Shown here: positions 1 through 64,000 of the stretch, one piece after another
Layout: each line of letters opens with the position of its first letter
Position numbering within the stretch: the stretch's first letter is position 1
NCBI GenBank assembly: GCA_947455605.1
Contig: CANGOX010000008.1
Location: forward strand, 112-64,111
Direction of reading: 5' to 3'
Length of the DNA stretch: 64,000 nucleotides
Source of the DNA: Chitinophagaceae bacterium
GTDB lineage: Bacteria > Bacteroidota > Bacteroidia > Chitinophagales > Chitinophagaceae
Program-made: the position numbers and the translations under genes
The notes under the pieces: model-generated
Seen by the model: the letters and a program-made list of their open reading frames with translations, nothing else
What the model was told of the DNA's origin: nothing
Database searches by the model: none

Positions 1-2239
1 TATAAAGATCTTACCACAAACCTTCATCAAAAGAGTAGCCATTGATGCAAAAGCGGATGGTAAATTCAATATGGATGTTTACGCTGAAAAAATTGAAAAA
101 GGCGATCTGTTGATTGCACAGGTTAAAACTTTAACGGGCGAAAAAATCAATCTTCCCTTCTCATCAAAGGTTATGAGTGCCGGAGAAAAAATATCAATTT
201 CGCAATCATTCACCAAACCGCAAACATGGAATCCTGAGTTACCCAAATTGTATAAAGTAGAAATAAGTATTGTACGAAATGGCAAAACACTGCATACCAT
301 ACAGCAACGTTTTGGATTCAGAACCATTGAAGTAAGAAAAGGGGATGGCATCTATGTAAATAACACGAAAGTGATCCTCAAAGGTGTTGACCGTCATAGT
401 TTCTGGCCAGAAAGCGGTAGAACACTTAGCCGTGCTGTTCATTTAATGGACATCGGAATGATGAAGGATATGAATATGAATGCCGTGCGTATGTCGCATT
501 ACCCTCCTGATGTTGAATTTCTCGATCTATGTGATTCGCTCGGTTTATTTGTTTTAGATGAATTAACCGGCTGGCAAAAAAAATATGCAACTCCCGTTGG
601 TAAAAAATTAGTGAAAGAATTGGTTGTGAGAGATGTGAATCATCCTTCCATAATTTTCTGGGACAATGGTAATGAAGGCGGATGGAATACTGATCTTGAT
701 GACCAGTATGCTTTATACGACCCGCAACAAAGAACCGTATTGCATCCCTGGAATAATTTCAATAATGTTGATACCAAACATTATCCTGATTACAGTTATA
801 TAGAAAAAGCCGCTGAAAAGAATGATATACTCCTTCATACCGAAATGATCCATGGCTTATATGATGGGGGCCATGGTGCGGGATTGGAAGATTACTGGAA
901 CCTGATGCAAAAGAACCCTCGTCATGCCGGAGGCTTTTTATGGGTATTGGCCGATGAAGGCATTGTAAGAAAAGACCAGCACGACAGTATTGACACCTAC
1001 GGCAATAATGCCCCGGATGGAATTCTAGGACCGCATCGTGAAAAAGAAGGCAGCTTTTATACCATCAAAGAATTATGGTCGCCGGTACAGGTTAGCAAAC
1101 CGGCTTTTGATAAGGCAGGTGCCATCATGATGCCCATCGAGAATCATTATCATTATACCAATCTTTCTTCCTGCCGGTTTAACTGGCAGCTGATCCGTTA
1201 TGCTACGCCTTCTGAAAATAAAACAGGCCATACCATTCTTTCCTCCGGTAAAACTGGTGTTGAACTGGCACCCGGACAAAAAGGATCTGTTCGATTAGCA
1301 TTGCCTGCAGACTGGACAAAAGCCGATGCGCTGCAATTCAGTGCCACAGATATGTATGGTCGTTTACAGTATCAATGGACATGGCCCCTGATCACACCTG
1401 CCAATACCTTCCCGAAAGATATGTTAGCCGTAAAAAAAAGAACAGCCATACAATCGGATAGAATTACGGAGAAAGAAGCTAATCGCTATTCTGTTTTACA
1501 AAATAATATCGCCTATCATTTTAATACCGGAACAGGATTATTGGAACTGGTTGAGAAAGATGATAAAAAAATTCCTTTTGGAAACGGCCCGCTATTGGGT
1601 ACCGAAAAACTCACACTTGATCAATTTACGTATGGGGATGTAAGTGGCATGGATGGCCATACACATGTGGTAGAAGCTTCTTTCAAAGGAAAGAATTATT
1701 TGAAAGTGAAATGGATCTTTGGTTCAACCCCATTGGTAAAAATGGAATACAGTTATTCTCAAAAAGATTCTGCCGATTTTTATGGCATTACTTTCCATGT
1801 GGATGAATCTAAGATCACTGCTATGAAATGGCTAGGTGATGGCCCTTATCGTGTATGGAAAAATCGTTTAAAAGGTGCCAGTATTGATGTGTGGAGTAAG
1901 AAATACAATAATACCATCACCGGCGAAACTTTTGATTACCCTGAGTTCAAAGGATATCATGCCAATATGTATTGGGCTAAGATTGAGAATACGGTTTCTC
2001 CATTTACCATTTACTTTACTGAGCCAGGCACTTATTTACAGATCGGCAAACCGGAAAAACAAAAAACAAAATTCAATCCATTCGTGAACCCTGGTTTTCC
2101 TGATGGCAATCTGGGTTTTATGAATGCGATCCCTCCCATCGGTACAAAATTCAAAGGCGCACAAACCATGGGGCCACAAAGCCAGAAGAATGGGCCGGCA
2201 GAAAATATCAAAGGAAGTGTTTGGTTTGATTTCAGATAA
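1..2239 (+). CDS. Glycoside hydrolase family 2 (beta-galactosidase-like), 5'-truncated by the window edge
   Basis: The frame is open from nt 2 with no stop before the first ATG at 71. GH2 TIM-barrel signatures are present: VRMSHYPPD, FVLDELTGW, IIFWDNGNEGG. Long beta-sandwich C-terminal domains follow. Confidence 0.8.
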   Translation, partial: IKILPQTFIKRVAIDAKADGKFNMDVYAEKIEKGDLLIAQVKTLTGEKINLPFSSKVMSAGEKISISQSFTKPQTWNPELPKLYKVEISIVRNGKTLHTIQQRFGFRTIEVRKGDGIYVNNTKVILKGVDRHSFWPESGRTLSRAVHLMDIGMMKDMNMNAVRMSHYPPDVEFLDLCDSLGLFVLDELTGWQKKYATPVGKKLVKELVVRDVNHPSIIFWDNGNEGGWNTDLDDQYALYDPQQRTVLHPWNNFNNVDTKHYPDYSYIEKAAEKNDILLHTEMIHGLYDGGHGAGLEDYWNLMQKNPRHAGGFLWVLADEGIVRKDQHDSIDTYGNNAPDGILGPHREKEGSFYTIKELWSPVQVSKPAFDKAGAIMMPIENHYHYTNLSSCRFNWQLIRYATPSENKTGHTILSSGKTGVELAPGQKGSVRLALPADWTKADALQFSATDMYGRLQYQWTWPLITPANTFPKDMLAVKKRTAIQSDRITEKEANRYSVLQNNIAYHFNTGTGLLELVEKDDKKIPFGNGPLLGTEKLTLDQFTYGDVSGMDGHTHVVEASFKGKNYLKVKWIFGSTPLVKMEYSYSQKDSADFYGITFHVDESKITAMKWLGDGPYRVWKNRLKGASIDVWSKKYNNTITGETFDYPEFKGYHANMYWAKIENTVSPFTIYFTEPGTYLQIGKPEKQKTKFNPFVNPGFPDGNLGFMNAIPPIGTKFKGAQTMGPQSQKNGPAENIKGSVWFDFR

Positions 2240-2260
2240 ACCGATTCAAAAAATAATTAC

Positions 2261-2872
2261 ATGATCTATCAGTTCAAAGAATTCATACCCGTTGTACATG
2301 AATCTTCTTTTGTGCATCCGCAGGCAGCTGTTACAGGCAATGTGATCATTGGTAAAGATGTATATATCGGTCCGGGTGCTGCTATCCGTGGCGATTGGGG
2401 AGGGATCATTATCGAAGACGGTTGCAATGTGCAGGAAAACTGCACCATTCATATGTTCCCGGGTGTTACCGTTATCTTGAAAGAAGGGGCACATATCGGT
2501 CATGGAGCCATCATACATGGTGCCACTATCGGCAGGAATTGTTTGGTAGGCATGAATTGTGTGATCATGGACAATGTACAACTGGGAGATGAATGCGTGG
2601 TAGGTGCCCTCAGTTTTATTAAGGCTGACGCGATTTTCGAAAAGCGAAGCCTGATTGTAGGCAACCCCGCTAAAAAGATCAAAGAAGTAAGTGATGCAAT
2701 GATGGCATGGAAAACAGAAGGCTCTAAACTTTATCAATCCCTGCCCGCTGAAATGAAAATGCATTGGAAAGAAACAGATGCTTTAAGAGAGATTCCTGTT
2801 AACAGGGGTATCCAATCAAACCATTACCCAACCTGGCAGGAAACCAAAGAATCGCACAACAGATCACATTAA
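2261..2872 (+). CDS. PaaY/CaiE-type hexapeptide-repeat (gamma-carbonic-anhydrase-like) protein
   Basis: Left-handed beta-helix repeats and the His motif HIGHGAIIHG. Overall N-terminal similarity to PaaY (FVHPxA...GxVxIGxxVYxGP). Confidence 0.75.
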   Translation: MIYQFKEFIPVVHESSFVHPQAAVTGNVIIGKDVYIGPGAAIRGDWGGIIIEDGCNVQENCTIHMFPGVTVILKEGAHIGHGAIIHGATIGRNCLVGMNCVIMDNVQLGDECVVGALSFIKADAIFEKRSLIVGNPAKKIKEVSDAMMAWKTEGSKLYQSLPAEMKMHWKETDALREIPVNRGIQSNHYPTWQETKESHNRSH

Positions 2873-2937
2873 CGTACCTTTGCACAGATTTGCGAATTCG
2901 CCAATCCGAAATCCGCTAATCCGTTAATATAAAGAAC

Positions 2938-3939
2938 GTGTCAGAAAGAAACAACTTCATAGATTATATCCGCATTTTTGCCCGTAGCGGGCACGGCGGC
3001 GCCGGTGTTACCCATTTTATGCGTAATAAGCTTACGGCCATGGGCGGACCTGATGGCGGCGATGGTGGTCGTGGCGGACATATCATCCTCCGTGGTAACA
3101 GCAATCTCTGGACCTTATTACACCTGCGTTATTTCAAGAACGTATTGGCCGACAACGGCGAGAATGGCAGCAAGAACAATTGCACCGGCCGTGATGGAAA
3201 AGATATTTATATAGATGTGCCACTGGGTACGGTTGCACGCGATGAAGAAACCGGCGAGAAAGAAGTTGAGATCCTGGAAGAAGGACAGGAAGTTATATGG
3301 CTAAAAGGTGGCCGTGGCGGCTTGGGTAATAGCAATTTTGCCACCCCTACCAATCAGGTACCTGAGCATTCACAACCCGGTGAAGAAGGTTCTGAAGGCT
3401 GGAAAAATCTCGAATTAAAAGTATTGGCCGATGTGGGATTGGTAGGCTTCCCTAACGCGGGTAAATCTACTTTGCTGTCTGTGATCACCGCAGCAAAACC
3501 TAAGATCGCTAATTATGCTTTTACAACCATTGTTCCACAATTAGGTATGGTAGAATATCGTGATCAGAAATCTTTCTGTATCGCCGATCTTCCCGGCATC
3601 ATCGAAGGTGCAGCAGAAGGAAAAGGTTTGGGCCATCGTTTTTTACGCCATATAGAAAGAAATTCAATTCTCCTGTTTTTACTTCCCGCAGATAGTGCAG
3701 ACCATGGAAAAGAGTTTGAGATCCTTCGTAATGAACTTGAACAATACAATCCTGAGATGCTGCAAAAAGATTTCATCATTGCGATCAGTAAAAGCGATAT
3801 GCTCGATGATGAATTAAAAGAAGCGATCAGCAAAGAATTACCCAAAGGCATTCCGCATGTGTTCATTTCATCTCTTACTAATAGCGGATTAACAGAATTA
3901 AAAGATCTGCTCTGGCAAACATTAAATAAACCTGCTTAG
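2938..3939 (+). CDS. obg: GTPase Obg/CgtA
   Basis: GTG start. Gly-rich Obg fold ([16 protein letters not shown]), G1 [10 protein letters not shown]3 [10 protein letters not shown]4 ISKSD. Confidence 0.95.
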
Positions 3940-4318
3940 TGCATTCTTAGTGCAACTCTGTGAACCCTGCGTTTCTGTGTTGAAAATAAATACCGATGTT
4001 GAAGAAACTCATTTCCCTATAGAATCAATGTGGCAAAGCGTTACAGAATAATATAAACTAACGTTCGTTAACCAATTCAGTAACATTAGCTTAACATTGA
4101 TACCCGGGTTACCTTTCTTCAATACCGGTATTAAGTGTATACATACGGGTTTTTGATGTACATCTAAATTTGAATTTGCCAATTCATTCCACCGCTACGG
4201 TACCTGTATTATTCTTCTGATTGTTTCTTCCATGTAAAAAATCTTTTGCAAGCCTGATAGGCCATGTAATGCCCATTAGTTCTAAAATAAAATTTATTAA
4301 TCGTTAAAACAATTTATT

Positions 4319-4747
4319 ATGAAAATGCAATCTATCAACACAATCGCAAAAAGGTTTTTCTTAGGCAACTTGTTAGTAGCAGCCATGTTTATGTCTGCCA
4401 GCGCAGCAACTCCTGCTTCTAATAACAAACCTTATTCTGTGATTGATGCTAACAAAGCAGAAGTTAAGTACACCGGTATTGACAAGTACAACCAGTTAAC
4501 CTTTAACGTTAAATACAGCAACCCTTCAGGTAATACCTTTAACCTGGTTGTTCTTGACGAAAATGGTGATCAGTTGTTCAAAGGTTACTATGGTGACAAA
4601 CAATTTGACAAAACTTTCAAATTGCCTAAATCAGAAGTAAGCAAACTCACTTTCGTGATTGAAGATGGTAAAGATTCTCTGAAAGAGAAATTCGATATCA
4701 ATATCAAAACACGCACTTACGAAGACGTGATCGTTAGCAAAGGATAA
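4319..4747 (+). CDS. Secreted hypothetical protein (signal peptide, beta-rich)
   Basis: N-terminal hydrophobic signal (LLVAAMFMSASAA). Preceded by about 380 nt of non-coding DNA and followed by a canonical terminator. No recognisable domain. Confidence 0.6.
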   Translation: MKMQSINTIAKRFFLGNLLVAAMFMSASAATPASNNKPYSVIDANKAEVKYTGIDKYNQLTFNVKYSNPSGNTFNLVVLDENGDQLFKGYYGDKQFDKTFKLPKSEVSKLTFVIEDGKDSLKEKFDINIKTRTYEDVIVSKG

Positions 4748-4776
4748 TTTCCGCTCAAACTAAAACTATGATGATG

Positions 4777-4807
4777 CACCGCTCCTGAAAAGGAGCGGTG
4801 TTTTTTT
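4777..4807 (+). terminator. Rho-independent terminator
   Basis: 9-bp GC stem caccgctcc/ggagcggtg (4777-4785 / 4792-4800), a 6-nt loop, then T7 (4801-4807). Confidence 0.85.
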
Positions 4808-4830
4808 GTGCAGTTGAGAGACAAAATTTC

Positions 4831-4856
4831 ACGCAAAGGCGCAAAGGCGCAGTTTG
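4831..4856. repeat. Stutter repeat, GCAAAGGCGC word family
   Basis: acGCAAAGGCGCAAAGGCGCAGttt. The same word occurs at 7127-7176, 8901-8929, 16477-16526 and 28789-28841. Confidence 0.7.
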
Positions 4857-4959
4857 GTTTCGATAGGATAGCATCTCTCAAAGAATGCAAGCATTCCAAA
4901 TGCACAGGGTGTTGAAATGAGGGTATTATTTTTTGAGATAAGAAAGATAATTTCAGGGT

Positions 4960-5151
4960 ATGCAATCCCAACCCTGCTTATTCTGCGGCCATACTGTACA
5001 ATTGGTTCATGTACATGGTCATTACCAGTGCCCGGTTTGTTTTACCAATGCCTTGCCTTGCTGTGATGGAGATAATTGCAGTACCAACCATTTATTACAG
5101 AATACCGAACAAGAAAAAAGCCATCCTGAGATGAATCAGAATGGCTCTTAA
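4960..5151 (+). CDS. Possible small zinc-ribbon protein (63 aa)
   Basis: CxxC-x14-CxxC (C6/C9, C24/C27) plus a CCDGDNC cluster. Converges on the typA stop 20 nt away. No family recognised. Confidence 0.35.
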   Translation: MQSQPCLFCGHTVQLVHVHGHYQCPVCFTNALPCCDGDNCSTNHLLQNTEQEKSHPEMNQNGS

Positions 5152-5171
5152 TGTATTTTGAAAGGTTCAGC

Positions 5172-6989
5172 TTATCCGCCTACTGCTTCACTTTGCATGC
5201 TCTTGCTGCTCTTCTTACGCTCATCTTCATTCAACACCACTTTACGCATACGGATGTTCTTAGGGGTTACCTCAATACACTCATCCTGCTGAATGTACTC
5301 CATACATTCTTCCAGGGTGAACTGTAATTTAGGAACGATCCTTACTGCATCATCACTTCCGCTTGCACGGTGGTTGGTGAGCTTTTTCATTTCCACCGCA
5401 TTTACCAGCAGGTCACCCGGCTTAATATGCTCGGCAATGATCTGGCCTACATAAACTTCATCACCCGGATCAACAAAGAAACTACCTCTGTCTTGCAGTT
5501 TATCAATAGAATAAGCTGTTGTAGTACCGCCAAACTTAGCGATCAACACACCATTGCTTCGTCCCGGAATAGGGCCTTTCCATGGTTTATAATCGATAAA
5601 ACGGTGTGCCATTACAGCTTCACCGGCTGTGTTTGTTAACATCTGAGAACGCAGACCGATCAATCCTCTTGAAGGAATTTCAAATTCAAGGTGCTGCATC
5701 TCGCCTTTGCTTTCCATGATCTGCATTTCACCTTTACGCTGGGTAACCAGGTCAATAACTTTTCCGCTGAAATCTGCAGGAACGTCTACTACCAGGTTCT
5801 CATATGGCTCATGCTTCTTACCATCTATGGTCTTCACCAATACCTGTGGATTACCCACGGTAAGCTCATACCCTTCACGACGCATGGTCTCAACCAGGAT
5901 ACCGAGGTGGAGAATACCACGACCGAATACCAGGAAGCTATCTGCACTGTCTGTATCTTCTACTCGTAAGGCAAGGTTCTTTTCCGTTTCCTTCATCAAA
6001 CGGTCACGCAGGTGACGTGAGGTTACAAACTTACCATCCTTACCAAAGAAGGGTGAGTTGTTAATGCTGAAGGTCATACTCATGGTTGGCTCATCCACAC
6101 TGATGATCGGTAATCCTTCCGGATTCTCGATATCTGCAATGGTATCACCAATATTAAAATCGTCTAAGCCTACTACTGCGCAAAGATCGCCGGCAATTAC
6201 TTCGGCTACTTTACGTTTGCCCATTCCTTCAAACACATACAGTTCTTTTACCTTACTTCTTTTGAAAGTGCCATCACCCTGAACCAATGCAATGGTTTGG
6301 CCTTCTTTCAATACACCGCGGTGTACTTTACCAATGGCTATACGGCCTAGGAAAGAGGAGTAATCCAAAGAAGTGATCTGCATCTGAACAGGTCCTTCAT
6401 TAATTTTTGGAGGCGGAACATGTTTAATGATACCATCCATCAAAGGAAGGATATCTTCTGTTTGGGTAAGGCTATCGTTGAACCAGCCATTCTTTCCGCT
6501 ACCGTAATAAGTAGGGAAGTTGAGCTGTTCTTCCGTTGCATCAAGGTTAAAGAAGAGTTCGAAAACCGCATCGTGCACTTCATCAGGGCGACAGTTAGGT
6601 TTATCTACTTTATTGATCACAACGATCGGGTGCAGGTTCAGGTGTAAAGCTTTCTGTAATACAAAACGGGTTTGCGGCATTGGCCCTTCAAAGGCATCTA
6701 CCAGCAAAATAACCCCGTCGGCCATTTTCAGTACGCGTTCCACTTCACCGCCAAAATCACTGTGGCCCGGTGTATCAATTACATTAATTTTTACTCCGTT
6801 ATAGGTAACAGCAGCATTCTTACTGAAGATGGTAATACCACGCTCTCTTTCAAGGTCGTTGCTATCCATAATCAAATCTCCGGTATCCTGGTTATCCCTG
6901 AATACTTTGGTAGTTTGTAAGATCCTGTCTACCAATGTTGTCTTGCCATGGTCAACGTGTGCGATAATGGCAATATTTCTTATTTCCAT
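5172..6989 (-). CDS. typA: Translational GTPase TypA/BipA
   Basis: AIIAHVDHGKTTLVD, DTPGHSDF, NKVD. EF-G-like domain order and 605 aa length. Confidence 0.95.
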   Translation of the reverse strand: MEIRNIAIIAHVDHGKTTLVDRILQTTKVFRDNQDTGDLIMDSNDLERERGITIFSKNAAVTYNGVKINVIDTPGHSDFGGEVERVLKMADGVILLVDAFEGPMPQTRFVLQKALHLNLHPIVVINKVDKPNCRPDEVHDAVFELFFNLDATEEQLNFPTYYGSGKNGWFNDSLTQTEDILPLMDGIIKHVPPPKINEGPVQMQITSLDYSSFLGRIAIGKVHRGVLKEGQTIALVQGDGTFKRSKVKELYVFEGMGKRKVAEVIAGDLCAVVGLDDFNIGDTIADIENPEGLPIISVDEPTMSMTFSINNSPFFGKDGKFVTSRHLRDRLMKETEKNLALRVEDTDSADSFLVFGRGILHLGILVETMRREGYELTVGNPQVLVKTIDGKKHEPYENLVVDVPADFSGKVIDLVTQRKGEMQIMESKGEMQHLEFEIPSRGLIGLRSQMLTNTAGEAVMAHRFIDYKPWKGPIPGRSNGVLIAKFGGTTTAYSIDKLQDRGSFFVDPGDEVYVGQIIAEHIKPGDLLVNAVEMKKLTNHRASGSDDAVRIVPKLQFTLEECMEYIQQDECIEVTPKNIRMRKVVLNEDERKKSSKSMQSEAVGG

Positions 6990-7077
6990 GTAAATTTTTA
7001 AGGCTGCAAAGGTACGGCTTTACAGCCGGAGGGCAAAGAGTTAACATAAATATGACATAAGGTGCTGTTTTACAGCA

Positions 7078-7110
7078 GTTTGGAGTCTGGAGTTGGGAGT
7101 CTGGAGTTGA
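7078..7110. repeat. Stutter repeat, GGAGTCTGGAGT word family (outer left arm of a nested structure)
   Basis: gtttGGAGTCTGGAGTtgGGAGTCTGGAGTtga. Confidence 0.75.
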
Positions 7111-7126
7111 TTCCCCGCAAAAAACT

Positions 7127-7176
7127 GCGCCTTTGCACCTTTGCGAGCAAATTTTTACGCAAAGAGGCAAAGGCGC
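7127..7176. repeat. Hairpin from the GCAAAGGCGC word family (inner element of a nested structure)
   Basis: gcgcctttgcacctttgcg (7127-7145) pairs with cgcaaagaggcaaaggcgc (7158-7176). 19-nt arms, about 2 mismatches, 12-nt loop. Confidence 0.8.
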
Positions 7177-7222
7177 TATTTAATAGAGAATTTTGGTAAC
7201 TAAAAACCAATCAACCCCTAAC

Positions 7223-7281
7223 AACTCCAAACCCCAAACCCCAAACCCCAAACCACAACCCCCAAACCTCAAACCCTCAAG
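7223..7281. repeat. CCCAAA/ACTCCAAA stutter run (outer right arm), overlapping the stop codon of the downstream gene
   Basis: aactccaaaccccaaaccccaaaccccaaaccacaacccccaaacctcaaaccctcaag. Complementary in word content to 7078-7110 and 63265-63294. Confidence 0.75.
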
Positions 7282-8387
7282 TAGATCTTCTTCTTATCCA
7301 TCCAATACCCCACACTCCAACAAAGCAGCATATAACAAACAGCAAACAACAAAGAGCTCCAGTAATCACCCACATGGTTGAAAACATTTTGATGGATCCA
7401 GCTGAACAGACTCTGGTCGCCGATCTCGATCAGATTCAAAACCGTTACCAATAATTCTGAGAGAAGGTATACCGAAAGTGGATTTTTACCCACCACTTCA
7501 AAAAAACCGGCCCATTTGGTTTTGTGTTGCATATCTATCAGGTAGATCACAGCGCCGAGGATCATGCAGTCCAGACCTACTGTTTGCAGTACAAAAGAAC
7601 TGGTCCATAATTTCTTATTGATCGGGAAGATGAAATTCCAGAAATAGGCAATGATCACCAATACAAAACCTGCTAGTATGAGTTTGGTAATACCTTCATA
7701 ACTCTTTCCGTTTTTCTGTACATGCATTCCCACCAGGTAGCCTGCAGTAACATTCACGATTGCCGGCAAGGTACTTAACCAGCCTTCAGGATCAAAAGCC
7801 ACACCTTCACCATGATACATATGATTTTCGCCCATCAGCCAAACATCAAATTTATATCCTGCATTGCCGATCATACTCAATGGATCACTCGGGTCTCCAT
7901 ACCCGTAACACAATCCCCAATACAATAACAATAATCCAACACTGATCACAATTACCGCTTTTCTTTTCAGGAAATAGGTAAGCAGCGATGCAAAACAATA
8001 ACAAAGGGCGATGCGTTGTAATACCCCCAGAATTCTTGTATGCGAGAGAGGCGACAAAGCCCAATGTCCATCGTCATTATTCACGAACGGGAACCAGTAC
8101 ATGAGAAAACCCAATAAAAAAATGAGCGCTGTACGCTTGAATATTTTACCCAGTACTTCTGTTGTTGTTTTCTGCTCCCATTTTCGCATTACAAAACTCA
8201 TGGCATTACCTACCGCAAATAAAAACGAAGGAAATACCAGGTCTGTTGGTGTGAAGCCGTTCCAGTGTGCATGGTGCAGCGGGGCGAATGTAAGTGCGCC
8301 ATCACCGGGTGTGTTTACGATGATCATCAAACAGATCGTGAGTCCGCGAAAAACATCGAGGGCAAGGAATCGTTGGTTGGCAGTCAT
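7269..8387 (-). CDS. DUF5009/DUF1624 acyltransferase-family membrane protein (heparan-alpha-glucosaminide N-acetyltransferase-like)
   Basis: N-terminal LALDVFRGLTICLMIIVNTPG motif and about 10 hydrophobic helices. Confidence 0.75.
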   Translation of the reverse strand: MTANQRFLALDVFRGLTICLMIIVNTPGDGALTFAPLHHAHWNGFTPTDLVFPSFLFAVGNAMSFVMRKWEQKTTTEVLGKIFKRTALIFLLGFLMYWFPFVNNDDGHWALSPLSHTRILGVLQRIALCYCFASLLTYFLKRKAVIVISVGLLLLYWGLCYGYGDPSDPLSMIGNAGYKFDVWLMGENHMYHGEGVAFDPEGWLSTLPAIVNVTAGYLVGMHVQKNGKSYEGITKLILAGFVLVIIAYFWNFIFPINKKLWTSSFVLQTVGLDCMILGAVIYLIDMQHKTKWAGFFEVVGKNPLSVYLLSELLVTVLNLIEIGDQSLFSWIHQNVFNHVGDYWSSLLFAVCYMLLCWSVGYWMDKKKIYLRV

Positions 8388-8420
8388 ATCAGTTGTTTTG
8401 GGTGTACCGAATATAAATAA

Positions 8421-8511
8421 ATTAGCGGATTTGCAGATGACGGATTGGCGTATTGAACTCTTTTGCCCCAGATTTACCTGGCTTTCTGATCATGAATCTG
8501 CGAATCTGCGC
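8421..8511. repeat. Stutter repeats (GCGGATT family, then GAATCTGC x2)
   Basis: attaGCGGATTtgcagatgaCGGATTggcg (8421-8450) and tGAATCTGCGAATCTGCGc (8493-8511), in a divergent promoter gap. Confidence 0.6.
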
Positions 8512-8532
8512 AAAAAAAACCTACATTAAAGT

Positions 8533-8898
8533 ATGAAAAGAATTTTGCTCTATCTGCAAACTGTATTCTATGTATTTGCCGGCACCAATCATTTTCGGAA
8601 TCCACATTTTTATGATGGACTGATCCCGCCTTATCTTCCATCGCATGAGCTGCTGAATACGATGGCAGGTATTGCCGAAATCATTTTTGGTATCGGTTTG
8701 TTTTTCCCGGCTTCACGGAAATGGGCCGCATGGGGAATTATATTTTTGCTGGCCGCCTTTATTCCGGTGCATATTTATTTTATACAGATAGGGAGTTGTA
8801 TACCCGGCGGACTCTGTGTTCCGCAATGGGTAGGCTGGGTAAGGTTGATTGTGTTACACCCTCTATTAATAGCATGGGCGTGGTGGTGCAGGAAGTAA
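8533..8898 (+). CDS. DoxX-like small membrane protein
   Basis: 121 aa with 4 hydrophobic helices and a FAGTNHF motif. Family assignment is from memory. Confidence 0.55.
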   Translation: MKRILLYLQTVFYVFAGTNHFRNPHFYDGLIPPYLPSHELLNTMAGIAEIIFGIGLFFPASRKWAAWGIIFLLAAFIPVHIYFIQIGSCIPGGLCVPQWVGWVRLIVLHPLLIAWAWWCRK

Positions 8899-8900
8899 AA

Positions 8901-8929
8901 TTGCACGCTAAGGCGCAAGGGCGTAGTTT
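8901..8929. repeat. Stutter repeat, degenerate GCAAAGGCGC family
   Basis: ttgcacgctaaggcgcaagggcgtagttt, immediately after a stop codon. Confidence 0.5.
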
Positions 8930-9041
8930 ATTTTACCGCGCCGCTGCGTGAACCTTAATCTATCATTAAAAAAACCAGCTATTTACAGGAGCGGCAGATA
9001 CTGCCTCAAAATAATCAGTAGTTTTAAACAAAGCTTCAGCC

Positions 9042-10040
9042 ATGCGTTTTCTGATAAGATTGTTTGCCGTATTACTTGTATTGGTCATTGTTTATCTGTT
9101 TGGCCCCCACCCTGCCACACCTGTTTACGACCAGGTAGTTCCGGTTGTTCCTGCAGCAGCGGCTACCCTTGAAAAGTATATAGCTGATCAGGAATCAAAA
9201 CACAAGATCAAACCCGATAATGAGGCAAGGATCGTTTGGGCAAACGATTCAAGTAAACAAAAAACAGAATATGCCATTGTGTACCTGCATGGTTTCAGCG
9301 CCTGCCAGGAAGAAGGCGACCCGGTACATAGAAACCTGGCTAAACAATTTGGATGTAATCTCTATTTGTCTAGGTTATCTCAACACGGTATTGATACATC
9401 GGATGCATTGGCAAACATGACCGCAGATAATCTCTGGGAATCAGCCAAAGAAGCCTATGCCATCGGTAAACAATTAGGCAATAAAGTGATATTGATGGGC
9501 ACTTCTACAGGCGGCACACTGGCTTTACAACTCGCAGCCGCATATCCCGAAGTAGCCGGATTGGTTTTACTCTCTCCCAATATTGCCATCAATGACCGCA
9601 ATGCCTGGTTATTGAATAACCCCTGGGGATTGCAGATCGCTCGATTGGTGAAAGGATCTGAATTCAACATCATTAAAAAAGATAACCCTGAGTACAAAAA
9701 ATACTGGAACGATAAATACCGCCTGGAAGCTACGGTACAACTGGAAGAATTGTTAGAGACCACTATGACCAATACCCATTTCGCCAAAATAAAACAACCC
9801 ACATTGGTCTTGTATTATTATAAGGATGAAATGCACCAGGACCCCGTTGTAAAAGTTTCTGCCATGAAAGATATGTTTGCCCATTTAGGAACACCGGAAG
9901 AACAGAAAAAAATGATACCGATACCCGAAGCCGGCAACCACGTATTAGGCTCTCCTATTCAATCAAAAGATATTATTACGGTTGAAAAAGAAGGGGTAGC
10001 ATTTATGAAAGAAACGCTTCATATGACAGCGGTTAAGTGA
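9042..10040 (+). CDS. Alpha/beta hydrolase (esterase/lipase-like), N-terminal membrane anchor or signal
   Basis: VYLHGFSA oxyanion region and nucleophile elbow GTSTGG. Confidence 0.75.
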   Translation: MRFLIRLFAVLLVLVIVYLFGPHPATPVYDQVVPVVPAAAATLEKYIADQESKHKIKPDNEARIVWANDSSKQKTEYAIVYLHGFSACQEEGDPVHRNLAKQFGCNLYLSRLSQHGIDTSDALANMTADNLWESAKEAYAIGKQLGNKVILMGTSTGGTLALQLAAAYPEVAGLVLLSPNIAINDRNAWLLNNPWGLQIARLVKGSEFNIIKKDNPEYKKYWNDKYRLEATVQLEELLETTMTNTHFAKIKQPTLVLYYYKDEMHQDPVVKVSAMKDMFAHLGTPEEQKKMIPIPEAGNHVLGSPIQSKDIITVEKEGVAFMKETLHMTAVK

Positions 10041-10050
10041 GAAGTCAGCA

Positions 10051-10126
10051 GTTAGGAGTCTGGAGTAAAAAACAGTGGTTTTGTACTGCAATATCTACTC
10101 CAGACTCCTAACTCCAGACTCCAAAC
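10051..10126. repeat. Stutter palindrome, GGAGTCTGGAGT family; probable terminator
   Basis: gttaggagtctggagt (10051-10066) pairs 16/16 with actccagactcctaac (10097-10112). 30-nt loop and an extra tccagactccaaac unit. Confidence 0.85.
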
Positions 10127-10162
10127 TTTCCTTACCTTCACTCCACTCTAACACTAAAACGC

Positions 10163-11218
10163 TTGCCTATGCGCCGCAGTAAAATTGCCGGTATTGGGAT
10201 GTATGTACCCAAGAACGTAGTCACCAACCAGGATCTTACCCAATACATGGACACCAATGATGAGTGGATACAGGAAAGAACCGGTATCAAAGAACGCCGT
10301 TACGCTCATCGCACAGAAGAAACCACCACTACCATGGCTGTTGAATCGGCCAAAATAGCGATCGAAAGAGCAGGAACCACTCCTCAGGATATAGATTTCA
10401 TTGTATTTGCCACTTTATCTCCCGACTACTATTTCCCGGGTTGCGGTGTTATGTTACAGCGTGCACTGAAAATGAAGGAAGTGGGTGCGTTGGATGTACG
10501 AAACCAGTGCAGTGGTTTTTTATATGCATTGAGTGTGGCCGATCAGTTCATAAAGACCGGTATGTATAAGAACATATTGGTAGTGGGAAGTGAGAAACAT
10601 TCATTTGGATTGGATATGACCACAAGAGGCAGAAATATCTCGGTGATCTTTGGAGACGGATCCGGCGCCGTGGTATTGCAACCCACTGAAGATGAGAACC
10701 AGGGTATTTTAAGCACACATTTACATAGTGATGGAGAATCGGCAGAGATATTGGCCATGTACAACCCCGGCACACATGCCAATCATTGGGGTGCAAAGAA
10801 TTATGCCGATTTTGATGATGCGCCGATTGCCAATATGTTCATGAGTCATGCCATGATAGACAATGCGCAGAATTTCCCTTTCATGGATGGACAGTCTGTA
10901 TTCAAAAAAGCCGTGGTAAAGTTCCCCGAAGTGATTCAGGAAGCTTTGGAAGCCAATGGATATCAAAGTTCCGACATCAGTATGCTCATCCCTCATCAGG
11001 CCAATCTTCGTATCAGCCAGTTTGTACAGCACAAATTAAAGTTGAACGATGATCAGGTATATAATAATATTCAACAATACGGTAACACTACCGCGGCTTC
11101 TGTGCCCATAGCTTTGTGTGAAGCATGGGAGAAGGGAAAGATCAAACAGGGCGATCTGGTTTGTCTGGCGGCTTTTGGCAGTGGTTTTACCTGGGCCAGT
11201 GCTTTGATCAAATGGTAA
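10163..11218 (+). CDS. fabH: 3-oxoacyl-ACP synthase III (KAS III)
   Basis: Catalytic Cys (NQCSGF), His (IPHQAN) and Asn (GNTTAAS). The ORF track starts at TTG 10163; there is an ATG at 10169. Confidence 0.9.
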   Translation: MPMRRSKIAGIGMYVPKNVVTNQDLTQYMDTNDEWIQERTGIKERRYAHRTEETTTTMAVESAKIAIERAGTTPQDIDFIVFATLSPDYYFPGCGVMLQRALKMKEVGALDVRNQCSGFLYALSVADQFIKTGMYKNILVVGSEKHSFGLDMTTRGRNISVIFGDGSGAVVLQPTEDENQGILSTHLHSDGESAEILAMYNPGTHANHWGAKNYADFDDAPIANMFMSHAMIDNAQNFPFMDGQSVFKKAVVKFPEVIQEALEANGYQSSDISMLIPHQANLRISQFVQHKLKLNDDQVYNNIQQYGNTTAASVPIALCEAWEKGKIKQGDLVCLAAFGSGFTWASALIKW

Positions 11219-11224
11219 TCGCTT

Positions 11225-11260
11225 ACCTGTCTGCCGACAGGCAGGTTTCACAGATTTTTG
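11225..11260 (+). terminator. Rho-independent terminator after fabH
   Basis: 9-bp stem acctgtctg/caggcaggt (one G.U pair), tetraloop ccga, T-rich tail. Confidence 0.65.
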
Positions 11261-11424
11261 TATGAGGGGTTTTATGATTTTGGATGAATGATAAAACAGT
11301 AACTTGCCCGCTTTCTTAAACAAACGGCGCGTAACCGCCGTTGCCGGTGTTATCACCGGCAACGATCAGGGTTTTAGTAACACTAAAATGATGTTGGCCA
11401 TTATACCACATCCCAGAATATTAA

Positions 11425-12330
11425 GTGATGAGTGATAGAAAAATAATTTACCTCGTTAATCCGATATCGGGTACTTCTAAAAAAGAAGCGATCAAGAAAC
11501 TGATCGAAAGAGAAACCACAGCCCAGGGTATTGCTTTTGAAATAACGCATACCAATGCAGATGGCGATTACGATTGGCTGAAAGACAAGATCATCCGCGA
11601 AAAAATTACCGATGTAGTAATGACCGGTGGCGACGGTACCGTTAACCAGGTTACAGGTGCCTTACGTGGCGTGAATGTGAGATTCGGTATCATTCCGATG
11701 GGTTCGGGAAACGGACTGGCAAGAACGGCAGGCATTCCAACCAAACCACAGCAGGCATTGGCTATGATCTTTTCCGGTAAATCAAAAAAAGTAGATGCAT
11801 TCCTCATCAATAACCAATACGCCTGCATGCTTAGCGGTATAGGTTTTGATGCACAGGTAGCGCATGATTTTGCCACAAAAGCTTCGAGGGGTTTACTTAC
11901 CTATACACAACAGAGTATTGTCAATTTTTTTAAAGCGCATCCTTACCAGTTTGAAGTGATCATTGATGGCTTCTCTTTTTTTACCGATGCCTTCTTTATC
12001 AGCATAGCCAATAGTAACCAGTTTGGAAATAATTTTACCATCGCCCCGCAGGCTAACCTGCACGATGGGTTACTGGATATTGTGATCGTTCAGAAAATGA
12101 ATAAGGCTAAACTGCCTTTTGTGATGCTCAAACATATCCGCAGTAATAATAAACTGCAGGAACTGGTTGAGTCTATGAGTGAGAAAAACATTCTGTACTT
12201 TCAAACCACTGCACTGAAAATCAAAAACCTCAAATATGCACCCTTGCATATAGATGGTGAACCCAGAGAAACAGCAGAAGAATTTGAGATCGAAATATTG
12301 AAAGAATGTTTTGAACTGATTCAGGCTTAA
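11425..12330 (+). CDS. Diacylglycerol/lipid kinase family protein (YegS/BmrU-like)
   Basis: DAGK catalytic motif MTGGDGTVNQV and PMGSGNGLAR. GTG at 11425 or ATG at 11428. Confidence 0.85.
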   Translation: MMSDRKIIYLVNPISGTSKKEAIKKLIERETTAQGIAFEITHTNADGDYDWLKDKIIREKITDVVMTGGDGTVNQVTGALRGVNVRFGIIPMGSGNGLARTAGIPTKPQQALAMIFSGKSKKVDAFLINNQYACMLSGIGFDAQVAHDFATKASRGLLTYTQQSIVNFFKAHPYQFEVIIDGFSFFTDAFFISIANSNQFGNNFTIAPQANLHDGLLDIVIVQKMNKAKLPFVMLKHIRSNNKLQELVESMSEKNILYFQTTALKIKNLKYAPLHIDGEPRETAEEFEIEILKECFELIQA

Positions 12331-12345
12331 ACCTGTTTTGGTATT

Positions 12346-14568
12346 TTACCGTACAAGTTTCTTCAATCGTTCAAGTTGTTCCTTATTGGCAGGGTTATCC
12401 AAAGCCTGGGCTATATCCCTTTTCTCGGCAGCCGTTAAGTGAAAACTCAAACTTGCAGGCGCATCATTTTTAGAAGGCACATATTGAAAACAGACACGGT
12501 AAAATTCCGGGCCATAAGAATTGGCCAGATATTCTAATTGATCATGCTGATAATAATCCTGGATCTTAAACCAATTATTCTGCAATAATAAAAACGGCTT
12601 TGTCATCAGGCTGATCAGGTTATTGCTTTCATAAGGTTTATCCCAATCTCCCAGACTCCTGTCGCGGATCTGTAATAAAACAACTTTGCTGGTATTCATC
12701 TCCAGCCATTCTCTGAATACATTGATAAAACGCAAACAGGATTCCTGTCCAAAATTATCGCGCAGTCCCGCATCCATCACATCAATGGTTGGGCTGGTGG
12801 GCAACCATACATTGGGTAATACATAAGGAAAAGTGGCATTCATCCGTAAAGCAGACAATATATTTATCTGCATGGGATCCTGCTTACTGAAGAAGGAATT
12901 GAAATCAACCGCATCAGGGTCTACCGACATGATCTTGCTGCTATCCGCGTCCGGCCGCATTAAAAAACGGACGGGGTGTGTACCGATGATCATCTTTCTT
13001 CCGTCACGCGTGATCACCGAATTAAAAAGCATGGTAGGAATTTCTGCATTGGCTTCCGGTGTTGCATAATCTTTTAAAGATTTAGCCAACACACCTTGTG
13101 TGTTCTCATCCAGTTTCTGTTCAAATGCATAACCCCGGTCTTTGGCATAGTCAAATCCGTTCACGGTAAATTTCTGTACAGGACCAATCAGATCCCTTGA
13201 TACAAAAGAAGAGAACAAGGGACTTAGCAGATCATGTGAGATATTGGCGGTATACTGTTTGTTCTGAAGATTGATCTTCTCACCTTTTATTTTACGATAA
13301 TACAATTCCCTGAAGTATGCTGCACCCAGCATACCACCCGAAGCACCATTGATCAGAAATGTTTGTCGCATTAATTGTCCGCCTGTAACACTATCCAGTC
13401 TTTGCAAAGCATTCATGGTAAATGCTGCACTTCTCGATCCGCCGCCACTTGTATTGATAATATATAAAACAGGCAGTTCTTCTTTTTGCCGGGCTTTCCA
13501 TTTATCCAGCAGATTGATAAAATATTTTTTATCCGCATCTATATTTTTTTTACTGGCCAGTTCGTTGATGGTTTCGCGGCTGTAAATGGGTCTCTCATTC
13601 CGGTTCGTATAATTCAGCCCAAAAGCTTTACTACGCGGATCGATAATCTCTTTTTGATAGAGAATATTGAGAATGATGTACAGCACAACTATAACAGGAA
13701 TACTCCATGTTCGCAGGAACAATGAAATGGCGCCGGCTACTGCCATTAAGATCGCAAACAATACTGTGATACTGGCCGCAGCCGGTAATTGAAACAGTCT
13801 GGCATCAGAAGAATACCCAACAAGGATCAAAAAAATAAAAGAGAAAGTGATGGCAATAACTGCGGCTACATGATGGTGTTTAAAGATCGCATTCAGAAAA
13901 TCATCGCTGTAATGCCGGATATCTCTGGGTTTTCGCAGACGGAAGCTGGCACTTAAGAACCAGTCTACCTGCAATTCAGTTTTCTGTTCAGGCAGGGTTG
14001 TTTTTTTTACAGCCAGCTCATAATCCAGATTGGCTTTGTTCATTACCGCACCCATGGTATAATAGATCGTCTTATCAGCTCCAAAAAAATAAATAAACGA
14101 AATAGAAATAGAGAGAATGATGCCGCCGGTGAATCCACCTATCAACCCAAGGATCTTAACACCGTTGAACAATTCCTGGTATCGGGCATAATCAACAGCT
14201 TTGATCAGATAAAAGAAAAGGAAGGCCAGGGGTATGATCGCATTATTGATACAGTATTTAAGAAAAGGCTGTTCGGTAGTAGCCAGAAATAAAACATTTT
14301 TACTGTGCAGGATAAAAGTGGTGATATTCCAACTCATGAAAAAAATACCGATGGAAAACCCTACGATCGCAGTACTGAGTGCGCTTACATCTCCAAAATA
14401 TTCCGGTGCCAGAAACAATGAATTGGCGCCAAAAGTGAACATGAAATTTCCGGCTACCGTTGCAAACAGGATATACCAAAGTACCAGAAATACCTGGTAA
14501 CGGCGAAAATGCAACAGAAATAGCTGCACAGGCAAGGACCGCCAGAAACCGATCAGGTATTGCTTCAT
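12346..14568 (-). CDS. Patatin-like phospholipase fused to an N-terminal polytopic membrane domain
   Basis: Oxyanion GGGSRS, nucleophile elbow GASGG, catalytic Asp DAGLRDN. The first ~330 aa contain about 7-8 hydrophobic helices. Confidence 0.8.
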   Translation of the reverse strand: MKQYLIGFWRSLPVQLFLLHFRRYQVFLVLWYILFATVAGNFMFTFGANSLFLAPEYFGDVSALSTAIVGFSIGIFFMSWNITTFILHSKNVLFLATTEQPFLKYCINNAIIPLAFLFFYLIKAVDYARYQELFNGVKILGLIGGFTGGIILSISISFIYFFGADKTIYYTMGAVMNKANLDYELAVKKTTLPEQKTELQVDWFLSASFRLRKPRDIRHYSDDFLNAIFKHHHVAAVIAITFSFIFLILVGYSSDARLFQLPAAASITVLFAILMAVAGAISLFLRTWSIPVIVVLYIILNILYQKEIIDPRSKAFGLNYTNRNERPIYSRETINELASKKNIDADKKYFINLLDKWKARQKEELPVLYIINTSGGGSRSAAFTMNALQRLDSVTGGQLMRQTFLINGASGGMLGAAYFRELYYRKIKGEKINLQNKQYTANISHDLLSPLFSSFVSRDLIGPVQKFTVNGFDYAKDRGYAFEQKLDENTQGVLAKSLKDYATPEANAEIPTMLFNSVITRDGRKMIIGTHPVRFLMRPDADSSKIMSVDPDAVDFNSFFSKQDPMQINILSALRMNATFPYVLPNVWLPTSPTIDVMDAGLRDNFGQESCLRFINVFREWLEMNTSKVVLLQIRDRSLGDWDKPYESNNLISLMTKPFLLLQNNWFKIQDYYQHDQLEYLANSYGPEFYRVCFQYVPSKNDAPASLSFHLTAAEKRDIAQALDNPANKEQLERLKKLVR

Positions 14569-14617
14569 ATAATTAAGAGTACAATTTCAAAATCTTTGCT
14601 GCACGTGCTTGCAGATT

Positions 14618-14691
14618 ATCGGATTAGCGGATTGCGGATTAACGGATTAGTAATTGGCGAATACGCAATCCGCTAATTCGCCAATCAATCC
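14618..14691. repeat. Stutter palindrome, GCGGATT family, with interleaved arm pairs
   Basis: A attagcggattgcg (14623-14636) pairs with A' cgcaatccgctaat (14664-14677), 14/14. B attggcgaat (14653-14662) pairs with B' attcgccaat (14676-14685), 10/10. Order is A-B-A'-B'. It overlaps the ctaA stop codon. Confidence 0.85.
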
Positions 14692-15740
14692 CTCCGTATG
14701 ATAAATAAGGTTGTAACCAAAGACAATAATAACAGCATCCCCGTTAACTGGTGCAATTGTGCCATCCATTCAAAAGCTCCCCAATGACCGGGTATGATTC
14801 CGCTACTGGTAAGTACACTGCCGATACCCAATACAATTTGCACCAACACGATCAATAAAGGTAAACGGCTGGTCTTGTGAAAAAAGGCAGAGCCATTCGT
14901 CTTAAATAATTTTATTGACCAAACCACGATCAATATACAAAGAAGATAAGCCAGTCCGCGGTGAATAAAATGGATAAGGATCGTATTGTTAACGAGGTTC
15001 AATCCTACTGATTGATCCGTCATTAATCTGTCTGGAATCCATTGCCCATTAATGGTAGGCCAGGTGGGTGCAACCGTTGCAGCTTTATGTCCGGCCATCA
15101 AGGCACCATACAATAACTGGATCACCAGTAATAATAAAATACCAATATTCCATTTTCTGAGTGAACTGTTTTGGATCCTCTGAGTATTTGGCACCAATAA
15201 TTGTAGCGCAAACCAGAAAGTATAAGATAACAATCCAAGCGCAAAAATAAAATGCAGTGCCAGTTTCGTTGGTTGTACATACACAGCATCCCCGGTGAGC
15301 CCACTGGCCACCATGATCCAGCCAATGGCACCCTGCAAAGCACCTAAGAAAAATAAGGCCAGTAAAGGCTGTACCATTTCTTTTCTGAACTGTTTTCTAA
15401 CCAAAAAGTATCCGAATCCTACTGCAAAAACCAATCCGATCGTTCTTGCCCATAAGCGGTGAAACCATTCCCAGAAGAAAATGAATTTGAAATCAGAAAG
15501 GGTAAAATCAAAATTGAGTAAATGAAACTGCGGGGTCTGGCGATATTTTTCAAACTCTGCCATCCATTGCTGTTCGTTTAACGGTGGTAGAGAGCCCGTG
15601 ATCACATCCCATTGGGTAATGGAAAGACCGCTTCCTGTTAGGCGGGTGATGCCTCCTAAAGCTATCTGAATTACCGTCATGCCCACCCCTATCAATAACC
15701 AGGTAGCCACCAGCCGGGAAGAACGTTCTGTTGTTTGCAT
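14685..15740 (-). CDS. ctaA: Heme A synthase (COX15/CtaA family)
   Basis: 8-helix membrane protein with conserved His residues typical of COX15. The ORF extends to 15809, but ATG 15740 (MQTTERS...) gives the usual N-terminus. Confidence 0.85.
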   Translation of the reverse strand: MQTTERSSRLVATWLLIGVGMTVIQIALGGITRLTGSGLSITQWDVITGSLPPLNEQQWMAEFEKYRQTPQFHLLNFDFTLSDFKFIFFWEWFHRLWARTIGLVFAVGFGYFLVRKQFRKEMVQPLLALFFLGALQGAIGWIMVASGLTGDAVYVQPTKLALHFIFALGLLSYTFWFALQLLVPNTQRIQNSSLRKWNIGILLLLVIQLLYGALMAGHKAATVAPTWPTINGQWIPDRLMTDQSVGLNLVNNTILIHFIHRGLAYLLCILIVVWSIKLFKTNGSAFFHKTSRLPLLIVLVQIVLGIGSVLTSSGIIPGHWGAFEWMAQLHQLTGMLLLLSLVTTLFIIRRD

Positions 15741-15810
15741 ATAGTTCCGGTTTCTGAACGGGCCAAAGTTACCGATATAAGCTTCCACGCCTGAATTTTG
15801 ACAAATCATT

Positions 15811-16449
15811 TTGGAAAATATACCGGCGATGTTTCAACTTTACCGGGTGTTAGAACCCTGTTATCAAACCGAATTAAAAGAAGCCGGTGCCGACGAGGCC
15901 GGAAGGGGCTGTTATGCCGGACCGGTTTTTGCAGCCGCGGTGATCCTGCCGGTTGATTTTTATCACCCCCTGCTCAACGACAGCAAACAGGTGTCGGAAA
16001 AGGACAGGTATCTGCTGAAAGAAATTATCCAATCTGCTGCCATCAGTTGGGCCGTGGCAAATATTGATAATGAAGAGATCGACAAGATCAATATTCTAAA
16101 GGCCTCATTTAAAGCCATGCACCTGGCTATTGATCAGTTAAAACCAAAACCTCAATTATTGCTGATCGATGGAAACCGTTTTGTTCCTTATAAGAAAACC
16201 CCGCATCTCTGTATCATCAAAGGAGATGGCAAATATGCCAATATAGCCGCAGCCAGTATCCTTGCCAAAACATTCCGCGATGATTACCTGCAACAACTGC
16301 ACGAAGAATTTCCGCAGTATGGCTGGGATAAGAATAAGGGCTATGGAACTTTACAACACAGAAAAGCCATTGAGCAATACGGCTTGTGTAAATATCACCG
16401 GAAGAGCTATAATATTTTACCACAGCAAACGGAGCTGAGGTTTCGTTAA
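15811..16449 (+). CDS. rnhB: Ribonuclease HII
   Basis: DEAGRGCYAGPV active-site motif. TTG at 15811; alternative ATG at 15829. Confidence 0.9.
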   Translation: MENIPAMFQLYRVLEPCYQTELKEAGADEAGRGCYAGPVFAAAVILPVDFYHPLLNDSKQVSEKDRYLLKEIIQSAAISWAVANIDNEEIDKINILKASFKAMHLAIDQLKPKPQLLLIDGNRFVPYKKTPHLCIIKGDGKYANIAAASILAKTFRDDYLQQLHEEFPQYGWDKNKGYGTLQHRKAIEQYGLCKYHRKSYNILPQQTELRFR

Positions 16450-16476
16450 AGTGATGTAACCTTGCGAACCCTTCCG

Positions 16477-16526
16477 CCTTCGCGCCTTTGCGGTTAATCC
16501 TTCTCCTCACCGCAAAGACGCGAAGG
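16477..16526. repeat. Stutter palindrome (GCAAAGGCGC family); bidirectional terminator between convergent rnhB and tsaC
   Basis: ccttcgcgcctttgcggt pairs with accgcaaagacgcgaagg, 17/18. Confidence 0.8.
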
Positions 16527-16556
16527 AACGAGATTATACAAGGAATAAACCTGATT

Positions 16557-17165
16557 TTATTCTTCCCAAACCCCAGCCCCTTCTCTGATCACTTCATACT
16601 CGTCTTTTGTACAATCTACAATGGTTGAAGGGATCATTCCCCCAATGCCGCCATCAATTACAATATCGACCAGCTTTTCAAAATTAGCATGCATCAGTTC
16701 AGGGTCGGTATATTCTTCCACCATGTCTCCGGGTAAGGATGCTGAGAGTAAGGGATGCGAGAGTTCATGAACAATGGTACGGGCAATATTATTATCCGGC
16801 ACACGAAGACCGATGGTGTTTTTTTTGCTGTGAAGGATCTTGGGCACTTCCTTGCTCGCCGGTAAAATAAATGTATAGGGTCCGGGTAAATAATTTTTCA
16901 GCAACCGGTATAAAGGGGTGGAAATACTTTTGGTGTATTTACTCAGGTCGCTCAGATCATAACATACAAAACTCAGTTGTGCTTTGGCCGGATCGATATT
17001 TTTGATTCTGGCAATACGTTCGATCGCTTTGGGTTGAAAAATATCGCAGCCCAAACCATAGATGGTATCGGTTGGATAAATGATCACCCCGCCATCGAGC
17101 AAACATTCGATCACGGTCTTGATATGCCTTGCATTCGGATTATCGGGGTGTATCGTTAATAACAT
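16557..17165 (-). CDS. tsaC: L-threonylcarbamoyladenylate synthase (TsaC/YrdC family)
   Basis: YPTDTIYGLGCD and LRVPD motifs. The ORF runs to 17183; ATG 17165 is preferred. Confidence 0.85.
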   Translation of the reverse strand: MLLTIHPDNPNARHIKTVIECLLDGGVIIYPTDTIYGLGCDIFQPKAIERIARIKNIDPAKAQLSFVCYDLSDLSKYTKSISTPLYRLLKNYLPGPYTFILPASKEVPKILHSKKNTIGLRVPDNNIARTIVHELSHPLLSASLPGDMVEEYTDPELMHANFEKLVDIVIDGGIGGMIPSTIVDCTKDEYEVIREGAGVWEE

Positions 17166-17245
17166 AGGGCAATTTACGAACAATGTGTAAGCTTACCTTA
17201 AGAAGCCTTTAACCTTTAGGAGTATCAAAAAATCGTCATGCAGTG

Positions 17246-17253
17246 TATTTTTG
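17246..17253 (+). promoter_or_regulatory. Bacteroidota-type -7 promoter box (TAnnTTTG)
   Basis: TATTTTTG lies 17 nt upstream of ATG 17271. Confidence 0.4.
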
Positions 17254-17270
17254 CAAAAAATCAATCAACC

Positions 17271-18155
17271 ATGCAGCTTCAACCCGTACCGGTGGTAGAT
17301 GATATCAGCCCATTAGACTTTAAACAGCACTATTATTTCCCCAAGAAACCCCTGGTTATTAAAAACATGGCCAAAAGCTGGCCCGCTTTTGAAAAATGGA
17401 ACTGGGCATATTTTAAAGAACTGGTAGGAAAACAGGAAGTGGCTTTATACAATAATGTAAAAAGCGATGCATACACACCCATTAATAAGGCAGACGATTA
17501 CAAGACCTTTGGTGAATATATTGATATGATCAGCCAGGGACCAGCCGGCTGGCGGATCTTTCTCTTCAATATTTTCGATCATGCTCCGGAGCTGACCAAA
17601 GATTTTACCTGGCCCGAACATTTGATGAAAGGTTTCTTAAAAAAATATCCGATGTTGTTTACCGGCGGACAAACTTCCATCACCCATATGCATTTTGATA
17701 TTGATGTGAGTCATATCCTGCATACTCAGTTCGCGGGAAGAAAAAGGGTATTGCTTTTCCCTCACGAAGAGCAGTATAAGATTTACAGAAAACCTTTTGA
17801 AGTATTAAGCCTGGCCGATTTCAGTAATTATTATGATGAACAGAACAGTAAACTGGATTACCAACAATTTCCTGCATTGGCAAAAGCAAAGGGTTATGAA
17901 GTGATACTGGATCATGGAGATACCTTATTTATGCCCGCCGGCTACTGGCACCATATGGAATACCTCAACAGCGGCTTTGCCATGAGCCTCCGCGCCATGC
18001 AACCCTCTCTCACCGGAAAATTAACGGGCGTATGGAACTTATTCGGGATGAGAAGTATTGATACCCTCATGAAAAAGACCGCGCCTAAACCCTGGTACAA
18101 CTGGAAAAGAAAACGGGTTTTTGAGATGGCTGCTAAAGCTTTGCTGGAAGCATAA
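17271..18155 (+). CDS. JmjC/cupin-like domain protein (putative Fe(II)/2-oxoglutarate oxygenase)
   Basis: HxD...H facial triad candidates (THMHFDID, GYWHHMEYL). The ORF is open from 17238, but the promoter box favours 17271. Confidence 0.7.
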   Translation: MQLQPVPVVDDISPLDFKQHYYFPKKPLVIKNMAKSWPAFEKWNWAYFKELVGKQEVALYNNVKSDAYTPINKADDYKTFGEYIDMISQGPAGWRIFLFNIFDHAPELTKDFTWPEHLMKGFLKKYPMLFTGGQTSITHMHFDIDVSHILHTQFAGRKRVLLFPHEEQYKIYRKPFEVLSLADFSNYYDEQNSKLDYQQFPALAKAKGYEVILDHGDTLFMPAGYWHHMEYLNSGFAMSLRAMQPSLTGKLTGVWNLFGMRSIDTLMKKTAPKPWYNWKRKRVFEMAAKALLEA

Positions 18156-18162
18156 AGATAAA

Positions 18163-18285
18163 CGTCACTGCGAGGAACGAAGCAGCCTGAGTTAACACGC
18201 TGAGATAATCAGCTATTCAAAGACAATCCAAAACAGAAACCTACTATTATTCGAAGCACAGATTGCTTCGTTCCTCGCAATGACG
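18163..18285. repeat. Long-loop palindrome, GAGGAACGAAGC family
   Basis: cgtcactgcgaggaacgaagca (18163-18184) pairs 21/22 with tgcttcgttcctcgcaatgacg (18264-18285). The same word occurs at 54681-54765. Confidence 0.85.
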
Positions 18286-18290
18286 GGTAA

Positions 18291-18326
18291 CAGAAAGGCG
18301 GCCTTGTGCCGCCTTCTGTTTGTTTG
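18291..18326 (+). terminator. Rho-independent terminator
   Basis: cagaaaggcggc/gccgccttctg stem with one bulge, loop cttgt, then tttgtttg. Confidence 0.7.
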
Positions 18327-18549
18327 TAACCCCCGTTAAAACTGAATGGATAGAACAGTTAGACCAACTGATCTCATCCGGTATAAAAGTAGACTGCACC
18401 CGCCACCCCCGCAAGACGGCTTCTACGCAAGAAACTGGGTGTTTTAACGGTATTTTTTTACGTACTAACACCCGATCTTGGTATGGCAATTAAACTGAAA
18501 TTAGTCCTCTTACACCGCAGGGTGTATTCGCTTATTCTCTCAAACTAAA

Positions 18550-19212
18550 ATGCACACTATGTTCAGGGTTGCCATGATCGACGATCATATTCTGATGAGG
18601 CAAAGCCTCGCTTCTGTTGTAAATGCCATTCCGGGCTTCACGGTGATCTATGAAGCCAATAACGGTATGGAATTCACCAAATGGCTGGACCCCCACAATC
18701 TGCCTGATCTCGTATTGATGGACATCAATATGCCAATTATGAACGGTCACGAAACGGCCCAGTGGATCACGGCCCATTATCCCAAACTCAAATTCATTGC
18801 CATCAGTATGCTGAATGATGAGCGGTCCATCATTAAAATGCTGCGCAACGGCGCAAGGGGGTATTTATTAAAAGATTCTGAGATCCTCGATTTCCGGCAG
18901 GCTCTGCAGGATGTGATGAGCAAGGGTATTTATATCAATACAATTTTGTATAAACATATTGTAGGCTCTTTACAAGGTTCGCAACCCAATGAACAGGTAG
19001 AGCAGGCCATCCTGAATGAAATTGGCGTCAGGGAAAAAGAATTTCTCCGCTGGCTCTGTACCGATAAATCTTATAAAGAAATTGCTGCCGCCATGTACCT
19101 CAGCCCAAGAACCGTAGACGGCTACCGGGATATGTTGTTTGAGAAATTAAAAGTGGCTTCGAGGATAGGACTGGTATTGTTTGCACTGAGAAATGAGATC
19201 GCTAAAATATGA
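18550..19212 (+). CDS. Response regulator, NarL/LuxR family (REC + HTH_LuxR), orphan
   Basis: Intact receiver residues (IDDH, LMDINMP, AISM, LLKD). LuxR HTH (SYKEIAAAMYLSPRTVDGYR). No histidine kinase nearby. Confidence 0.9.
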   Translation: MHTMFRVAMIDDHILMRQSLASVVNAIPGFTVIYEANNGMEFTKWLDPHNLPDLVLMDINMPIMNGHETAQWITAHYPKLKFIAISMLNDERSIIKMLRNGARGYLLKDSEILDFRQALQDVMSKGIYINTILYKHIVGSLQGSQPNEQVEQAILNEIGVREKEFLRWLCTDKSYKEIAAAMYLSPRTVDGYRDMLFEKLKVASRIGLVLFALRNEIAKI

Positions 19213-19221
19213 GCGCATATA

Positions 19222-19249
19222 AAAAGCCCCTGCTATCGCAAGGGCTTTT
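19222..19249. terminator. Bidirectional terminator hairpin between the response regulator and korB
   Basis: aaaagccc/gggctttt 8-bp stem with a 12-nt loop. A and T runs form part of the stem and flanks. Confidence 0.55.
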
Positions 19250-19273
19250 GTATAAAATGTATTTGTATCAAAA

Positions 19274-20314
19274 TTACATGATCTCCCAAACCTCTTTACC
19301 ACGGAGCAGTTTGTCAAGATCGCCCTTGCCTTTACTTGCAATGGTTTCTTCGATCTGCAGGCTCATGATATCTTCATAACAAGGTCTGTCTGTTTCAAAG
19401 AATACACCAAACGGACGAGGAAAATGTCCATCAGGCTTGGTTGGATCATCAAATAAGCGGATCAGGATCTGTGCTTTATAAAAATCTTTTTCATCGTGGA
19501 TCCAAAGGTCATCTGCGCTTACCCCATTACCTAATTCAACCACAACAGGTTTCAGTCCATCAATTTTAATGCCTTTGTTTTGGTTCGCACCAAAGATCAA
19601 TGGTTTACCCTGCTCCAGAAATAAGGTTTCTTCCTGTTTGGTTCCTTTCTCTGTAAAGATCTCAAATGCACCATCATTAAAGATGTTACAGTTCTGATAG
19701 ATCTCCAGGAAAGAGGATCCTTTATGCTGATAAGAACGGGTAAGCATGCTCTGCAGGTGTTTCGGGTCACGGTCCATACTGCGTGCAATAAAACTTGCAT
19801 CAGCACCCATGGCCAATGCCAATGGATTGAACGGATGATCGATACTTCCAAAAGGTGTACTCTTGGTTACTTTATGTACTTCTGAAGTAGGTGAATATTG
19901 TCCTTTGGTTAAACCATAGATCTGGTTATTGAACACCAGCATATTCACATCAAAATTTCTTCTCAGTAAATGAATGGTATGGTTACCCCCAATGCTCAGG
20001 CTGTCTCCATCACCGGAAACGATCCAAACGCTGAGTTCAGGACGGGCAGCTTTCAAACCACTGGCGATCGCTGTTGCGCGGCCATGGATCGAGTGCATAC
20101 CATAGGTGTTCATATAATACGGAAATCGGCTGCTGCAGCCGATACCGCTGATGATCACGATATTTTCTTTCGGGATACCGATACCCGGCATCACTTTCTG
20201 AACCTGTGCAAGTATGGAATAATCCCCACAACCCGGGCACCAGCGTACTTCCTGGTCGGTAGCAAAATCCTTAGCAGTTAAAAGAGGTGCCGCTTGTGTT
20301 AATGTTTCTGACAT
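19274..20314 (-). CDS. korB: 2-oxoglutarate/2-oxoacid:ferredoxin oxidoreductase, beta (TPP-binding) subunit
   Basis: RWCPGCGDYSIL N-terminus. TPP motif VSGDGDSLSIGGNH...NNQIYGLTKGQ. Confidence 0.9.
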   Translation of the reverse strand: MSETLTQAAPLLTAKDFATDQEVRWCPGCGDYSILAQVQKVMPGIGIPKENIVIISGIGCSSRFPYYMNTYGMHSIHGRATAIASGLKAARPELSVWIVSGDGDSLSIGGNHTIHLLRRNFDVNMLVFNNQIYGLTKGQYSPTSEVHKVTKSTPFGSIDHPFNPLALAMGADASFIARSMDRDPKHLQSMLTRSYQHKGSSFLEIYQNCNIFNDGAFEIFTEKGTKQEETLFLEQGKPLIFGANQNKGIKIDGLKPVVVELGNGVSADDLWIHDEKDFYKAQILIRLFDDPTKPDGHFPRPFGVFFETDRPCYEDIMSLQIEETIASKGKGDLDKLLRGKEVWEIM

Positions 20315-20325
20315 GGCGAAAGGCT

Positions 20326-20422
20326 AAAAAATTAGTAATTAATAGTTAATAATTAGTAATTGAACTATCTAAATCGGTCACAAATATCCTAATAAATTAG
20401 TAATTACTAACTACTAATTATG
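20326..20422. repeat. AT-only stutter repeats (AATTAGTAATT family)
   Basis: attagtaatt occurs 3 times in direct orientation (20331, 20352, 20396), and taattactaactactaatta carries inverted copies. Located between korB and the CMD gene. Confidence 0.75.
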
Positions 20423-20795
20423 AATTCCCCATAAGTTCTTCCCAATATTCAGCCGCCCTGCGGGTATGCGGTATCACAATGGTTCCTCCCACAATATTGG
20501 CTACGGCAAAGATCTCATACATCTCCTCGGTATTTACCCCCAGTTCGTGGCTCTTGCCCAGGTGGTATTTAATGCAGTCATCACAGCGCAAAACCATACT
20601 GGCTACCAATCCCAGCATTTCCTTGGTCTTTTTATCCAGGGCACCCTCGGCATAGGTATTGGTGTCGAGGTTCCAGAGACGTTTCATCACCAGATTGTCC
20701 TTACTCAGGATCACCTCATTCATTTTTTCGCGGTATTCATTGAATTCTTTCACTAATTGGCTCATATATGAAAAATTTAGGGGGTAAAAGTACAA
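20418..20795 (-). CDS. Carboxymuconolactone decarboxylase/AhpD-like family protein
   Basis: CxxC motif RCDDCIKYH in a CMD-sized (125 aa) helical protein. Confidence 0.8.
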   Translation of the reverse strand: MYFYPLNFSYMSQLVKEFNEYREKMNEVILSKDNLVMKRLWNLDTNTYAEGALDKKTKEMLGLVASMVLRCDDCIKYHLGKSHELGVNTEEMYEIFAVANIVGGTIVIPHTRRAAEYWEELMGNS

Positions 20796-20812
20796 ATAAG
20801 CTTACACCCCAT

Positions 20813-20906
20813 ACTAAAGTCCTAAAAGGAGAATTGAGAAGCCCCCTTTCCCCGCTTTTAAAAGTGGGGGTGTACGCATAAATAATTTTCCATTCAGGAC
20901 TTTAGT
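20813..20906. repeat. Nested palindromes in a divergent promoter gap
   Basis: Outer arms actaaagtcct (20813-20823) and aggactttagt (20896-20906), 11/11. Inner arms ccccgctttt/aaaagtgggg (20850-20869). Confidence 0.65.
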
Positions 20907-20957
20907 GCCGCGTGTGCATGGCATTTCTTTGTATTTTGACCATCCAAACACTTACTT

Positions 20958-23105
20958 ATGAAGAAACTATTACTCTTGCTGATTCTCTGTCCGGCTCAGC
21001 TTCTGTTCGCTCAATCCGACCTGATCAAGGTAACCGATATGCTCAAGATCAAGGCACTGAGTGGGGTAAGCATCAGTCCCGACGGCAGCAAAGCTGTATT
21101 TGTGGTAAATAATATCGAACCCGATGGCGACAGCAAGCTGGAATACAAATACCTGAACCAGCTCTATGTAGTGGCCACCGATGGCTCATCTGCCCCCAAA
21201 CCCCTAACTGCTAAAGAAGGCGCTTCGCAACCTGCCTGGAGCCCGGATGGCAAGCAACTGGCTTTTGTAAGGGCCGTTGATGGAAAGCCACAGATCTTCC
21301 TTTTGTCGTTCGATGGGGGCGAGCCGATGCAGTTAACCAAATTTAAATACGGTGCCGGCTCACCCAAATGGAGTCCGGATGGAAAAAAGATCGTTTTCGC
21401 TTCCAGCATCACTTTGAAAGAGCTGTTAAAGGATACCGACCTCAACCCTAAAAAAGAGGTACCCAAATGGCCATATGAAAAACCGGGATTTGATGATAAT
21501 AGCCAGTTAAAGACCAGTACCGCTAAAGCAGATCCTGATGGAAACTGGGATGAGGTACGTGCCTATTTAGAGAACAATGCTACCGACAAAAAAGCCAAAG
21601 TGATCACCAAACTGAATTTCCAGGAAGAGTCTACCACTTCATCAGAAATATCGTTCAATCATTTTTTCGTTACCGGCATTGATGCTGCAGCACAACCGGT
21701 TGCTTTAACACATGGCTTTTATCGTTTTAACGGAATTGAGTTTACCCCCGATGGAAAACAACTGATCATTACAGGAGATGTGGATGATAAACAACATCCG
21801 GACCGTTCATTAGAAAGTGAAATATTTATCACTGATGCTGATGGGGGAAATATGCGGATGATTTTAGGTGCAGAAGGAAAAACCTATAATAGTGCTAAAC
21901 TTTCTCCTTCCGGTAAATGGCTGGCTTTTCAATATGGAAATACTTCTTTTGTAGATGTACCCACCCTTGCCATCATGCCTTTAAATGGCAATAGTAAAGA
22001 CATTGTAAACATTCCATACGACAGGGCCAAAGGAAATATTACCTGGAGCAATGATGAAAAATATATTTACTTCTCTGCACAGAGCAATGGCGGACAACCT
22101 GTTTACCGCGCCGATGTAAAGACCAAACAGGTAGAAGCTTTGAGCGATGTGAATTCCGGCGTGATAAGTTTTGACCTAAGAAATAATACCCTCGTTTTTG
22201 TAAAAACAGAAGTGGCCAATCCTTTTGAAATATATACAAGTGATGCTTCTTTAAAAAATGCAAAACGTATCAGCAGCTTCAATTATGATTGGGTAAAAAA
22301 TAAAAAACTAAGTTTTCCTGAAAAGAGAAGTTTTGTGAATGAGAAAGGATTGACGATCGAATACTGGATCATGAAGCCTGCCAATTTTGAAGCAGGCAAA
22401 AAATATCCAACCATTCTTGATATTCATGGCGGGCCAACAGCCATGTGGGGACCGGGCGAAACCTCTATGTGGCATGAGTTCCAGTATTATGCTGCCAAAG
22501 GATATGTGGTGGTTTACGGAAACCCACGCGGATCCGGTGGTTACGGTGCAGAATTTTTACGTTCCAATATCAATGATTGGGGAACCGGGCCCACAGCTGA
22601 CGTTTTAACCTATTTAGATAAAGCAGGTGCCGATGGTTTTATCGACACATCCAAACTGGCTGTTACCGGCGGTTCTTATGCCGGCTATTTAGTAGCCTGG
22701 ATCGTGGGCCATGATCAACGTTTCAAAGCAGCTTGCTCACAGCGCGGTGTATATGATCTCGGAACTTTCTTCGGTGAAGGAAATGCATGGCGTTTAGTGC
22801 CTAACTATTTCGGTGGCTATCCTTGGGAAACAGCAACCAAAGCCATACTGGAAAGAGAATCCCCAATTACTTATGTAAATAATATTCATACCCCCTATAT
22901 CATCTTTCACGGAGAAAATGATCTGAGAACCGGTGTGATACAGGGAGAAATGTTATACCGTAGTTTAAAAATATTGGGAAGAACGGTGGAATATGTTCGA
23001 CACCCCGGCGGCACACATGAATTAACCAGAAGCGGTAATAATCGACAACGTATCGATCAAATGTTACGTACGATTGAGTTCTTCGAGAGATTCATTAAAC
23101 ACTAG
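20958..23105 (+). CDS. S9 family serine peptidase with N-terminal TolB-like beta-propeller
   Basis: Signal peptide, repeated SPDG(S/K) propeller motifs, nucleophile elbow GGSYAGY, C-terminal HGENDLR / HPGGTHE. Confidence 0.9.
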   Translation: MKKLLLLLILCPAQLLFAQSDLIKVTDMLKIKALSGVSISPDGSKAVFVVNNIEPDGDSKLEYKYLNQLYVVATDGSSAPKPLTAKEGASQPAWSPDGKQLAFVRAVDGKPQIFLLSFDGGEPMQLTKFKYGAGSPKWSPDGKKIVFASSITLKELLKDTDLNPKKEVPKWPYEKPGFDDNSQLKTSTAKADPDGNWDEVRAYLENNATDKKAKVITKLNFQEESTTSSEISFNHFFVTGIDAAAQPVALTHGFYRFNGIEFTPDGKQLIITGDVDDKQHPDRSLESEIFITDADGGNMRMILGAEGKTYNSAKLSPSGKWLAFQYGNTSFVDVPTLAIMPLNGNSKDIVNIPYDRAKGNITWSNDEKYIYFSAQSNGGQPVYRADVKTKQVEALSDVNSGVISFDLRNNTLVFVKTEVANPFEIYTSDASLKNAKRISSFNYDWVKNKKLSFPEKRSFVNEKGLTIEYWIMKPANFEAGKKYPTILDIHGGPTAMWGPGETSMWHEFQYYAAKGYVVVYGNPRGSGGYGAEFLRSNINDWGTGPTADVLTYLDKAGADGFIDTSKLAVTGGSYAGYLVAWIVGHDQRFKAACSQRGVYDLGTFFGEGNAWRLVPNYFGGYPWETATKAILERESPITYVNNIHTPYIIFHGENDLRTGVIQGEMLYRSLKILGRTVEYVRHPGGTHELTRSGNNRQRIDQMLRTIEFFERFIKH

Positions 23106-23109
23106 CAGT

Positions 23110-23192
23110 ATTTTGGAATTTTGAAATTGCCAATTTTGGAATCTATACTTAGTTAATCAATTTCAAAATCTGCAATTTCAAAATTCCAAAAT
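23110..23192. repeat. Stutter palindrome (TTGGAATTTTGAAATTG words) between convergent genes
   Basis: attttggaattttgaaattg (23110-23129) pairs 20/20 with caatttcaaaattccaaaat (23173-23192). Confidence 0.9.
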
Positions 23193-24361
23193 CATTTTAC
23201 CGCTTTCAGCCAGTCAGTTATCGCCAACACCACTTTCTTTGCCACATCTTCCTGAAACTGTGTTTTGATGATCTTCTTCTCATCATCTTCATTACTCAAA
23301 AACGCGATCTCTAATAAACTGTTGGGGAAATCAGTTGGGGCATTCAAGGCAAAATTGAAATTACCAACGTTACCAAATTCTTCCAGTTTCAATTCCAGCA
23401 TCCTGCTCAGGATAGCTTGTGTTAAAGGGCGAAAGCCGATATGTTTATAATAGGTGCTCACCCCTTTTACCTGTGCATTATTGCTTGAGTTCAAATGCAG
23501 GCTGATCGAAAAATCAGGGTTTTGCTGTTGCAGAAATAAAATACGGTCTTTATTATCGAATGTAGTGTCGATGGTACGTGTCATGATCACTTTTTTCACA
23601 CCTTTCTTTTTCAATGCCTTCTCCAAAGCTTTTGCAAATAGTAAGGTGTAATATTTTTCTTCATATTTGGCATATACACCACCTGTTCCTGCGTTGGTTC
23701 CGCCATGACCTGCATCAATCGCGATCGTAAGGTTTTTAAAATCCAGTTTCTCCGGTTGTCTTTTGATCTTTACTACCAGGTTCCTGCCTTTATACCCAAT
23801 ACTGTAACCCCAATGCTGGCGATGTTGCAATTCTATCGTTACCCGAACCACATCATCCTCAATTTGATTATAATAAACATTTTTAACCTCCTTCAACGAT
23901 TTTAACTGTGTGATCCAATTCGTATTACTCTGCACCCCAAAGATCTCCACAATGATCTTGGATGGATTTACTTCCATATAACTTTTATACGGCAAATGTT
24001 CTTCCATGCTGATACCTACATAATCAAAAGCAGAATCTCCTTTTACACTGAATGAATTGGTGAGGTAGTAAGCTTTGTCTTTTTGTGCGCTATCCGGTTT
24101 GATATAGGCTTTATCAATATAAGCCGTATGGTATTTAGATAACAGCACACTATACATGTCTTTTGTAGAGTCTATTACACGCAATAAAATATTGGTGTCT
24201 ATATACCCCATCTTGGCGCCACCCAACCGGTCTTCGCCAAGACCATAAGAAAGTGCAGGCAGTTTGCCGGTAGACCGTGTTAATCTATAATTTGGGTATG
24301 TAATTTGCGCAGTGGCGGTAAATACCATCAGCACCAGACAGATAAAAATGGAGGGTTTCAT
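23192..24361 (-). CDS. N-acetylmuramoyl-L-alanine amidase (Amidase_3) with an N-terminal extra domain
   Basis: IAIDAGHGG, SLHLNS and LLEIAFLSNEDD motifs, plus a signal peptide. Confidence 0.85.
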   Translation of the reverse strand: MKPSIFICLVLMVFTATAQITYPNYRLTRSTGKLPALSYGLGEDRLGGAKMGYIDTNILLRVIDSTKDMYSVLLSKYHTAYIDKAYIKPDSAQKDKAYYLTNSFSVKGDSAFDYVGISMEEHLPYKSYMEVNPSKIIVEIFGVQSNTNWITQLKSLKEVKNVYYNQIEDDVVRVTIELQHRQHWGYSIGYKGRNLVVKIKRQPEKLDFKNLTIAIDAGHGGTNAGTGGVYAKYEEKYYTLLFAKALEKALKKKGVKKVIMTRTIDTTFDNKDRILFLQQQNPDFSISLHLNSSNNAQVKGVSTYYKHIGFRPLTQAILSRMLELKLEEFGNVGNFNFALNAPTDFPNSLLEIAFLSNEDDEKKIIKTQFQEDVAKKVVLAITDWLKAVK

Positions 24362-24502
24362 CCCTTGAAGATAAAAAGATAAAAGCGATACCGGACCTTT
24401 CGTTAAAAAAAATTGGGGAAGTAAGAATACTCCCCCGCTCCCTTAGTTAATCTAAAATGCCCGTTCGCGTTAAGCGAGCCAGCATTCATGTTGCCGCCGG
24501 GA

Positions 24503-25786
24503 TCAATCATATTTTTTCATCTTACGCGAGATCCAGAAATCGCGATAACTGAGTGTAAGATTGAATTGCGTGTAATTTTCTTTGATCAGGCTGTTATTGG
24601 TGGTACCACGGGTCCCCAATTCAAGTGCCCCTTGCAGGCCAAACCCGCTTCTGGCTAATTGAACACCCGCACCAAAAGTGAGTCCATAATCACTTAACTG
24701 TTGACCGGCTATCTTCAAATAAGAATCGCTGTAAAACACACCTCCCTGAAAAAAATATTTTTCAACTGCTCCGTTGATATAGTGCAGTTTTTTTGAATAC
24801 TCAGCACCCGCACTGAAACGCCGGCTGTTTACCAATGAATAATTGATCCCCTTGTAATTCTGGTTACTCCATCCTTCAAAATGATAATCAGCCGCAAATG
24901 TGTACGTGTCATCCAGAACTGCTGCTATACCCCCACTATAGGTAAGAGGAATGGTAAAATAATTCGATTTGTAATATTCATTGTTAATAACAACCGAGCT
25001 TCCATCCGTTACCAATAGTCCATAATCTGCTGTTAGTTTTGTTTTATTGGAGATCGTGGCACCAATGGCTATACTTAATTTCTTACTCAGTTTGGTTTTG
25101 TACTGCATGCCTAACTTAAATTGAACATTACCGAGAAAAATATTTCTGGTAGTGGTTAATACACTATCCGCGATATCTGAAGAAATCGTTTCTTTTTCCT
25201 GTAACTGCCCAAATAGATAGGAGGCCTGAACACCTACTGATAAATTTTTACTGATGGCAAAACTATTTGCCACATAGAACTGGTTTATGCTGCCCGATCC
25301 TTCGTAATATGCATCTGTTGTTAAATTACTGCCCTGTATGGTCTTTGTGGCATTGAATGAATAATTGGCGGTACTGTATGGTGTTAATCCAACACTCAAA
25401 GCCCATCTAGGTCTTATCTTAATAGCCAGCACAGCTTTTTTAAACTGTATATCGGATGACTGACTTTGTGTAGGATCTGTAATGGGTTTACCAATATAGT
25501 TCACAGATTTATAGCGGTTGGCCACTTCAAAATAAAAGAAATGCTCATCCAGTCCGCTATACGATGCCGGATTAGCCTGGTAGAGGTAACGATTTGATGA
25601 TAAAGCCAATCCCGCATGCCCCATACCCGAGGTTCGGTCGAAACTGCTTTTCTCTATATCGCCGATACCAATGATAGAATAAGGAGAAGTATTGTTTTGT
25701 GCGCCCGCCTGCGACAGCCATCCGGCAAAAAAGATCAACAATGTATAATACGGTTTCATTATGTTCATTTTATTGTACAGCAGCAT
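24503..25786 (-). CDS. Putative outer-membrane beta-barrel protein
   Basis: Signal peptide (..GWLSQAGAQ), then alternating amphipathic strands rich in Y/G/S/N. The real start is probably ATG 25768 or 25759, which removes the overlap with the upstream gene. Confidence 0.6.
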   Translation of the reverse strand: MLLYNKMNIMKPYYTLLIFFAGWLSQAGAQNNTSPYSIIGIGDIEKSSFDRTSGMGHAGLALSSNRYLYQANPASYSGLDEHFFYFEVANRYKSVNYIGKPITDPTQSQSSDIQFKKAVLAIKIRPRWALSVGLTPYSTANYSFNATKTIQGSNLTTDAYYEGSGSINQFYVANSFAISKNLSVGVQASYLFGQLQEKETISSDIADSVLTTTRNIFLGNVQFKLGMQYKTKLSKKLSIAIGATISNKTKLTADYGLLVTDGSSVVINNEYYKSNYFTIPLTYSGGIAAVLDDTYTFAADYHFEGWSNQNYKGINYSLVNSRRFSAGAEYSKKLHYINGAVEKYFFQGGVFYSDSYLKIAGQQLSDYGLTFGAGVQLARSGFGLQGALELGTRGTTNNSLIKENYTQFNLTLSYRDFWISRKMKKYD

Positions 25787-27092
25787 ATACGATCAACAAT
25801 TCCATTTTACCATTTGTATTCAAGCCATTGCCCATGGTTAATCTTCCGAATTCTGTTTCCAGTGCCGGACTGCTGGGTATCAGTAATAAACCATTTTGAT
25901 TGATCGTTCCGTCTGTAATCGTGCCTTTGAAGAATCTGGTGAGATCGTATGCGTAATTGGTCGTCTCACCGTATAAAAAATCCACCTGCAGATCGCCCGT
26001 TTGCGTAATTGCCGATCCAGTACTGCTTACAGAAACAATATCAGCACCTATCTGGTTCAATTGTGTGGTGGTTGCCAAACGCAAAGCAGGTGGTAAAAAA
26101 TAGAAGGGACCGTATGATCCCCGAACGGGTCTTATTATCAAAGTAGCTTTTAAGATCTTAGCAAAATTGGGCAGCTTTAACAGGTCTCTTATCGTAGGAA
26201 AACGGAGTTTAGCCATAGCGCCTGCGGCATACAGCGTGTAAGCAGTATTTCCAGTGGCATTGCTATTGATCTGTTTCTGCGTAGCCAGATCTTTTAAAGG
26301 TGTGGCAGACCTGTCTACATTGATATTGTTGAAATGATGGTTCTTATTGGCAAGGTAAAAATCCCATGTCCTGTTCTGAGAATACAGACCGGGCTGTTTG
26401 TAATGAAGTCGCATGATCACACTATCCTTGCAACCAAAGATCATTGAACTTCTGGCACCTGAACTGATGCGAAGTCCATAAAAATATTGCAGGAATGCAT
26501 TACTGGTCTGCATATCTGCATCATTCGGATCCTGTAATTTTTTCAGCAATTCTCTTCCGAGATTATCATTCAACCGAATGGTGATCGAATCGGTCTGGTT
26601 AGGCCGCACCATCACATCGGCTGAGCCGATAGGTGTAGGTAATACGGCGAACTGTCTTGTGTTATAAATATTCAAAAGGTTATCATCAAACCCCACAATA
26701 GGTTCGCCTACGCGGTTTACATCAATATGAACGGGCTTACTGCTATCGCCGTAATAAGATTTATTAGGCCGCAGAACCAATGTGAGTGAATCATAAGTGG
26801 TTCCCGCAAAAGAATCTACATAAGCAGGAGGTGTTATCTCCAGAAAATTATTGATCGTGATCTGTCCAAAAGCAGGATCATTATGTGCGCCCACCAGGGT
26901 AACCCCTTTAGCAGAAGTGATAAAAGAATCTACATACACCGTAGATACATCTACAGCAAATGAATCTACCTTGATCACCTGCGTGTACCCATTATCAAGA
27001 AACTGGTCGCCAAATTGTATATCCACCTTTTTACAGGCGAAGCATACAACAGAAATAAACAAGATTAACCAGGGTTGTATTTTTTGGGGCAT
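25770..27092 (-). CDS. DUF4270-family lipoprotein
   Basis: Lipobox-like VVCFAC. The N-terminal pattern (FGDQFLDNGYTQ...VDSF...DPAFG) matches my memory of DUF4270. Co-oriented with and abutting the barrel gene. Confidence 0.6.
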   Translation of the reverse strand: MPQKIQPWLILFISVVCFACKKVDIQFGDQFLDNGYTQVIKVDSFAVDVSTVYVDSFITSAKGVTLVGAHNDPAFGQITINNFLEITPPAYVDSFAGTTYDSLTLVLRPNKSYYGDSSKPVHIDVNRVGEPIVGFDDNLLNIYNTRQFAVLPTPIGSADVMVRPNQTDSITIRLNDNLGRELLKKLQDPNDADMQTSNAFLQYFYGLRISSGARSSMIFGCKDSVIMRLHYKQPGLYSQNRTWDFYLANKNHHFNNINVDRSATPLKDLATQKQINSNATGNTAYTLYAAGAMAKLRFPTIRDLLKLPNFAKILKATLIIRPVRGSYGPFYFLPPALRLATTTQLNQIGADIVSVSSTGSAITQTGDLQVDFLYGETTNYAYDLTRFFKGTITDGTINQNGLLLIPSSPALETEFGRLTMGNGLNTNGKMELLIVYAAVQ

Positions 27093-27236
27093 CAGTATTC
27101 GATTGTATTACGTCAAAACAAATAGTCCTTTGCAGAACGGCCACAATAATAGACAGGGAGCCTGTTAGAGAATTGTTAGTATGGATTAATGTATGCTTTG
27201 CAACGATGAGTGAAATGAATTTATCTGCGAGTATTA

Positions 27237-27311
27237 CGTGAGCCGTAAATCGTTAGTCGTGAGAAAAAAATCAGAGAAAAAATACGCAAGACTGACGATT
27301 CACAACTCACG
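27237..27311. repeat. Imperfect stutter palindrome, CGTGAG family
   Basis: cgtgagccgtaaatcgttagtcgtgag pairs with ctgacgattcacaactcacg, upstream of the Kelch gene. Confidence 0.6.
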
Positions 27312-27421
27312 AAAATTGTTCGCAGATAAAAAACACGCATTCGTCTTTGATTCTTTATCGAAAATCCATTTTAACGATTTAGCGAAAGCGCGGAAAGATA
27401 ATTTCAGCCAAAATTTTACAC

Positions 27422-28459
27422 ATGAATCGATTAAAGTACTATTTCTTTTTACCGGCAAGTTTTGTTCTGATTTTATTTTCCTGCTCAAAAAGCAGTACCA
27501 CAACCGACCCTACCAGCAGCAGCGGCAACTGGTTAAAACGTTCTGAATTTGAAGGTAACGGCCGTACAGAAGCCGTTTCATTTACTATAGGAGATACAGC
27601 ATATATTGGTACCGGTTTCGATGGCACCAACCGTTACACTGATTTCTGGGCATACGATCCAGTAAAGAATTTCTGGTTGCAAAGAGCACAGTTTCCAGGT
27701 AAGGCAAGAAATTCTGCCACTGCTTTTACTGTTGGCACCAAAGGATATATCACCACCGGTTATGACGGATTGAACAGATTAAGCGACACCTGGGAATATA
27801 ATCCCGCAACCAATAGCTGGGTACAAAAAGCAGATTTTGCCGGCACTGCCCGATATGATGCCGTTGGATTTGGCATAAATGATAAAGGCTATGTTACCAC
27901 AGGATTTGATGGCGGCTATACAAAAGACCTTTGGGAATTCACACCTAGCGGCGGCACCAACAACAGCGGTGTATGGACGCAGAAAACAAGTCTTGGCGGA
28001 AGCAAACGTTCCGGTGCCATTGCCTGGGTATATAACAACAAAGCATATTTGCTCACCGGCATCAACAATGGAAATACCGTGAGTGATTTCTGGGTTTTTG
28101 ATCCGGCCATTTCGGGTGGCACCTGGACACAGCTCAGGGATATCTCCAATACCAGCACAGATACCTATGACGATGATTACTCAGATATCATCCGAAGCAA
28201 TGCAGTTGGATTTGTACTTGGCAGCAAGGGTTATGTAAGTGTGGGTGAGAATGGATCTTATACCAAAAAGACATGGGAATATGATTTTGCGAGTGATAGC
28301 TGGACAAGGAAAACCACCTATGAACGTTCCGAAAGAACCGGCGCTGTTGGTTTTACCGTAAAAGGGAGATCCTTCATTGCCACCGGCAGAAACAGCACCT
28401 ATTACTGGGATGATATTGATGAATTTCAACCTGATGTAACTTATAATTCCAATGATTAG
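27422..28459 (+). CDS. Kelch-type six-bladed beta-propeller lipoprotein
   Basis: Lipobox LFSC. Six repeats of the form Y(I/V)xTG(F/Y)DG...W(E/A)Y(D/N)P..N.W. Confidence 0.8.
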   Translation: MNRLKYYFFLPASFVLILFSCSKSSTTTDPTSSSGNWLKRSEFEGNGRTEAVSFTIGDTAYIGTGFDGTNRYTDFWAYDPVKNFWLQRAQFPGKARNSATAFTVGTKGYITTGYDGLNRLSDTWEYNPATNSWVQKADFAGTARYDAVGFGINDKGYVTTGFDGGYTKDLWEFTPSGGTNNSGVWTQKTSLGGSKRSGAIAWVYNNKAYLLTGINNGNTVSDFWVFDPAISGGTWTQLRDISNTSTDTYDDDYSDIIRSNAVGFVLGSKGYVSVGENGSYTKKTWEYDFASDSWTRKTTYERSERTGAVGFTVKGRSFIATGRNSTYYWDDIDEFQPDVTYNSND

Positions 28460-28787
28460 AAAAAACTGGGTGTATCTCCTGTTCGGCTTTTCGGTGATCC
28501 TGTTTGCAGTAAGCAGGTTCACCGGAAAGATCGGGCATGACCGTAACAAAGAAATACAACTCTCCCTACAAACCTTTCAAAGCCACGCCGGTTGGGGATA
28601 TGATATCTACACCAACGATACACTTTATATCCACCAGGAATTCATCCCCGCTGCAGAAGGCAGAAAAGGTTTTGTTTCAAAAGAAGAAGCTGCTAAGATC
28701 GGCCAACTGGCCATCACAAAACTGAAGTACAGTAAACTACCGGTGATCACCCTTGCGGAAATAGACAGTTGCGGTATTACCCGATAA
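28452..28787 (+). CDS. DUF4907-family protein (N-terminal anchor)
   Basis: GWGYDIY...IHQEFIPA..G.KGF.SKEEA motif. ATG overlaps the Kelch stop by 8 nt, suggesting translational coupling. Confidence 0.7.
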   Translation: MIRKNWVYLLFGFSVILFAVSRFTGKIGHDRNKEIQLSLQTFQSHAGWGYDIYTNDTLYIHQEFIPAAEGRKGFVSKEEAAKIGQLAITKLKYSKLPVITLAEIDSCGITR

Positions 28788-28788
28788 A

Positions 28789-28841
28789 GAAACTGCGCCT
28801 CTGCGTGAAAATGTTCCCACAAGGCACAAAGGCGCAGTTTC
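28789..28841. repeat. Palindrome (GCAAAGGCGC family); bidirectional terminator
   Basis: The core aaactgcgcc/ggcgcagttt is 10/10, within gaaactgcgcctctgcgtg ... cacaaaggcgcagtttc. Confidence 0.75.
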
Positions 28842-28849
28842 TATTTTAA

Positions 28850-29542
28850 CTACGAATTCTTTGTGATCATATCATCCAGCAATTGCCGGTACGCATTCCC
28901 GATAGGAATGGTATGTGCACCAATACTGATCTCATTCCGGCTGATAGAGTCTACCTGACTTAAAGAAATGATATAGGACCTGTGCACCCTGATAAAAGCC
29001 GTTTCCGGTAATTTGCTCTCAAACTCTTTCAGGTTCTGAAGTGTTGTGAGGGGCGATGTTTTCCCTTTCAGAAAGATCTGCGTATAATCACGCAAGCCAG
29101 ACAGGAAGAGGATATCCGACAAATTTATCCGGATCAGTTTATAGTCTGATTTTACAAAAACATAATCCCGTTTAATTGTAGTGAGCGAAGATGATTGGAG
29201 CATATAAGTTTCGGCGGTTTGTATCAATGAAAGTACCCGCTCATAACTGAACGGTGCATGGAGAAAGGCAAAAATGTTCTTGCTGATGGCCGCAGAAAGT
29301 ATTTCTTCATTCGGGCCCATACAAACCAATAAAGGAAGATCCGTTTGGTTGTTGATCAGTTTGACCAGAACAGACAGGGAAGAAAAAACCATATCACAAT
29401 CCAGTTCATGAATGGCATCCAGTGAGGTATCATCCAGATTGGCAAAAATGCCTGCTACCAAAATTCCGGGGACCATCTTGAGGTAGTCCTGTAATAGAAC
29501 AACTTCTTTATTATTATCATGAATGATAATCGCTTTTCTCAT
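28850..29542 (-). CDS. LytTR-family DNA-binding regulator with a degenerate receiver domain
   Basis: C-terminal LytTR domain (IRVHRSYIISLSQV...IPIGNAYR). In the N-terminal REC-like fold the conserved Lys position reads FLHAPF instead of LxKPF, and the Thr/Ser position is not conserved. Confidence 0.8.
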   Translation of the reverse strand: MRKAIIIHDNNKEVVLLQDYLKMVPGILVAGIFANLDDTSLDAIHELDCDMVFSSLSVLVKLINNQTDLPLLVCMGPNEEILSAAISKNIFAFLHAPFSYERVLSLIQTAETYMLQSSSLTTIKRDYVFVKSDYKLIRINLSDILFLSGLRDYTQIFLKGKTSPLTTLQNLKEFESKLPETAFIRVHRSYIISLSQVDSISRNEISIGAHTIPIGNAYRQLLDDMITKNS

Positions 29543-29754
29543 GTTTTGCAGTTGTAGAAATTTCCCTTACTCAGGTTTTTGTTAAGACCACAAATTCCCG
29601 CAGAAAACAAATAAGCGAATGTTAAAACGCATGAATCGAACTTATTAATCGGTAAACGGGAAAAACGTTAACAGGATTAACATTTTTCTGTGCAGCGATA
29701 TGTAAAAAACAAAGGAATGTCGGCAGGAAATGCGACAACCGGTCGGAAAGAGCA

Positions 29755-29790
29755 TTAAAAAACCTCATCACCTGTTACAGCGATGAGGCT
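29755..29790 (-). terminator. Probable terminator after the acyl-CoA dehydrogenase gene
   Basis: cctcatc/gatgagg 7-bp stem with a 12-nt loop and a T6 run on the minus strand. Confidence 0.45.
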
Positions 29791-29869
29791 TTGTTTTTAG
29801 CAAGCAACCGTAAAACAAAAATCAAATATTAAAAAACTTTATGAAAGTTAATAATTTTTTTCAGGTTTT

Positions 29870-31660
29870 TTACAAATGATATCCGTCGTCAGCCACCAAA
29901 CGGTCAGAGATCCGTCTGCGGGCATCCTTGGTATTAAAGGGTTCCACCTTGGTAAAACGTTTAAGCCCGATATGCATCATTTTCAGCTCATCCCCGTCAG
30001 AAAAACTGTTCAGGGCGTCTTTTCCGGCTTTATTGATCCTGTCGGCGGCATCATACAGGTAGGTACGCATCATATCTGTCTGAACCCCCACTGCTGCTTC
30101 TCCCTTGGCATTCACCAGTTTGATTACCCGTAACAGGGCACTTTCTGCATGGTATACTTCAATGGCCATATCGGCAATATTCATCAATACTTCCTGCTCC
30201 TTATCCAGCTGCATCATCAGTTTCTGTACGGCAGCACCGGCAACCATCAGGATGGCTTTCTTGAAATTGGCAATGTATTTCAGTTCTTTCGCAAAAGCAC
30301 CTTCATCCTCTGAACCGAAATCAGGAATACTCATCAGTTCTTTTTGAACGGCCATGGCCGGACTCATCAGATCCAACTTACCCTTCATGGCACGTTTCAG
30401 CATCATATCAACGGTAAGCAGGCGGTTAATTTCATTGGTGCCTTCGTAGATCCGGTTGATCCGGCTGTCGCGATAAGCTTTTGAGATCAGGTACTCATCA
30501 CTAAACCCGTTACCGCCATGGATCTGCACACCTTCATCCACTACAAAATCCAATACCTCACTACCAAATACTTTTAACATAGAACATTCGATCGCATATT
30601 CTTCTGCACCACCCAGCAAAGCTTCTGCAAAGGATTTACCGCTGGCCTGTAATTCATGTTCTTTATTATCTACCCATTTAGCAGTACGATATAAGGCTGT
30701 TTCACAAACCCACATACGAATCGCCATTTCTGCCATCTTATGTCTGATAGCACCGAATTTAGCGATCGGTAATTTGAATTGCTCCCTGGTTTTTGCATAT
30801 TGAATAGAAGTGGTAGCTGCCCGTTTAGATCCACCCAAAGCCGCTGCACATAATTTCAAACGGCCAATATTCAGGATATTGAAAGCGATCAAATGCCCCT
30901 TGCCAATTTCACCCAACACATTCTCTACCGGCACCTTACAATCCTGGAAATACAACTGAACCGTAGACGAGCCTTTGATGCCCATCTTATGCTCTTCCGG
31001 GCCCTGTGTAAATCCTTCAAAGCCTCTTTCAATAATAAACCCTGTAAACTTATCGCCATCTATCTTGGCAAACACTGTATACACATCTGCAAAACCACCA
31101 TTGGTGATCCAGCATTTTTGTCCGTTAAGGATATAATATTTACCATCATCGCTCAACTTGGCTGTGCTCTTGGCACCCAGTGCATCACTACCACTGTTAG
31201 GCTCAGTTAAACCATAAGCACCTTTCCACTCACCGGTTGCCAATTTGGGAATGTATTTTTCTTTCTGTGCATCCGTACCAAAATAAAGGATCGGCAAAGA
31301 ACCAATACCGGTATGTGCCGCAACAGCAACAGAAAAAGAATATCCGCCACCCAATCCTTCATTTACTATAGAGGAGGTGATAAAGTCTTTACCCAACCCG
31401 CCATACTGCTCAGGAAAGGAAGTAGACAATAAACCCTGCTCACCTGCTTTCTGTAACAATGACGGCATCAACCCCGGCTCCAGTTTATCAATCCTGTCGA
31501 TCACCGGCAGGATCTCAGTATCCAGAAACTGCGAACACATATCCATTACCATGGTCTGCTCCTCGTTAAAATCTTCGGGGATAAATGTGTCGAACGGATT
31601 ACTTTCTTTGATCAACCATTCGCCGCCCTGCAGCGCTGTGGTTTGTTTGGTAGTTTCCAT
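29870..31660 (-). CDS. Acyl-CoA dehydrogenase (long, FadE-like form)
   Basis: YGLTEPNSGSD, QIHGGNGFSDEY, RDSRINRIYEGTNEI. A C-terminal extension gives the 596 aa length. Confidence 0.9.
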   Translation of the reverse strand: METTKQTTALQGGEWLIKESNPFDTFIPEDFNEEQTMVMDMCSQFLDTEILPVIDRIDKLEPGLMPSLLQKAGEQGLLSTSFPEQYGGLGKDFITSSIVNEGLGGGYSFSVAVAAHTGIGSLPILYFGTDAQKEKYIPKLATGEWKGAYGLTEPNSGSDALGAKSTAKLSDDGKYYILNGQKCWITNGGFADVYTVFAKIDGDKFTGFIIERGFEGFTQGPEEHKMGIKGSSTVQLYFQDCKVPVENVLGEIGKGHLIAFNILNIGRLKLCAAALGGSKRAATTSIQYAKTREQFKLPIAKFGAIRHKMAEMAIRMWVCETALYRTAKWVDNKEHELQASGKSFAEALLGGAEEYAIECSMLKVFGSEVLDFVVDEGVQIHGGNGFSDEYLISKAYRDSRINRIYEGTNEINRLLTVDMMLKRAMKGKLDLMSPAMAVQKELMSIPDFGSEDEGAFAKELKYIANFKKAILMVAGAAVQKLMMQLDKEQEVLMNIADMAIEVYHAESALLRVIKLVNAKGEAAVGVQTDMMRTYLYDAADRINKAGKDALNSFSDGDELKMMHIGLKRFTKVEPFNTKDARRRISDRLVADDGYHL

Positions 31661-31695
31661 GGAGGAAAATTTATGGGTTTATTAGTTTATTGATT

Positions 31696-31795
31696 CGCGA
31701 ATTAGCGGATTGCGGATTAGCGGATTTTTATCTTTAGTACTTTCTTCATTCACTCATTCACTCATTCTATCATTCTATCATTCTATCATTCACTC
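31696..31795. repeat. Two adjacent stutter runs (GCGGATT family, then 8-mer CATTCACT/CATTCTAT x6)
   Basis: cgcgaattagcggattgcggattagcggatt (31696-26) and cattcactcattcactcattctatcattctatcattctatcattcactc (31747-95). Confidence 0.85.
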
Positions 31796-31805
31796 TTGTC
31801 CCACC

Positions 31806-32246
31806 TCACGTAAGATTATCATACACTTTCTGAAACACCTGCTTCACTGTTTCGATCTCTTCTTTGTTCACGCCGATCAATGCCTCGTTCATGGTTTGAT
31901 TGGCAAGAGCAATTGTTTGGTCCTGCAGTTCTTTGGCTGCATCGGTTAAAGAAACCAGGTTAATGCGTCTGTCTGTTTTGGAAGCTATCCGTTTAACCAG
32001 TTTTTGTTTTTCCAGGTTATCGATCAAACGGGTAATACTCGGCTTATCCCGGAATGTGCGGTTGCAGAGTTCCTGCTGGCTCAAACAATCTTCCTTCCAT
32101 AAATGGTACAGAACACTCCATTGTTCAATGGTGATCTCCAGTCCGGCCTGTCTGAAATTCTTCTGTAATCTCCTTGCCACCGCTGTTGAAGCCATGCCAT
32201 TGATCACACTGTATAATTCTCCGCGTCTAAATTGGTTGTTTGGCAT
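31806..32246 (-). CDS. MarR-family transcriptional regulator
   Basis: Winged-HTH MarR core (EQWSVLYHLW...LCNRTFRDKPSITRLIDNLEKQKLVKR). ATG 32246 gives 146 aa. The ORF-track extension to 32342 would run through its own operator. Confidence 0.85.
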   Translation of the reverse strand: MPNNQFRRGELYSVINGMASTAVARRLQKNFRQAGLEITIEQWSVLYHLWKEDCLSQQELCNRTFRDKPSITRLIDNLEKQKLVKRIASKTDRRINLVSLTDAAKELQDQTIALANQTMNEALIGVNKEEIETVKQVFQKVYDNLT

Positions 32247-32250
32247 ATAG

Positions 32251-32266
32251 TTAGTTATGCAACTAA
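32251..32266. promoter_or_regulatory. Perfect 6-4-6 palindrome; candidate MarR operator
   Basis: TTAGTTatgcAACTAA lies 5 nt upstream of the MarR ATG, in the gap shared with the divergent hydrolase gene. Confidence 0.55.
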
Positions 32267-32330
32267 TTTCAAAATAAGTTCGTTTCTTTGACATAGCCAA
32301 GAATAAACCCTTAAAATTTAAGAATAGTCT

Positions 32331-33134
32331 GTGGAATCGCATTTTATCAGCTGGCGCAGCTCAATCCTTCACTACAAACGCTTTGGCCAAGGGGTCGAAT
32401 GGCTGTTCTGTTTCCATGGGTATGGAGAAGAGGCCAACACATTCGACATGCTGGAACCTATGCTGAAAGACCGTTTTACAATATTTGCCCTGGATATGCC
32501 TTTTCATGGTAAAACAGACTGGAAAGAAGATCTCAACTTTTCAACGGAAGACCTGATTGAAGTGATCAACCTGGTTAACCCCACTCAGAAACCAATTAGT
32601 TTGCTGGGTTACAGTATGGGGGGAAGGATCGCTTTACGATTAACAGAACGGATCCCCCAACAGATCAACCGTACCGTAGTAGTGGCGCCTGATGGATTGC
32701 ACAAGAATAAATGGCAATGGCTTTCTACGCAAACCCAATTGGGCAACCAACTCTTCGGCTATTGTATGCGCAGACCTTTCTGGATGCTTCGGATGATACA
32801 CTTCGGCAGGCGGTTGGGCATCATTGACCAGCGTATGTTCAAATTTGTACTGCATTACCTGAATGGCGAAGAACAAAGGGCTGCATTATACCGCCGCTGG
32901 ACCACCCTCGGCAAACTCAGGCCCGATCTGCAGGCTCTACAGGCATCGATCAAACAGTTCCGCATACCGGTTAGGATGCTGTTTGGTAAATATGATAATG
33001 TGATACTTACCAAACATGGAAATCTATTCAGGATGCATGTAAAAGAATTTGTTACGGTAAAAGAGATAGAAGCCGGCCACCAGTTACTGAAAGAAAAACA
33101 TGCTGCCACCATTGCTGCACTCTTCATTGAATAA
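32331..33134 (+). CDS. Alpha/beta hydrolase
   Basis: GTG start, HGYGEE oxyanion region, nucleophile elbow GYSMGG, C-terminal EAGHQL His. Confidence 0.8.
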   Translation: MESHFISWRSSILHYKRFGQGVEWLFCFHGYGEEANTFDMLEPMLKDRFTIFALDMPFHGKTDWKEDLNFSTEDLIEVINLVNPTQKPISLLGYSMGGRIALRLTERIPQQINRTVVVAPDGLHKNKWQWLSTQTQLGNQLFGYCMRRPFWMLRMIHFGRRLGIIDQRMFKFVLHYLNGEEQRAALYRRWTTLGKLRPDLQALQASIKQFRIPVRMLFGKYDNVILTKHGNLFRMHVKEFVTVKEIEAGHQLLKEKHAATIAALFIE

Positions 33135-33146
33135 TATTAGCTTTCT

Positions 33147-34304
33147 TTGTCCACTATGTATTGGATAGCCATCTTATTTACGGCTGTGATCTTATCGGTG
33201 TATTGTCTGTTGATCCTTATATACAGACAATGGTTCCTGCGTTTGCCCTTATTTAGCAAACCGGCAGCAACTATCCCGCAAACCCGTTTTTCTGTGATTA
33301 TTCCGGCAAGAAATGAAGAAGTGAGTATTGAAAGATGTTTGAGAACGGTTTTGGAACAGCCTTATCCTTCAGATCTTTTTGAAGTGATCCTGATCAATGA
33401 TCATTCCACTGACCAGACAGAAAATATTATCCGTAACCTTCAGCAATCCTTCAGCAACCTTCGGCTACTGAATCTTACCGATCACCTGCAAGGCAATACC
33501 ATCAATGCTTACAAGAAAAAAGCCATTGAGATCGCTATCAGTCAAAGCAAAGGGAGCTGGATCGTAACAACCGATGCCGATTGCATGGTTTCCGCACAAT
33601 GGCTCACTGTACTCGATGCATATATTCAAAAAGAGCACCCGGTTTTTGTTGCGGCTCCGGTTATGTTTACAAATGATCATTCATTCCTTTCGGTATTTCA
33701 GTTATTGGATTTTATCAGTCTGCAGGGCATTACCGCTGCTGCGGTTTCTGCGGGTTATCATACCATGTGCAATGGCGCTAATCTTGCTTATCGAAAAGAT
33801 GTGTTTGATGAAGTGGAACAATTCAATGGTATTGACCAGATTGCCAGTGGCGATGATATGCTGCTGATGCATAAGATCAAAGAAAAATATCCGGGAAGAC
33901 TGGGTTATCTTTTTTGCAGAGAGTCTATCGTTACAACAGCTCCAATGCCTGACTGGAATAGTTTTTTAAACCAACGTATCCGCTGGGCAAGCAAAGCAGA
34001 TAAATATCGCGACAGAAGTATCTTCTGGACGCTCGCATTGGTCTATGCAGTAAATTTTTTCCTGCTGCTGTTGTTATTGATCAGTCCATTCTTTACAAAC
34101 GGATTCAGCAACTGGCTGATATTGATTGTTGTGAAAATGCTCATAGAACTTAGCCTGATGATACCGGTTGCCCGTTTTTATCAGCATGAAAAAGCATTAC
34201 GCTGGTTTCTGCTCATGCAGCCGTTTCATATACTGTATACAGTTATTGCCGGCTGGCTGGGTAAATTCGGAACCTATCAATGGAAGGGAAGAACCGTAAA
34301 ATAG
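33147..34304 (+). CDS. Family 2 glycosyltransferase, membrane-embedded
   Basis: IIPARNEE, NDHSTD, TDADC and QRIRW (QxxRW) motifs with flanking TM helices. TTG 33147 or ATG 33156. Confidence 0.85.
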   Translation: MSTMYWIAILFTAVILSVYCLLILIYRQWFLRLPLFSKPAATIPQTRFSVIIPARNEEVSIERCLRTVLEQPYPSDLFEVILINDHSTDQTENIIRNLQQSFSNLRLLNLTDHLQGNTINAYKKKAIEIAISQSKGSWIVTTDADCMVSAQWLTVLDAYIQKEHPVFVAAPVMFTNDHSFLSVFQLLDFISLQGITAAAVSAGYHTMCNGANLAYRKDVFDEVEQFNGIDQIASGDDMLLMHKIKEKYPGRLGYLFCRESIVTTAPMPDWNSFLNQRIRWASKADKYRDRSIFWTLALVYAVNFFLLLLLLISPFFTNGFSNWLILIVVKMLIELSLMIPVARFYQHEKALRWFLLMQPFHILYTVIAGWLGKFGTYQWKGRTVK

Positions 34305-34520
34305 GAACGAGATCAGCGCATGTCCTCCGTTCCTGGCCACCATGCATAAATGATGAGGGGGATCATTGCAACAAGTGACAGTAGAAAATAGAATGTCCTT
34401 TTCATAAAAGGTCGATTTAATTAGTAGACAATATTTTTTGACAAACGTTTAATGGCAAATCTGTTTTTTCGGCAAATCTTCATTTCTTATCGGTAACCCG
34501 ATTATTTCTTAATTTCAGCC

Positions 34521-35603
34521 GTGGTACAATCCCTACATTACTCAGCATTTACACGACGTTTATTAGCCAACAAAGGCGCTTCCTTTGGATTGATACTGAT
34601 TCTTGTGAGTTTGTTGCTTGCGCTGTTATGTTATTTTATTGCACCGGACTCCTCGCCCAATGCCAACCGCATGATCCCGGAGATCGGAAGCCGGAAGCCC
34701 GGTTTCTATACGCTGCTGCTGCGTATCAAAAGAGATAAGAACATTCCATCATCCAATATCTTCAGCCGTTTACTCAACGGAACGGAAGAAGCCTATCAAT
34801 ATGTTCCGGTTACCGCTTATGAAGCAAAGGGCGACAGTATTATTTATCAGAAATATATTGATGAAGGCATCACTGAAAGAAGGTCCATTCACTATTCATT
34901 AACAGGAATGCCTGCCGTTGTACAAACTACTTACTGGTTGGGTACTGATAAATTTGGCCGTGACATTTTAAGCCGCTTACTCATTGGTGTGAGAGTTAGT
35001 TTAAGTGTGGGATTGATCGCGGTATTGATTTCATTAACCATCGGCATACTGTTAGGTGCCCTGGCCGGTTATTTCAAGGGATGGGTTGATGATGTGATCA
35101 TGTGGTTTATCAATGTAGTATGGAGTATTCCTACCTTATTATTGGTCTTTGCCATTACACTTGCCTTGGGCAAAGGATTCTGGCAGGTTTTCATTGCAGT
35201 GGGATTGACGATGTGGGTGAATGTAGCCAGACTGGTAAGGGGGCAGGTATTAGCCGTACGCGAACTGGAATATGTAGAAGCCGCAAGGGCCTTGGGCTAT
35301 TCTGATCTGCGTATCATCATCAAACATATACTCCCGAACATACTCGGTCCGGTGATGGTGATCGCTGCCGGAAATTTTGCATCAGCTATTGTGATCGAAG
35401 CCGGATTAAGTTTTCTCGGCGTAGGCGTACAACCCCCACAACCGAGCTGGGGATTGATGATCAAAGAAAATTATAATTTCATCATCACCCATAACCCCAT
35501 GCTTGCATTAGCCCCGGGTATTGCTATCATGTTATTGGTACTTGCTTTTAATTTACTGGGTAACGGATTGAGAGATGCGTTGAATGTGCGAAGCAAAATT
35601 TAG
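34521..35603 (+). CDS. ABC transporter permease, DppC/OppC-like, without adjacent partner genes
   Basis: EAA loop YVEAARALGYSDLRIIIKHILPN and 6 TM helices. GTG start. Confidence 0.8.
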   Translation: MVQSLHYSAFTRRLLANKGASFGLILILVSLLLALLCYFIAPDSSPNANRMIPEIGSRKPGFYTLLLRIKRDKNIPSSNIFSRLLNGTEEAYQYVPVTAYEAKGDSIIYQKYIDEGITERRSIHYSLTGMPAVVQTTYWLGTDKFGRDILSRLLIGVRVSLSVGLIAVLISLTIGILLGALAGYFKGWVDDVIMWFINVVWSIPTLLLVFAITLALGKGFWQVFIAVGLTMWVNVARLVRGQVLAVRELEYVEAARALGYSDLRIIIKHILPNILGPVMVIAAGNFASAIVIEAGLSFLGVGVQPPQPSWGLMIKENYNFIITHNPMLALAPGIAIMLLVLAFNLLGNGLRDALNVRSKI

Positions 35604-35616
35604 CAAATTTGAGTTC

Positions 35617-35673
35617 CGTGAGTGGTGAGTGATGGCCGTATTCTTACTCACTACTGACGTCTCACGACTCACG
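35617..35673. repeat. Stutter palindrome, CGTGAG/GTGAGT family
   Basis: cgtgagtggtgagtgatgg pairs with cttactcactactgacgtctcacgactcacg, between convergent genes. Confidence 0.7.
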
Positions 35674-35691
35674 ATTACGCAGTAATCATTT

Positions 35692-37143
35692 TCAGGCAAG
35701 CAGTTCGCTCTCTTCCTTACGCTTACTATCCAGTAAAACCACCATCCCCAAACACAGCCAGAACAACGCGCCGATCTTATCGGTTTCGATCATATCACTC
35801 ATACTGTTGATCACACCGATCATGATCAATACCATACCTACTGTTAACGCAACATATCTGTAGAAACGGCTTTGAAATTGATGATAAAGTCTTTGCAGAT
35901 GCAACAACATTCCAAAATACAATGCACAGAACAGAATCAATCCAATAATGCCCTGTTCCAGAGCAGTGAGTAAATAATAATTGTGTACGGTGGAATGTTC
36001 TTTGTTATCGCTTACCCATGTTTCAAAACGGTTAACGGCATAAGGGCGGTAATGCTGGTAAAAAGCATTGGGACCAAACCCGGTAATGGGTTTATCGGCC
36101 AGCATTCTTGCACCGGCTACCCATCGGTAAAATCTTTCTGCGGTGGATACATCTTTCATCTCAACAGTAGCCAGCATATGATCTCTAAAGTCTGTATGAA
36201 AAACGGTGCGGTCATGATCTGGTGCAAAACGCATGTAGTTCTTATCCGTGATCAGCCAGGCCATAGAGATGATCAAAGCTAAAACTGTAAGCATCATAAA
36301 CACGCCCATCATTCTTTTTCTGATAACCCATACGGCCAGAATGCCCGCCAGCAAAGCAATCCAGGCACCTCTTGAATAAGCGAACAATAAACCGGTTAGC
36401 CCGATTGATATTCCATATCCGATCCATTTTCGTTTTGGATTTTCTGCTGGAGTTAGTTTCCACATACACCAGGCCACCGGCAATAAACAAACCAACATGG
36501 AAGAATAATTCACATGGTTTCTGAAAAATGGAGCCAGTACCTGTTGCACATCTTTAAAAGAAAAACCATAGTAAGCATGTCGGGCAAGAGATTGTATCAC
36601 CACAAATAACATGGACAGCAACAAACAGATAGCCAGTTTACCCATTCGTTCCCTCGATTGTAACAGGATCTGCGGCAATACCACCAATGGAATGATATAC
36701 CAGATCTTCGCCAATACATATTTGATGGCCAGTAACGGTTCTGTTGCATAGATACAGGTGATCCATAGCCAAAGCAAGTCGATGATCAATATAAAAAACA
36801 AAGGATGTTTTGAAAGAGATACAGGAAACCATCCCGGTTGATGAATGATCTTTATAATTGTGATACCCGTTAAGAGCATCAGCAATAATTCATCCGGAAA
36901 ATCAAGTCCGAGTTGTGGCGTAATATTCAACTCCGTTGATAAGGGCAGCAATATCAAAAATAGCCAGAACAATTGCTCCGTTCTGGTAACCGCAAATTGA
37001 AAGATAACCGGAAGTAAGATCCATGCGAACGGGATCACTAAGATAAGCGGCTCCTGCAAAACAATAGCAGCAACACCACTTACCAGAAATATACCAAAAG
37101 ATAAAAAGAGTTTGTATTGATATGGCCGAATATGTGCAAACAT
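35692..37143 (-). CDS. O-antigen ligase/Wzy_C-family membrane protein
   Basis: About 11 TM helices and the YSRGAWIALLAG loop motif. Confidence 0.8.
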   Translation of the reverse strand: MFAHIRPYQYKLFLSFGIFLVSGVAAIVLQEPLILVIPFAWILLPVIFQFAVTRTEQLFWLFLILLPLSTELNITPQLGLDFPDELLLMLLTGITIIKIIHQPGWFPVSLSKHPLFFILIIDLLWLWITCIYATEPLLAIKYVLAKIWYIIPLVVLPQILLQSRERMGKLAICLLLSMLFVVIQSLARHAYYGFSFKDVQQVLAPFFRNHVNYSSMLVCLLPVAWCMWKLTPAENPKRKWIGYGISIGLTGLLFAYSRGAWIALLAGILAVWVIRKRMMGVFMMLTVLALIISMAWLITDKNYMRFAPDHDRTVFHTDFRDHMLATVEMKDVSTAERFYRWVAGARMLADKPITGFGPNAFYQHYRPYAVNRFETWVSDNKEHSTVHNYYLLTALEQGIIGLILFCALYFGMLLHLQRLYHQFQSRFYRYVALTVGMVLIMIGVINSMSDMIETDKIGALFWLCLGMVVLLDSKRKEESELLA

Positions 37144-37144
37144 A

Positions 37145-38008
37145 TCAGGCCCTGATTTTTCTATCGCTCAGCAATACCAATAAGCAACTGAAAACAAATC
37201 CAACGATCATTGAAGCAAGAATGATTCCTGATTTATCAGGGCGCTCTGCTTTGGCAGCGGGCACTGCAGTTTCCATTATATAAAAGGCAGCAGGACGGGT
37301 AGCGGCAGCCAATGCAAACTCATCAGCCGTTTTACGGTATTGTTTGATCTGCTCTAATAAGATTTCGAGTTTGGCCGTACCAAGCGCATATTTGGCACCA
37401 CTTATTTTTGAAATACTATCACTTAATACCTGGTATTGCTGTTCCATATTGGCAACAGCGTTATTCAACTGCTCAAGAGATTGCTGGTAATTCTTTTGCC
37501 AGATAGCGGTTTCTGTTTCCTGTATAATGGCTACCATGCGGTTAACCAGTTTGGCAGAGAGTTCTTTGTCTTTAGTCCAGCATATGATCTTTAACTGTGC
37601 CTGTTCTGTTTTTTGGATCGTCAGATCTTTTCGCAGATGTAGTGCAGCATTTCTTCTCAGTAAAGCAAGGCTATCATCTTTCAGTTGATAGTAATCAATC
37701 AATGAAAATTCATCAACCAGTTGTTTATAGGTGGTGTCCATATCAGCAACACCATTAATGCGGTCAAGATCATCGCCCGAACCAAAATAAGAGTACAATC
37801 CCTGGATCTGGTTATTGAACATTCTTGCCTTATCAGCCAATGCCGGATTAGCAGATACCAAAAGGCTGGATGATTTGTAATACTGCGGCACTATAAAAAC
37901 AGCGATGGTTGCAGCGGCAACTGTTGCCACAACAAACCAAAGAATAGTCTTCCAGCGTTTTTGCAAAACCGCTACGGTATCCAACAGGTTAAAGGAATCG
38001 TTTGACAT
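37145..38008 (-). CDS. Wzz-like polysaccharide chain-length determinant protein
   Basis: N- and C-terminal TM helices flank a coiled-coil region. Wzz-type N-terminus (LQKRWKTILWFVV...). Lies 1 nt from the ligase gene. Confidence 0.7.
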   Translation of the reverse strand: MSNDSFNLLDTVAVLQKRWKTILWFVVATVAAATIAVFIVPQYYKSSSLLVSANPALADKARMFNNQIQGLYSYFGSGDDLDRINGVADMDTTYKQLVDEFSLIDYYQLKDDSLALLRRNAALHLRKDLTIQKTEQAQLKIICWTKDKELSAKLVNRMVAIIQETETAIWQKNYQQSLEQLNNAVANMEQQYQVLSDSISKISGAKYALGTAKLEILLEQIKQYRKTADEFALAAATRPAAFYIMETAVPAAKAERPDKSGIILASMIVGFVFSCLLVLLSDRKIRA

Positions 38009-38033
38009 AGATAATGAAAATACAATTTATTCC

Positions 38034-38510
38034 TTATCCCGCCTGTGGCGCTACAACCACATTGCGTACAAGGCTTTCTTCGAGAGAAATAAAGGTTTCG
38101 GTGCGTTCAATGCCCTTGATCTTCTGCAGCTCATCGTGCAATACAAAACGCAGTTGCTGGATGTCTTTACAGACGATCTCGGCAAACATGCTGTAATTAC
38201 CCGTGGTATAATTCAGGCGAACGATCTGAGGGATCCGTTTCAGGTCTTTAGCCACGCTATCATACATTGAGCTCTTTTCGAGGTAGATGCCGATAAAAGC
38301 GATCACATCGTAGCCCAAAGATTTGAGATCTACAGATAATTTTTTACCTTTAACTACCTTCAACTCTTCCAGTTTCTTGATCCTTACATGGATGGTACCA
38401 CCCGAAACAAAGAGTTTCTTGCCTAAATCAGCATAGGAGATCTCAGCATCCTCCATCATTTCCTGGATGATCTGCAGATCCAATTTGTCAAGATTTAATT
38501 TAGCGGACAT
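38034..38510 (-). CDS. Lrp/AsnC-family transcriptional regulator
   Basis: N-terminal HTH (LDLQIIQEMMEDAEISYADLGKKLFVSGGTIHVRIKKL) plus a C-terminal RAM domain. Confidence 0.9.
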   Translation of the reverse strand: MSAKLNLDKLDLQIIQEMMEDAEISYADLGKKLFVSGGTIHVRIKKLEELKVVKGKKLSVDLKSLGYDVIAFIGIYLEKSSMYDSVAKDLKRIPQIVRLNYTTGNYSMFAEIVCKDIQQLRFVLHDELQKIKGIERTETFISLEESLVRNVVVAPQAG

Positions 38511-38539
38511 TTTAGTTTGATTTTTTAGATAATTTTCAG

Positions 38540-38580
38540 TATATTATCAAATATATTGAACGTTTTCTATATTATCAAAT
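38540..38580. promoter_or_regulatory. 13-nt perfect direct repeat in the Lrp promoter region (candidate Lrp sites)
   Basis: tatattatcaaat at 38540-38552 and 38568-38580, 28 nt start to start, in AT-rich DNA 30-70 nt upstream of the Lrp ATG. Confidence 0.45.
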
Positions 38581-38663
38581 AATTTATTGAATTTTTTACA
38601 ACAAATGGGGAATATGTGCTAATATTGTCTTGTCAAACAAACATTGACAGCGTTCTTATATAC

Positions 38664-38835
38664 TGTGGGGTGATGAAATTTTTGGCAGACATGCCCTCTT
38701 GTCTCGGGGGTGAGGATAACAGGATAAACGTAGCATAGAGCCATTTGAGTAGCAATATTCAGGTGACCGGGGTCGACCACCGAACTTTGTACTACAGCTA
38801 ACTGCCTCGTGGAGGTTCGATCCCTCCCCCTACAG
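38664..38835 (+). ncRNA. Unassigned tRNA-like RNA with a 100-nt insert in the variable-region position
   Basis: Elements, 5' to 3':
- Acceptor: tgtgggg (38664-70) pairs with ccctaca (38828-34), 7 bp including one G.U.
- A 2-nt spacer.
- 3-bp D-like stem atg/cat with GG in the loop.
- 1 nt.
- 5-bp stem ccctc/ggggg around the 7-nt loop ttGTCtc (38694-38710).
- 100-nt insert closed by gagg/cctc.
- Canonical T-arm ggagg-TTCGATC-cctcc (38811-27).
- Discriminator g; no encoded CCA.
A strong terminator follows directly. Confidence 0.45.
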
Positions 38836-38840
38836 CAAAA

Positions 38841-38874
38841 AAGCCGCAACTGAAACATCAGTTGCGGCTTTTTT
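38841..38874. terminator. Strong bidirectional rho-independent terminator
   Basis: 11-bp perfect stem gccgcaactga/tcagttgcggc (38843-53 / 38858-68), loop aaca, A run upstream and T6 downstream. Confidence 0.9.
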
Positions 38875-38891
38875 ATTTTGTGCTACGGCAG

Positions 38892-38990
38892 TTGAACATT
38901 AGAATAGATGAACAAGGAACAGATGAATGTTGAATGAATACTTTCTTTCAGTTCATCCGTCCCCTGTTCTTCTGTTCATCTGTTCATTTC
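38892..38990. repeat. Imperfect stutter palindrome (GATGAACA/GAACAG words) overlapping the GH97 stop
   Basis: ...tagatgaacaaggaacagatgaatg... pairs with ...cagttcatccgtcccctgttcttctgttcatctgttca... Confidence 0.65.
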
Positions 38991-41101
38991 ACCGCAACAA
39001 AACTCACAGCCACCCCACCTCCATTGGCCAATACCAGATGCAGGCTGCTGTTAGCGTCTACTGTTTGCTTTGTTATCTTATAAGCTTCAGGGTTCTTTTG
39101 AAAATCTGCATCAGACGCATCTGCATAAATGATAGCAGTGTATTTTTTGCCTTTATCAAGAAAGCTTAAGCTGATATCCGTTGTTCTTCCATGTTCATCT
39201 GTGATACCGCCGAGAAACCAATTGTCTTTCCCTTTTTCTTTCCGGGCAATGGTCAGGTAATCGCCGGGCTCTGCTTCCAGGATCTTTGTATCATCCCAAT
39301 CAACTGCCACATCTTTGATGAATTGAAATGCATCGGCTTTAGCTAAGTAGTTTTTTGGAAGATCAGCTGCCATCTGCACAGGACTATAGAGTGTAACATA
39401 CAAGGCCAATTGTTTAGCCAACGTTGTATGCAATTGTCTTTCGGGTGCATACGCTGCATATCCTTTCAGTTTAAAGATACCCGGAGTATAGTCCATAGGC
39501 CCACCCATTAAACGGGTAAAAGGCAGGATCGTTTCATGTTCTGCCGGATTACCATCATCGCTGAAAGCATTGAATTCATTGCCTCTGGCGGCTTCATTGG
39601 CCATCCAGTTGGGATAGGTGCGTTGCAAGCCGGTAGGTCTTACCGGCTCATGCATATCCACCATTACTTTATGATCCAATGCTTTTTGTGCCACACGTTC
39701 GTAATGGTTTACCATCCATTGTCCGTCGTGATGCTCACCACGGGGAATGATCTTTCCTACATACCCTGTTTTCACCGCAGGGAAGCCAAACTGATTCATG
39801 AATTTATAAGCAGTATCCAATTGTCTTTCATAATTGGTAGCTGATCCCGATGTTTCATTATGCATGATCATGGAAATACCTTTTGATTTGGCATAGCGCA
39901 CAATTTCTTTTACATCGTAATCAGGATAGGGCGTTACAAAATCAAATACATTTTCTTTCCAGTTCCCAAACCAGTCTTCCCATCCTGTATTCCATCCTTC
40001 TACCAGTACTCCTTTGATATTACTGGCCGCATCAAAATCAATATATTTTTTTACATTGGCCGTATTGGCGCTGTGTTTCCCATTCGGAATAAGTTTACCA
40101 TCCTTACCCAAACTATCCGGAAAATCAGAATAATTCCATCCGCCCATACCCACCTGCATCTCCCACCACACACCTACAAACTTCATCGGCTTGATCCAGG
40201 ATGTGTTCTTTGTTTTTGCAGGATCATTCAGGTTCAATATCATTTTAGAAGCCAGGATATCAGTTGCCTGATCGCTTACCAGTATGGTTCTCCAGGGTGT
40301 ATGTGATGGTGCGTGCAGGTAAGCTTTGTTACCATAGGCATCCGGCACCAGACTGCTGGTTAAACGATAGTTGTTGTTATTTACATGCAGCTGCATGGCA
40401 GGATAGTTCAATAAAGCGGCTTCATGAATATTGATATATACTCCGTCTGCAGACTTCATCATCAAAGGTGTTTGCACCGCTTTGTTATCCGGTGCTACGC
40501 GCGTAGAAATGGAAGTGCTTTTGGCAACCATAGCTGCATTATCGATCTCACTCAGTTTGGTGGTGGAATAAGGATATTCATTCGAATCATAATCGCCCGG
40601 GATCCAGAATGTTTTATGATCACCGGTAAGTGTAAACTGTGTTAATTCATTGGCCACAATAAAATATTTCAAACCGGGTTGCACTGGAAATTCATAACGA
40701 AAGCCTACTCCCTCTGCAAATACTTTAAAAACAATATCGAGTAAAAGACCGGTTGTTTTTTGTTTCAGGTGAACATTTAGCTGCTGGTAATGATTCCGGA
40801 TATTTTTTACTTCACCCCAAACAGGCTGCCAGTTTTCATCAACCGATCTGGTTTCTGTTGACAGCAATACAAAATTGCTATGCAGGTTCTTCGCATCCAT
40901 CAATGCAAACCCCATTTCGGAAGGCGCGATCACCGGTTTGTTCTTATAAGACACAGCATACACAGGAACGCCGGCAGCAGTAAGGGAAATATCCAGTTTG
41001 ATGTTTTCCATCGCAATGGCTGATACTTTGGTTTCCTGGGCGAACAGGGTTTGCATAGAAAAAACGGAGATCAGGATGATCATGGCTTTTTTCGGAGACA
41101 T
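38984..41101 (-). CDS. Glycoside hydrolase family 97 (SusB-like alpha-glucosidase)
   Basis: GVLVEGWNTGWEDW, MIMHNETSG and VKTGYVG motifs, about 700 aa. ATG 41101 gives a signal peptide (MSPKKAMIILISVFSMQTLFAQ). The ORF is open to 41179. Confidence 0.85.
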   Translation of the reverse strand: MSPKKAMIILISVFSMQTLFAQETKVSAIAMENIKLDISLTAAGVPVYAVSYKNKPVIAPSEMGFALMDAKNLHSNFVLLSTETRSVDENWQPVWGEVKNIRNHYQQLNVHLKQKTTGLLLDIVFKVFAEGVGFRYEFPVQPGLKYFIVANELTQFTLTGDHKTFWIPGDYDSNEYPYSTTKLSEIDNAAMVAKSTSISTRVAPDNKAVQTPLMMKSADGVYINIHEAALLNYPAMQLHVNNNNYRLTSSLVPDAYGNKAYLHAPSHTPWRTILVSDQATDILASKMILNLNDPAKTKNTSWIKPMKFVGVWWEMQVGMGGWNYSDFPDSLGKDGKLIPNGKHSANTANVKKYIDFDAASNIKGVLVEGWNTGWEDWFGNWKENVFDFVTPYPDYDVKEIVRYAKSKGISMIMHNETSGSATNYERQLDTAYKFMNQFGFPAVKTGYVGKIIPRGEHHDGQWMVNHYERVAQKALDHKVMVDMHEPVRPTGLQRTYPNWMANEAARGNEFNAFSDDGNPAEHETILPFTRLMGGPMDYTPGIFKLKGYAAYAPERQLHTTLAKQLALYVTLYSPVQMAADLPKNYLAKADAFQFIKDVAVDWDDTKILEAEPGDYLTIARKEKGKDNWFLGGITDEHGRTTDISLSFLDKGKKYTAIIYADASDADFQKNPEAYKITKQTVDANSSLHLVLANGGGVAVSFVAVK

Positions 41102-41241
41102 ATGGCAGCGTTTTGAATACAGGGACCGGGGATGGTCCGGGGTGATTAATGTGTTAAAGTTACACAAAAGAAATTGCACGAAAAGGCGCAGGGACGCTGT
41201 TTGGGTAAGAAAATTAAAAAACAGGATAGCCGCTAAGATTT

Positions 41242-41249
41242 TACATTTG
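41242..41249 (+). promoter_or_regulatory. Bacteroidota-type -7 box (TAnnTTTG) for trmB
   Basis: TACATTTG ends 7 nt before the trmB ATG, implying a very short leader. Confidence 0.4.
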
Positions 41250-41256
41250 CAGCCTT

Positions 41257-41961
41257 ATGGGACAAAAGAAACTCATCCGTTTTGAAGCCATTAAGCATTT
41301 TGATAATGTGCTGGAATACCCGCAGAACATGCCGGGTAAATGGAATGGCTTTTTCAAGAATGAAGGCAGCCTTACCCTGGAACTCGCCTGTGGTAAAGGC
41401 GAATATGCAGTTGGATTAGGCAGAATGCATCCTGCCCGTAATTTTATCGGCATTGATATAAAGGGTAACCGCATCTGGCGGGGTGCCAAAACGGCTTTGG
41501 ATGAGGGATTGACCAATGTGGCTTTTGTTCGTTCACATATTGATAAGGTTACCGACTATTTTACCCCTGGTGAGGTAGCAGAAATATGGATCACTTTCCC
41601 CGACCCTCAATTACGTGGCTCAAGGGCTAAAAAAAGGCTTACCCATCCCCGCTTTCTTCGCTTATATAAAAAGATCCTGAAGGAAGGCGGACTGGTGAAC
41701 CTGAAAACAGACAGCCCCGATCTTTATCATTTTACTTTGGCTGTGATCAACTTATTTGAATTGGAATTGTTGGAACATACAGACCAGGTTTACAAGCAGG
41801 AACTGATTAAGCCGGAGTTGATGATCAAAACGCATTATGAAGGACTGGATATAGCTCAGAGCAATACCATACATTATATCTGTTTCCGCATTAACAAAGA
41901 ACTTCCTTTAGAAAAAGATGAAGTATTAAAACAACTACTGAGTGAGCCAGATATTGACTGA
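41257..41961 (+). CDS. trmB: tRNA (guanine46-N7)-methyltransferase
   Basis: SAM motif LELACGKGEY and WITFPDPQ. Confidence 0.9.
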   Translation: MGQKKLIRFEAIKHFDNVLEYPQNMPGKWNGFFKNEGSLTLELACGKGEYAVGLGRMHPARNFIGIDIKGNRIWRGAKTALDEGLTNVAFVRSHIDKVTDYFTPGEVAEIWITFPDPQLRGSRAKKRLTHPRFLRLYKKILKEGGLVNLKTDSPDLYHFTLAVINLFELELLEHTDQVYKQELIKPELMIKTHYEGLDIAQSNTIHYICFRINKELPLEKDEVLKQLLSEPDID

Positions 41962-42172
41962 AGGCATTGATTTTTATCACGACGAACATGGATATGTGGT
42001 CTTTACCGAACACTATCATCTGAGCAAAGGTCATTGCTGCGGACATGGTTGCCGTCATTGTCCTTACCAATATGACTCAGTGCCCGAACCCCGCCGTTCT
42101 GAACTGTTGGACCAAAAGAATGAGCTCTCCGCCACTCCCGCCGCTTCCATTGTTGTGCCCGCACAACAATAA
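41942..42172 (+). CDS. DUF5522-like small Cys-rich protein
   Basis: GHCCGHGCRHCPY motif. Overlaps the trmB 3' end by 20 nt with GTG 41942, or 8 nt with TTG 41954. Confidence 0.6.
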   Translation: MSQILTEGIDFYHDEHGYVVFTEHYHLSKGHCCGHGCRHCPYQYDSVPEPRRSELLDQKNELSATPAASIVVPAQQ

Positions 42173-42276
42173 TCAAAAGAGCTGTAAAGCACCTCGAAAA
42201 TGAGATGCTGATTTTGTTCTTCACCTAACGCAAGAACTGTCTTAAATAGGTAAATTGCCTTAACAAACCCAAACCC

Positions 42277-42660
42277 TTGGCAGCAAAAAAACCACCTGAA
42301 AAATTAACATCCGTTTTGCCCAGCGGTAAAAAAGACAGCTCCTTTTTTGAGCAGGTATATGATGTGGCACGTCAGATACCCAAAGGGCGTGTTACTTCCT
42401 ACGGCGCTATTGCTGCCTATCTCGGCACCAAAATGAGTGCACGCTTGGTAGGCTGGGCAATGAATGGTGCACACCTCATGAAAGATATCCCTGCTCACCG
42501 CGTAGTGAACCGCAACGGCATGCTCTCAGGTAAAATGCATTTCTCAACACCCACAAGGATGGAAGAACTGCTTAAAAAAGAAAAAGTAACAGTAGTGGAT
42601 GATGTGATCGTGGACTTTGAGAAGAAGTTCTGGGACCCAGCGGTGGAACTGTCACTCTGA
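42277..42660 (+). CDS. Alkyltransferase-like (ATL) protein: MGMT DNA-binding domain lacking the acceptor Cys
   Basis: IPKGRVTSYGAIA helix-turn-helix region. The active-site position reads PAHRVV instead of PCHRV. Confidence 0.8.
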   Translation: MAAKKPPEKLTSVLPSGKKDSSFFEQVYDVARQIPKGRVTSYGAIAAYLGTKMSARLVGWAMNGAHLMKDIPAHRVVNRNGMLSGKMHFSTPTRMEELLKKEKVTVVDDVIVDFEKKFWDPAVELSL

Positions 42661-42663
42661 TTG

Positions 42664-42755
42664 ATTGGGAAATTTTGGAATTGGGAAATTGGGAAATTGA
42701 AAAGGCAGAAAGACATTCTGAGATGTAAAGAAATTTCCCAATTTCCCAATTTCAT
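42664..42755. repeat. Stutter palindrome (TTGGGAAAT words) between convergent genes
   Basis: attgggaaattgggaaatt (42680-98) pairs 19/19 with aatttcccaatttcccaat (42732-50). Confidence 0.9.
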
Positions 42756-42777
42756 TCCGGCTTAGCCGGGACCAAAA

Positions 42778-43362
42778 TTAACGATAGTACGGGCTGATCA
42801 ACAAATACACAACCGGTCCGGTAACTGCCACATAGAACCATAAAGGCCAGGTAATTTTGGCCAGTTTTTTATGAAGGGGAAATTCTGCAGTTAAGCCGCG
42901 ATAGGCAGTGAATAAAATAAAAGGCAGAATGATGGATGCCAGGAAAATATGGGTACCAAGGATAATATAATAAACGTAGCGCATAGCTCCTGCCTGTTGT
43001 TTTTCTTCTTCAGACAAGATGCCATCCAGGTTACTGTCGCCAAACCTCGCTTCGCCTGCAAATAAACGATGGGCAATATAAGATAACAGGAAAAGCACAG
43101 ACAAAATCAGCGCTGTCATCATCAACTGCTTATGCAGTTTATATTTCCCGTTCTTAACTACTACCAGGGCAGCTACCAGCAATACAGCAACAATTGAATT
43201 GATCACTGCGTTGATGGTTGCAAATATGTGCACATTAAAACCCAGGTCTACATTAAGTTTGAATTGCCCGAGCAATACTACCACACTGAATACGACTACT
43301 GAAAAGATTCCGATCAGCCAGGCAGCTTTTTTATCATTCTTTGAAATGGATGCTTCTAACAT
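42778..43362 (-). CDS. DUF420 membrane protein (CtaM-like oxidase accessory factor)
   Basis: 4-5 TM helices with DUF420-type sequence, in its typical position at the end of a cox cluster. Confidence 0.7.
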   Translation of the reverse strand: MLEASISKNDKKAAWLIGIFSVVVFSVVVLLGQFKLNVDLGFNVHIFATINAVINSIVAVLLVAALVVVKNGKYKLHKQLMMTALILSVLFLLSYIAHRLFAGEARFGDSNLDGILSEEEKQQAGAMRYVYYIILGTHIFLASIILPFILFTAYRGLTAEFPLHKKLAKITWPLWFYVAVTGPVVYLLISPYYR

Positions 43363-43440
43363 GGTTGGTTTATTGGTTTACTTGTTTAGTGGTTTATTGG
43401 TTTTCATGGCCTACTTATCAACGAGTAAACCAATAAACTA
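43363..43440. repeat. Stutter palindrome (GGTTTATT words) between sco and the DUF420 gene
   Basis: gtttattggtttact (43368-82) pairs 15/15 with agtaaaccaataaac (43424-38). Confidence 0.8.
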
Positions 43441-43452
43441 ATCAACAAAAAT

Positions 43453-44265
43453 TTATCCATTTAGTTTTCTCCGGCCACGCATATACACTACAAAAAAGAT
43501 CACGGCGCAAACAATGATGAGCCATAACCAGCTCAGGTTAAGGATCTCGGCGAATACTTCGCTTTTTTGTGTCTTGTCTTTTTCCAGCATCAGTACACCG
43601 ATATCGCGGGCCAGTTTGGAGATGGAGGAAGAATCCAATCCATTATAATAACCGCGTACCCGATAAGCTTTGTCGATCAATATAAAACGGCTGGTGTGTA
43701 CAAAATCCGGACTGATGGGTTCATCACTGTACTTATCTACTTTCATTTCTTCGAAAGCAAACTTGTAAATGGAATCTTTACTGCCGGTTAGCATCCACCA
43801 GTTATCATGGTTTACATGATAGCGGTCGGCATAGTTTTTCAGAACAGAAACACTATCTCTTTCCGGGTCTATCGAGAACGAAATGAATTGTACAATGGAG
43901 GTGTCGATCTTATTTCTGGTATCACCGCCGCGGATAAAGGATTGCTGCAGCTTTGCCATATTGGTGGTTAACCTCGGACAGATACTGCCGCACCTGGTAA
44001 AAAAGAAATCAGCTACAATGATCTTTCCCGGTTTATCATAGAGGCTTACTGTATCGCCCAATTGATTTTGCAAATGGATATTTGCTGTTTGGTGCCAGAT
44101 AGTGTCGGAGATCATTTTGCCTTTATCTACACGGCTCACCACCGTATCATAAAAGTATTTCCGTGGCATATCTACGGCCCTTTCACTGGCAAACTTCAAT
44201 ACCAGGTAACAGAACACGGGCAGCAAAACCGCTACCGACAGGCCCATCAACGCTTTCTTATTCAT
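43453..44265 (-). CDS. SCO1/SenC-family copper chaperone with N- and C-terminal hydrophobic helices
   Basis: Thioredoxin-fold CxxxC motif FFFTRCGSICP and a distal His. There is an extra C-terminal helix (LSWLWLIIVCAVIFFVVY). Confidence 0.85.
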   Translation of the reverse strand: MNKKALMGLSVAVLLPVFCYLVLKFASERAVDMPRKYFYDTVVSRVDKGKMISDTIWHQTANIHLQNQLGDTVSLYDKPGKIIVADFFFTRCGSICPRLTTNMAKLQQSFIRGGDTRNKIDTSIVQFISFSIDPERDSVSVLKNYADRYHVNHDNWWMLTGSKDSIYKFAFEEMKVDKYSDEPISPDFVHTSRFILIDKAYRVRGYYNGLDSSSISKLARDIGVLMLEKDKTQKSEVFAEILNLSWLWLIIVCAVIFFVVYMRGRRKLNG

Positions 44266-44278
44266 ATTGGGTATCTAT

Positions 44279-44309
44279 AAAAAAACCATCGCCATAAAAG
44301 CGATGGTTT
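44279..44309 (-). terminator. Rho-independent terminator after coxIV
   Basis: 10-bp stem aaaccatcgc/gcgatggttt with a 7-nt loop and T7 on the minus strand. Confidence 0.75.
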
Positions 44310-44340
44310 AATAATTATTTGAAAAGATGACAAACGATTC

Positions 44341-44796
44341 TTATTCCACCACTTTTTTCTCTTCTTCAACAGGCTTTGCTTCTTCTTTCTTCTCTTCGTG
44401 CTTGGCTTCCTCTTTCTTTTCTACTTTAATGGTGCTTTGTTCTTTAAAGTGTGGATCGTAGGTGTTTCTCAGGTGACGGAATGAGTTTCCATCATATAAG
44501 AAAGCAATGATGAACCAAACAAACAATGCCAAAGGCACTACGATGGTCATGATCAGGTTTTTGATCTCATGTTTCAGGTGCATAAAATAACCAACAATGT
44601 AAAAGGCTTTGGCCAGCATCAGAATAATGATGGTTCCTTTTACAGCAAGTCGTAAACCGCTTTCCAGTGGCATACCCATCATCCAGAAACCTAAAGCCAG
44701 TTCAATAATGGTTAAGACAGAAAGGATGATCGTTACTTTTACGATCTCTTTAACTCCGCCGCCGCTATGTTCTTCGTGTGCTACTGTATGTTCCAT
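44341..44796 (-). CDS. Cytochrome c oxidase subunit IV-family protein with a Lys/Glu-rich tail
   Basis: 3 TM helices and the prokaryotic CoxIV-like pattern. C-terminal tail KVEKKEEAKHEEKKEEAKPVEEEKKVVE. Confidence 0.75.
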   Translation of the reverse strand: MEHTVAHEEHSGGGVKEIVKVTIILSVLTIIELALGFWMMGMPLESGLRLAVKGTIIILMLAKAFYIVGYFMHLKHEIKNLIMTIVVPLALFVWFIIAFLYDGNSFRHLRNTYDPHFKEQSTIKVEKKEEAKHEEKKEEAKPVEEEKKVVE

Positions 44797-44830
44797 AATA
44801 TCTTATTATAAAATTATCATATAAAAAATC

Positions 44831-44868
44831 TGTCCATTGTCCATAGACCATGGACCATGGTCTTGGTC
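44831..44868. repeat. Stutter repeat (GGACCATGG/TGTCCAT words)
   Basis: tgtccattgtccatagaccatggaccatggtcttggtc. The same words occur at 63308-63375. Confidence 0.7.
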
Positions 44869-45549
44869 TTAAATCAGGTAGAAACAGGTAAATACAAATA
44901 CCCAAACCAGGTCTACAAAGTGCCAGTACAAACCGGCTTTTTCGATCATCAGGTAATGGCCGCGTTTTTCAAACTTGTCCAGTAAGGTCATGATCAACAT
45001 AATGATATTGATGATCACACCAGAGAACACGTGGAATCCGTGGAATCCGGTGATCGTAAAGAAGTAATTGGTAAAATTGGTAGAAGAAGCCGTTCCGTCA
45101 TGATTCAGGAAAGGATTGCTGCCCCACCAGGCACCTTCAGCATGCAGGTGGTTCCACTCCCAAGCCTGACAGCTTAAGAAAGCGATACCGCCGATAATGG
45201 TCCAGATCAGGTTTTTCACCACTCCTTTCTTATCCATATTATGACCGGCATGTACAGCCAGTACCATGGTAACAGAACTGATGATCAGGATAAAGGTCAT
45301 GATACTCACAAACACCAACGGTGCATGTACCCCTTCCGGTGCAAAAGGGAAGCTTCTAAACACTTCATTCGGGTCAGGCCAGCCATTGGTTGAAAAACGA
45401 ATGGTACCATAAGAGATCAGGAATGCGCCAAAAGTGAAAGCATCGCTCATCAGGAAGTACCACATCATCAATTTGCCGTATTCTACGTTGAAAGGGCTTT
45501 TTCCGCCGCTCCACATTTTGGTTGGTGTAACCGTAGTTGATGTTGACAT
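44869..45549 (-). CDS. Cytochrome c oxidase subunit III
   Basis: Heme-copper oxidase subunit III family (WHFVDLVWVFVF motif). Confidence 0.85.
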   Translation of the reverse strand: MSTSTTVTPTKMWSGGKSPFNVEYGKLMMWYFLMSDAFTFGAFLISYGTIRFSTNGWPDPNEVFRSFPFAPEGVHAPLVFVSIMTFILIISSVTMVLAVHAGHNMDKKGVVKNLIWTIIGGIAFLSCQAWEWNHLHAEGAWWGSNPFLNHDGTASSTNFTNYFFTITGFHGFHVFSGVIINIIMLIMTLLDKFEKRGHYLMIEKAGLYWHFVDLVWVFVFTCFYLI

Positions 45550-45627
45550 GTTCTAAGTCTAAAGTTTCGTTACAAAAATATTGGCTACCGTTCAAAAAAG
45601 GTGAATAAACCTCAACTTTTTCTTCAA

Positions 45628-46206
45628 CTAACCTATCCAGTTATAAAAGATGAATAAATAGATCCAGATCGCATCTACAAAATGCCAATATGTTCCGGCC
45701 AGTTCTATTGGCATAGCGCTATAATTCTTCACTTTCTGCCTGTAAGCCTTGAAAAATATGACCAGCAAAGCAATTACACCGCCCAAAACATGCAACATGT
45801 GCAAAAACGTGATCACAAACAGAAAAGAAGCAGCAGAATTACTTTTGGCACCCGTTAAAGCGATATTCTTCAGTTCCAGACTTTGAAAGCCCAGCCCCTG
45901 CATCACTAAAAAGAGAACACCCAGTATGGCCGTGATCGTAACCAGGTTACGGTAACGGTTCATTTCCCTTGCTTTAAAAGCTTTGATGGCCAGCTGGATC
46001 GTTACACTGCTTGCCAGTATCACAAACGTAGAATACCAGAAGATCCTCGGTAATTCAAATTCGAGCCAGCTGCTCTGGTTCTTTTTTACAATATAGGCGC
46101 TGGTTAAAGCCGCAAACATCATCACTATACTACCCATACCCACCCACAAGGTAAACTTGTGCGGGTGAATCTTTTGGGGCTCTCGGGTCTGCACGGTTGT
46201 CATCAT
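45628..46206 (-). CDS. Cytochrome c oxidase subunit III-family protein (second paralogue)
   Basis: YWHFVDAIWIYLF motif and 5 TM helices. Confidence 0.8.
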   Translation of the reverse strand: MMTTVQTREPQKIHPHKFTLWVGMGSIVMMFAALTSAYIVKKNQSSWLEFELPRIFWYSTFVILASSVTIQLAIKAFKAREMNRYRNLVTITAILGVLFLVMQGLGFQSLELKNIALTGAKSNSAASFLFVITFLHMLHVLGGVIALLVIFFKAYRQKVKNYSAMPIELAGTYWHFVDAIWIYLFIFYNWIG

Positions 46207-46361
46207 TATTTTTAATTAATAATTAAAAATTAGAAATTAATAATTTCTTGTGTTCGAACTTTGGTCCATTGATCAGCATCGTTGTGTCACTCACTTGTAC
46301 GTCCCTTTCGTTACGCATCATTAGATAATTACTAATTATTAATTACTAATTTCTAATTATC
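46207..46361. repeat. AT-only stutter arms flanking a 70-nt normal-composition core, inside the cox operon
   Basis: Left run 46207-46247 and right run 46318-46361. aattagaaatta (46228-39) pairs 12/12 with taatttctaatt (46347-58). Confidence 0.75.
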
Positions 46362-47329
46362 TACCTGATCTTATCTGCCAGCAAAGCCAACAAAACGATC
46401 GGCAGGTAAATATAACTGCTGAACATTACCCTTCTTGCTGCTTTCACATCCATCTCTCTGTATAATCGTATACTCTGCACTACCATAAACAGGTTACTCG
46501 CTACCAGGATCCACATACTCACCTGTCCGGCCATTCCAAAATAATAAGGCAGTATACCCACCGGTATCATTAATACCGAATACATGATGCCTTGTATAGC
46601 GGTAAATCTTGTTGGCCCCTGATCTGCGGGCAACAATTTAAAACCGGCTTTGCTGTAATCGCCATGCGATACCCAGGCAATTGCCCAGAAATGCGGAAAC
46701 TGCCAAAGAAACTGTATTGCAAACAAGATCCATCCACCTGAGTTTGAAAACTCCTTTCCATCTACTACGATCGTTCCTATGGGATTGATCATATTCGTTG
46801 CTGCCACCCAGCCTATCAAGCAAGGCAATGCTCCGGGAAAAGCACCGATCAGCACTGCTATTGAGTTGATCTTTTTTAAGGGCGTATAAATGAACGCATA
46901 TAAAAAAAGGCTGAACGCCGATAACAATGCCGCATCCCAGTTAAAACTATTATCATCTGCTTTAAAGAACCAGCCCATCATCCACACCCCCAGTAAACCA
47001 CTAATGGCAGCAAATGTGTAGGCTTCACCTGCACTCATTCTTCCATCAGCTACGGGCCTGCCCTTGGTGCGTTTCATTACTGCATCCGTATCTTTTTCTA
47101 CTGCCTGGTTAATTGCATTGGCACTTCCTGTTACCAGCATGCCGGCAATGAAAAGCAGTAAGATCATCAGCCAGTTGTACCCAACCACATTGGGTGCCAG
47201 CAAATAACAGATCACACAGGAGAACACAACGGTAAAGCTCAAAGTGAACTTGATCAATTGAAAATAGTCCTTCACTTTGGAAGCTATCGTAAACGTGGTG
47301 GAACCTTGTGTGTTGTTCTCGCTTGTCAT
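46361..47329 (-). CDS. cyoE: Protoheme IX farnesyltransferase (heme O synthase)
   Basis: UbiA-family motif NQAVEKDTDAVMKRTKGRP and 8-9 TM helices. Confidence 0.9.
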   Translation of the reverse strand: MTSENNTQGSTTFTIASKVKDYFQLIKFTLSFTVVFSCVICYLLAPNVVGYNWLMILLLFIAGMLVTGSANAINQAVEKDTDAVMKRTKGRPVADGRMSAGEAYTFAAISGLLGVWMMGWFFKADDNSFNWDAALLSAFSLFLYAFIYTPLKKINSIAVLIGAFPGALPCLIGWVAATNMINPIGTIVVDGKEFSNSGGWILFAIQFLWQFPHFWAIAWVSHGDYSKAGFKLLPADQGPTRFTAIQGIMYSVLMIPVGILPYYFGMAGQVSMWILVASNLFMVVQSIRLYREMDVKAARRVMFSSYIYLPIVLLALLADKIR

Positions 47330-47393
47330 TTTCTAGTTCCGCTTAAAAACACAGATTTATTTATCTGTATTTTCTTTCTTTTAATCTGCGATG

Positions 47394-47426
47394 TAAAAAC
47401 AATGCTCCCGAAGTATCGGGAGCATT
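47394..47426 (-). terminator. Hairpin plus T-run after coxI (terminator or attenuator within the cluster)
   Basis: 11-bp perfect stem aatgctcccga/tcgggagcatt, a 4-nt loop, then gttttt on the minus strand. Confidence 0.5.
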
Positions 47427-47476
47427 GAATAATCTATTGATAACCGGGTAATATTTACTCGTTACCCGTAACTATT

Positions 47477-49291
47477 CTAGTGATGACTCTCGTCTGCTCC
47501 AACCGGTGTGGTTTGAGGAATGAAATCATGTCCATCCTTACCATAATCATATGCCCAACGGTGTACTTCAGGGATCTCACCAGGCCAGTTTCCGTGACCG
47601 GGACGGATCGGTGTTGTCCACTCCAAAGTATTGGCACCCCAAGGGTTTAAGGTTGTCAGTTTTCTTCCTTTGAAAATAGAATAGAAGAAATTGAACAGGA
47701 ACAATAACTGTACAGCAAATACGATCATGGCAACAGTACTGATAAAGCGGTTCAGCTCAACAAACTGTTTGAAGCTTTCCCAAATACTGTAATCGTAGTA
47801 TCTGCGTGGCATACCGGCCAGACCTTCATAGTGCATAGGCCAGAAGATCATGTACGCACCTGCGATGGTTACCCAGAAGTGGATATACCCTAAGGTGTTG
47901 TTCAGATACTTGCCATACATTTTAGGGAACCAGTGGTAGATACCTGCGAACATACCGAACATAGAAGCCACACCCATTACAATGTGGAAGTGGGCAATTA
48001 CGAAATAAGTATCGTGCAGGTGAATATCCAATGCTGAGTTTCCTAACCAGATACCGGTTAATCCACCCGAGATAAATAAACTTACAAAACCGATCGCGAA
48101 CATCATACCCGGAGTGAAACGGATATTTCCTCTCCATAAAGTGGTTAACCAGTTAAACACTTTAATAGCTGATGGAACGGCGATCAACAAGGTGAGCAAT
48201 ACGAAGATAGATCCGAGGAAAGGATTCAATCCCGTTACAAACATGTGGTGCGCCCATACCAGGAAGGCTAAGATAGCGATCGCGAATAAAGAACCGATCA
48301 TGGCCATATAACCGAAGATAGGTTTGCGGGAATTCACAGATAAGATCTCTGATACCATGCCCATGGCAGGTAACAAAATGATATATACTTCAGGGTGGCC
48401 TAAGAACCAGAATAAGTGTTGATACAGAATTGCGCTACCGCCTTCATTAGGCAATGCACCTACGCCGTTCACAAATATGTCTGATAAATAGAAGCTGGTT
48501 CCAAAGTTTCTGTCGAAGATCAATAAGATAAAGCCTGAGAACAATACCGGGAAAGACAATACACCCAATACGGCTGTAAAGAACAATGCCCAGATAGTTA
48601 ACGGCAAACGTGTCATGCTCATACCTTTGGTACGCATGTTCAGGATGGTAGCGATATAGTTCAAACCACCTAACAAAGAAGACACAACAAATAAGGCCAT
48701 AGAAACGATCCAGAGATCCATACCGGTTTTAGAACCCGGAGAGGCATCACCTAAAGCACTTAAAGGCGGATAGGCAGTCCAACCACCACTGAAGGGGCCG
48801 GTTTCCACAAACATGGAAGATAACATGACTACACCGGCTGCAAAGAAGAACCAGTAACTAAGCATATTCAGGAAAGGAGACGCCATATCGCGTGCACCGA
48901 TCTGCAATGGAATTAAGAAGTTGGCAAAAGTACCGCTAAGGCCCGCTGTTAATACAAAGAATACCAATACGGTACCGTGTGTGGTAACCAGTGCATAGTA
49001 TGCTTCCGGTGTAATGTGACCACCTTTGGCCCATTTACCCAACAGACTTTCCAGCCATGGGAAAGTGGAATCGGGATATCCTAACTGTAAACGGAAAAAC
49101 ACGCTCATCAAGCCACCCAATACAGCCCAGAACATACCTGTGATCAGGAACTGTTTAGCGATCATTTTGTGATCCTGGCTAAACACGTATTTGGTGATGA
49201 ATGTTTCATGATGGTGGTGTTCATGATGATCACCGTGTCCTTCATGCGTTGCCGCTCCTGAGTGTGCGTGCAAAACAGCTTCGTTACTCAT
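47477..49291 (-). CDS. ctaD: Cytochrome c oxidase subunit I
   Basis: FWFLGHPEVYIILLP and WAHHMF. 12+ TM helices and a His-rich N-terminus. Confidence 0.95.
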   Translation of the reverse strand: MSNEAVLHAHSGAATHEGHGDHHEHHHHETFITKYVFSQDHKMIAKQFLITGMFWAVLGGLMSVFFRLQLGYPDSTFPWLESLLGKWAKGGHITPEAYYALVTTHGTVLVFFVLTAGLSGTFANFLIPLQIGARDMASPFLNMLSYWFFFAAGVVMLSSMFVETGPFSGGWTAYPPLSALGDASPGSKTGMDLWIVSMALFVVSSLLGGLNYIATILNMRTKGMSMTRLPLTIWALFFTAVLGVLSFPVLFSGFILLIFDRNFGTSFYLSDIFVNGVGALPNEGGSAILYQHLFWFLGHPEVYIILLPAMGMVSEILSVNSRKPIFGYMAMIGSLFAIAILAFLVWAHHMFVTGLNPFLGSIFVLLTLLIAVPSAIKVFNWLTTLWRGNIRFTPGMMFAIGFVSLFISGGLTGIWLGNSALDIHLHDTYFVIAHFHIVMGVASMFGMFAGIYHWFPKMYGKYLNNTLGYIHFWVTIAGAYMIFWPMHYEGLAGMPRRYYDYSIWESFKQFVELNRFISTVAMIVFAVQLLFLFNFFYSIFKGRKLTTLNPWGANTLEWTTPIRPGHGNWPGEIPEVHRWAYDYGKDGHDFIPQTTPVGADESHH

Positions 49292-49355
49292 ACTCTGTTT
49301 CTTTAATTAGTTCTTTTCAACGTATCATCTTCCGAAATAGCCGGAAGAACATTAT

Positions 49356-50429
49356 TTACAATTTTGCTACTGTTTTTGTTGCTACGGCATCTACTGCTTT
49401 TACCGTTGTTTTGGTGGTGTCTGCTGCTTTTGCATTGGAAGGATCCTTATCAGGGAAAACTACCAGATATTGTGGTTTTTGTTTCGCCATCCACATATCG
49501 TACTCTTCCTGTTCTACTACTTCAATAATTCCTTTCATTGAATAGTGACCGTTACCACACATCTGGTCGCAGCTGATCTCGTACACGAAATTGGGGTTGT
49601 TGGTCAGCTCCTTCATTTCCTTGGTAGTATACTTAGGTGTAAACCACATGGTAGTTGGAATACCCGGAACAGCATCCATCTTTAAACGGAAATGAGAAAG
49701 ACCCACATCATGTATCACATCTCTTGAACCGATGATCAGTTTTACGGGCTTGCCTTTTATGAGGTAAACGGTTTGTTCGGTAACCACATCATCATGTCCT
49801 AACTGATCGTCCCATAACATACCTAATGTATTGGTAGCAGGATCAATGTTCTTGTAATATTTTTTACCAAAAGCACCGTCTTTACCCGGATATCGGAAGA
49901 TCCAGCCAAACTGTTTTCCGGTGATTTCTACAACCATCGCATCTTTGGGAGGTTCGCCTGTGAAGAGGAACCAGTTACGCAGACCTACAATTACGAGTAC
50001 CGTTAATACGATAGCCGGAACAATGGTCCATAAGGCTTCCAGTTTATTGCTGTGTGCGAAATAGAAAACTTTGCGGTTCTCTTTTTCCTGATATTTATAT
50101 GCAAACCAGAACAGGATGGCCTGGGTAGCTAAAAACACAGATCCGGTTACGGCAATGGTGATCCATAACATGGAATCCACGCGTGCACCTTCCACACTTG
50201 CCGAATCAACGGCCAGTAATGTTTTTGGAAAGTAGAGTTTGTTGCAATACCAAACACCGATCATTCCGAGTACCAGAAAGGCAACCATCAGAAAACCGTT
50301 CACTTTGTTATTCTGTCTGCGGCTTACATCTTCTCCTTTCAGAACAGATACATATTCACTGGCTTTAGCGATCTGGAAGATCACCAAGAAGATCAGCACA
50401 ACTACTGCTATGGTTAAAAACATTGTCAT
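49356..50429 (-). CDS. coxB: Cytochrome c oxidase subunit II (CuA), without a fused cytochrome c domain
   Basis: CuA ligands VIHDVGLSHF ... CDQMCGNGHYSM. There is no CxxCH motif anywhere in the protein. Confidence 0.9.
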   Translation of the reverse strand: MTMFLTIAVVVLIFLVIFQIAKASEYVSVLKGEDVSRRQNNKVNGFLMVAFLVLGMIGVWYCNKLYFPKTLLAVDSASVEGARVDSMLWITIAVTGSVFLATQAILFWFAYKYQEKENRKVFYFAHSNKLEALWTIVPAIVLTVLVIVGLRNWFLFTGEPPKDAMVVEITGKQFGWIFRYPGKDGAFGKKYYKNIDPATNTLGMLWDDQLGHDDVVTEQTVYLIKGKPVKLIIGSRDVIHDVGLSHFRLKMDAVPGIPTTMWFTPKYTTKEMKELTNNPNFVYEISCDQMCGNGHYSMKGIIEVVEQEEYDMWMAKQKPQYLVVFPDKDPSNAKAADTTKTTVKAVDAVATKTVAKL

Positions 50430-50476
50430 AACGCTATCAATATTATCTTATACTAACAATTATTCTTCAATAAAGA

Positions 50477-51706
50477 TTACACCTGGTGTATAATACTTTC
50501 TTTCAGGAACGGATGATGTTTAACGATCAGCGGTTTGCTGGCCAGTGAACGTCCTACAAACAGGATCATCAGACCCACAAACAGACTGAGGATTCCGAAA
50601 TCGAGCCAGCCAAGGGTTACATGATCTTTAGACAGGCTACCCATTACCATCTGGTAGAAATCGATCCAGTGTCCGAAAAGGATCAGCACTGCCATGAAAG
50701 TTACCATTGTATAATTTCTTTTGGCTGAGCGTTTCATCAGGATCAGCAAAGGACAGATAAAGTTGATGATCAGGTTCAGGAAGAAGATGCCTTTGTAAGG
50801 ACCCTGTACCCTGTGTTTGAAATAAACGGTTTCTTCCGGAATGTTCGCATACCAGATCAACATGAACTGGGAGAACCATAAATAGGTCCAGAAGATAGAG
50901 AAGGCAAACATGAATTTACCGATATCCTGTAAGTGTTCCTGGTTGGTATATTCAAGATATCCTTTGTTCTTAAGGTAGATGACCCATAAAGCGATCAATG
51001 ACATACCGGATACGAATGAGCTTGCAAATGTATACCAGCTGTACATGGTAGAATACCAATGTGCATCAATACTCATCATCCATAACCATGGAATGGTAGA
51101 ACCTACGGTTAAACCAAACCAAACGGTGAATAAAGCAGCGCGTACCGTATTACGTAAAATAAATCTTGCACCTGTTTCATGATCCATCGCTTCTTCATCC
51201 GCTTCTTTGCTGATCTGGCGCATTCTCCATCCCAACAGACTCCAGAGGCCGATAGCCAGGGTAGTCCAGATGATAAAGAATTTCGCATTTAAGAATCCTG
51301 ATTTACCAGAGAGGATCGGGTCTTTTGCAACCGCTTCTGTATCGAGCCAATGGTAGATAAAATGTTTATCGCTAACCACTACATAGATCAATACAACAAA
51401 GGTGATAGAACCAAAAATAGGCACCATCGTAGAAATGGCTTCGGGGATACGGCGGAACGACTGCTGCCAGCCACCCATGGCCAATGTGGTAACACAAATA
51501 AAGAACATACTGGCATTACATACCAAGGTCCAGAAGATCGTATTGTACATGAGTGTTCCCCAGAAATGTGCCTGCTCATGCTCATCGGAACTGAAACCTT
51601 TGGTAAAAAGGCCAATTGCAAATGCGGCCAAACCCACGCCGATCAAGGCCAGTGACCAGGTCTTCATCTTTCCGGGAATCTCAAATTGCTCTCTGATAGA
51701 TGCCAT
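50477..51706 (-). CDS. actF: Alternative complex III subunit ActF (NrfD-like membrane subunit)
   Basis: About 10 TM helices. Paralogous in pattern to ActC, and in the canonical ACIII gene-order position. Confidence 0.8.
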   Translation of the reverse strand: MASIREQFEIPGKMKTWSLALIGVGLAAFAIGLFTKGFSSDEHEQAHFWGTLMYNTIFWTLVCNASMFFICVTTLAMGGWQQSFRRIPEAISTMVPIFGSITFVVLIYVVVSDKHFIYHWLDTEAVAKDPILSGKSGFLNAKFFIIWTTLAIGLWSLLGWRMRQISKEADEEAMDHETGARFILRNTVRAALFTVWFGLTVGSTIPWLWMMSIDAHWYSTMYSWYTFASSFVSGMSLIALWVIYLKNKGYLEYTNQEHLQDIGKFMFAFSIFWTYLWFSQFMLIWYANIPEETVYFKHRVQGPYKGIFFLNLIINFICPLLILMKRSAKRNYTMVTFMAVLILFGHWIDFYQMVMGSLSKDHVTLGWLDFGILSLFVGLMILFVGRSLASKPLIVKHHPFLKESIIHQV

Positions 51707-51776
51707 TGTTAATCTCTTTTATATCAGTTATTACTATCTCCCTCTCTACCAGCCGGCAGAGAAAAATTAAATTTAT

Positions 51777-52409
51777 TTACTTAGCTGCAGGTGCTGCCGG
51801 AGCAGGTGCTGCAGATGCTTTTGCTTTTTGTTGCTGGTTCTTGATGTAACGGATCACCATCCAACGCTGTTTGCGGCTCAGTTGTGATGCATAAGAGCCC
51901 ATCAGGTTCTTACCATACGCTACTGAGTAGAACATTTGTCCTTCAGGCATTACAGATACCAGCGGATCAGCAATCAGGTTCTTGGGTGCTACAGGGTAAG
52001 GACCGGTACCGTCTTTGTAAAGGGGGCCATTACCATTCAGTTTAGCGCCATGACAGATACCGCAGTTGATGAGATATAAACGCTCAGCTTCTGCTTCCTC
52101 TTTTGTTGACAAAGAATCGATCGGGCTTTTTACCTGCCTGGAAGCAAAATAGTTAGCAGTATCACCCGCTTTGTCTTTTGCGTAAGGGAAAGGCATTTCC
52201 TCTTCACGTGAAATGGTTCCTGCAACAGGCATATTGGTATAATTGATACCCGCCTCTTTCAGGTTGCTGTGGTCGGCATATGTTTCGTAAGCGCGGCTGT
52301 AAGCCATATCCGGCATGTAAACACTACCCGGCTTGCGTTTTACATCGCTGCAGCTTACGATCACTGCTGCGGCAGACAAAACAGTTATGATTGCTAATTT
52401 ATTCATCAT
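51777..52409 (-). CDS. actE: Alternative complex III subunit ActE (monoheme cytochrome c lipoprotein)
   Basis: Lipobox VSCSD and a single CGICH heme motif. Ala/Pro-rich tail. Confidence 0.85.
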   Translation of the reverse strand: MMNKLAIITVLSAAAVIVSCSDVKRKPGSVYMPDMAYSRAYETYADHSNLKEAGINYTNMPVAGTISREEEMPFPYAKDKAGDTANYFASRQVKSPIDSLSTKEEAEAERLYLINCGICHGAKLNGNGPLYKDGTGPYPVAPKNLIADPLVSVMPEGQMFYSVAYGKNLMGSYASQLSRKQRWMVIRYIKNQQQKAKASAAPAPAAPAAK

Positions 52410-52428
52410 GAGTCTATTCTAATAATAA

Positions 52429-53019
52429 TTAAGCAGCTACAGTTTGCTTGTTTTCAAAAGGTAATTCATCCTGGTCGTACCGTCCTAACCACCAGCCTTC
52501 TTCCGCTACCTGAATATCGGTTTCAACAGCGCCATTGCTGGCCAGGAATGATTTCAGATCTTCTGCATTGGTTTTTTCGGTACACTCAATCACCATTACA
52601 AACAGATCATCTGTGGCACGTGCATGGAAATGGTGCTTTTTTACAAAAGGCGCCATCTGGCAGAGATAACAGAAGGTCAACACCATACCTACCGCAGCAA
52701 ACAATACCGTTAACTCGAAAGTGATGGGTATCCAGGCCGGTAAGGCAAAGTGTGGCTTACCGCCAAAGTTCAACGGCCAGTCTTTTGCCAATATCCAGCT
52801 GATACAGCCTAATGCAGTAGAGGTTCCGGTTATACCGTAAATAAAGCCGGCAGTATGCAGACTGGTCTCTCTCAGACCCAGTGCATGGTCCAGTCCGTGT
52901 ACCGCAAACGGCGTATACACATCATGGATCTTGTAACCTGCTTTGCGCACTTTTGATACTGCAGGAAACAACACTTCCTCATCATCAAAACAGCCAACTA
53001 CGAATTTCTTTTTTGCCAT
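52429..53019 (-). CDS. actD: Alternative complex III subunit ActD (DUF3341)
   Basis: A soluble N-domain followed by 2 TM helices. Position between actC and actE. Confidence 0.8.
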   Translation of the reverse strand: MAKKKFVVGCFDDEEVLFPAVSKVRKAGYKIHDVYTPFAVHGLDHALGLRETSLHTAGFIYGITGTSTALGCISWILAKDWPLNFGGKPHFALPAWIPITFELTVLFAAVGMVLTFCYLCQMAPFVKKHHFHARATDDLFVMVIECTEKTNAEDLKSFLASNGAVETDIQVAEEGWWLGRYDQDELPFENKQTVAA

Positions 53020-53067
53020 ACAAAACTTCCCTTTCAGGAATTTATTGTTAAAAAATGATCTTCCTTT

Positions 53068-54543
53068 TTATGAATGAGACGCCCCATCGTTCTCTACCGT
53101 AGTGTGTCCATGACCACTATGTGCAAATACTTCGGGAGCAACATGCTCCAGATGTCCCATCTTATCTTTATAACTCTCTCCTGTTGTTTTCAATACATAC
53201 TTGATCTCTGCAATAGCAATTACCGGGAAATATTTGGCAAACAGGAAGAAGCAGGTAAAGAACAATCCGAAGGTACCGGCATAGAAACCGATCTCCCAGA
53301 TGGTTGGGCTGTAGTAAACAGACCAGCTTGATGGCAGATAATCGCGGTACAATGAAGTAACGATGATCACAAAGCGCTCAAACCACATACCGATGTTCAC
53401 GATGATACTCATGAAGAAGGTGACAAATAAATTCCTTCTCATTTTACGGAACCAGAAGATCTGCGGGCTTAATACGTTACAAGCCATCATACCCCAGTAG
53501 CTCCATCCATAAGGACTGAACAGGTAAGCACGGCTGTACCAGAATGTGTAACCTTCAAATTTGTTCTGGCTATACCAACCCATGAACAGTTCTGTTAAGT
53601 AGGCGATACCTACGATAGAACCGGTTAATACAATTACTTTATTCATCGCCTCAATATGACCGAGGGTGATGTAGTCTTCCATTTCAAATACTTTGCGGAT
53701 GATCACCATCAGGGTCTGCACCATGGCAAAACCAGAGAAGATCGCACCGGCAACGAAGTAAGGAGGGAAGATGGTAGTATGCCAACCCGGAATTACGGAG
53801 GTGGCGAAGTCAAAGGATACAATTGTGTGTACAGACAATACCAGTGGTGTACTTAAACCGGCCAGAACCAGTGAAAGACTCTCATGACGCTGCCAGTGTT
53901 TGGTAGAACCGTTCCATCCGAAAGAAGCTACACCGTATAAACGCTTACGCAGTTTGGTGAAAGCACGGTCACGAACAGTTGCCAGATCCGGTAACAGACC
54001 ACTATACCAGAATAAAAGTGATACAGTAAAATAAGTAGAGATCGCAAATACGTCCCACAACAACGGTGAGTTAAAGTTCACCCATAATGGTCCACGAGTA
54101 TTAGGATAAGGTAATACAAAGAAAGCCATCCACACACGGCCCATGTGCCAGATCGGGAACTGGCCCGCACACATTACCGCGAAGATCGTCATCGCTTCAG
54201 CCGCACGGTTCACACCTGTTCTCCATCCCTGGCGGAACAGTAACAGGATCGCAGAGATCAGCGTTCCTGCGTGACCGATACCTACCCACCATACGAAGTT
54301 GGTAATATCCCAACCCCAACCAACGGTCTTATTCAGGTTCCACTGGCCGATACCATAGGTAACATCCCTGTAAATAGAGTACACACCAAATAACAATACG
54401 GCCACCGCGATGTAAAACCCTACATACCATAAACGGCTGGGTTTTGCTTCAATCGGGCGAACGATATCTTCTGTTACCTGGTGATAGGTTTTGTTCCCAT
54501 TCACCAATGGTTCCCTAAGCTGTGATTCGTACTTTAAATGCAT
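53068..54543 (-). CDS. actC: Alternative complex III subunit ActC (NrfD/PsrC-like quinol-binding subunit)
   Basis: About 10 TM helices of the polysulfide-reductase NrfD pattern. His-rich C-terminus. Confidence 0.85.
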   Translation of the reverse strand: MHLKYESQLREPLVNGNKTYHQVTEDIVRPIEAKPSRLWYVGFYIAVAVLLFGVYSIYRDVTYGIGQWNLNKTVGWGWDITNFVWWVGIGHAGTLISAILLLFRQGWRTGVNRAAEAMTIFAVMCAGQFPIWHMGRVWMAFFVLPYPNTRGPLWVNFNSPLLWDVFAISTYFTVSLLFWYSGLLPDLATVRDRAFTKLRKRLYGVASFGWNGSTKHWQRHESLSLVLAGLSTPLVLSVHTIVSFDFATSVIPGWHTTIFPPYFVAGAIFSGFAMVQTLMVIIRKVFEMEDYITLGHIEAMNKVIVLTGSIVGIAYLTELFMGWYSQNKFEGYTFWYSRAYLFSPYGWSYWGMMACNVLSPQIFWFRKMRRNLFVTFFMSIIVNIGMWFERFVIIVTSLYRDYLPSSWSVYYSPTIWEIGFYAGTFGLFFTCFFLFAKYFPVIAIAEIKYVLKTTGESYKDKMGHLEHVAPEVFAHSGHGHTTVENDGASHS

Positions 54544-54680
54544 CTGGTCTTGTTTAGTAGTCCATCCCGCTTGTGGCGGAATAGTATTTTTTATTGAATC
54601 AACTTTTGTTCTCTATCAACTTCGTTGTGCCTGTTCCGACTTTAGCGGGATCGTACACTTCAACTTTCTGTTCACCTTTA

Positions 54681-54765
54681 TTGCGAGGAGGAACAACGAA
54701 GCAATCTCATCAATGCCTGCTTATCCTTATTCGGAACACAGGCTGCTTCGTTCCTCGCAGTGACG
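54681..54765. repeat. Palindrome of the GAGGAACGAAGC family inside the act operon (actB-actC gap)
   Basis: ttgcgaggaggaacaacgaagca pairs with ctgcttcgttcctcgcagtgacg. The right arm is near-identical to 18264-18285. Confidence 0.8.
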
Positions 54766-54768
54766 TTC

Positions 54769-57700
54769 TTATGCGTGCTCTTTCTTTTCTTCTTTTTTCT
54801 CAGCACCTTTCTTCTCCTTGCCGGCCTCATGTGCTTCATCTGCGTTACGCACTTTAGCCATGTAAGTAACATTCGGTAACACGTGTAACTGCTCTAACAC
54901 ATAGAACTGGCGGTTAGGGTTTTCTTTGCGTGTTTTGCTGATACTACTTTGTTTATCGTTGGCATTACCAAAATTGATGGCGTTGGTAGGACAAGCCTGC
55001 TGGCAAGCTACTTTCAGATCGCTGTCAACCATGGGTCTGCTTTCTTTCTTGGCTTTCAGTTTGGCTTCCTGTAAACGCTGTACGCAGAAAGAACATTTTT
55101 CGATCACACCACGTGAACGCACGGTTACATCCGGGTTCAACACCATGCGTGTGAGGTCGTCGTTCATATCCAGTACCACATCGTTCACAATACCTTCCTG
55201 GTTATTAGGGAAGCTGTCGGCTCCTGTGTAATCGGCCCAGTTAAAGCGGCGTACTTTATAAGGACAGTTGTTGGCACAATACCTTGTACCGATACAACGG
55301 TTATAAGTCATCTGGTTCAACCCTTCAGAACTGTGGTTGGTAGCAGCAACCGGACAAACGTTCTCACAAGGAGCGTTATCACAATGCTGACACATCAAAG
55401 GCTGGAATACCACGTTTGGATTATCCATATCACCGCTGAAATAACGGTCGATACGTAACCAATGCATTTCATGGCCACGGAGTACTTCCGGTTTACCTAC
55501 TACTGAAACGTTGTTCTCTGCATTACACGCCACAACACAGGCAGCACAACCGGTACAGGTGTTCAGATCCACACTCATGCCCCATTTGATACCCGGTCTG
55601 TCGTAAACAGGATAGATCGTACCCTGACTTTCGAATTTCTCCAATCCACCGTAAGGCTTAAGTTCTGCTTCGCGCTCATCACGGATCTCGGTTGGATTTT
55701 CTTTATAGGCAGCCAGTGTTAATTCTTTCATTACCTCGGTACGATTACCTTGCTCGGTATCGTAACGGCTATGGGTTTGTGTTAAGGCAACCGGATATTT
55801 TTCGCCGGTTGAAACGATGGTAACATCTGTATTCACAAAACTTACAGAAGCACCACTCAAGGTTGCAAAAGGAAATGCATTCTTACCGGTTCCTACCACA
55901 GATTTACCCAGTTTCTCGCTACGGCCATAACCAACAGCGATCGCAATGGTATCAGGGTGCGTACCCGGAATGATCAGGGCTGGTAATTCAACACTCTTAC
56001 CGTTAACGGTAACTTTTACTACTTTCTTCGGTGGATTTACTTCGTAAGAATCTGCCTGGCCACCATTGTTCAGATCAATGTCCAACAAGGTCTTTGCCAA
56101 AGCAGGGGAAACAATTACGTAGTTATCCCAGGTAGCACGTGTAACCGGATCTGGTAATTCCTGCAACCATGGGTTAGCAGCACCTTGTCCGGCACCGATG
56201 CCTATTTTTTCGTAGAGAACCAATTCAATTTTACCGCCTTTCTTTCCTGAACCTAATGCAGTAACCGCATTGGCCACAGCGCTGCTGTTGAAAGAAGCAC
56301 TTGCTAAAGTACCGGCAGAAGGATTTAATACACCATCCTGCAAAGCCTTGTTCCATCCGGATTCTCCACCCAGTTTCGCGCTCCAGAAAGTTTTCAGGAA
56401 AGCGAGATAGTCGGAAGGATTACCTGCCCATTTGAGGAGACTGTCCTGCCACTGGCGGGTTTTGAATAAAGGATAGATCGTTGGCTGTAAGAAAGAGTAA
56501 TGGCCTGTTGTTGCTTCTGCATCACCCCAGCTTTCGAGGTAGTTATGATCGGGGATCACAAATTTGCAGAGCTCAGCAGTTTCATCCAGTTTGCTATTGA
56601 AAGAAACGGTTGTTTTTACTTTTTTCAATGCGGCTTTGAACTTATCAGCATCGAACCAGCTGTATGCAGGATTAGCTCCGTGGATGAATAACGAACCAAC
56701 AGAACCTGCGTTCATATCTTCTACCAGTTTAGCGAAATCTGCATCCACACCCTGGCGGATATTGGAAGTAGCAGACCAGTCGATGGTTTTACCACCTGCA
56801 CCGATCGCTTCGTTGATCGCATTTACTGCAATCTGAACATTTACATCATTGCTGCCGGCCACTACTAAAGCAGCGCCTTTGTTAGCAGCTAACATTTTAG
56901 CCGCTTTTTCAATACCGGCTTTCAGTTTGGCATCGCTGATACCTGCAGCACCCTGACCGTTAACGGCACTTAATAAAGCAGCTACCACCGCACCTGTTTC
57001 AGATGGACGGTGTAAATATTTTTCATCCGCGTTAGAACCTGTTAAGCTGGCAACACTTTCAAAATGAATGTGCTTGCTCATTTCAGGATTCTTCTCGTCT
57101 AATTTTTTACCGGTTGCGTATTGTTTCGCAAATTCGATCGGGCTGAGCCAGGTACCTAAGAAATCGGCACCGATACTTACGATCGCTTTCGCATTTTCGA
57201 AATGATAAGAAGGGATGGCTTTTTTACCGTAAGTAGCTTCATTGGCCAATAAAATACCGCTATAAGAAATAGCATCATAGGTTACATGGCGGCTGCCCGG
57301 GTATTTTGCCAGGAACTGGCTGATAGCTTCTTTGGTAGAAGGGGAAGTGATGGTACTGGTTACAATCACAACCGGACCGCTCAAAGAAGAAGCCACTGCT
57401 TTATCGATTGCCTCAAACGTTACTTCTTTTCCTTCAATGGTTGGGAAACGTAAACGGGCAGTATCATATAGATCTAACACTGAAGCCTGAACACGGGCAG
57501 AAGTACCGCCTTTGGTGAGCGGGCTCAGGTCATTACCTTCAATTTTGATCGGACGTCCGTCGCGCACTTTCGCCAAAACGCTTACCACATCTCCATCCTG
57601 CACATAAGTAGTTGCATAATACTTAGAGATACCGGGAACTATATCTTCGGGTTTATTGGCAAATGGGATTGCCTTTTTTACAGGCATTTCGCAACTTGCC

Positions 57701-57894
57701 GCTACCGCAGCTGCAGCCGTGCTGAAACCGAGATACTTTAAAAAGTCCCTGCGTGGCGCTTTTGTTCCTAAAAAGCTTGCGCTTTCCTCAGACACAAAAG
57801 GAAGTTCTTCTTTGAATTCGTCTTTAACGTCTTTGTTGTAGGCTTCAGACTGATTCAGCTCTCCAAAACTTTGCCAGTGCTTTTTTTGCTCCAT
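54769..57894 (-). CDS. actB: Alternative complex III subunit ActB (molybdopterin-oxidoreductase-like domain fused to an Fe-S domain)
   Basis: Twin-arginine signal RRDFLKYLGFSTAAAA. Four Cys clusters (CTGCAACVVAC, CQHCDNAPCENVCP, CIGTRYCANNCP, CQQACP). 1041 aa. Lys/Glu-rich tail. Confidence 0.9.
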   Translation of the reverse strand: MEQKKHWQSFGELNQSEAYNKDVKDEFKEELPFVSEESASFLGTKAPRRDFLKYLGFSTAAAAVAASCEMPVKKAIPFANKPEDIVPGISKYYATTYVQDGDVVSVLAKVRDGRPIKIEGNDLSPLTKGGTSARVQASVLDLYDTARLRFPTIEGKEVTFEAIDKAVASSLSGPVVIVTSTITSPSTKEAISQFLAKYPGSRHVTYDAISYSGILLANEATYGKKAIPSYHFENAKAIVSIGADFLGTWLSPIEFAKQYATGKKLDEKNPEMSKHIHFESVASLTGSNADEKYLHRPSETGAVVAALLSAVNGQGAAGISDAKLKAGIEKAAKMLAANKGAALVVAGSNDVNVQIAVNAINEAIGAGGKTIDWSATSNIRQGVDADFAKLVEDMNAGSVGSLFIHGANPAYSWFDADKFKAALKKVKTTVSFNSKLDETAELCKFVIPDHNYLESWGDAEATTGHYSFLQPTIYPLFKTRQWQDSLLKWAGNPSDYLAFLKTFWSAKLGGESGWNKALQDGVLNPSAGTLASASFNSSAVANAVTALGSGKKGGKIELVLYEKIGIGAGQGAANPWLQELPDPVTRATWDNYVIVSPALAKTLLDIDLNNGGQADSYEVNPPKKVVKVTVNGKSVELPALIIPGTHPDTIAIAVGYGRSEKLGKSVVGTGKNAFPFATLSGASVSFVNTDVTIVSTGEKYPVALTQTHSRYDTEQGNRTEVMKELTLAAYKENPTEIRDEREAELKPYGGLEKFESQGTIYPVYDRPGIKWGMSVDLNTCTGCAACVVACNAENNVSVVGKPEVLRGHEMHWLRIDRYFSGDMDNPNVVFQPLMCQHCDNAPCENVCPVAATNHSSEGLNQMTYNRCIGTRYCANNCPYKVRRFNWADYTGADSFPNNQEGIVNDVVLDMNDDLTRMVLNPDVTVRSRGVIEKCSFCVQRLQEAKLKAKKESRPMVDSDLKVACQQACPTNAINFGNANDKQSSISKTRKENPNRQFYVLEQLHVLPNVTYMAKVRNADEAHEAGKEKKGAEKKEEKKEHA

Positions 57895-57900
57895 CTTCTT

Positions 57901-58061
57901 AATTTGAAAATTTGAGAATTTGAAAATTTGAAAATGCAGTTAGCTTATTTCAATTCTCTATTCTTATTCAATTATTTTTATAAAAGACTTGAAGACCTGA
58001 GGTTATCTGAAATCCGAAAATGTTCCATTTTCAAATTTTCAAATGCTCAAATTTTCAAATT
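57901..58061. repeat. 36-bp-arm stutter palindrome (TTTGAAAAT words) inside the act operon (actA-actB gap)
   Basis: 57901-57936 pairs 35/36 with 58026-58061, with an 89-nt loop. Confidence 0.95.
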
Positions 58062-58062
58062 A

Positions 58063-59319
58063 TTAATAGTGACATTTCTGACATTCGGTACCACCAATCT
58101 TTGCTACGGTAATGCCTTTGGTACTATCTAGCTTGCCGCTTTTCAGATCCTGATGGTATTTCTCATAAATACTGTAGAAACCATTGTCTTTGAACTGAAC
58201 CTGTGTAGTACGGTGACAGTTGATACACCAGCCCATGCTCAGGTCGGTAAACTGTTTTACCTCGTCCATTTTCTGGATCTCTCCGTGGCAGGTTTGACAG
58301 GCAACCTGGCCTGCTTTCACGTGCTGTGAGTGATTAAAGTAAACGTGGTCGGGCAGGTTGTGGATACGTGCCCACTCAACCGGTTTTGCTTTAGAAGCAT
58401 CCCATGGTTTGCCCTCTTCAAAACCGGCATATTTGTATAATTTCTTGATCTCTGCGGTAGCGTTCACTTCCTGGCCTTCTTCATTGTAGATCTTCTCTCC
58501 TTTATATTCATTGATCGCCATGTGGCAGTTCATACAAATATTTACAGAAGGGATGGTAGCCTGTTTGCCCTGGTAAACACCCACGTGGCAATACTGACAG
58601 TTGATCTGGTTGACACCAGCGTGAACTTTATGAGAGTAATAGATAGGCTGTTCGGGTTGGTAATCTTTGCTGCGGCCCAGTCCCATAGCTCCTACAGAGG
58701 TCCAGTAACCACCGATCACAAACAAGATCACAGTAACCAGCGCTATATAGCTTTTGTTCTTCCAGAAAGGAACGGGTTCAACTGAAGGATGTCCTTCACG
58801 GTCATCAGCCAGTTTCTTCAGGTTGGCATTTACCTGTAATAAGGTAAGGGCAACAACGGCGAGAATCAGGGTGAGGATACCGAATAATAAAGTGTTATCA
58901 CCTTCCTGACCTTTGGCATCAGCAGGATTGGCTGCTGTTGCAGGGCCTGTGCCCGGTGCAGGAACGGTTTTGATATAACCCAGGATGGCGTCTATTTCCT
59001 TATCAGTGAAGTTAGGAAACAGGTTCATCGCTGTTTTATTGTACTCATTGTACAGGTTATTGGCATAAGCATCTCCTGTTTTCAGGAAAGCGGCGCTGTT
59101 CTTGATCCAGGCATGCAGCTTGGTCTTATCGGGCCAACGATCTTCCACACCGGCAAGGGCCGGGCCGGTCATTTTTTTGTTTACTGCGTGGCAGGAAGCA
59201 CAATTTGTCTGAAACAGGGTTTTCCCGTCTTGTGCATTTGCTGAAGTACCCAATAATAAACTAAGGGAAAGGATGGTTCCGGTTAAACAGGTCTTGGCTA
59301 AACGTCTAAAAGATATCAT
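58063..59319 (-). CDS. actA: Alternative complex III subunit ActA (multiheme cytochrome c) with an extra N-terminal cytochrome c domain
   Basis: Six CxxCH motifs (CASCH, CQYCH, CMNCH, CQTCH, CINCH, CQKCH). Signal peptide from ATG 59319. Two TM helices separate the first heme domain from the pentaheme domain. The ORF is open to 59385. Confidence 0.85.
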   Translation of the reverse strand: MISFRRLAKTCLTGTILSLSLLLGTSANAQDGKTLFQTNCASCHAVNKKMTGPALAGVEDRWPDKTKLHAWIKNSAAFLKTGDAYANNLYNEYNKTAMNLFPNFTDKEIDAILGYIKTVPAPGTGPATAANPADAKGQEGDNTLLFGILTLILAVVALTLLQVNANLKKLADDREGHPSVEPVPFWKNKSYIALVTVILFVIGGYWTSVGAMGLGRSKDYQPEQPIYYSHKVHAGVNQINCQYCHVGVYQGKQATIPSVNICMNCHMAINEYKGEKIYNEEGQEVNATAEIKKLYKYAGFEEGKPWDASKAKPVEWARIHNLPDHVYFNHSQHVKAGQVACQTCHGEIQKMDEVKQFTDLSMGWCINCHRTTQVQFKDNGFYSIYEKYHQDLKSGKLDSTKGITVAKIGGTECQKCHY

Positions 59320-59555
59320 ATTCACAAAACTGTGGTTCTTGGTGTGGAAAAATATCCGTGAACGGCAGCAAAAATATGACACCATGCTGACAAAAACGCA
59401 ACAAGTAAAAAATTTTTTTAGCCTTATCTGGCTTGCGTTTCAGCGGATTGGGAGTATATAGTTTAAAAACATGTCATGCTTTTGATGTGGATTTGACTCA
59501 AACCTCTTACTTCTTTCGTAAAAGATTACTCGAATATTTATCCCATTTTTGGACC

Positions 59556-60506
59556 ATGTTTATACGCCTGCAGGAAAAATGGGGGGTTAGTACCCGTCAA
59601 TTCTGGATTCTTTTCATCGTTTTTGGTCTTACGGGCTGTACCACGGCCGTTCTTACCCGTTATATTACTGCCTGGCTGGGCATGGATGCCGGTACTTTCT
59701 GGGTATGGAAGGTGCTTTTAAGGGTGGGTATGCTTGTTTTTGGCTATCAGTTCATCCTTTTAGGCTATGGAGCTTTGTTGGGGCAGTGGGCGTTTTTCTG
59801 GAAATATGAGAAGAAGCTGCTTCAGAAGTTAGGAGTTAGGAGTCTGGAGTCTGAAGTTGAAAGAACACGGCAACTTACCACTAAAAACAAACTCCCAACT
59901 CCAGACTCCAGACTCCAGACTAAGCAAATCGCCATTTTTGCTTCGGGGGCGGGGTCTAATGCGGAGAAGATCATTGGGTATCTGACAGGCCATCCTTCTG
60001 TTCAAGTGTCTTTAATAGTATGTAATAAGCCCGGTGCCGGGGTCATTTCCATTGCAGAGAACCATGGGATCCCGGTTTTACTGATCGAAAAAGAGCGTTT
60101 TTTCAGGGGGGATAGCTATTTGCCCGATCTGAAAGCTGCCGCAATCGATTTTATTGTATTGGCCGGTTTCCTTTGGAAGGTACCCGAGGCACTGATCGCG
60201 GCTTATCCTGATCAGATCATTAATATACATCCGGCCTTATTACCCAATTATGGCGGAAAAGGGATGTATGGGATGAAAGTGCATGAGGCAGTGATCGCTG
60301 CGGGAGAAAAAGAAAGTGGTATTACCATACATTATGTAAATGAGCATTTTGATGAGGGAACACCCATCTTCCAGGCAAAATGCATCATCGACGGCGGAGA
60401 TACGGCTGAAAGTCTTGCGCTGAAGATTCATGAGCTGGAACACAGGCATTTTCCTGAAGTGGTTGAGAGGGTGGTGAGTGGGAGTAAGTCCCCCCCGGCC
60501 CCCTGA
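59556..60506 (+). CDS. purN: Continuous ORF: 2-3-TM small membrane protein (about 95 aa), a repeat-encoded linker, then phosphoribosylglycinamide formyltransferase (PurN)
   Basis: PurN homology starts at KQIAIFASGAGSN (nt 59922), with HPALLPNYGG and IHYVNEHFDEG. There is no in-frame ATG/GTG/TTG and no stop between the membrane-protein part and PurN. The ORF is open from TTG 59433; ATG 59556 is preferred. Confidence 0.7.
   Translation: MFIRLQEKWGVSTRQFWILFIVFGLTGCTTAVLTRYITAWLGMDAGTFWVWKVLLRVGMLVFGYQFILLGYGALLGQWAFFWKYEKKLLQKLGVRSLESEVERTRQLTTKNKLPTPDSRLQTKQIAIFASGAGSNAEKIIGYLTGHPSVQVSLIVCNKPGAGVISIAENHGIPVLLIEKERFFRGDSYLPDLKAAAIDFIVLAGFLWKVPEALIAAYPDQIINIHPALLPNYGGKGMYGMKVHEAVIAAGEKESGITIHYVNEHFDEGTPIFQAKCIIDGGDTAESLALKIHELEHRHFPEVVERVVSGSKSPPAP
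59831..59924. repeat. Stutter palindrome of the GGAGTCTGGAGT family lying inside the ORF
   Basis: ggagtctggagtctg (59839-53) pairs 15/15 with cagactccagactcc (59902-16). The last ccagact unit ends at 59921, directly abutting the first PurN codon. Confidence 0.85.
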
Positions 60507-60512
60507 CTCTTG

Positions 60513-60544
60513 CGCTCCCCCTTCAGTGCAGGCGCGAAGGGGAG
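60513..60544 (+). terminator. GC hairpin after purN (weak terminator)
   Basis: gcgctcccccttc ... gaaggggag with one bulge. The downstream T tract is poor. Confidence 0.4.
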
Positions 60545-60615
60545 TTATATTGTTTTCATATTAAATTTTGTTTTCTGTTTTTAGTTTGAGAACTTAAGTG
60601 CCTAATTATGCACTT

Positions 60616-61890
60616 ATGAGAAAAGTATTGCTTGTTTTTGTTCTGACTGTTTTTTTGAATGTCTTCTTTTTGTCTGCTCAGGTTTTGAAACCGGGCGTGC
60701 CGGAGCAGAATCATTTTTCTACCGAACGTTTACAGCGGATCGATAAACTGGTACAACAGTATATAGACAGTAACTGGATTGCCGGCGCGATCGCGATCGT
60801 GGCGCATGATGGAAATATTGTGTATCATAAAGCCATTGGGTATGATGACAAAGAGAAGAACAAACCCTTACAGAAAGATGCAATCTGGCGGATCGCCTCA
60901 CAAACAAAAGCCATCACCAGTGTGGCAGTGATGATGCTGTTTGAAGATGGGAAAATATTATTGGATGAACCTATCTCCAAATACATACCGCAATTTAAAA
61001 AGCCCGTAGTGCTTGATAAATTTAATAAAGCGGATACAACCTATACCACAATTCCAGCGAAAAGAGAAATCACTATCCGCGATCTGCTCACGCATACATC
61101 GGGTGTGGGTTATGCGCAGATAGGCAGTGAGACTATGAATGCGATCTATTCCAAAGCGGGTGTGGTTGGGGGTATTGGATTGAAAGGTGGTTTACTTGCC
61201 GATAATATTAAAAAGCTTGGTTCGCTTCCGCTGGTGCATCAGCCGGGTGAAAAATTCACATACGGTTTGAATACGGATATCCTGGGTTATTTAGTGGAAG
61301 TAGTAAGTGGTTTAACTCTTGATAAGTTTTTCCGGAAAAATATTTTTGATCCGTTGGGCATGAAGGATACTTATTTCTATATCCCCAAAGAAAAACAGAA
61401 CCGTTTGGCGATGCTGCATTCGGATGATAAGACAAAGCATGTAGTGAACACGCCGGAACTGATCACCGTTAACGGAAATTTTTACCGCGACTATCCTATT
61501 CTGGAAGATGGCAGTTTTTATTCAGGCGGGGGCGGATTGGTTTCTACTGCGTATGATTATGCCATTTTTATGCAAATGCTGTTGAATGGTGGTGACTATA
61601 ACGGCAAACATATTCTGAGCAGAAATACGATCCGGTTAATGACCACTTCACAAACAGGCAATGATATGGGCATTAAATTCGGTTTAGGTTTTCAGGTAGT
61701 TACCGAAGGAGAAGCCGCTAGAACCACGGTTTCTCCCGGAAGTTTTTTCTGGGGTGGCATGTTTGCTTCTTCTTACTGGATAGATCCCAAAGAAAAAATA
61801 GTGGCGCAGTTTGTTTTACAGCAATATCCGTATAGTCATGGTGATCTTGCGGAGAAATTTAAGGTGGCGGTGTATCAGGCGTTGAAATAG
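60616..61890 (+). CDS. Serine hydrolase, beta-lactamase (class C/PBP4*-like) family
   Basis: SxxK (ASQTK) and Y-x-N (YGLN) motifs. Signal peptide from ATG 60616; the ORF is open from GTG 60598. Confidence 0.85.
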   Translation: MRKVLLVFVLTVFLNVFFLSAQVLKPGVPEQNHFSTERLQRIDKLVQQYIDSNWIAGAIAIVAHDGNIVYHKAIGYDDKEKNKPLQKDAIWRIASQTKAITSVAVMMLFEDGKILLDEPISKYIPQFKKPVVLDKFNKADTTYTTIPAKREITIRDLLTHTSGVGYAQIGSETMNAIYSKAGVVGGIGLKGGLLADNIKKLGSLPLVHQPGEKFTYGLNTDILGYLVEVVSGLTLDKFFRKNIFDPLGMKDTYFYIPKEKQNRLAMLHSDDKTKHVVNTPELITVNGNFYRDYPILEDGSFYSGGGGLVSTAYDYAIFMQMLLNGGDYNGKHILSRNTIRLMTTSQTGNDMGIKFGLGFQVVTEGEAARTTVSPGSFFWGGMFASSYWIDPKEKIVAQFVLQQYPYSHGDLAEKFKVAVYQALK

Positions 61891-61907
61891 TTTGTTGTGA
61901 ATGAAAC

Positions 61908-62047
61908 GTGAGACGTGAGACGTGAGACGTGAGACGTGAATCGTGAGACGTGAATCGTGAGACGTGAATCGTGAGACGTGAATCGTGAGACGTGAAACGT
62001 GAGACGTGAGTAGTGAGTAGTGAGTAGTGAGTAGTGAGTAGTGAGTA
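61908..62047. repeat. Tandem array of 20 x 7 nt (GTGAGAC x4; [GTGAATC GTGAGAC] x4; GTGAAAC GTGAGAC; GTGAGTA x6)
   Basis: Counted unit by unit; strict 7-nt register over 140 nt. Confidence 0.95.
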
Positions 62048-62065
62048 TATATTTAGATAAAAAAA

Positions 62066-62099
62066 GCATCGGACAAAATTTTGTCTGATGCTTTTTTTT
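62066..62099. terminator. Bidirectional rho-independent terminator
   Basis: gcatcggacaaa/tttgtctgatgc 12-bp stem (one G.U), A7 upstream, T8 downstream. Confidence 0.85.
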
Positions 62100-62108
62100 A
62101 TGGAGTTT

Positions 62109-62145
62109 CTTTTACTTATTACTTACAACTTACTACTTATCACTT
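62109..62145. repeat. Degenerate complementary stutter run (ACTTA/CTTAC words) opposite the 7-mer array
   Basis: cttttacttattacttacaacttactacttatcactt is a degenerate complement of the GTGAGTA units. Confidence 0.55.
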
Positions 62146-62351
62146 TACGGTTTTTTCTCACAGGTATTCGCGCCGAACAATGTGTATAGGGGGCAGAAAC
62201 TGATGAGGGAAGTGGCGAGGAAGATGGCGCCGAGTACCAGCAGAACCATGCCGAAAGTACCGGTTACTGTGCCGGTAAAATAGAGTGCCGAAAAAATAAT
62301 TGCCGCTATTACACGGATGATACGATCGAGGTTACCCATGTTCTTTTTCAT
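62145..62351 (-). CDS. DUF2892 (YgaP-like) small membrane protein
   Basis: MGNLDRIIRVIAAII...CPLYTLFG pattern. 68 aa, 2 TM helices. Confidence 0.75.
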   Translation of the reverse strand: MKKNMGNLDRIIRVIAAIIFSALYFTGTVTGTFGMVLLVLGAIFLATSLISFCPLYTLFGANTCEKKP

Positions 62352-62361
62352 ATGGTGGTTT

Positions 62362-62460
62362 TTAGTTTTTGCGAAAGCCTTTTGTTAATAATACGATCAC
62401 AAATACAATCAGCAGGCATGCCAGACAGGCCACGATCAGCTTTTGCCAATTGTTTTTCAT
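62362..62460 (-). CDS. Possible 32-aa single-TM micro-protein (below the ORF-track cutoff)
   Basis: ATG...TAA translates to MKNNWQKLIVACLACLLIVFVIVLLTKGFRKN. The stop lies 10 nt upstream of the DUF2892 ATG, on the same strand. Confidence 0.3.
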   Translation of the reverse strand: MKNNWQKLIVACLACLLIVFVIVLLTKGFRKN

Positions 62461-62579
62461 GTGGCAAATCTATCTAAACCGCGTAGAGCTTTTGCTGATG
62501 GGCGTCAGGGTAAGCTTCTGTTTGACGAGAAATAGCGGTGATTGTTGTCAGGTTGGTGGGCTGAAGCGTTTTCCGGCCG

Positions 62580-63230
62580 CTAGCCAGGCATTCTTGAAAT
62601 GTATTTCTCAATTTCTTTCACCTGATCCAGTACCTGCTTGGTTTTTGGCTTGCAGGCTTTGGCTCTGCGGAAGAAATCTTTCGCTGCCCTGAATTCCCTT
62701 TTATTCATAAAGATCTGGCACATGCTGAGATAAGCCACCGCTTCACTTTCTTTATCAGAGATACCGGCACGGATAGCGGCACGGATATAGTTCTCACCTT
62801 GCTTCAGATCGCCTCGCTGCATAGCCATCATACCCAGCTGCAGTTTATTGGCACCTTCTGCTTCAGGCATAGGCGAACCCAGATCGGAGCTCATTTTGAG
62901 GTGTTTTTCGGCAGAATCGAAATCCTGCTTCATCATGGCCAGGTTGCCTTTGATGGTATAATAAGTAGATCGTACAGGTTTATACAACAGACCGGGATAC
63001 CATATCGTAGCTAAAATCTTTTCTACTTCTTCTATATTACCCGCTTCCATGGGTTCCTGGATCAGACGCATGGGCCCTATAAAGAAATGGCTGGCCAGCG
63101 CGATCACTCCAATAAAATAAAGGATAAAAGAAGGCCAGAAACCGCTGGTTACATTCACCAGCACAGCCAGACCTATGGCCAATAAGCCCAACCAGAAACG
63201 ATACTTGATGATTATATTATAAAACTTCAT
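62580..63230 (-). CDS. Membrane-anchored TPR-like repeat protein
   Basis: Two N-terminal TM helices followed by helical repeats with a TPR-like A/G/Y pattern. Confidence 0.6.
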   Translation of the reverse strand: MKFYNIIIKYRFWLGLLAIGLAVLVNVTSGFWPSFILYFIGVIALASHFFIGPMRLIQEPMEAGNIEEVEKILATIWYPGLLYKPVRSTYYTIKGNLAMMKQDFDSAEKHLKMSSDLGSPMPEAEGANKLQLGMMAMQRGDLKQGENYIRAAIRAGISDKESEAVAYLSMCQIFMNKREFRAAKDFFRRAKACKPKTKQVLDQVKEIEKYISRMPG

Positions 63231-63264
63231 AGGTCATTTTTGAGAGGGGCAAAGATAGCGGAAA

Positions 63265-63294
63265 GTTTGGGGTTTGGAGTTTGGGGTTTGGAGT
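63265..63294. repeat. Stutter repeat GTTTGGGGTTTGGAGT x2
   Basis: gtttggggtttggagtttggggtttggagt, the complement of the word run at 7223-7281. Confidence 0.8.
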
Positions 63295-63307
63295 AAAAAA
63301 GGAAAAA

Positions 63308-63375
63308 GTCCATGGTCGATAGACCATAGTCCAAAGCTGATTCCTGCTATGGACCATCGACCATGAACTATGGAC
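63308..63375. repeat. Stutter palindrome (GGACCAT/ATAGACCAT words)
   Basis: gtccatggtcgatagaccatagtcc pairs with ctatggaccatcgaccatgaactatggac. Confidence 0.75.
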
Positions 63376-63381
63376 TCTCTA

Positions 63382-63858
63382 TTAATTCTTAGCATCATTC
63401 ACTTCTATCCAGTAGCCATCGGGATCGGTTACCCATACCTGTTTTACACCGTCTATACGGTTAGTGATCTCGCCTTTTACGCCTTTGGAGTTGTAGAAGG
63501 GTAGATTATTAGCTTTTACTTTTTGTACAAAAGCCTCGGTATTGGGTACACTAAAACAGGTATGCTGGTTAAGAAAGTATTCTTTGGGCTTATCTGCTCC
63601 CTGTATCACATGCATGGCTACGCCTGGGGCAATGGAATACCAGATATGTTTTCCATCATGAAAAGGCTCCGGAATGGTATCGAAGCCGAATAAGGCATCA
63701 TAAAAGGTTCTGGTTTTCTCCAGGTCTACCACAAAAATGGCTACGTGGTTGAGGACGGCTTTGGGCTTGGTTTGGGCCGTTGATTGGTTGGGAGTTAAAA
63801 GGGTTAAAGAGGTAAAAATGGTTAAAAGGGTTGCGAAAGCAGGTCGAAAGAGTTTCAT
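63382..63858 (-). CDS. VOC-family (glyoxalase/bleomycin-resistance/dioxygenase fold) protein with a signal peptide
   Basis: LNHVAIFVVDLEKTRTFY...GYWIEV pattern. N-terminal hydrophobic signal. Confidence 0.75.
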   Translation of the reverse strand: MKLFRPAFATLLTIFTSLTLLTPNQSTAQTKPKAVLNHVAIFVVDLEKTRTFYDALFGFDTIPEPFHDGKHIWYSIAPGVAMHVIQGADKPKEYFLNQHTCFSVPNTEAFVQKVKANNLPFYNSKGVKGEITNRIDGVKQVWVTDPDGYWIEVNDAKN

Positions 63859-63960
63859 GGGTTGTATTTATGCACTGAAAGTACTGAAGAATAAGGAATT
63901 AGCCCTCAAACCGAATCTCTTGCAGGCTGAATAGGAGAATCTATTATTTTTGCAGCCCTT

Positions 63961-64000
63961 GGGGGGAATTAAAAATTAATAATTAGCAATTAAAAATTAC
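63961..64000. repeat. AT-only stutter run (AATTAAAAATTAATAATTAG family), cut by the window end
   Basis: ggggggaattaaaaattaataattagcaattaaaaattac, nearly the same words as 46207-46247. Confidence 0.6.

Follow-up and report, generated by a model that had tools for sequence, protein, structure and literature searches.

Fast-evolving families of palindromic 7-8-nt repeats in intergenic DNA of a Sediminibacterium-like Chitinophagaceae genome

The DNA analysed here, a stretch of 64 kb (the window), belongs to a Sediminibacterium-like member of the Chitinophagaceae, in agreement with a preliminary description that had placed the host in the Bacteroidota, and was analysed together with about 2 Mb of DNA from relatives. 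Intergenic DNA makes up 11.6% of the bases of the window, and about 20% of it consists of the arms of "stutter palindromes", tandem runs of a short word on one side and of its complement on the other. Curation yielded 27 such elements, built from units of 7-8 nt; 20 are two-armed and 7 one-armed. They are given below with the evidence for each in brackets (IR, inverted-repeat scan); no strand is assigned to any of them.

e01, 2892..2927: one-armed AATTCGCC/AATCCGA/AATCCGCT/AATCCGTT, GCGGATT family; array directly 3' of a promoter-like GTACCTTTGCA box (TRF, sequence)
e02, 4831..4856: one-armed CGCAAAGG x2.5, GCAAAGG family (TRF)
e03, 7078..7281: outer palindrome, 7078-7110 (GGAGTCT/GGAGTTG) and 7223-7281 (AACTCC, then AAACCCC x7); loop encloses e04, right arm extends into the 3' end of ORF 7269-8387(-) (TRF, IR)
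e04, 7127..7176: GCGCCTTTGCACCTTTGCG / CGCAAAGAGGCAAAGGCGC, loop 12 nt, GCAAAGG family, C-first (IR)
e05, 8421..8511: GCGGATTTGCAGATGACGGATT / GAATCTGCGAATCTGCGC, divergent gap (TRF, sequence)
e06, 8903..8952: weak palindrome GCACGCTAAGGCGCAAGGGCG / CGCGCCGCTGCGTG (sequence)
e07, 10047..10127: palindrome GTTAGGAGTCTGGAGTA / TACTCCAGACTCCTAACTCCAGACTCC, between co-directional genes (IR; z = -8.2)
e08, 14618..14684: palindrome (GCGGATT/A)n / AATCCGCTAATTCGCC (TRF, IR, folding)
e09, 16470..16530: CCTTCGCGCCTTTGCGG / CCGCAAAGACGCGAAGG, convergent gap, C-first (TRF, IR)
e10, 20330..20419: palindrome AATTAGTAATTAATAGTTAATAATT / AATTAGTAATTACTAACTA (TRF, IR, BLAST)
e11, 23110..23192: palindrome ATTTTGGAATTTTGAAATTG..., occupying a whole convergent gap (TRF, IR; z = -8.9)
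e12, 27237..27311: CGTGAGCCGTAAATCGTTAGTCGTGAG / CTGACGATTCACAACTCACG, divergent gap (sequence)
e13, 28789..28841: GAAACTGCGCCTCTGCGTG / CACAAAGGCGCAGTTTC, convergent gap, GCAAAGG family (sequence)
e14, 31692..31726: one-armed, GCGGATT family, G-rich on the + strand (TRF, BLAST)
e15, 31746..31795: one-armed TCATTCAC/TCATTCTA x6, C-rich on the + strand (TRF)
e16, 35617..35674: CGTGAGTGGTGAGTGATGG / TACTCACTACTGACGTCTCACGACTCACG, convergent gap (TRF)
e17, 38892..38983: palindrome GAACATTAGAATAGATGAACAAGGAACAGATGAATG / ...CCTGTTCTTCTGTTCATCTG (TRF)
e18, 42664..42755: (ATTGGGAA)n / (AATTTCCC)n, core 20/20, convergent gap (TRF, IR; z = -5.6)
e19, 43363..43448: palindrome (TGGTTTAT)n, between the SCO1 and DUF420 genes (TRF, IR, folding)
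e20, 44832..44868: TGTCCATTGTCCATAGACCATGGACCATGGTC; word GGACCATGGTCC self-complementary (TRF)
e21, 46213..46360: (TAATTAA/AATTAGA)n / (TAATTAC)n, loop 88 nt, between ctaB and coxIII (TRF, IR)
e22, 57900..58062: (AATTTGAA)4 / (TTCAAATT)4, 36/37, loop 89 nt, between actA and actB (IR)
e23, 59827..59921: GTTAGGAGTTAGGAGTCTGGAGTCTGAAGTTG / CAACTCCAGACTCCAGACTCCAGACT, in frame in a DUF6787-PurN linker (IR, folding, comparison)
e24, 61902..62145: (CGTGAGA/CGTGAAT)x15 + (GTGAGTA)x6 at 61902-62047, (TTACTTA)n at 62112-62145 (TRF, BLAST)
e25, 63264..63294: one-armed (GTTTGGGGTTTGGA)x2 (TRF, BLAST)
e26, 63307..63375: palindrome GTCCATGGTCGATAGACCATAGTCC / GGACCATCGACCATGAACTATGGAC (IR)
e27, 63967..64000: AATTAAAAATTAATAATTAGCAATTAAAAATTAC array, truncated where the window stops (TRF)

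Several results demonstrate that these elements are real and non-random. First, TRF (period 6-9) returned 41 merged arrays in the window, 30 of them intergenic, compared to about 5 in total and about 1 intergenic in 30 dinucleotide-preserving shuffles. Second, an ungapped inverted-repeat scan (arms of at least 14 nt, at least 82% complementary, loop of at most 150 nt) detected 22 repeats in the window, 14 of which have periodic 7-8-nt arms (autocorrelation of at least 0.68), whereas 20 block shuffles gave 2-10 repeats with 0-1 periodic-arm cases (mean 0.05). Third, RNA folding z-scores range from -4.4 to -8.9. The arm complementarities quoted in the preliminary description were also borne out, with 23/25 at 10043-10067/10096-10120 (perfect core of 17-18 bp), 30/33 at 23110-23142/23160-23192 (outer 20 perfect), 20/20 at 42679-42698/42732-42751 and 36/37 at 57900-57936/58026-58062. 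By contrast, its statement that nearly every gap carries such a hairpin was too strong: stutter elements occupy 22 of the 44 gaps of at least 40 nt, and on our reading of the per-gap folds a strong hairpin of any sort occurs in roughly 35 of the 44, at least six of these being ordinary terminators with a T-tract.

The recurrence of the same words at unlinked loci likewise stood up: 35 pairs of elements in the window have a repeated 6-mer in common, versus 11.9±2.9 pairs (maximum 24) in 1000 replicates of a composition-matched null in which each word was permuted internally. The description of the elements as non-coding repeats that form hairpins and draw on a common set of words is supported. 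All dispersed BLAST matches within the window are stutter arrays, except for a MITE-like element described below. The genome contains at least ten unrelated words, and the word families are confined to one clade of Sediminibacterium-like genomes, with the same words at non-orthologous sites in several species; TGGTTTAT, initially listed as a single-locus word, is also present in L002, L003 and L007, outside the stretch matching the window. In the GCAAAGG and CACAGATT families, copies at unlinked loci and from different genomes can be aligned through arms, loop and flanks (e04 is alignable over its full length to unlinked copies) and thus behave like REP-type dispersed repeats. Copies of the GGAGTCT family mostly have unrelated loops, which counts against whole-unit transposition for this family.

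Comparison of orthologous gaps, a route to which the preliminary description had pointed, revealed differences in unit number and unit sequence among relatives: the element stays in place while units and loops change very fast. In the gap at 10041-10162, a GGAGT-type stutter hairpin is found in the window, L002, L018 and L033 and ordinary hairpins in L007 and L008; unit counts vary (e.g. about 2.5-3.5 per arm versus 4), unit orders differ and loops are unalignable. Even genomes with an identical BipA protein (about 96% nucleotide identity) have one array that differs by 5 units and whose units switch between AGACTCC and AAACCCC. The arms usually change together at orthologous sites. In L033 the two arms are GTTTGGGGTTTGGAGTTTGGGG and its reverse complement, every unit reads GGCGCAAAG in the window versus GGCACAAAG in L002, and a variant unit of e22 is mirrored on both arms. 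In L002, the e01 ortholog is a single unit, that of e02 is a complete two-armed palindrome, e06 is reduced to a 12-nt remnant and the e08 site has arms of 28 nt with a 3-nt loop (one arm is left in L003). Arm length and unit type of e03 differ in L001, L002 and L003, and the GCGGATT array of e05 is retained in L002 and L018, its partner in L002 being a CACAGATT element. The e04 hairpin diverges by about 20% between near-identical strains, and the speed at which it has decayed in L001 points to weak selection on pairing; set against this divergence, arms matching at 36/37 and 20/20 argue for recent formation or active arm correction.

The strongest regularity, absent from the preliminary description, is a G-first polarity. 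The G-rich, C-poor version forms the 5' arm in 58 of 68 stutter repeats, compared to 142:137 and no G-first preference among ordinary inverted repeats. The polarity holds on both strands, the G-rich, C-poor array lying 5' of the centre so that the G-rich runs face one another, and opposite-skew array pairs are convergent in 36 cases versus divergent in 1, non-complementary words included; e14 and e15 form such a non-complementary G-then-C pair. No bias towards sense or antisense is seen among single arrays (43:44).

Repeats of this kind are already known from Xanthomonas and cyanobacteria, and the notion that the word-stutter architecture lacks a described precedent therefore fails. Heptamer GGGAATC arrays of Xanthomonas occur as convergent inverted pairs, 70-75 per genome, that vary in length between species (PMC4692102) and are a precedent for both the architecture and the polarity of the window elements. 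Heptamer arrays known as long simple sequence repeats (LSSR/STRR) in cyanobacteria, which with Xanthomonas GGGAATC and REP are the closest precedents, have been described, as have intergenic heptamer arrays of a few Bacteroidetes (PMC4679880). The proposed analogy to REP/BIME holds for behaviour (dispersed families, intergenic and intra-operonic), but not for the defining GTAG/CGTC tag, found in 1 of 19 elements versus 1.5 under the null. Their placement within the ACIII-cox cluster and at the ends of convergent genes also resembles that of REP. CRISPR is excluded, as previously stated, because the units run head-to-tail without spacers.

On this basis we favour, with a probability of roughly 0.55, the view that the elements are several extragenic, occasionally intragenic, palindromic repeat families, the Chitinophagaceae counterpart of STRR/LSSR and REP-type repeats, with a probable origin in slippage and templating and a putative effect as RNA hairpins. 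Slipped-strand mispairing would expand, contract and homogenise units, hairpin-templated intramolecular strand switching, or a comparable conversion of one arm by the other, would keep or regenerate complementarity, and occasional copying of whole units to new intergenic sites would give rise to dispersed families. When transcribed, the elements could form very stable stem-loops that, by analogy with REP, may structure the mRNA at its 3' end or between cistrons and in some cases terminate transcription, a role that would account for their tolerance and positional persistence at gene ends. As slippage inside existing hairpins predicts no polarity, yet G-first arms predominate, a polar step is missing from this model.

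A possible but clearly less probable alternative is that non-autonomous REP/REPIN- or MITE-like elements are moved by a transposase encoded elsewhere, the words being binding or cleavage sites and the polarity a fixed end orientation. Full-length homology among unlinked copies of two families across genera, confinement to one clade and the fixed inward orientation that terminal inverted repeats likewise show are consistent with mobility, as is a CACAGATT element in L002 that is absent from the window at 2240-2260 and is A-rich on both sides, a possible duplicated target. However, flanking direct repeats indicative of target duplications are not above the null, as the preliminary description had held, the tag is at null frequency, and the window encodes no transposase or other mobiliser. 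Moreover, loops are unrelated in most copies, even orthologs, non-complementary array pairs have the same polarity, and an apparent "empty" site in L002 (8899-9041) retains loop remnants, so that deletion fits better than insertion.

It is unlikely that ordinary attenuator hairpins or intrinsic terminators, each specific to its locus and with stems that are repetitive by chance, account for the elements, even though the latter are enriched in convergent gaps (7/8 versus 15/36 other gaps, p = 0.046), provide the sole strong hairpin in five of these, hold positions where relatives carry ordinary hairpins and, in the CACAGATT copy of L024, have a T6 run on one strand. Stutter elements are not canonical intrinsic terminators: the T-run 3' of the stems is mostly absent whichever strand is considered (about 3.5 T in 10 versus 8-9 for canonical terminators in the same window), and at least six ordinary terminators coexist with them, one being the canonical bidirectional terminator at 62059-62098 within the "loop" of e24, surrounded by its arms. 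Words are shared between loci above chance, ordinary inverted repeats lack the G-first polarity, and copies reside in divergent gaps (e05, e12), within the ACIII-cox gene cluster and, in the case of e23, in a coding linker, supporting the earlier contention that termination alone is insufficient. The element reported inside an ORF is truly in frame in a genuine DUF6787-PurN fusion gene, and an in-frame element is present in this linker in many species.

We regard as equally improbable a purely local de novo origin, in which slippage and template switching act at any intergenic hairpin or seed and loci come to have words in common through convergence in mutation or composition. Such an origin could accommodate the differences in unit count and sequence between very close genomes, the single transitions that interconvert GGAGTCT, GGAGTTT and GGGGTTT, the many lineage-specific words of other Chitinophagaceae and a possible seed at e07, where the right arm merges into conserved flank (CCACAACTTTCC in L007/L008). 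Word sharing, however, far exceeds the composition-matched null, two families have copies that are homologous from end to end, several species share words at non-orthologous sites, and slippage in random hairpins would not give strong polarity. Finally, selection maintaining the words as binding-site arrays for a protein that binds nucleic acids sequence-specifically, its footprint being about 7 nt, is very improbable: orthologous sites share a word across species (the PurN linker included), unit length matches the CspB heptamer footprint cited in PMC4679880 and cold-shock-domain proteins were proposed by MacGregor as candidate binders of TAACTGA repeats, but one genome carries at least ten unrelated words, these are freely replaced at orthologous sites, single arrays lack sense/antisense preference and no protein emerged as a candidate.

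The sequences at 18163-18285 and 54681-54765 (GAGGAACGAAGC), originally counted among the stutter palindromes, do not belong there and have terminal inverted repeats of 22-30 nt, contrary to the claim that this signature is lacking throughout. The GAGGAACGAAGC group is a separate, MITE-like element of about 85-125 nt, with one further copy at an Ilyomonas locus.

TRF returned 62 rows for the window, which merge into 41 arrays of period 6-9, nearly all of them 7 or 8 (21 rows of period 7 and 18 of period 8), and 30 of the 41 arrays are intergenic, although intergenic bases make up 11.6% of the window. When coding and intergenic segments were shuffled separately with preservation of dinucleotides, about 5 arrays remained in total and about 1 in intergenic DNA. 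Similarly, an inverted-repeat scan (ungapped, arms of at least 14 nt) recovered 22 repeats, 14 of which have arms that are periodic at 7-8 nt, versus 2-10 inverted repeats, practically none of them periodic, in block shuffles. The stutter palindromes of the preliminary description are therefore real, and folding gap by gap revealed the architecture described there, with one side repeating a word and the other side its complement. The arm complementarities reported there proved right or understated, as 23110 has a perfect outer 20, 42679 pairs at 20/20 and 57900 at 36/37, and the RNA-fold z-scores of the elements range from -4.4 to -8.9. Curation yielded 27 elements (e01-e27), 20 two-armed and 7 one-armed, at a density of about 1 per 2.4 kb; their arms total 1505 nt or about 20% of the intergenic DNA. 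The claim that nearly every intergenic gap carries such an element was too generous, as they occupy just 22 of the 44 gaps of at least 40 nt. An assembly artefact is ruled out because orthologous elements are seen in many independent assemblies, and the exclusion of CRISPR held, since the 7-8-nt units abut directly and no spacers were found, versus the 21-48-nt repeats with unique spacers that define CRISPR.

The window has a GC content of 42-43% and carries Bacteroidota-typical housekeeping genes (GH97, GH2, BipA, Obg and RNase HII) as well as a long respiratory gene cluster for alternative complex III (ACIII) and cytochrome oxidase, which runs on the minus strand from actA to DUF420 (58063..42778). 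All BipA matches in a scan of species-representative genomes were from Chitinophagaceae, the best being a Sediminibacterium MAG (OZ242223.1, locus L002). As the BipA proteins are identical and the neighbouring proteins 83-96% identical, L002 is a close, syntenic relative. No tRNA genes, transposase or nuclease candidates were found within the window, no window ORF has a transposase domain, and Rfam gave no match over the whole window at gathering thresholds.

The preliminary description had also held that the same words recur at unlinked loci, and this is borne out: a repeated 6-mer is common to 35 pairs of elements, versus 11.9±2.9 when each word was permuted internally. The dispersed similarities in a BLAST of the window against itself are stutter arrays only, one other element excepted. 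Unlinked elements of the GCAAAGG family (7118-7182, 28784-28846, a copy in gap 3 of L002 and the one-armed 4806-4862) align over their arms, over a portion of the loop (GAGCAAAtttTAC) and over the outer flank (AAACTG...CAGTTT), and the CACAGATT elements of two L002 loci and of another relative (L024) align end to end with identical order of variant units. On these alignments, the members of each of the two families are copies of one another, a REP-like behaviour. Copies of the GGAGTCT and AT-rich families have the word alone in common, with no full-length consensus. The loops of most copies bear no relation to one another, nor do those of orthologs. The best direct repeat flanking the elements averages 1.9 nt (null 1.8±0.4), so that target duplications are not apparent; nor are interiors conserved between copies, and the stutter elements are in both respects unlike MITEs. 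Several Chitinophagaceae loci have the same architecture built from other words (AATAAGGT/ACCTTATT, GTGCCTTG/CACCAAGG, AAGTCAGT/ACTGACTT and GGGTTAAAG/CCTTTAACC). The window's clade is where periodic-arm inverted repeats concentrate: the window, L002 and another relative (L003) have about 2-3 per 10 kb, and most other loci scanned have none. Stutter elements are abundant also in L007 and L033 and scarce in L006, L017 and L054; the window's words likewise recur mainly within this clade, including at non-orthologous sites.

One family listed as stutter palindromes, that of GAGGAACGAAGC, turned out to be something else, namely an element of about 85-125 nt whose terminal inverted repeats of 22-30 nt (CGTCAYTGCGAGGAACGAAGCA(R)YCTG) enclose about 25-85 nt of variable sequence:

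18161-18287, MITE-like element with terminal inverted repeats
54681-54767, MITE-like element with terminal inverted repeats
4123-4263 of L035 (a locus outside the window), MITE-like element with terminal inverted repeats

The element is present also in an Ilyomonas genome, with the same ends, and no target duplication is evident at the MITE-like copies. The CGTCAYTGCGAGGAACGAAGC element, which has terminal inverted repeats and a variable interior, is kept separate from the stutter elements. Its assignment to the CGTC-REPs was considered because the ends of the GAGGAACGAAGC element begin with CGTC, and was rejected because the 8-9-bp stem-loop of that type is absent. One MITE-like copy lies between actB and actC.

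Twelve orthologous gaps were compared across the window, L002 and a further four to five species. A GGAGT-type stutter hairpin is present in gap 10041-10162 of the window, L002, L018 and L033, while in L003 it holds stutter palindromes built from other words, and in L007 and L008 ordinary hairpins. The four GGAGT versions vary in the order and number of units and their loops cannot be aligned, but the promoter-proximal flank is conserved. Position thus persists while the content of the element turns over. The two arms change together: in L033 they consist of GTTTGGGGTTTGGAGTTTGGGG and its exact complement, and L002 has four units on both arms, versus about 2.5-3.5 in the window. Substitutions between the window and L002 extend over all units (GGCGCAAAG versus GGCACAAAG, and GCAGATTC versus CACAGATT); a species-specific template as their cause was discarded, since L002 holds both GTGCC and GCGCC variants. 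Gains and losses accompany these changes: the element at 4831-4856 has one arm in the window and two in L002, the 2240-2260 gap is empty in the window and holds a CACAGATT element in L002, and the 8903-8952 element has left a 12-nt remnant in L002. Even L001, whose BipA is identical in protein and about 96% identical in DNA, differs at e03, where one arm differs by five units and the other switches from AGACTCC to AAACCCC, and at e04, whose hairpin is about 20% different. Since such close genomes already differ, near-perfect arms (e.g. 36/37) are either very young or actively corrected. The AAACCCC array at 7223-7281 is 5 units longer than in L001 and overruns the stop-codon region of ORF 7269-8387 (minus strand), so that the last residues of this acyltransferase-like protein are repeat-encoded.

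The element reported inside an ORF is genuine. ORF 59556-60506 (plus strand) encodes a fusion of DUF6787 and PurN (Formyl_trans_N) that is common to more than 100 homologs of 293-342 aa, and e23 is placed in frame in the linker that joins the two domains, where it encodes LGVRSLESEV...TPDSRLQT. No internal PurN start codon follows the palindrome in this ORF. Many homologs have LGV[RW]SLESGV...QTPNSKLQT, the translation of GGAGTYTGGAGTCT...AGACTCCAAACTCC, and others have different repeat-encoded linkers or short ones; the inter-domain linker is hypervariable in length and largely encoded by heptamer arrays. At the DNA level, in-frame GGAGTCT palindromes of 100-220 nt are present in four metagenome relatives (L084, L085, L092 and L098), and three further loci (L082, L083 and L089) have paired arrays that are not complementary, CGTGAGG... 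with ...CCACAGA. A small GC hairpin, CCGGCTTAGCCGG(GAC), adjoins stutter elements at unlinked loci of two genomes (about 42756-42772 in the window and the purN linker of L085) and could be another short dispersed palindrome.

For comparison with transcription terminators, the window contains these ordinary ones:

4776-4806, T-run terminator
19222-19249, T-run terminator
38843-38868, T-run terminator
44283-44309, T-run terminator
47400-47427, T-run terminator
62059-62098, T-run terminator, bidirectional

The 10 nt after the stem of stutter elements contain on average about 3.5 T on either strand, versus 8-9 for three ordinary terminators (t1, t5 and t6), the exceptions being e04, e13 and e26, each on one strand only. 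By this measure, the stutter elements are for the most part not canonical intrinsic terminators. Nonetheless, they are enriched in convergent gaps (7 of 8, versus 15 of 36 other gaps, p = 0.046) and represent the sole hairpin in five of these, which makes a role at RNA 3' ends plausible from position. Several (e19-e22) lie between genes of the ACIII-cox cluster, the classical situation of REPs. The largest array belongs to e24 (61902-62145), where about 21 units span 146 nt; together with its partner it flanks the canonical bidirectional terminator, which falls exactly in the "loop", and each transcript would therefore hold the proximal array only. The region 62150-62580 has small unannotated ORFs only.

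The most striking regularity concerns the orientation of the arms. In about 2 Mb (the window and 161 loci), periodic-arm inverted repeats have a G-rich 5' arm in 58 cases and a C-rich one in 10. These counts are not phylogenetically independent, but more than a dozen unrelated words follow the rule. Ordinary inverted repeats from this DNA divide 142:137 (Fisher p = 1e-7 versus periodic). The 5' arms contain 26% G and 9% C and show no T/A bias, so that the polarity is specifically one of G versus C and has no T/A or purine basis. Moreover, TRF arrays of opposite GC skew in the same gap form 36 convergent pairs and 1 divergent pair, and the rule holds in every type of gap, including pairs of non-complementary words. 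Within the window, all exceptions are members of the GCAAAGG family. Polarity could in principle be imposed by transcription, through avoidance of Rho/rut sites, R-loops or deamination of the non-template strand, and we judge this unlikely because single arrays in co-directional gaps have no sense-strand preference (43 sense-G to 44 sense-C). With pairs converging 36:1 and single arrays at 43:44, polarity therefore belongs to the origin or survival of the pairs rather than to transcription.

Taken as a whole, the elements are dense, positionally persistent and fast-evolving palindromic arrays, organized in word families, with arms that are polar and evolve in concert. We propose that slipped-strand mispairing would expand, contract and homogenise the units, that intramolecular templating would keep or re-make the complementarity of the arms, that some families would be copied to new sites by a further route, and that transcribed copies would behave as stable REP-type stem-loops. 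Slippage in pre-existing hairpins fails to predict the polarity, a gap in this mechanism; the polarity would come either from selective loss of one orientation or from directional synthesis of the second arm that starts on the G-rich strand's 3' side. On the other hand, the G-rich, C-poor arrays always run 5' to 3' towards a common centre even when their words are not complementary, and single arrays ignore the direction of transcription, so the polarity may mean that the arrays are not products of slippage in hairpins. The arrays might then have been written by polar reiterative DNA synthesis at two 3' ends that face a break or a cleaved hairpin tip, with templates from a small set of short sequences. 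The geometry would resemble telomere healing, with a repair polymerase, primase-polymerase or reverse transcriptase as the enzyme; its set of templates would correspond to the "vocabulary", and the loops would consist of filler DNA. We give this scenario little credence, and hold to slippage with templated arms.

Among known systems, the GGGAATC arrays of Xanthomonas are intergenic tandem heptamers with 70-75 cases per genome of two close arrays on opposite strands, termed "convergent", whose position is usually kept between species while length and sequence vary (PMC4692102). In both systems intergenic tandem heptamers have converging G-rich strands (20 two-armed elements, 58:10 and 36:1 in our case). 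Xanthomonas, with a genome of 65% GC, differs in that a single G-tract word of G-quadruplex potential dominates, whereas the window, from a 43% GC Bacteroidota genome, has at least ten 7-8-nt words, mostly without G-runs; runs of at least three G or C occur just in its GGGGTTT arrays (7223-7281 and 63264-63294). Also unlike Xanthomonas, some families have conserved loops and flanks and one copy lies in frame in a coding linker. The cyanobacterial STRR heptamers and LSSR (5-11 nt; Mazel 1990, Mrazek 2007), as relayed in PMC4692102 and PMC4679880, share with the window units of about 7 nt, several words per genome, a mostly intergenic location and a sporadic phylogenetic distribution, and polymerase slippage is their proposed origin. 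The window's arrays likewise consist of head-to-tail units in the 5-11-nt range, beyond the expectation from composition and mainly intergenic. In those accounts, STRR and LSSR are described mainly as direct arrays, with neither a polarity rule nor co-evolution of arms reported, and only a few inverted pairs occur in Nostoc (Rehm et al. 2015, PMC4692102). The TAACTGA repeats of Beggiatoaceae, cyanobacteria and five Bacteroidetes (169 direct sets versus 1 indirect; MacGregor 2015, PMC4679880) are also intergenic heptamer arrays, but of a single word without palindromic pairing, and often lie just upstream of start codons in fixed orientation (PMC4679880).

The REP/BIME/REPIN sequences of Proteobacteria are single stem-loops of 20-40 nt with a GTAG or CGTC tag, the GTAG type being linked to RAYT transposases (Di Nocera 2013, PMC3733652; Bertels & Rainey 2011, PMC3116915). 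Like them, the window's elements are dispersed extragenic imperfect palindromes found downstream of genes, within operons and sometimes in genes, with quick gain and loss between strains, and REPs are thought to act as RNA hairpins. By contrast, the window's elements have arms of tandem words (14-146 nt), loops of up to about 130 nt and no tag: GTAG or CGTC lies at most 8 nt from an end in 1 of 19 two-armed elements (null 1.5±1.2). Rickettsia palindromic elements (RPEs), which are 100-150 nt long and conserved in sequence over their full length, are reportedly inserted in frame in genes (Ogata et al. 2000). The palindrome tolerated in frame by a coding gene in e23 is similar, but is a word array whose words vary between species. 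RPEs are counted as CGTC REPs (PMC3733652). DUS/USS inverted pairs are built from one 9-12-nt word that is over-represented across the genome, genes included, unlike the many words of the window. The closest precedents are the Xanthomonas GGGAATC convergent pairs for architecture, cyanobacterial STRR/LSSR for unit size and multiplicity of words, REP/BIME for genomic behaviour and Rickettsia RPEs for in-frame tolerance. The preliminary description knew of no such family in Bacteroidota; full-text literature searches found no description of the multi-word palindromic form there, so this part stands, but the Xanthomonas convergent pairs are known, and in Gramella and Aequorivita the regions between genes carry long heptamer arrays that are missing from close relatives (PMC4679880).

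Heptamer and octamer arrays have been reported for decades from cyanobacteria, Xanthomonas, Beggiatoaceae and a few Bacteroidetes. The window's clade is an unusually dense multi-family case with relatives at several distances, so that turnover of units, co-evolution of arms and spread of families can be read from alignments. Its main interest lies in this comparative material and in the polarity rule, a concrete constraint for any model of repeat origin that Xanthomonas appears to share. In practice, the elements give rise to spurious ORFs and to low-complexity linkers in frame; in Chitinophagaceae MAGs, assembly errors and polymorphism between strains are likely to cluster at them, and they could be used as strain markers.

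The pattern GGAGTCTGGAGTCTGGAGT also matched 70 IMG/VR viral contigs (L162-L231, mostly 0.6-0.66 GC), which carry a one-armed (AGTCTGG)3-15 array, in many cases in the context TTTTAGTCTGGAGTCTGGAGTCTGGAGTCTGGCTAAGG followed by G/T-rich repeats and upstream of a conserved gene. The window has the same heptamer, but architecture and host range differ, and we set these matches aside as a different phenomenon, given their high GC, single arm and one conserved phage context. Boxes of GTACCTTTGCA at 2875-2885, at 7013-7023 (minus strand) and in other gaps lie about 25-60 nt upstream of starts, are kept in relatives and match the Bacteroidetes -7 promoter motif TAnnTTTG; the GCGCCTTTGC word of the C-first family (5' arm C-rich) resembles this promoter-like box. 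The 379-nt non-coding stretch at 3940-4318, upstream of ORF 4319-4747 (142 aa, without Pfam match), has long blocks kept in L002, L003, L007, L008 and L018 (e.g. GGTATTAAGTGTATACATACGGGTTTTTGATGTACATCTA) and could be an unclassified leader or small RNA; Rfam gave no match for 3900-4340 even at E<=1. Finally, an apparent 424-nt gap contains a conserved Cys-rich small ORF of 63 aa (4960-5151, plus strand; …CLFCGH…HGHYQCPVCFTNALPCCDGDNCSTN…), which is conserved at the DNA level in L002, L003, L007, L008 and L033.
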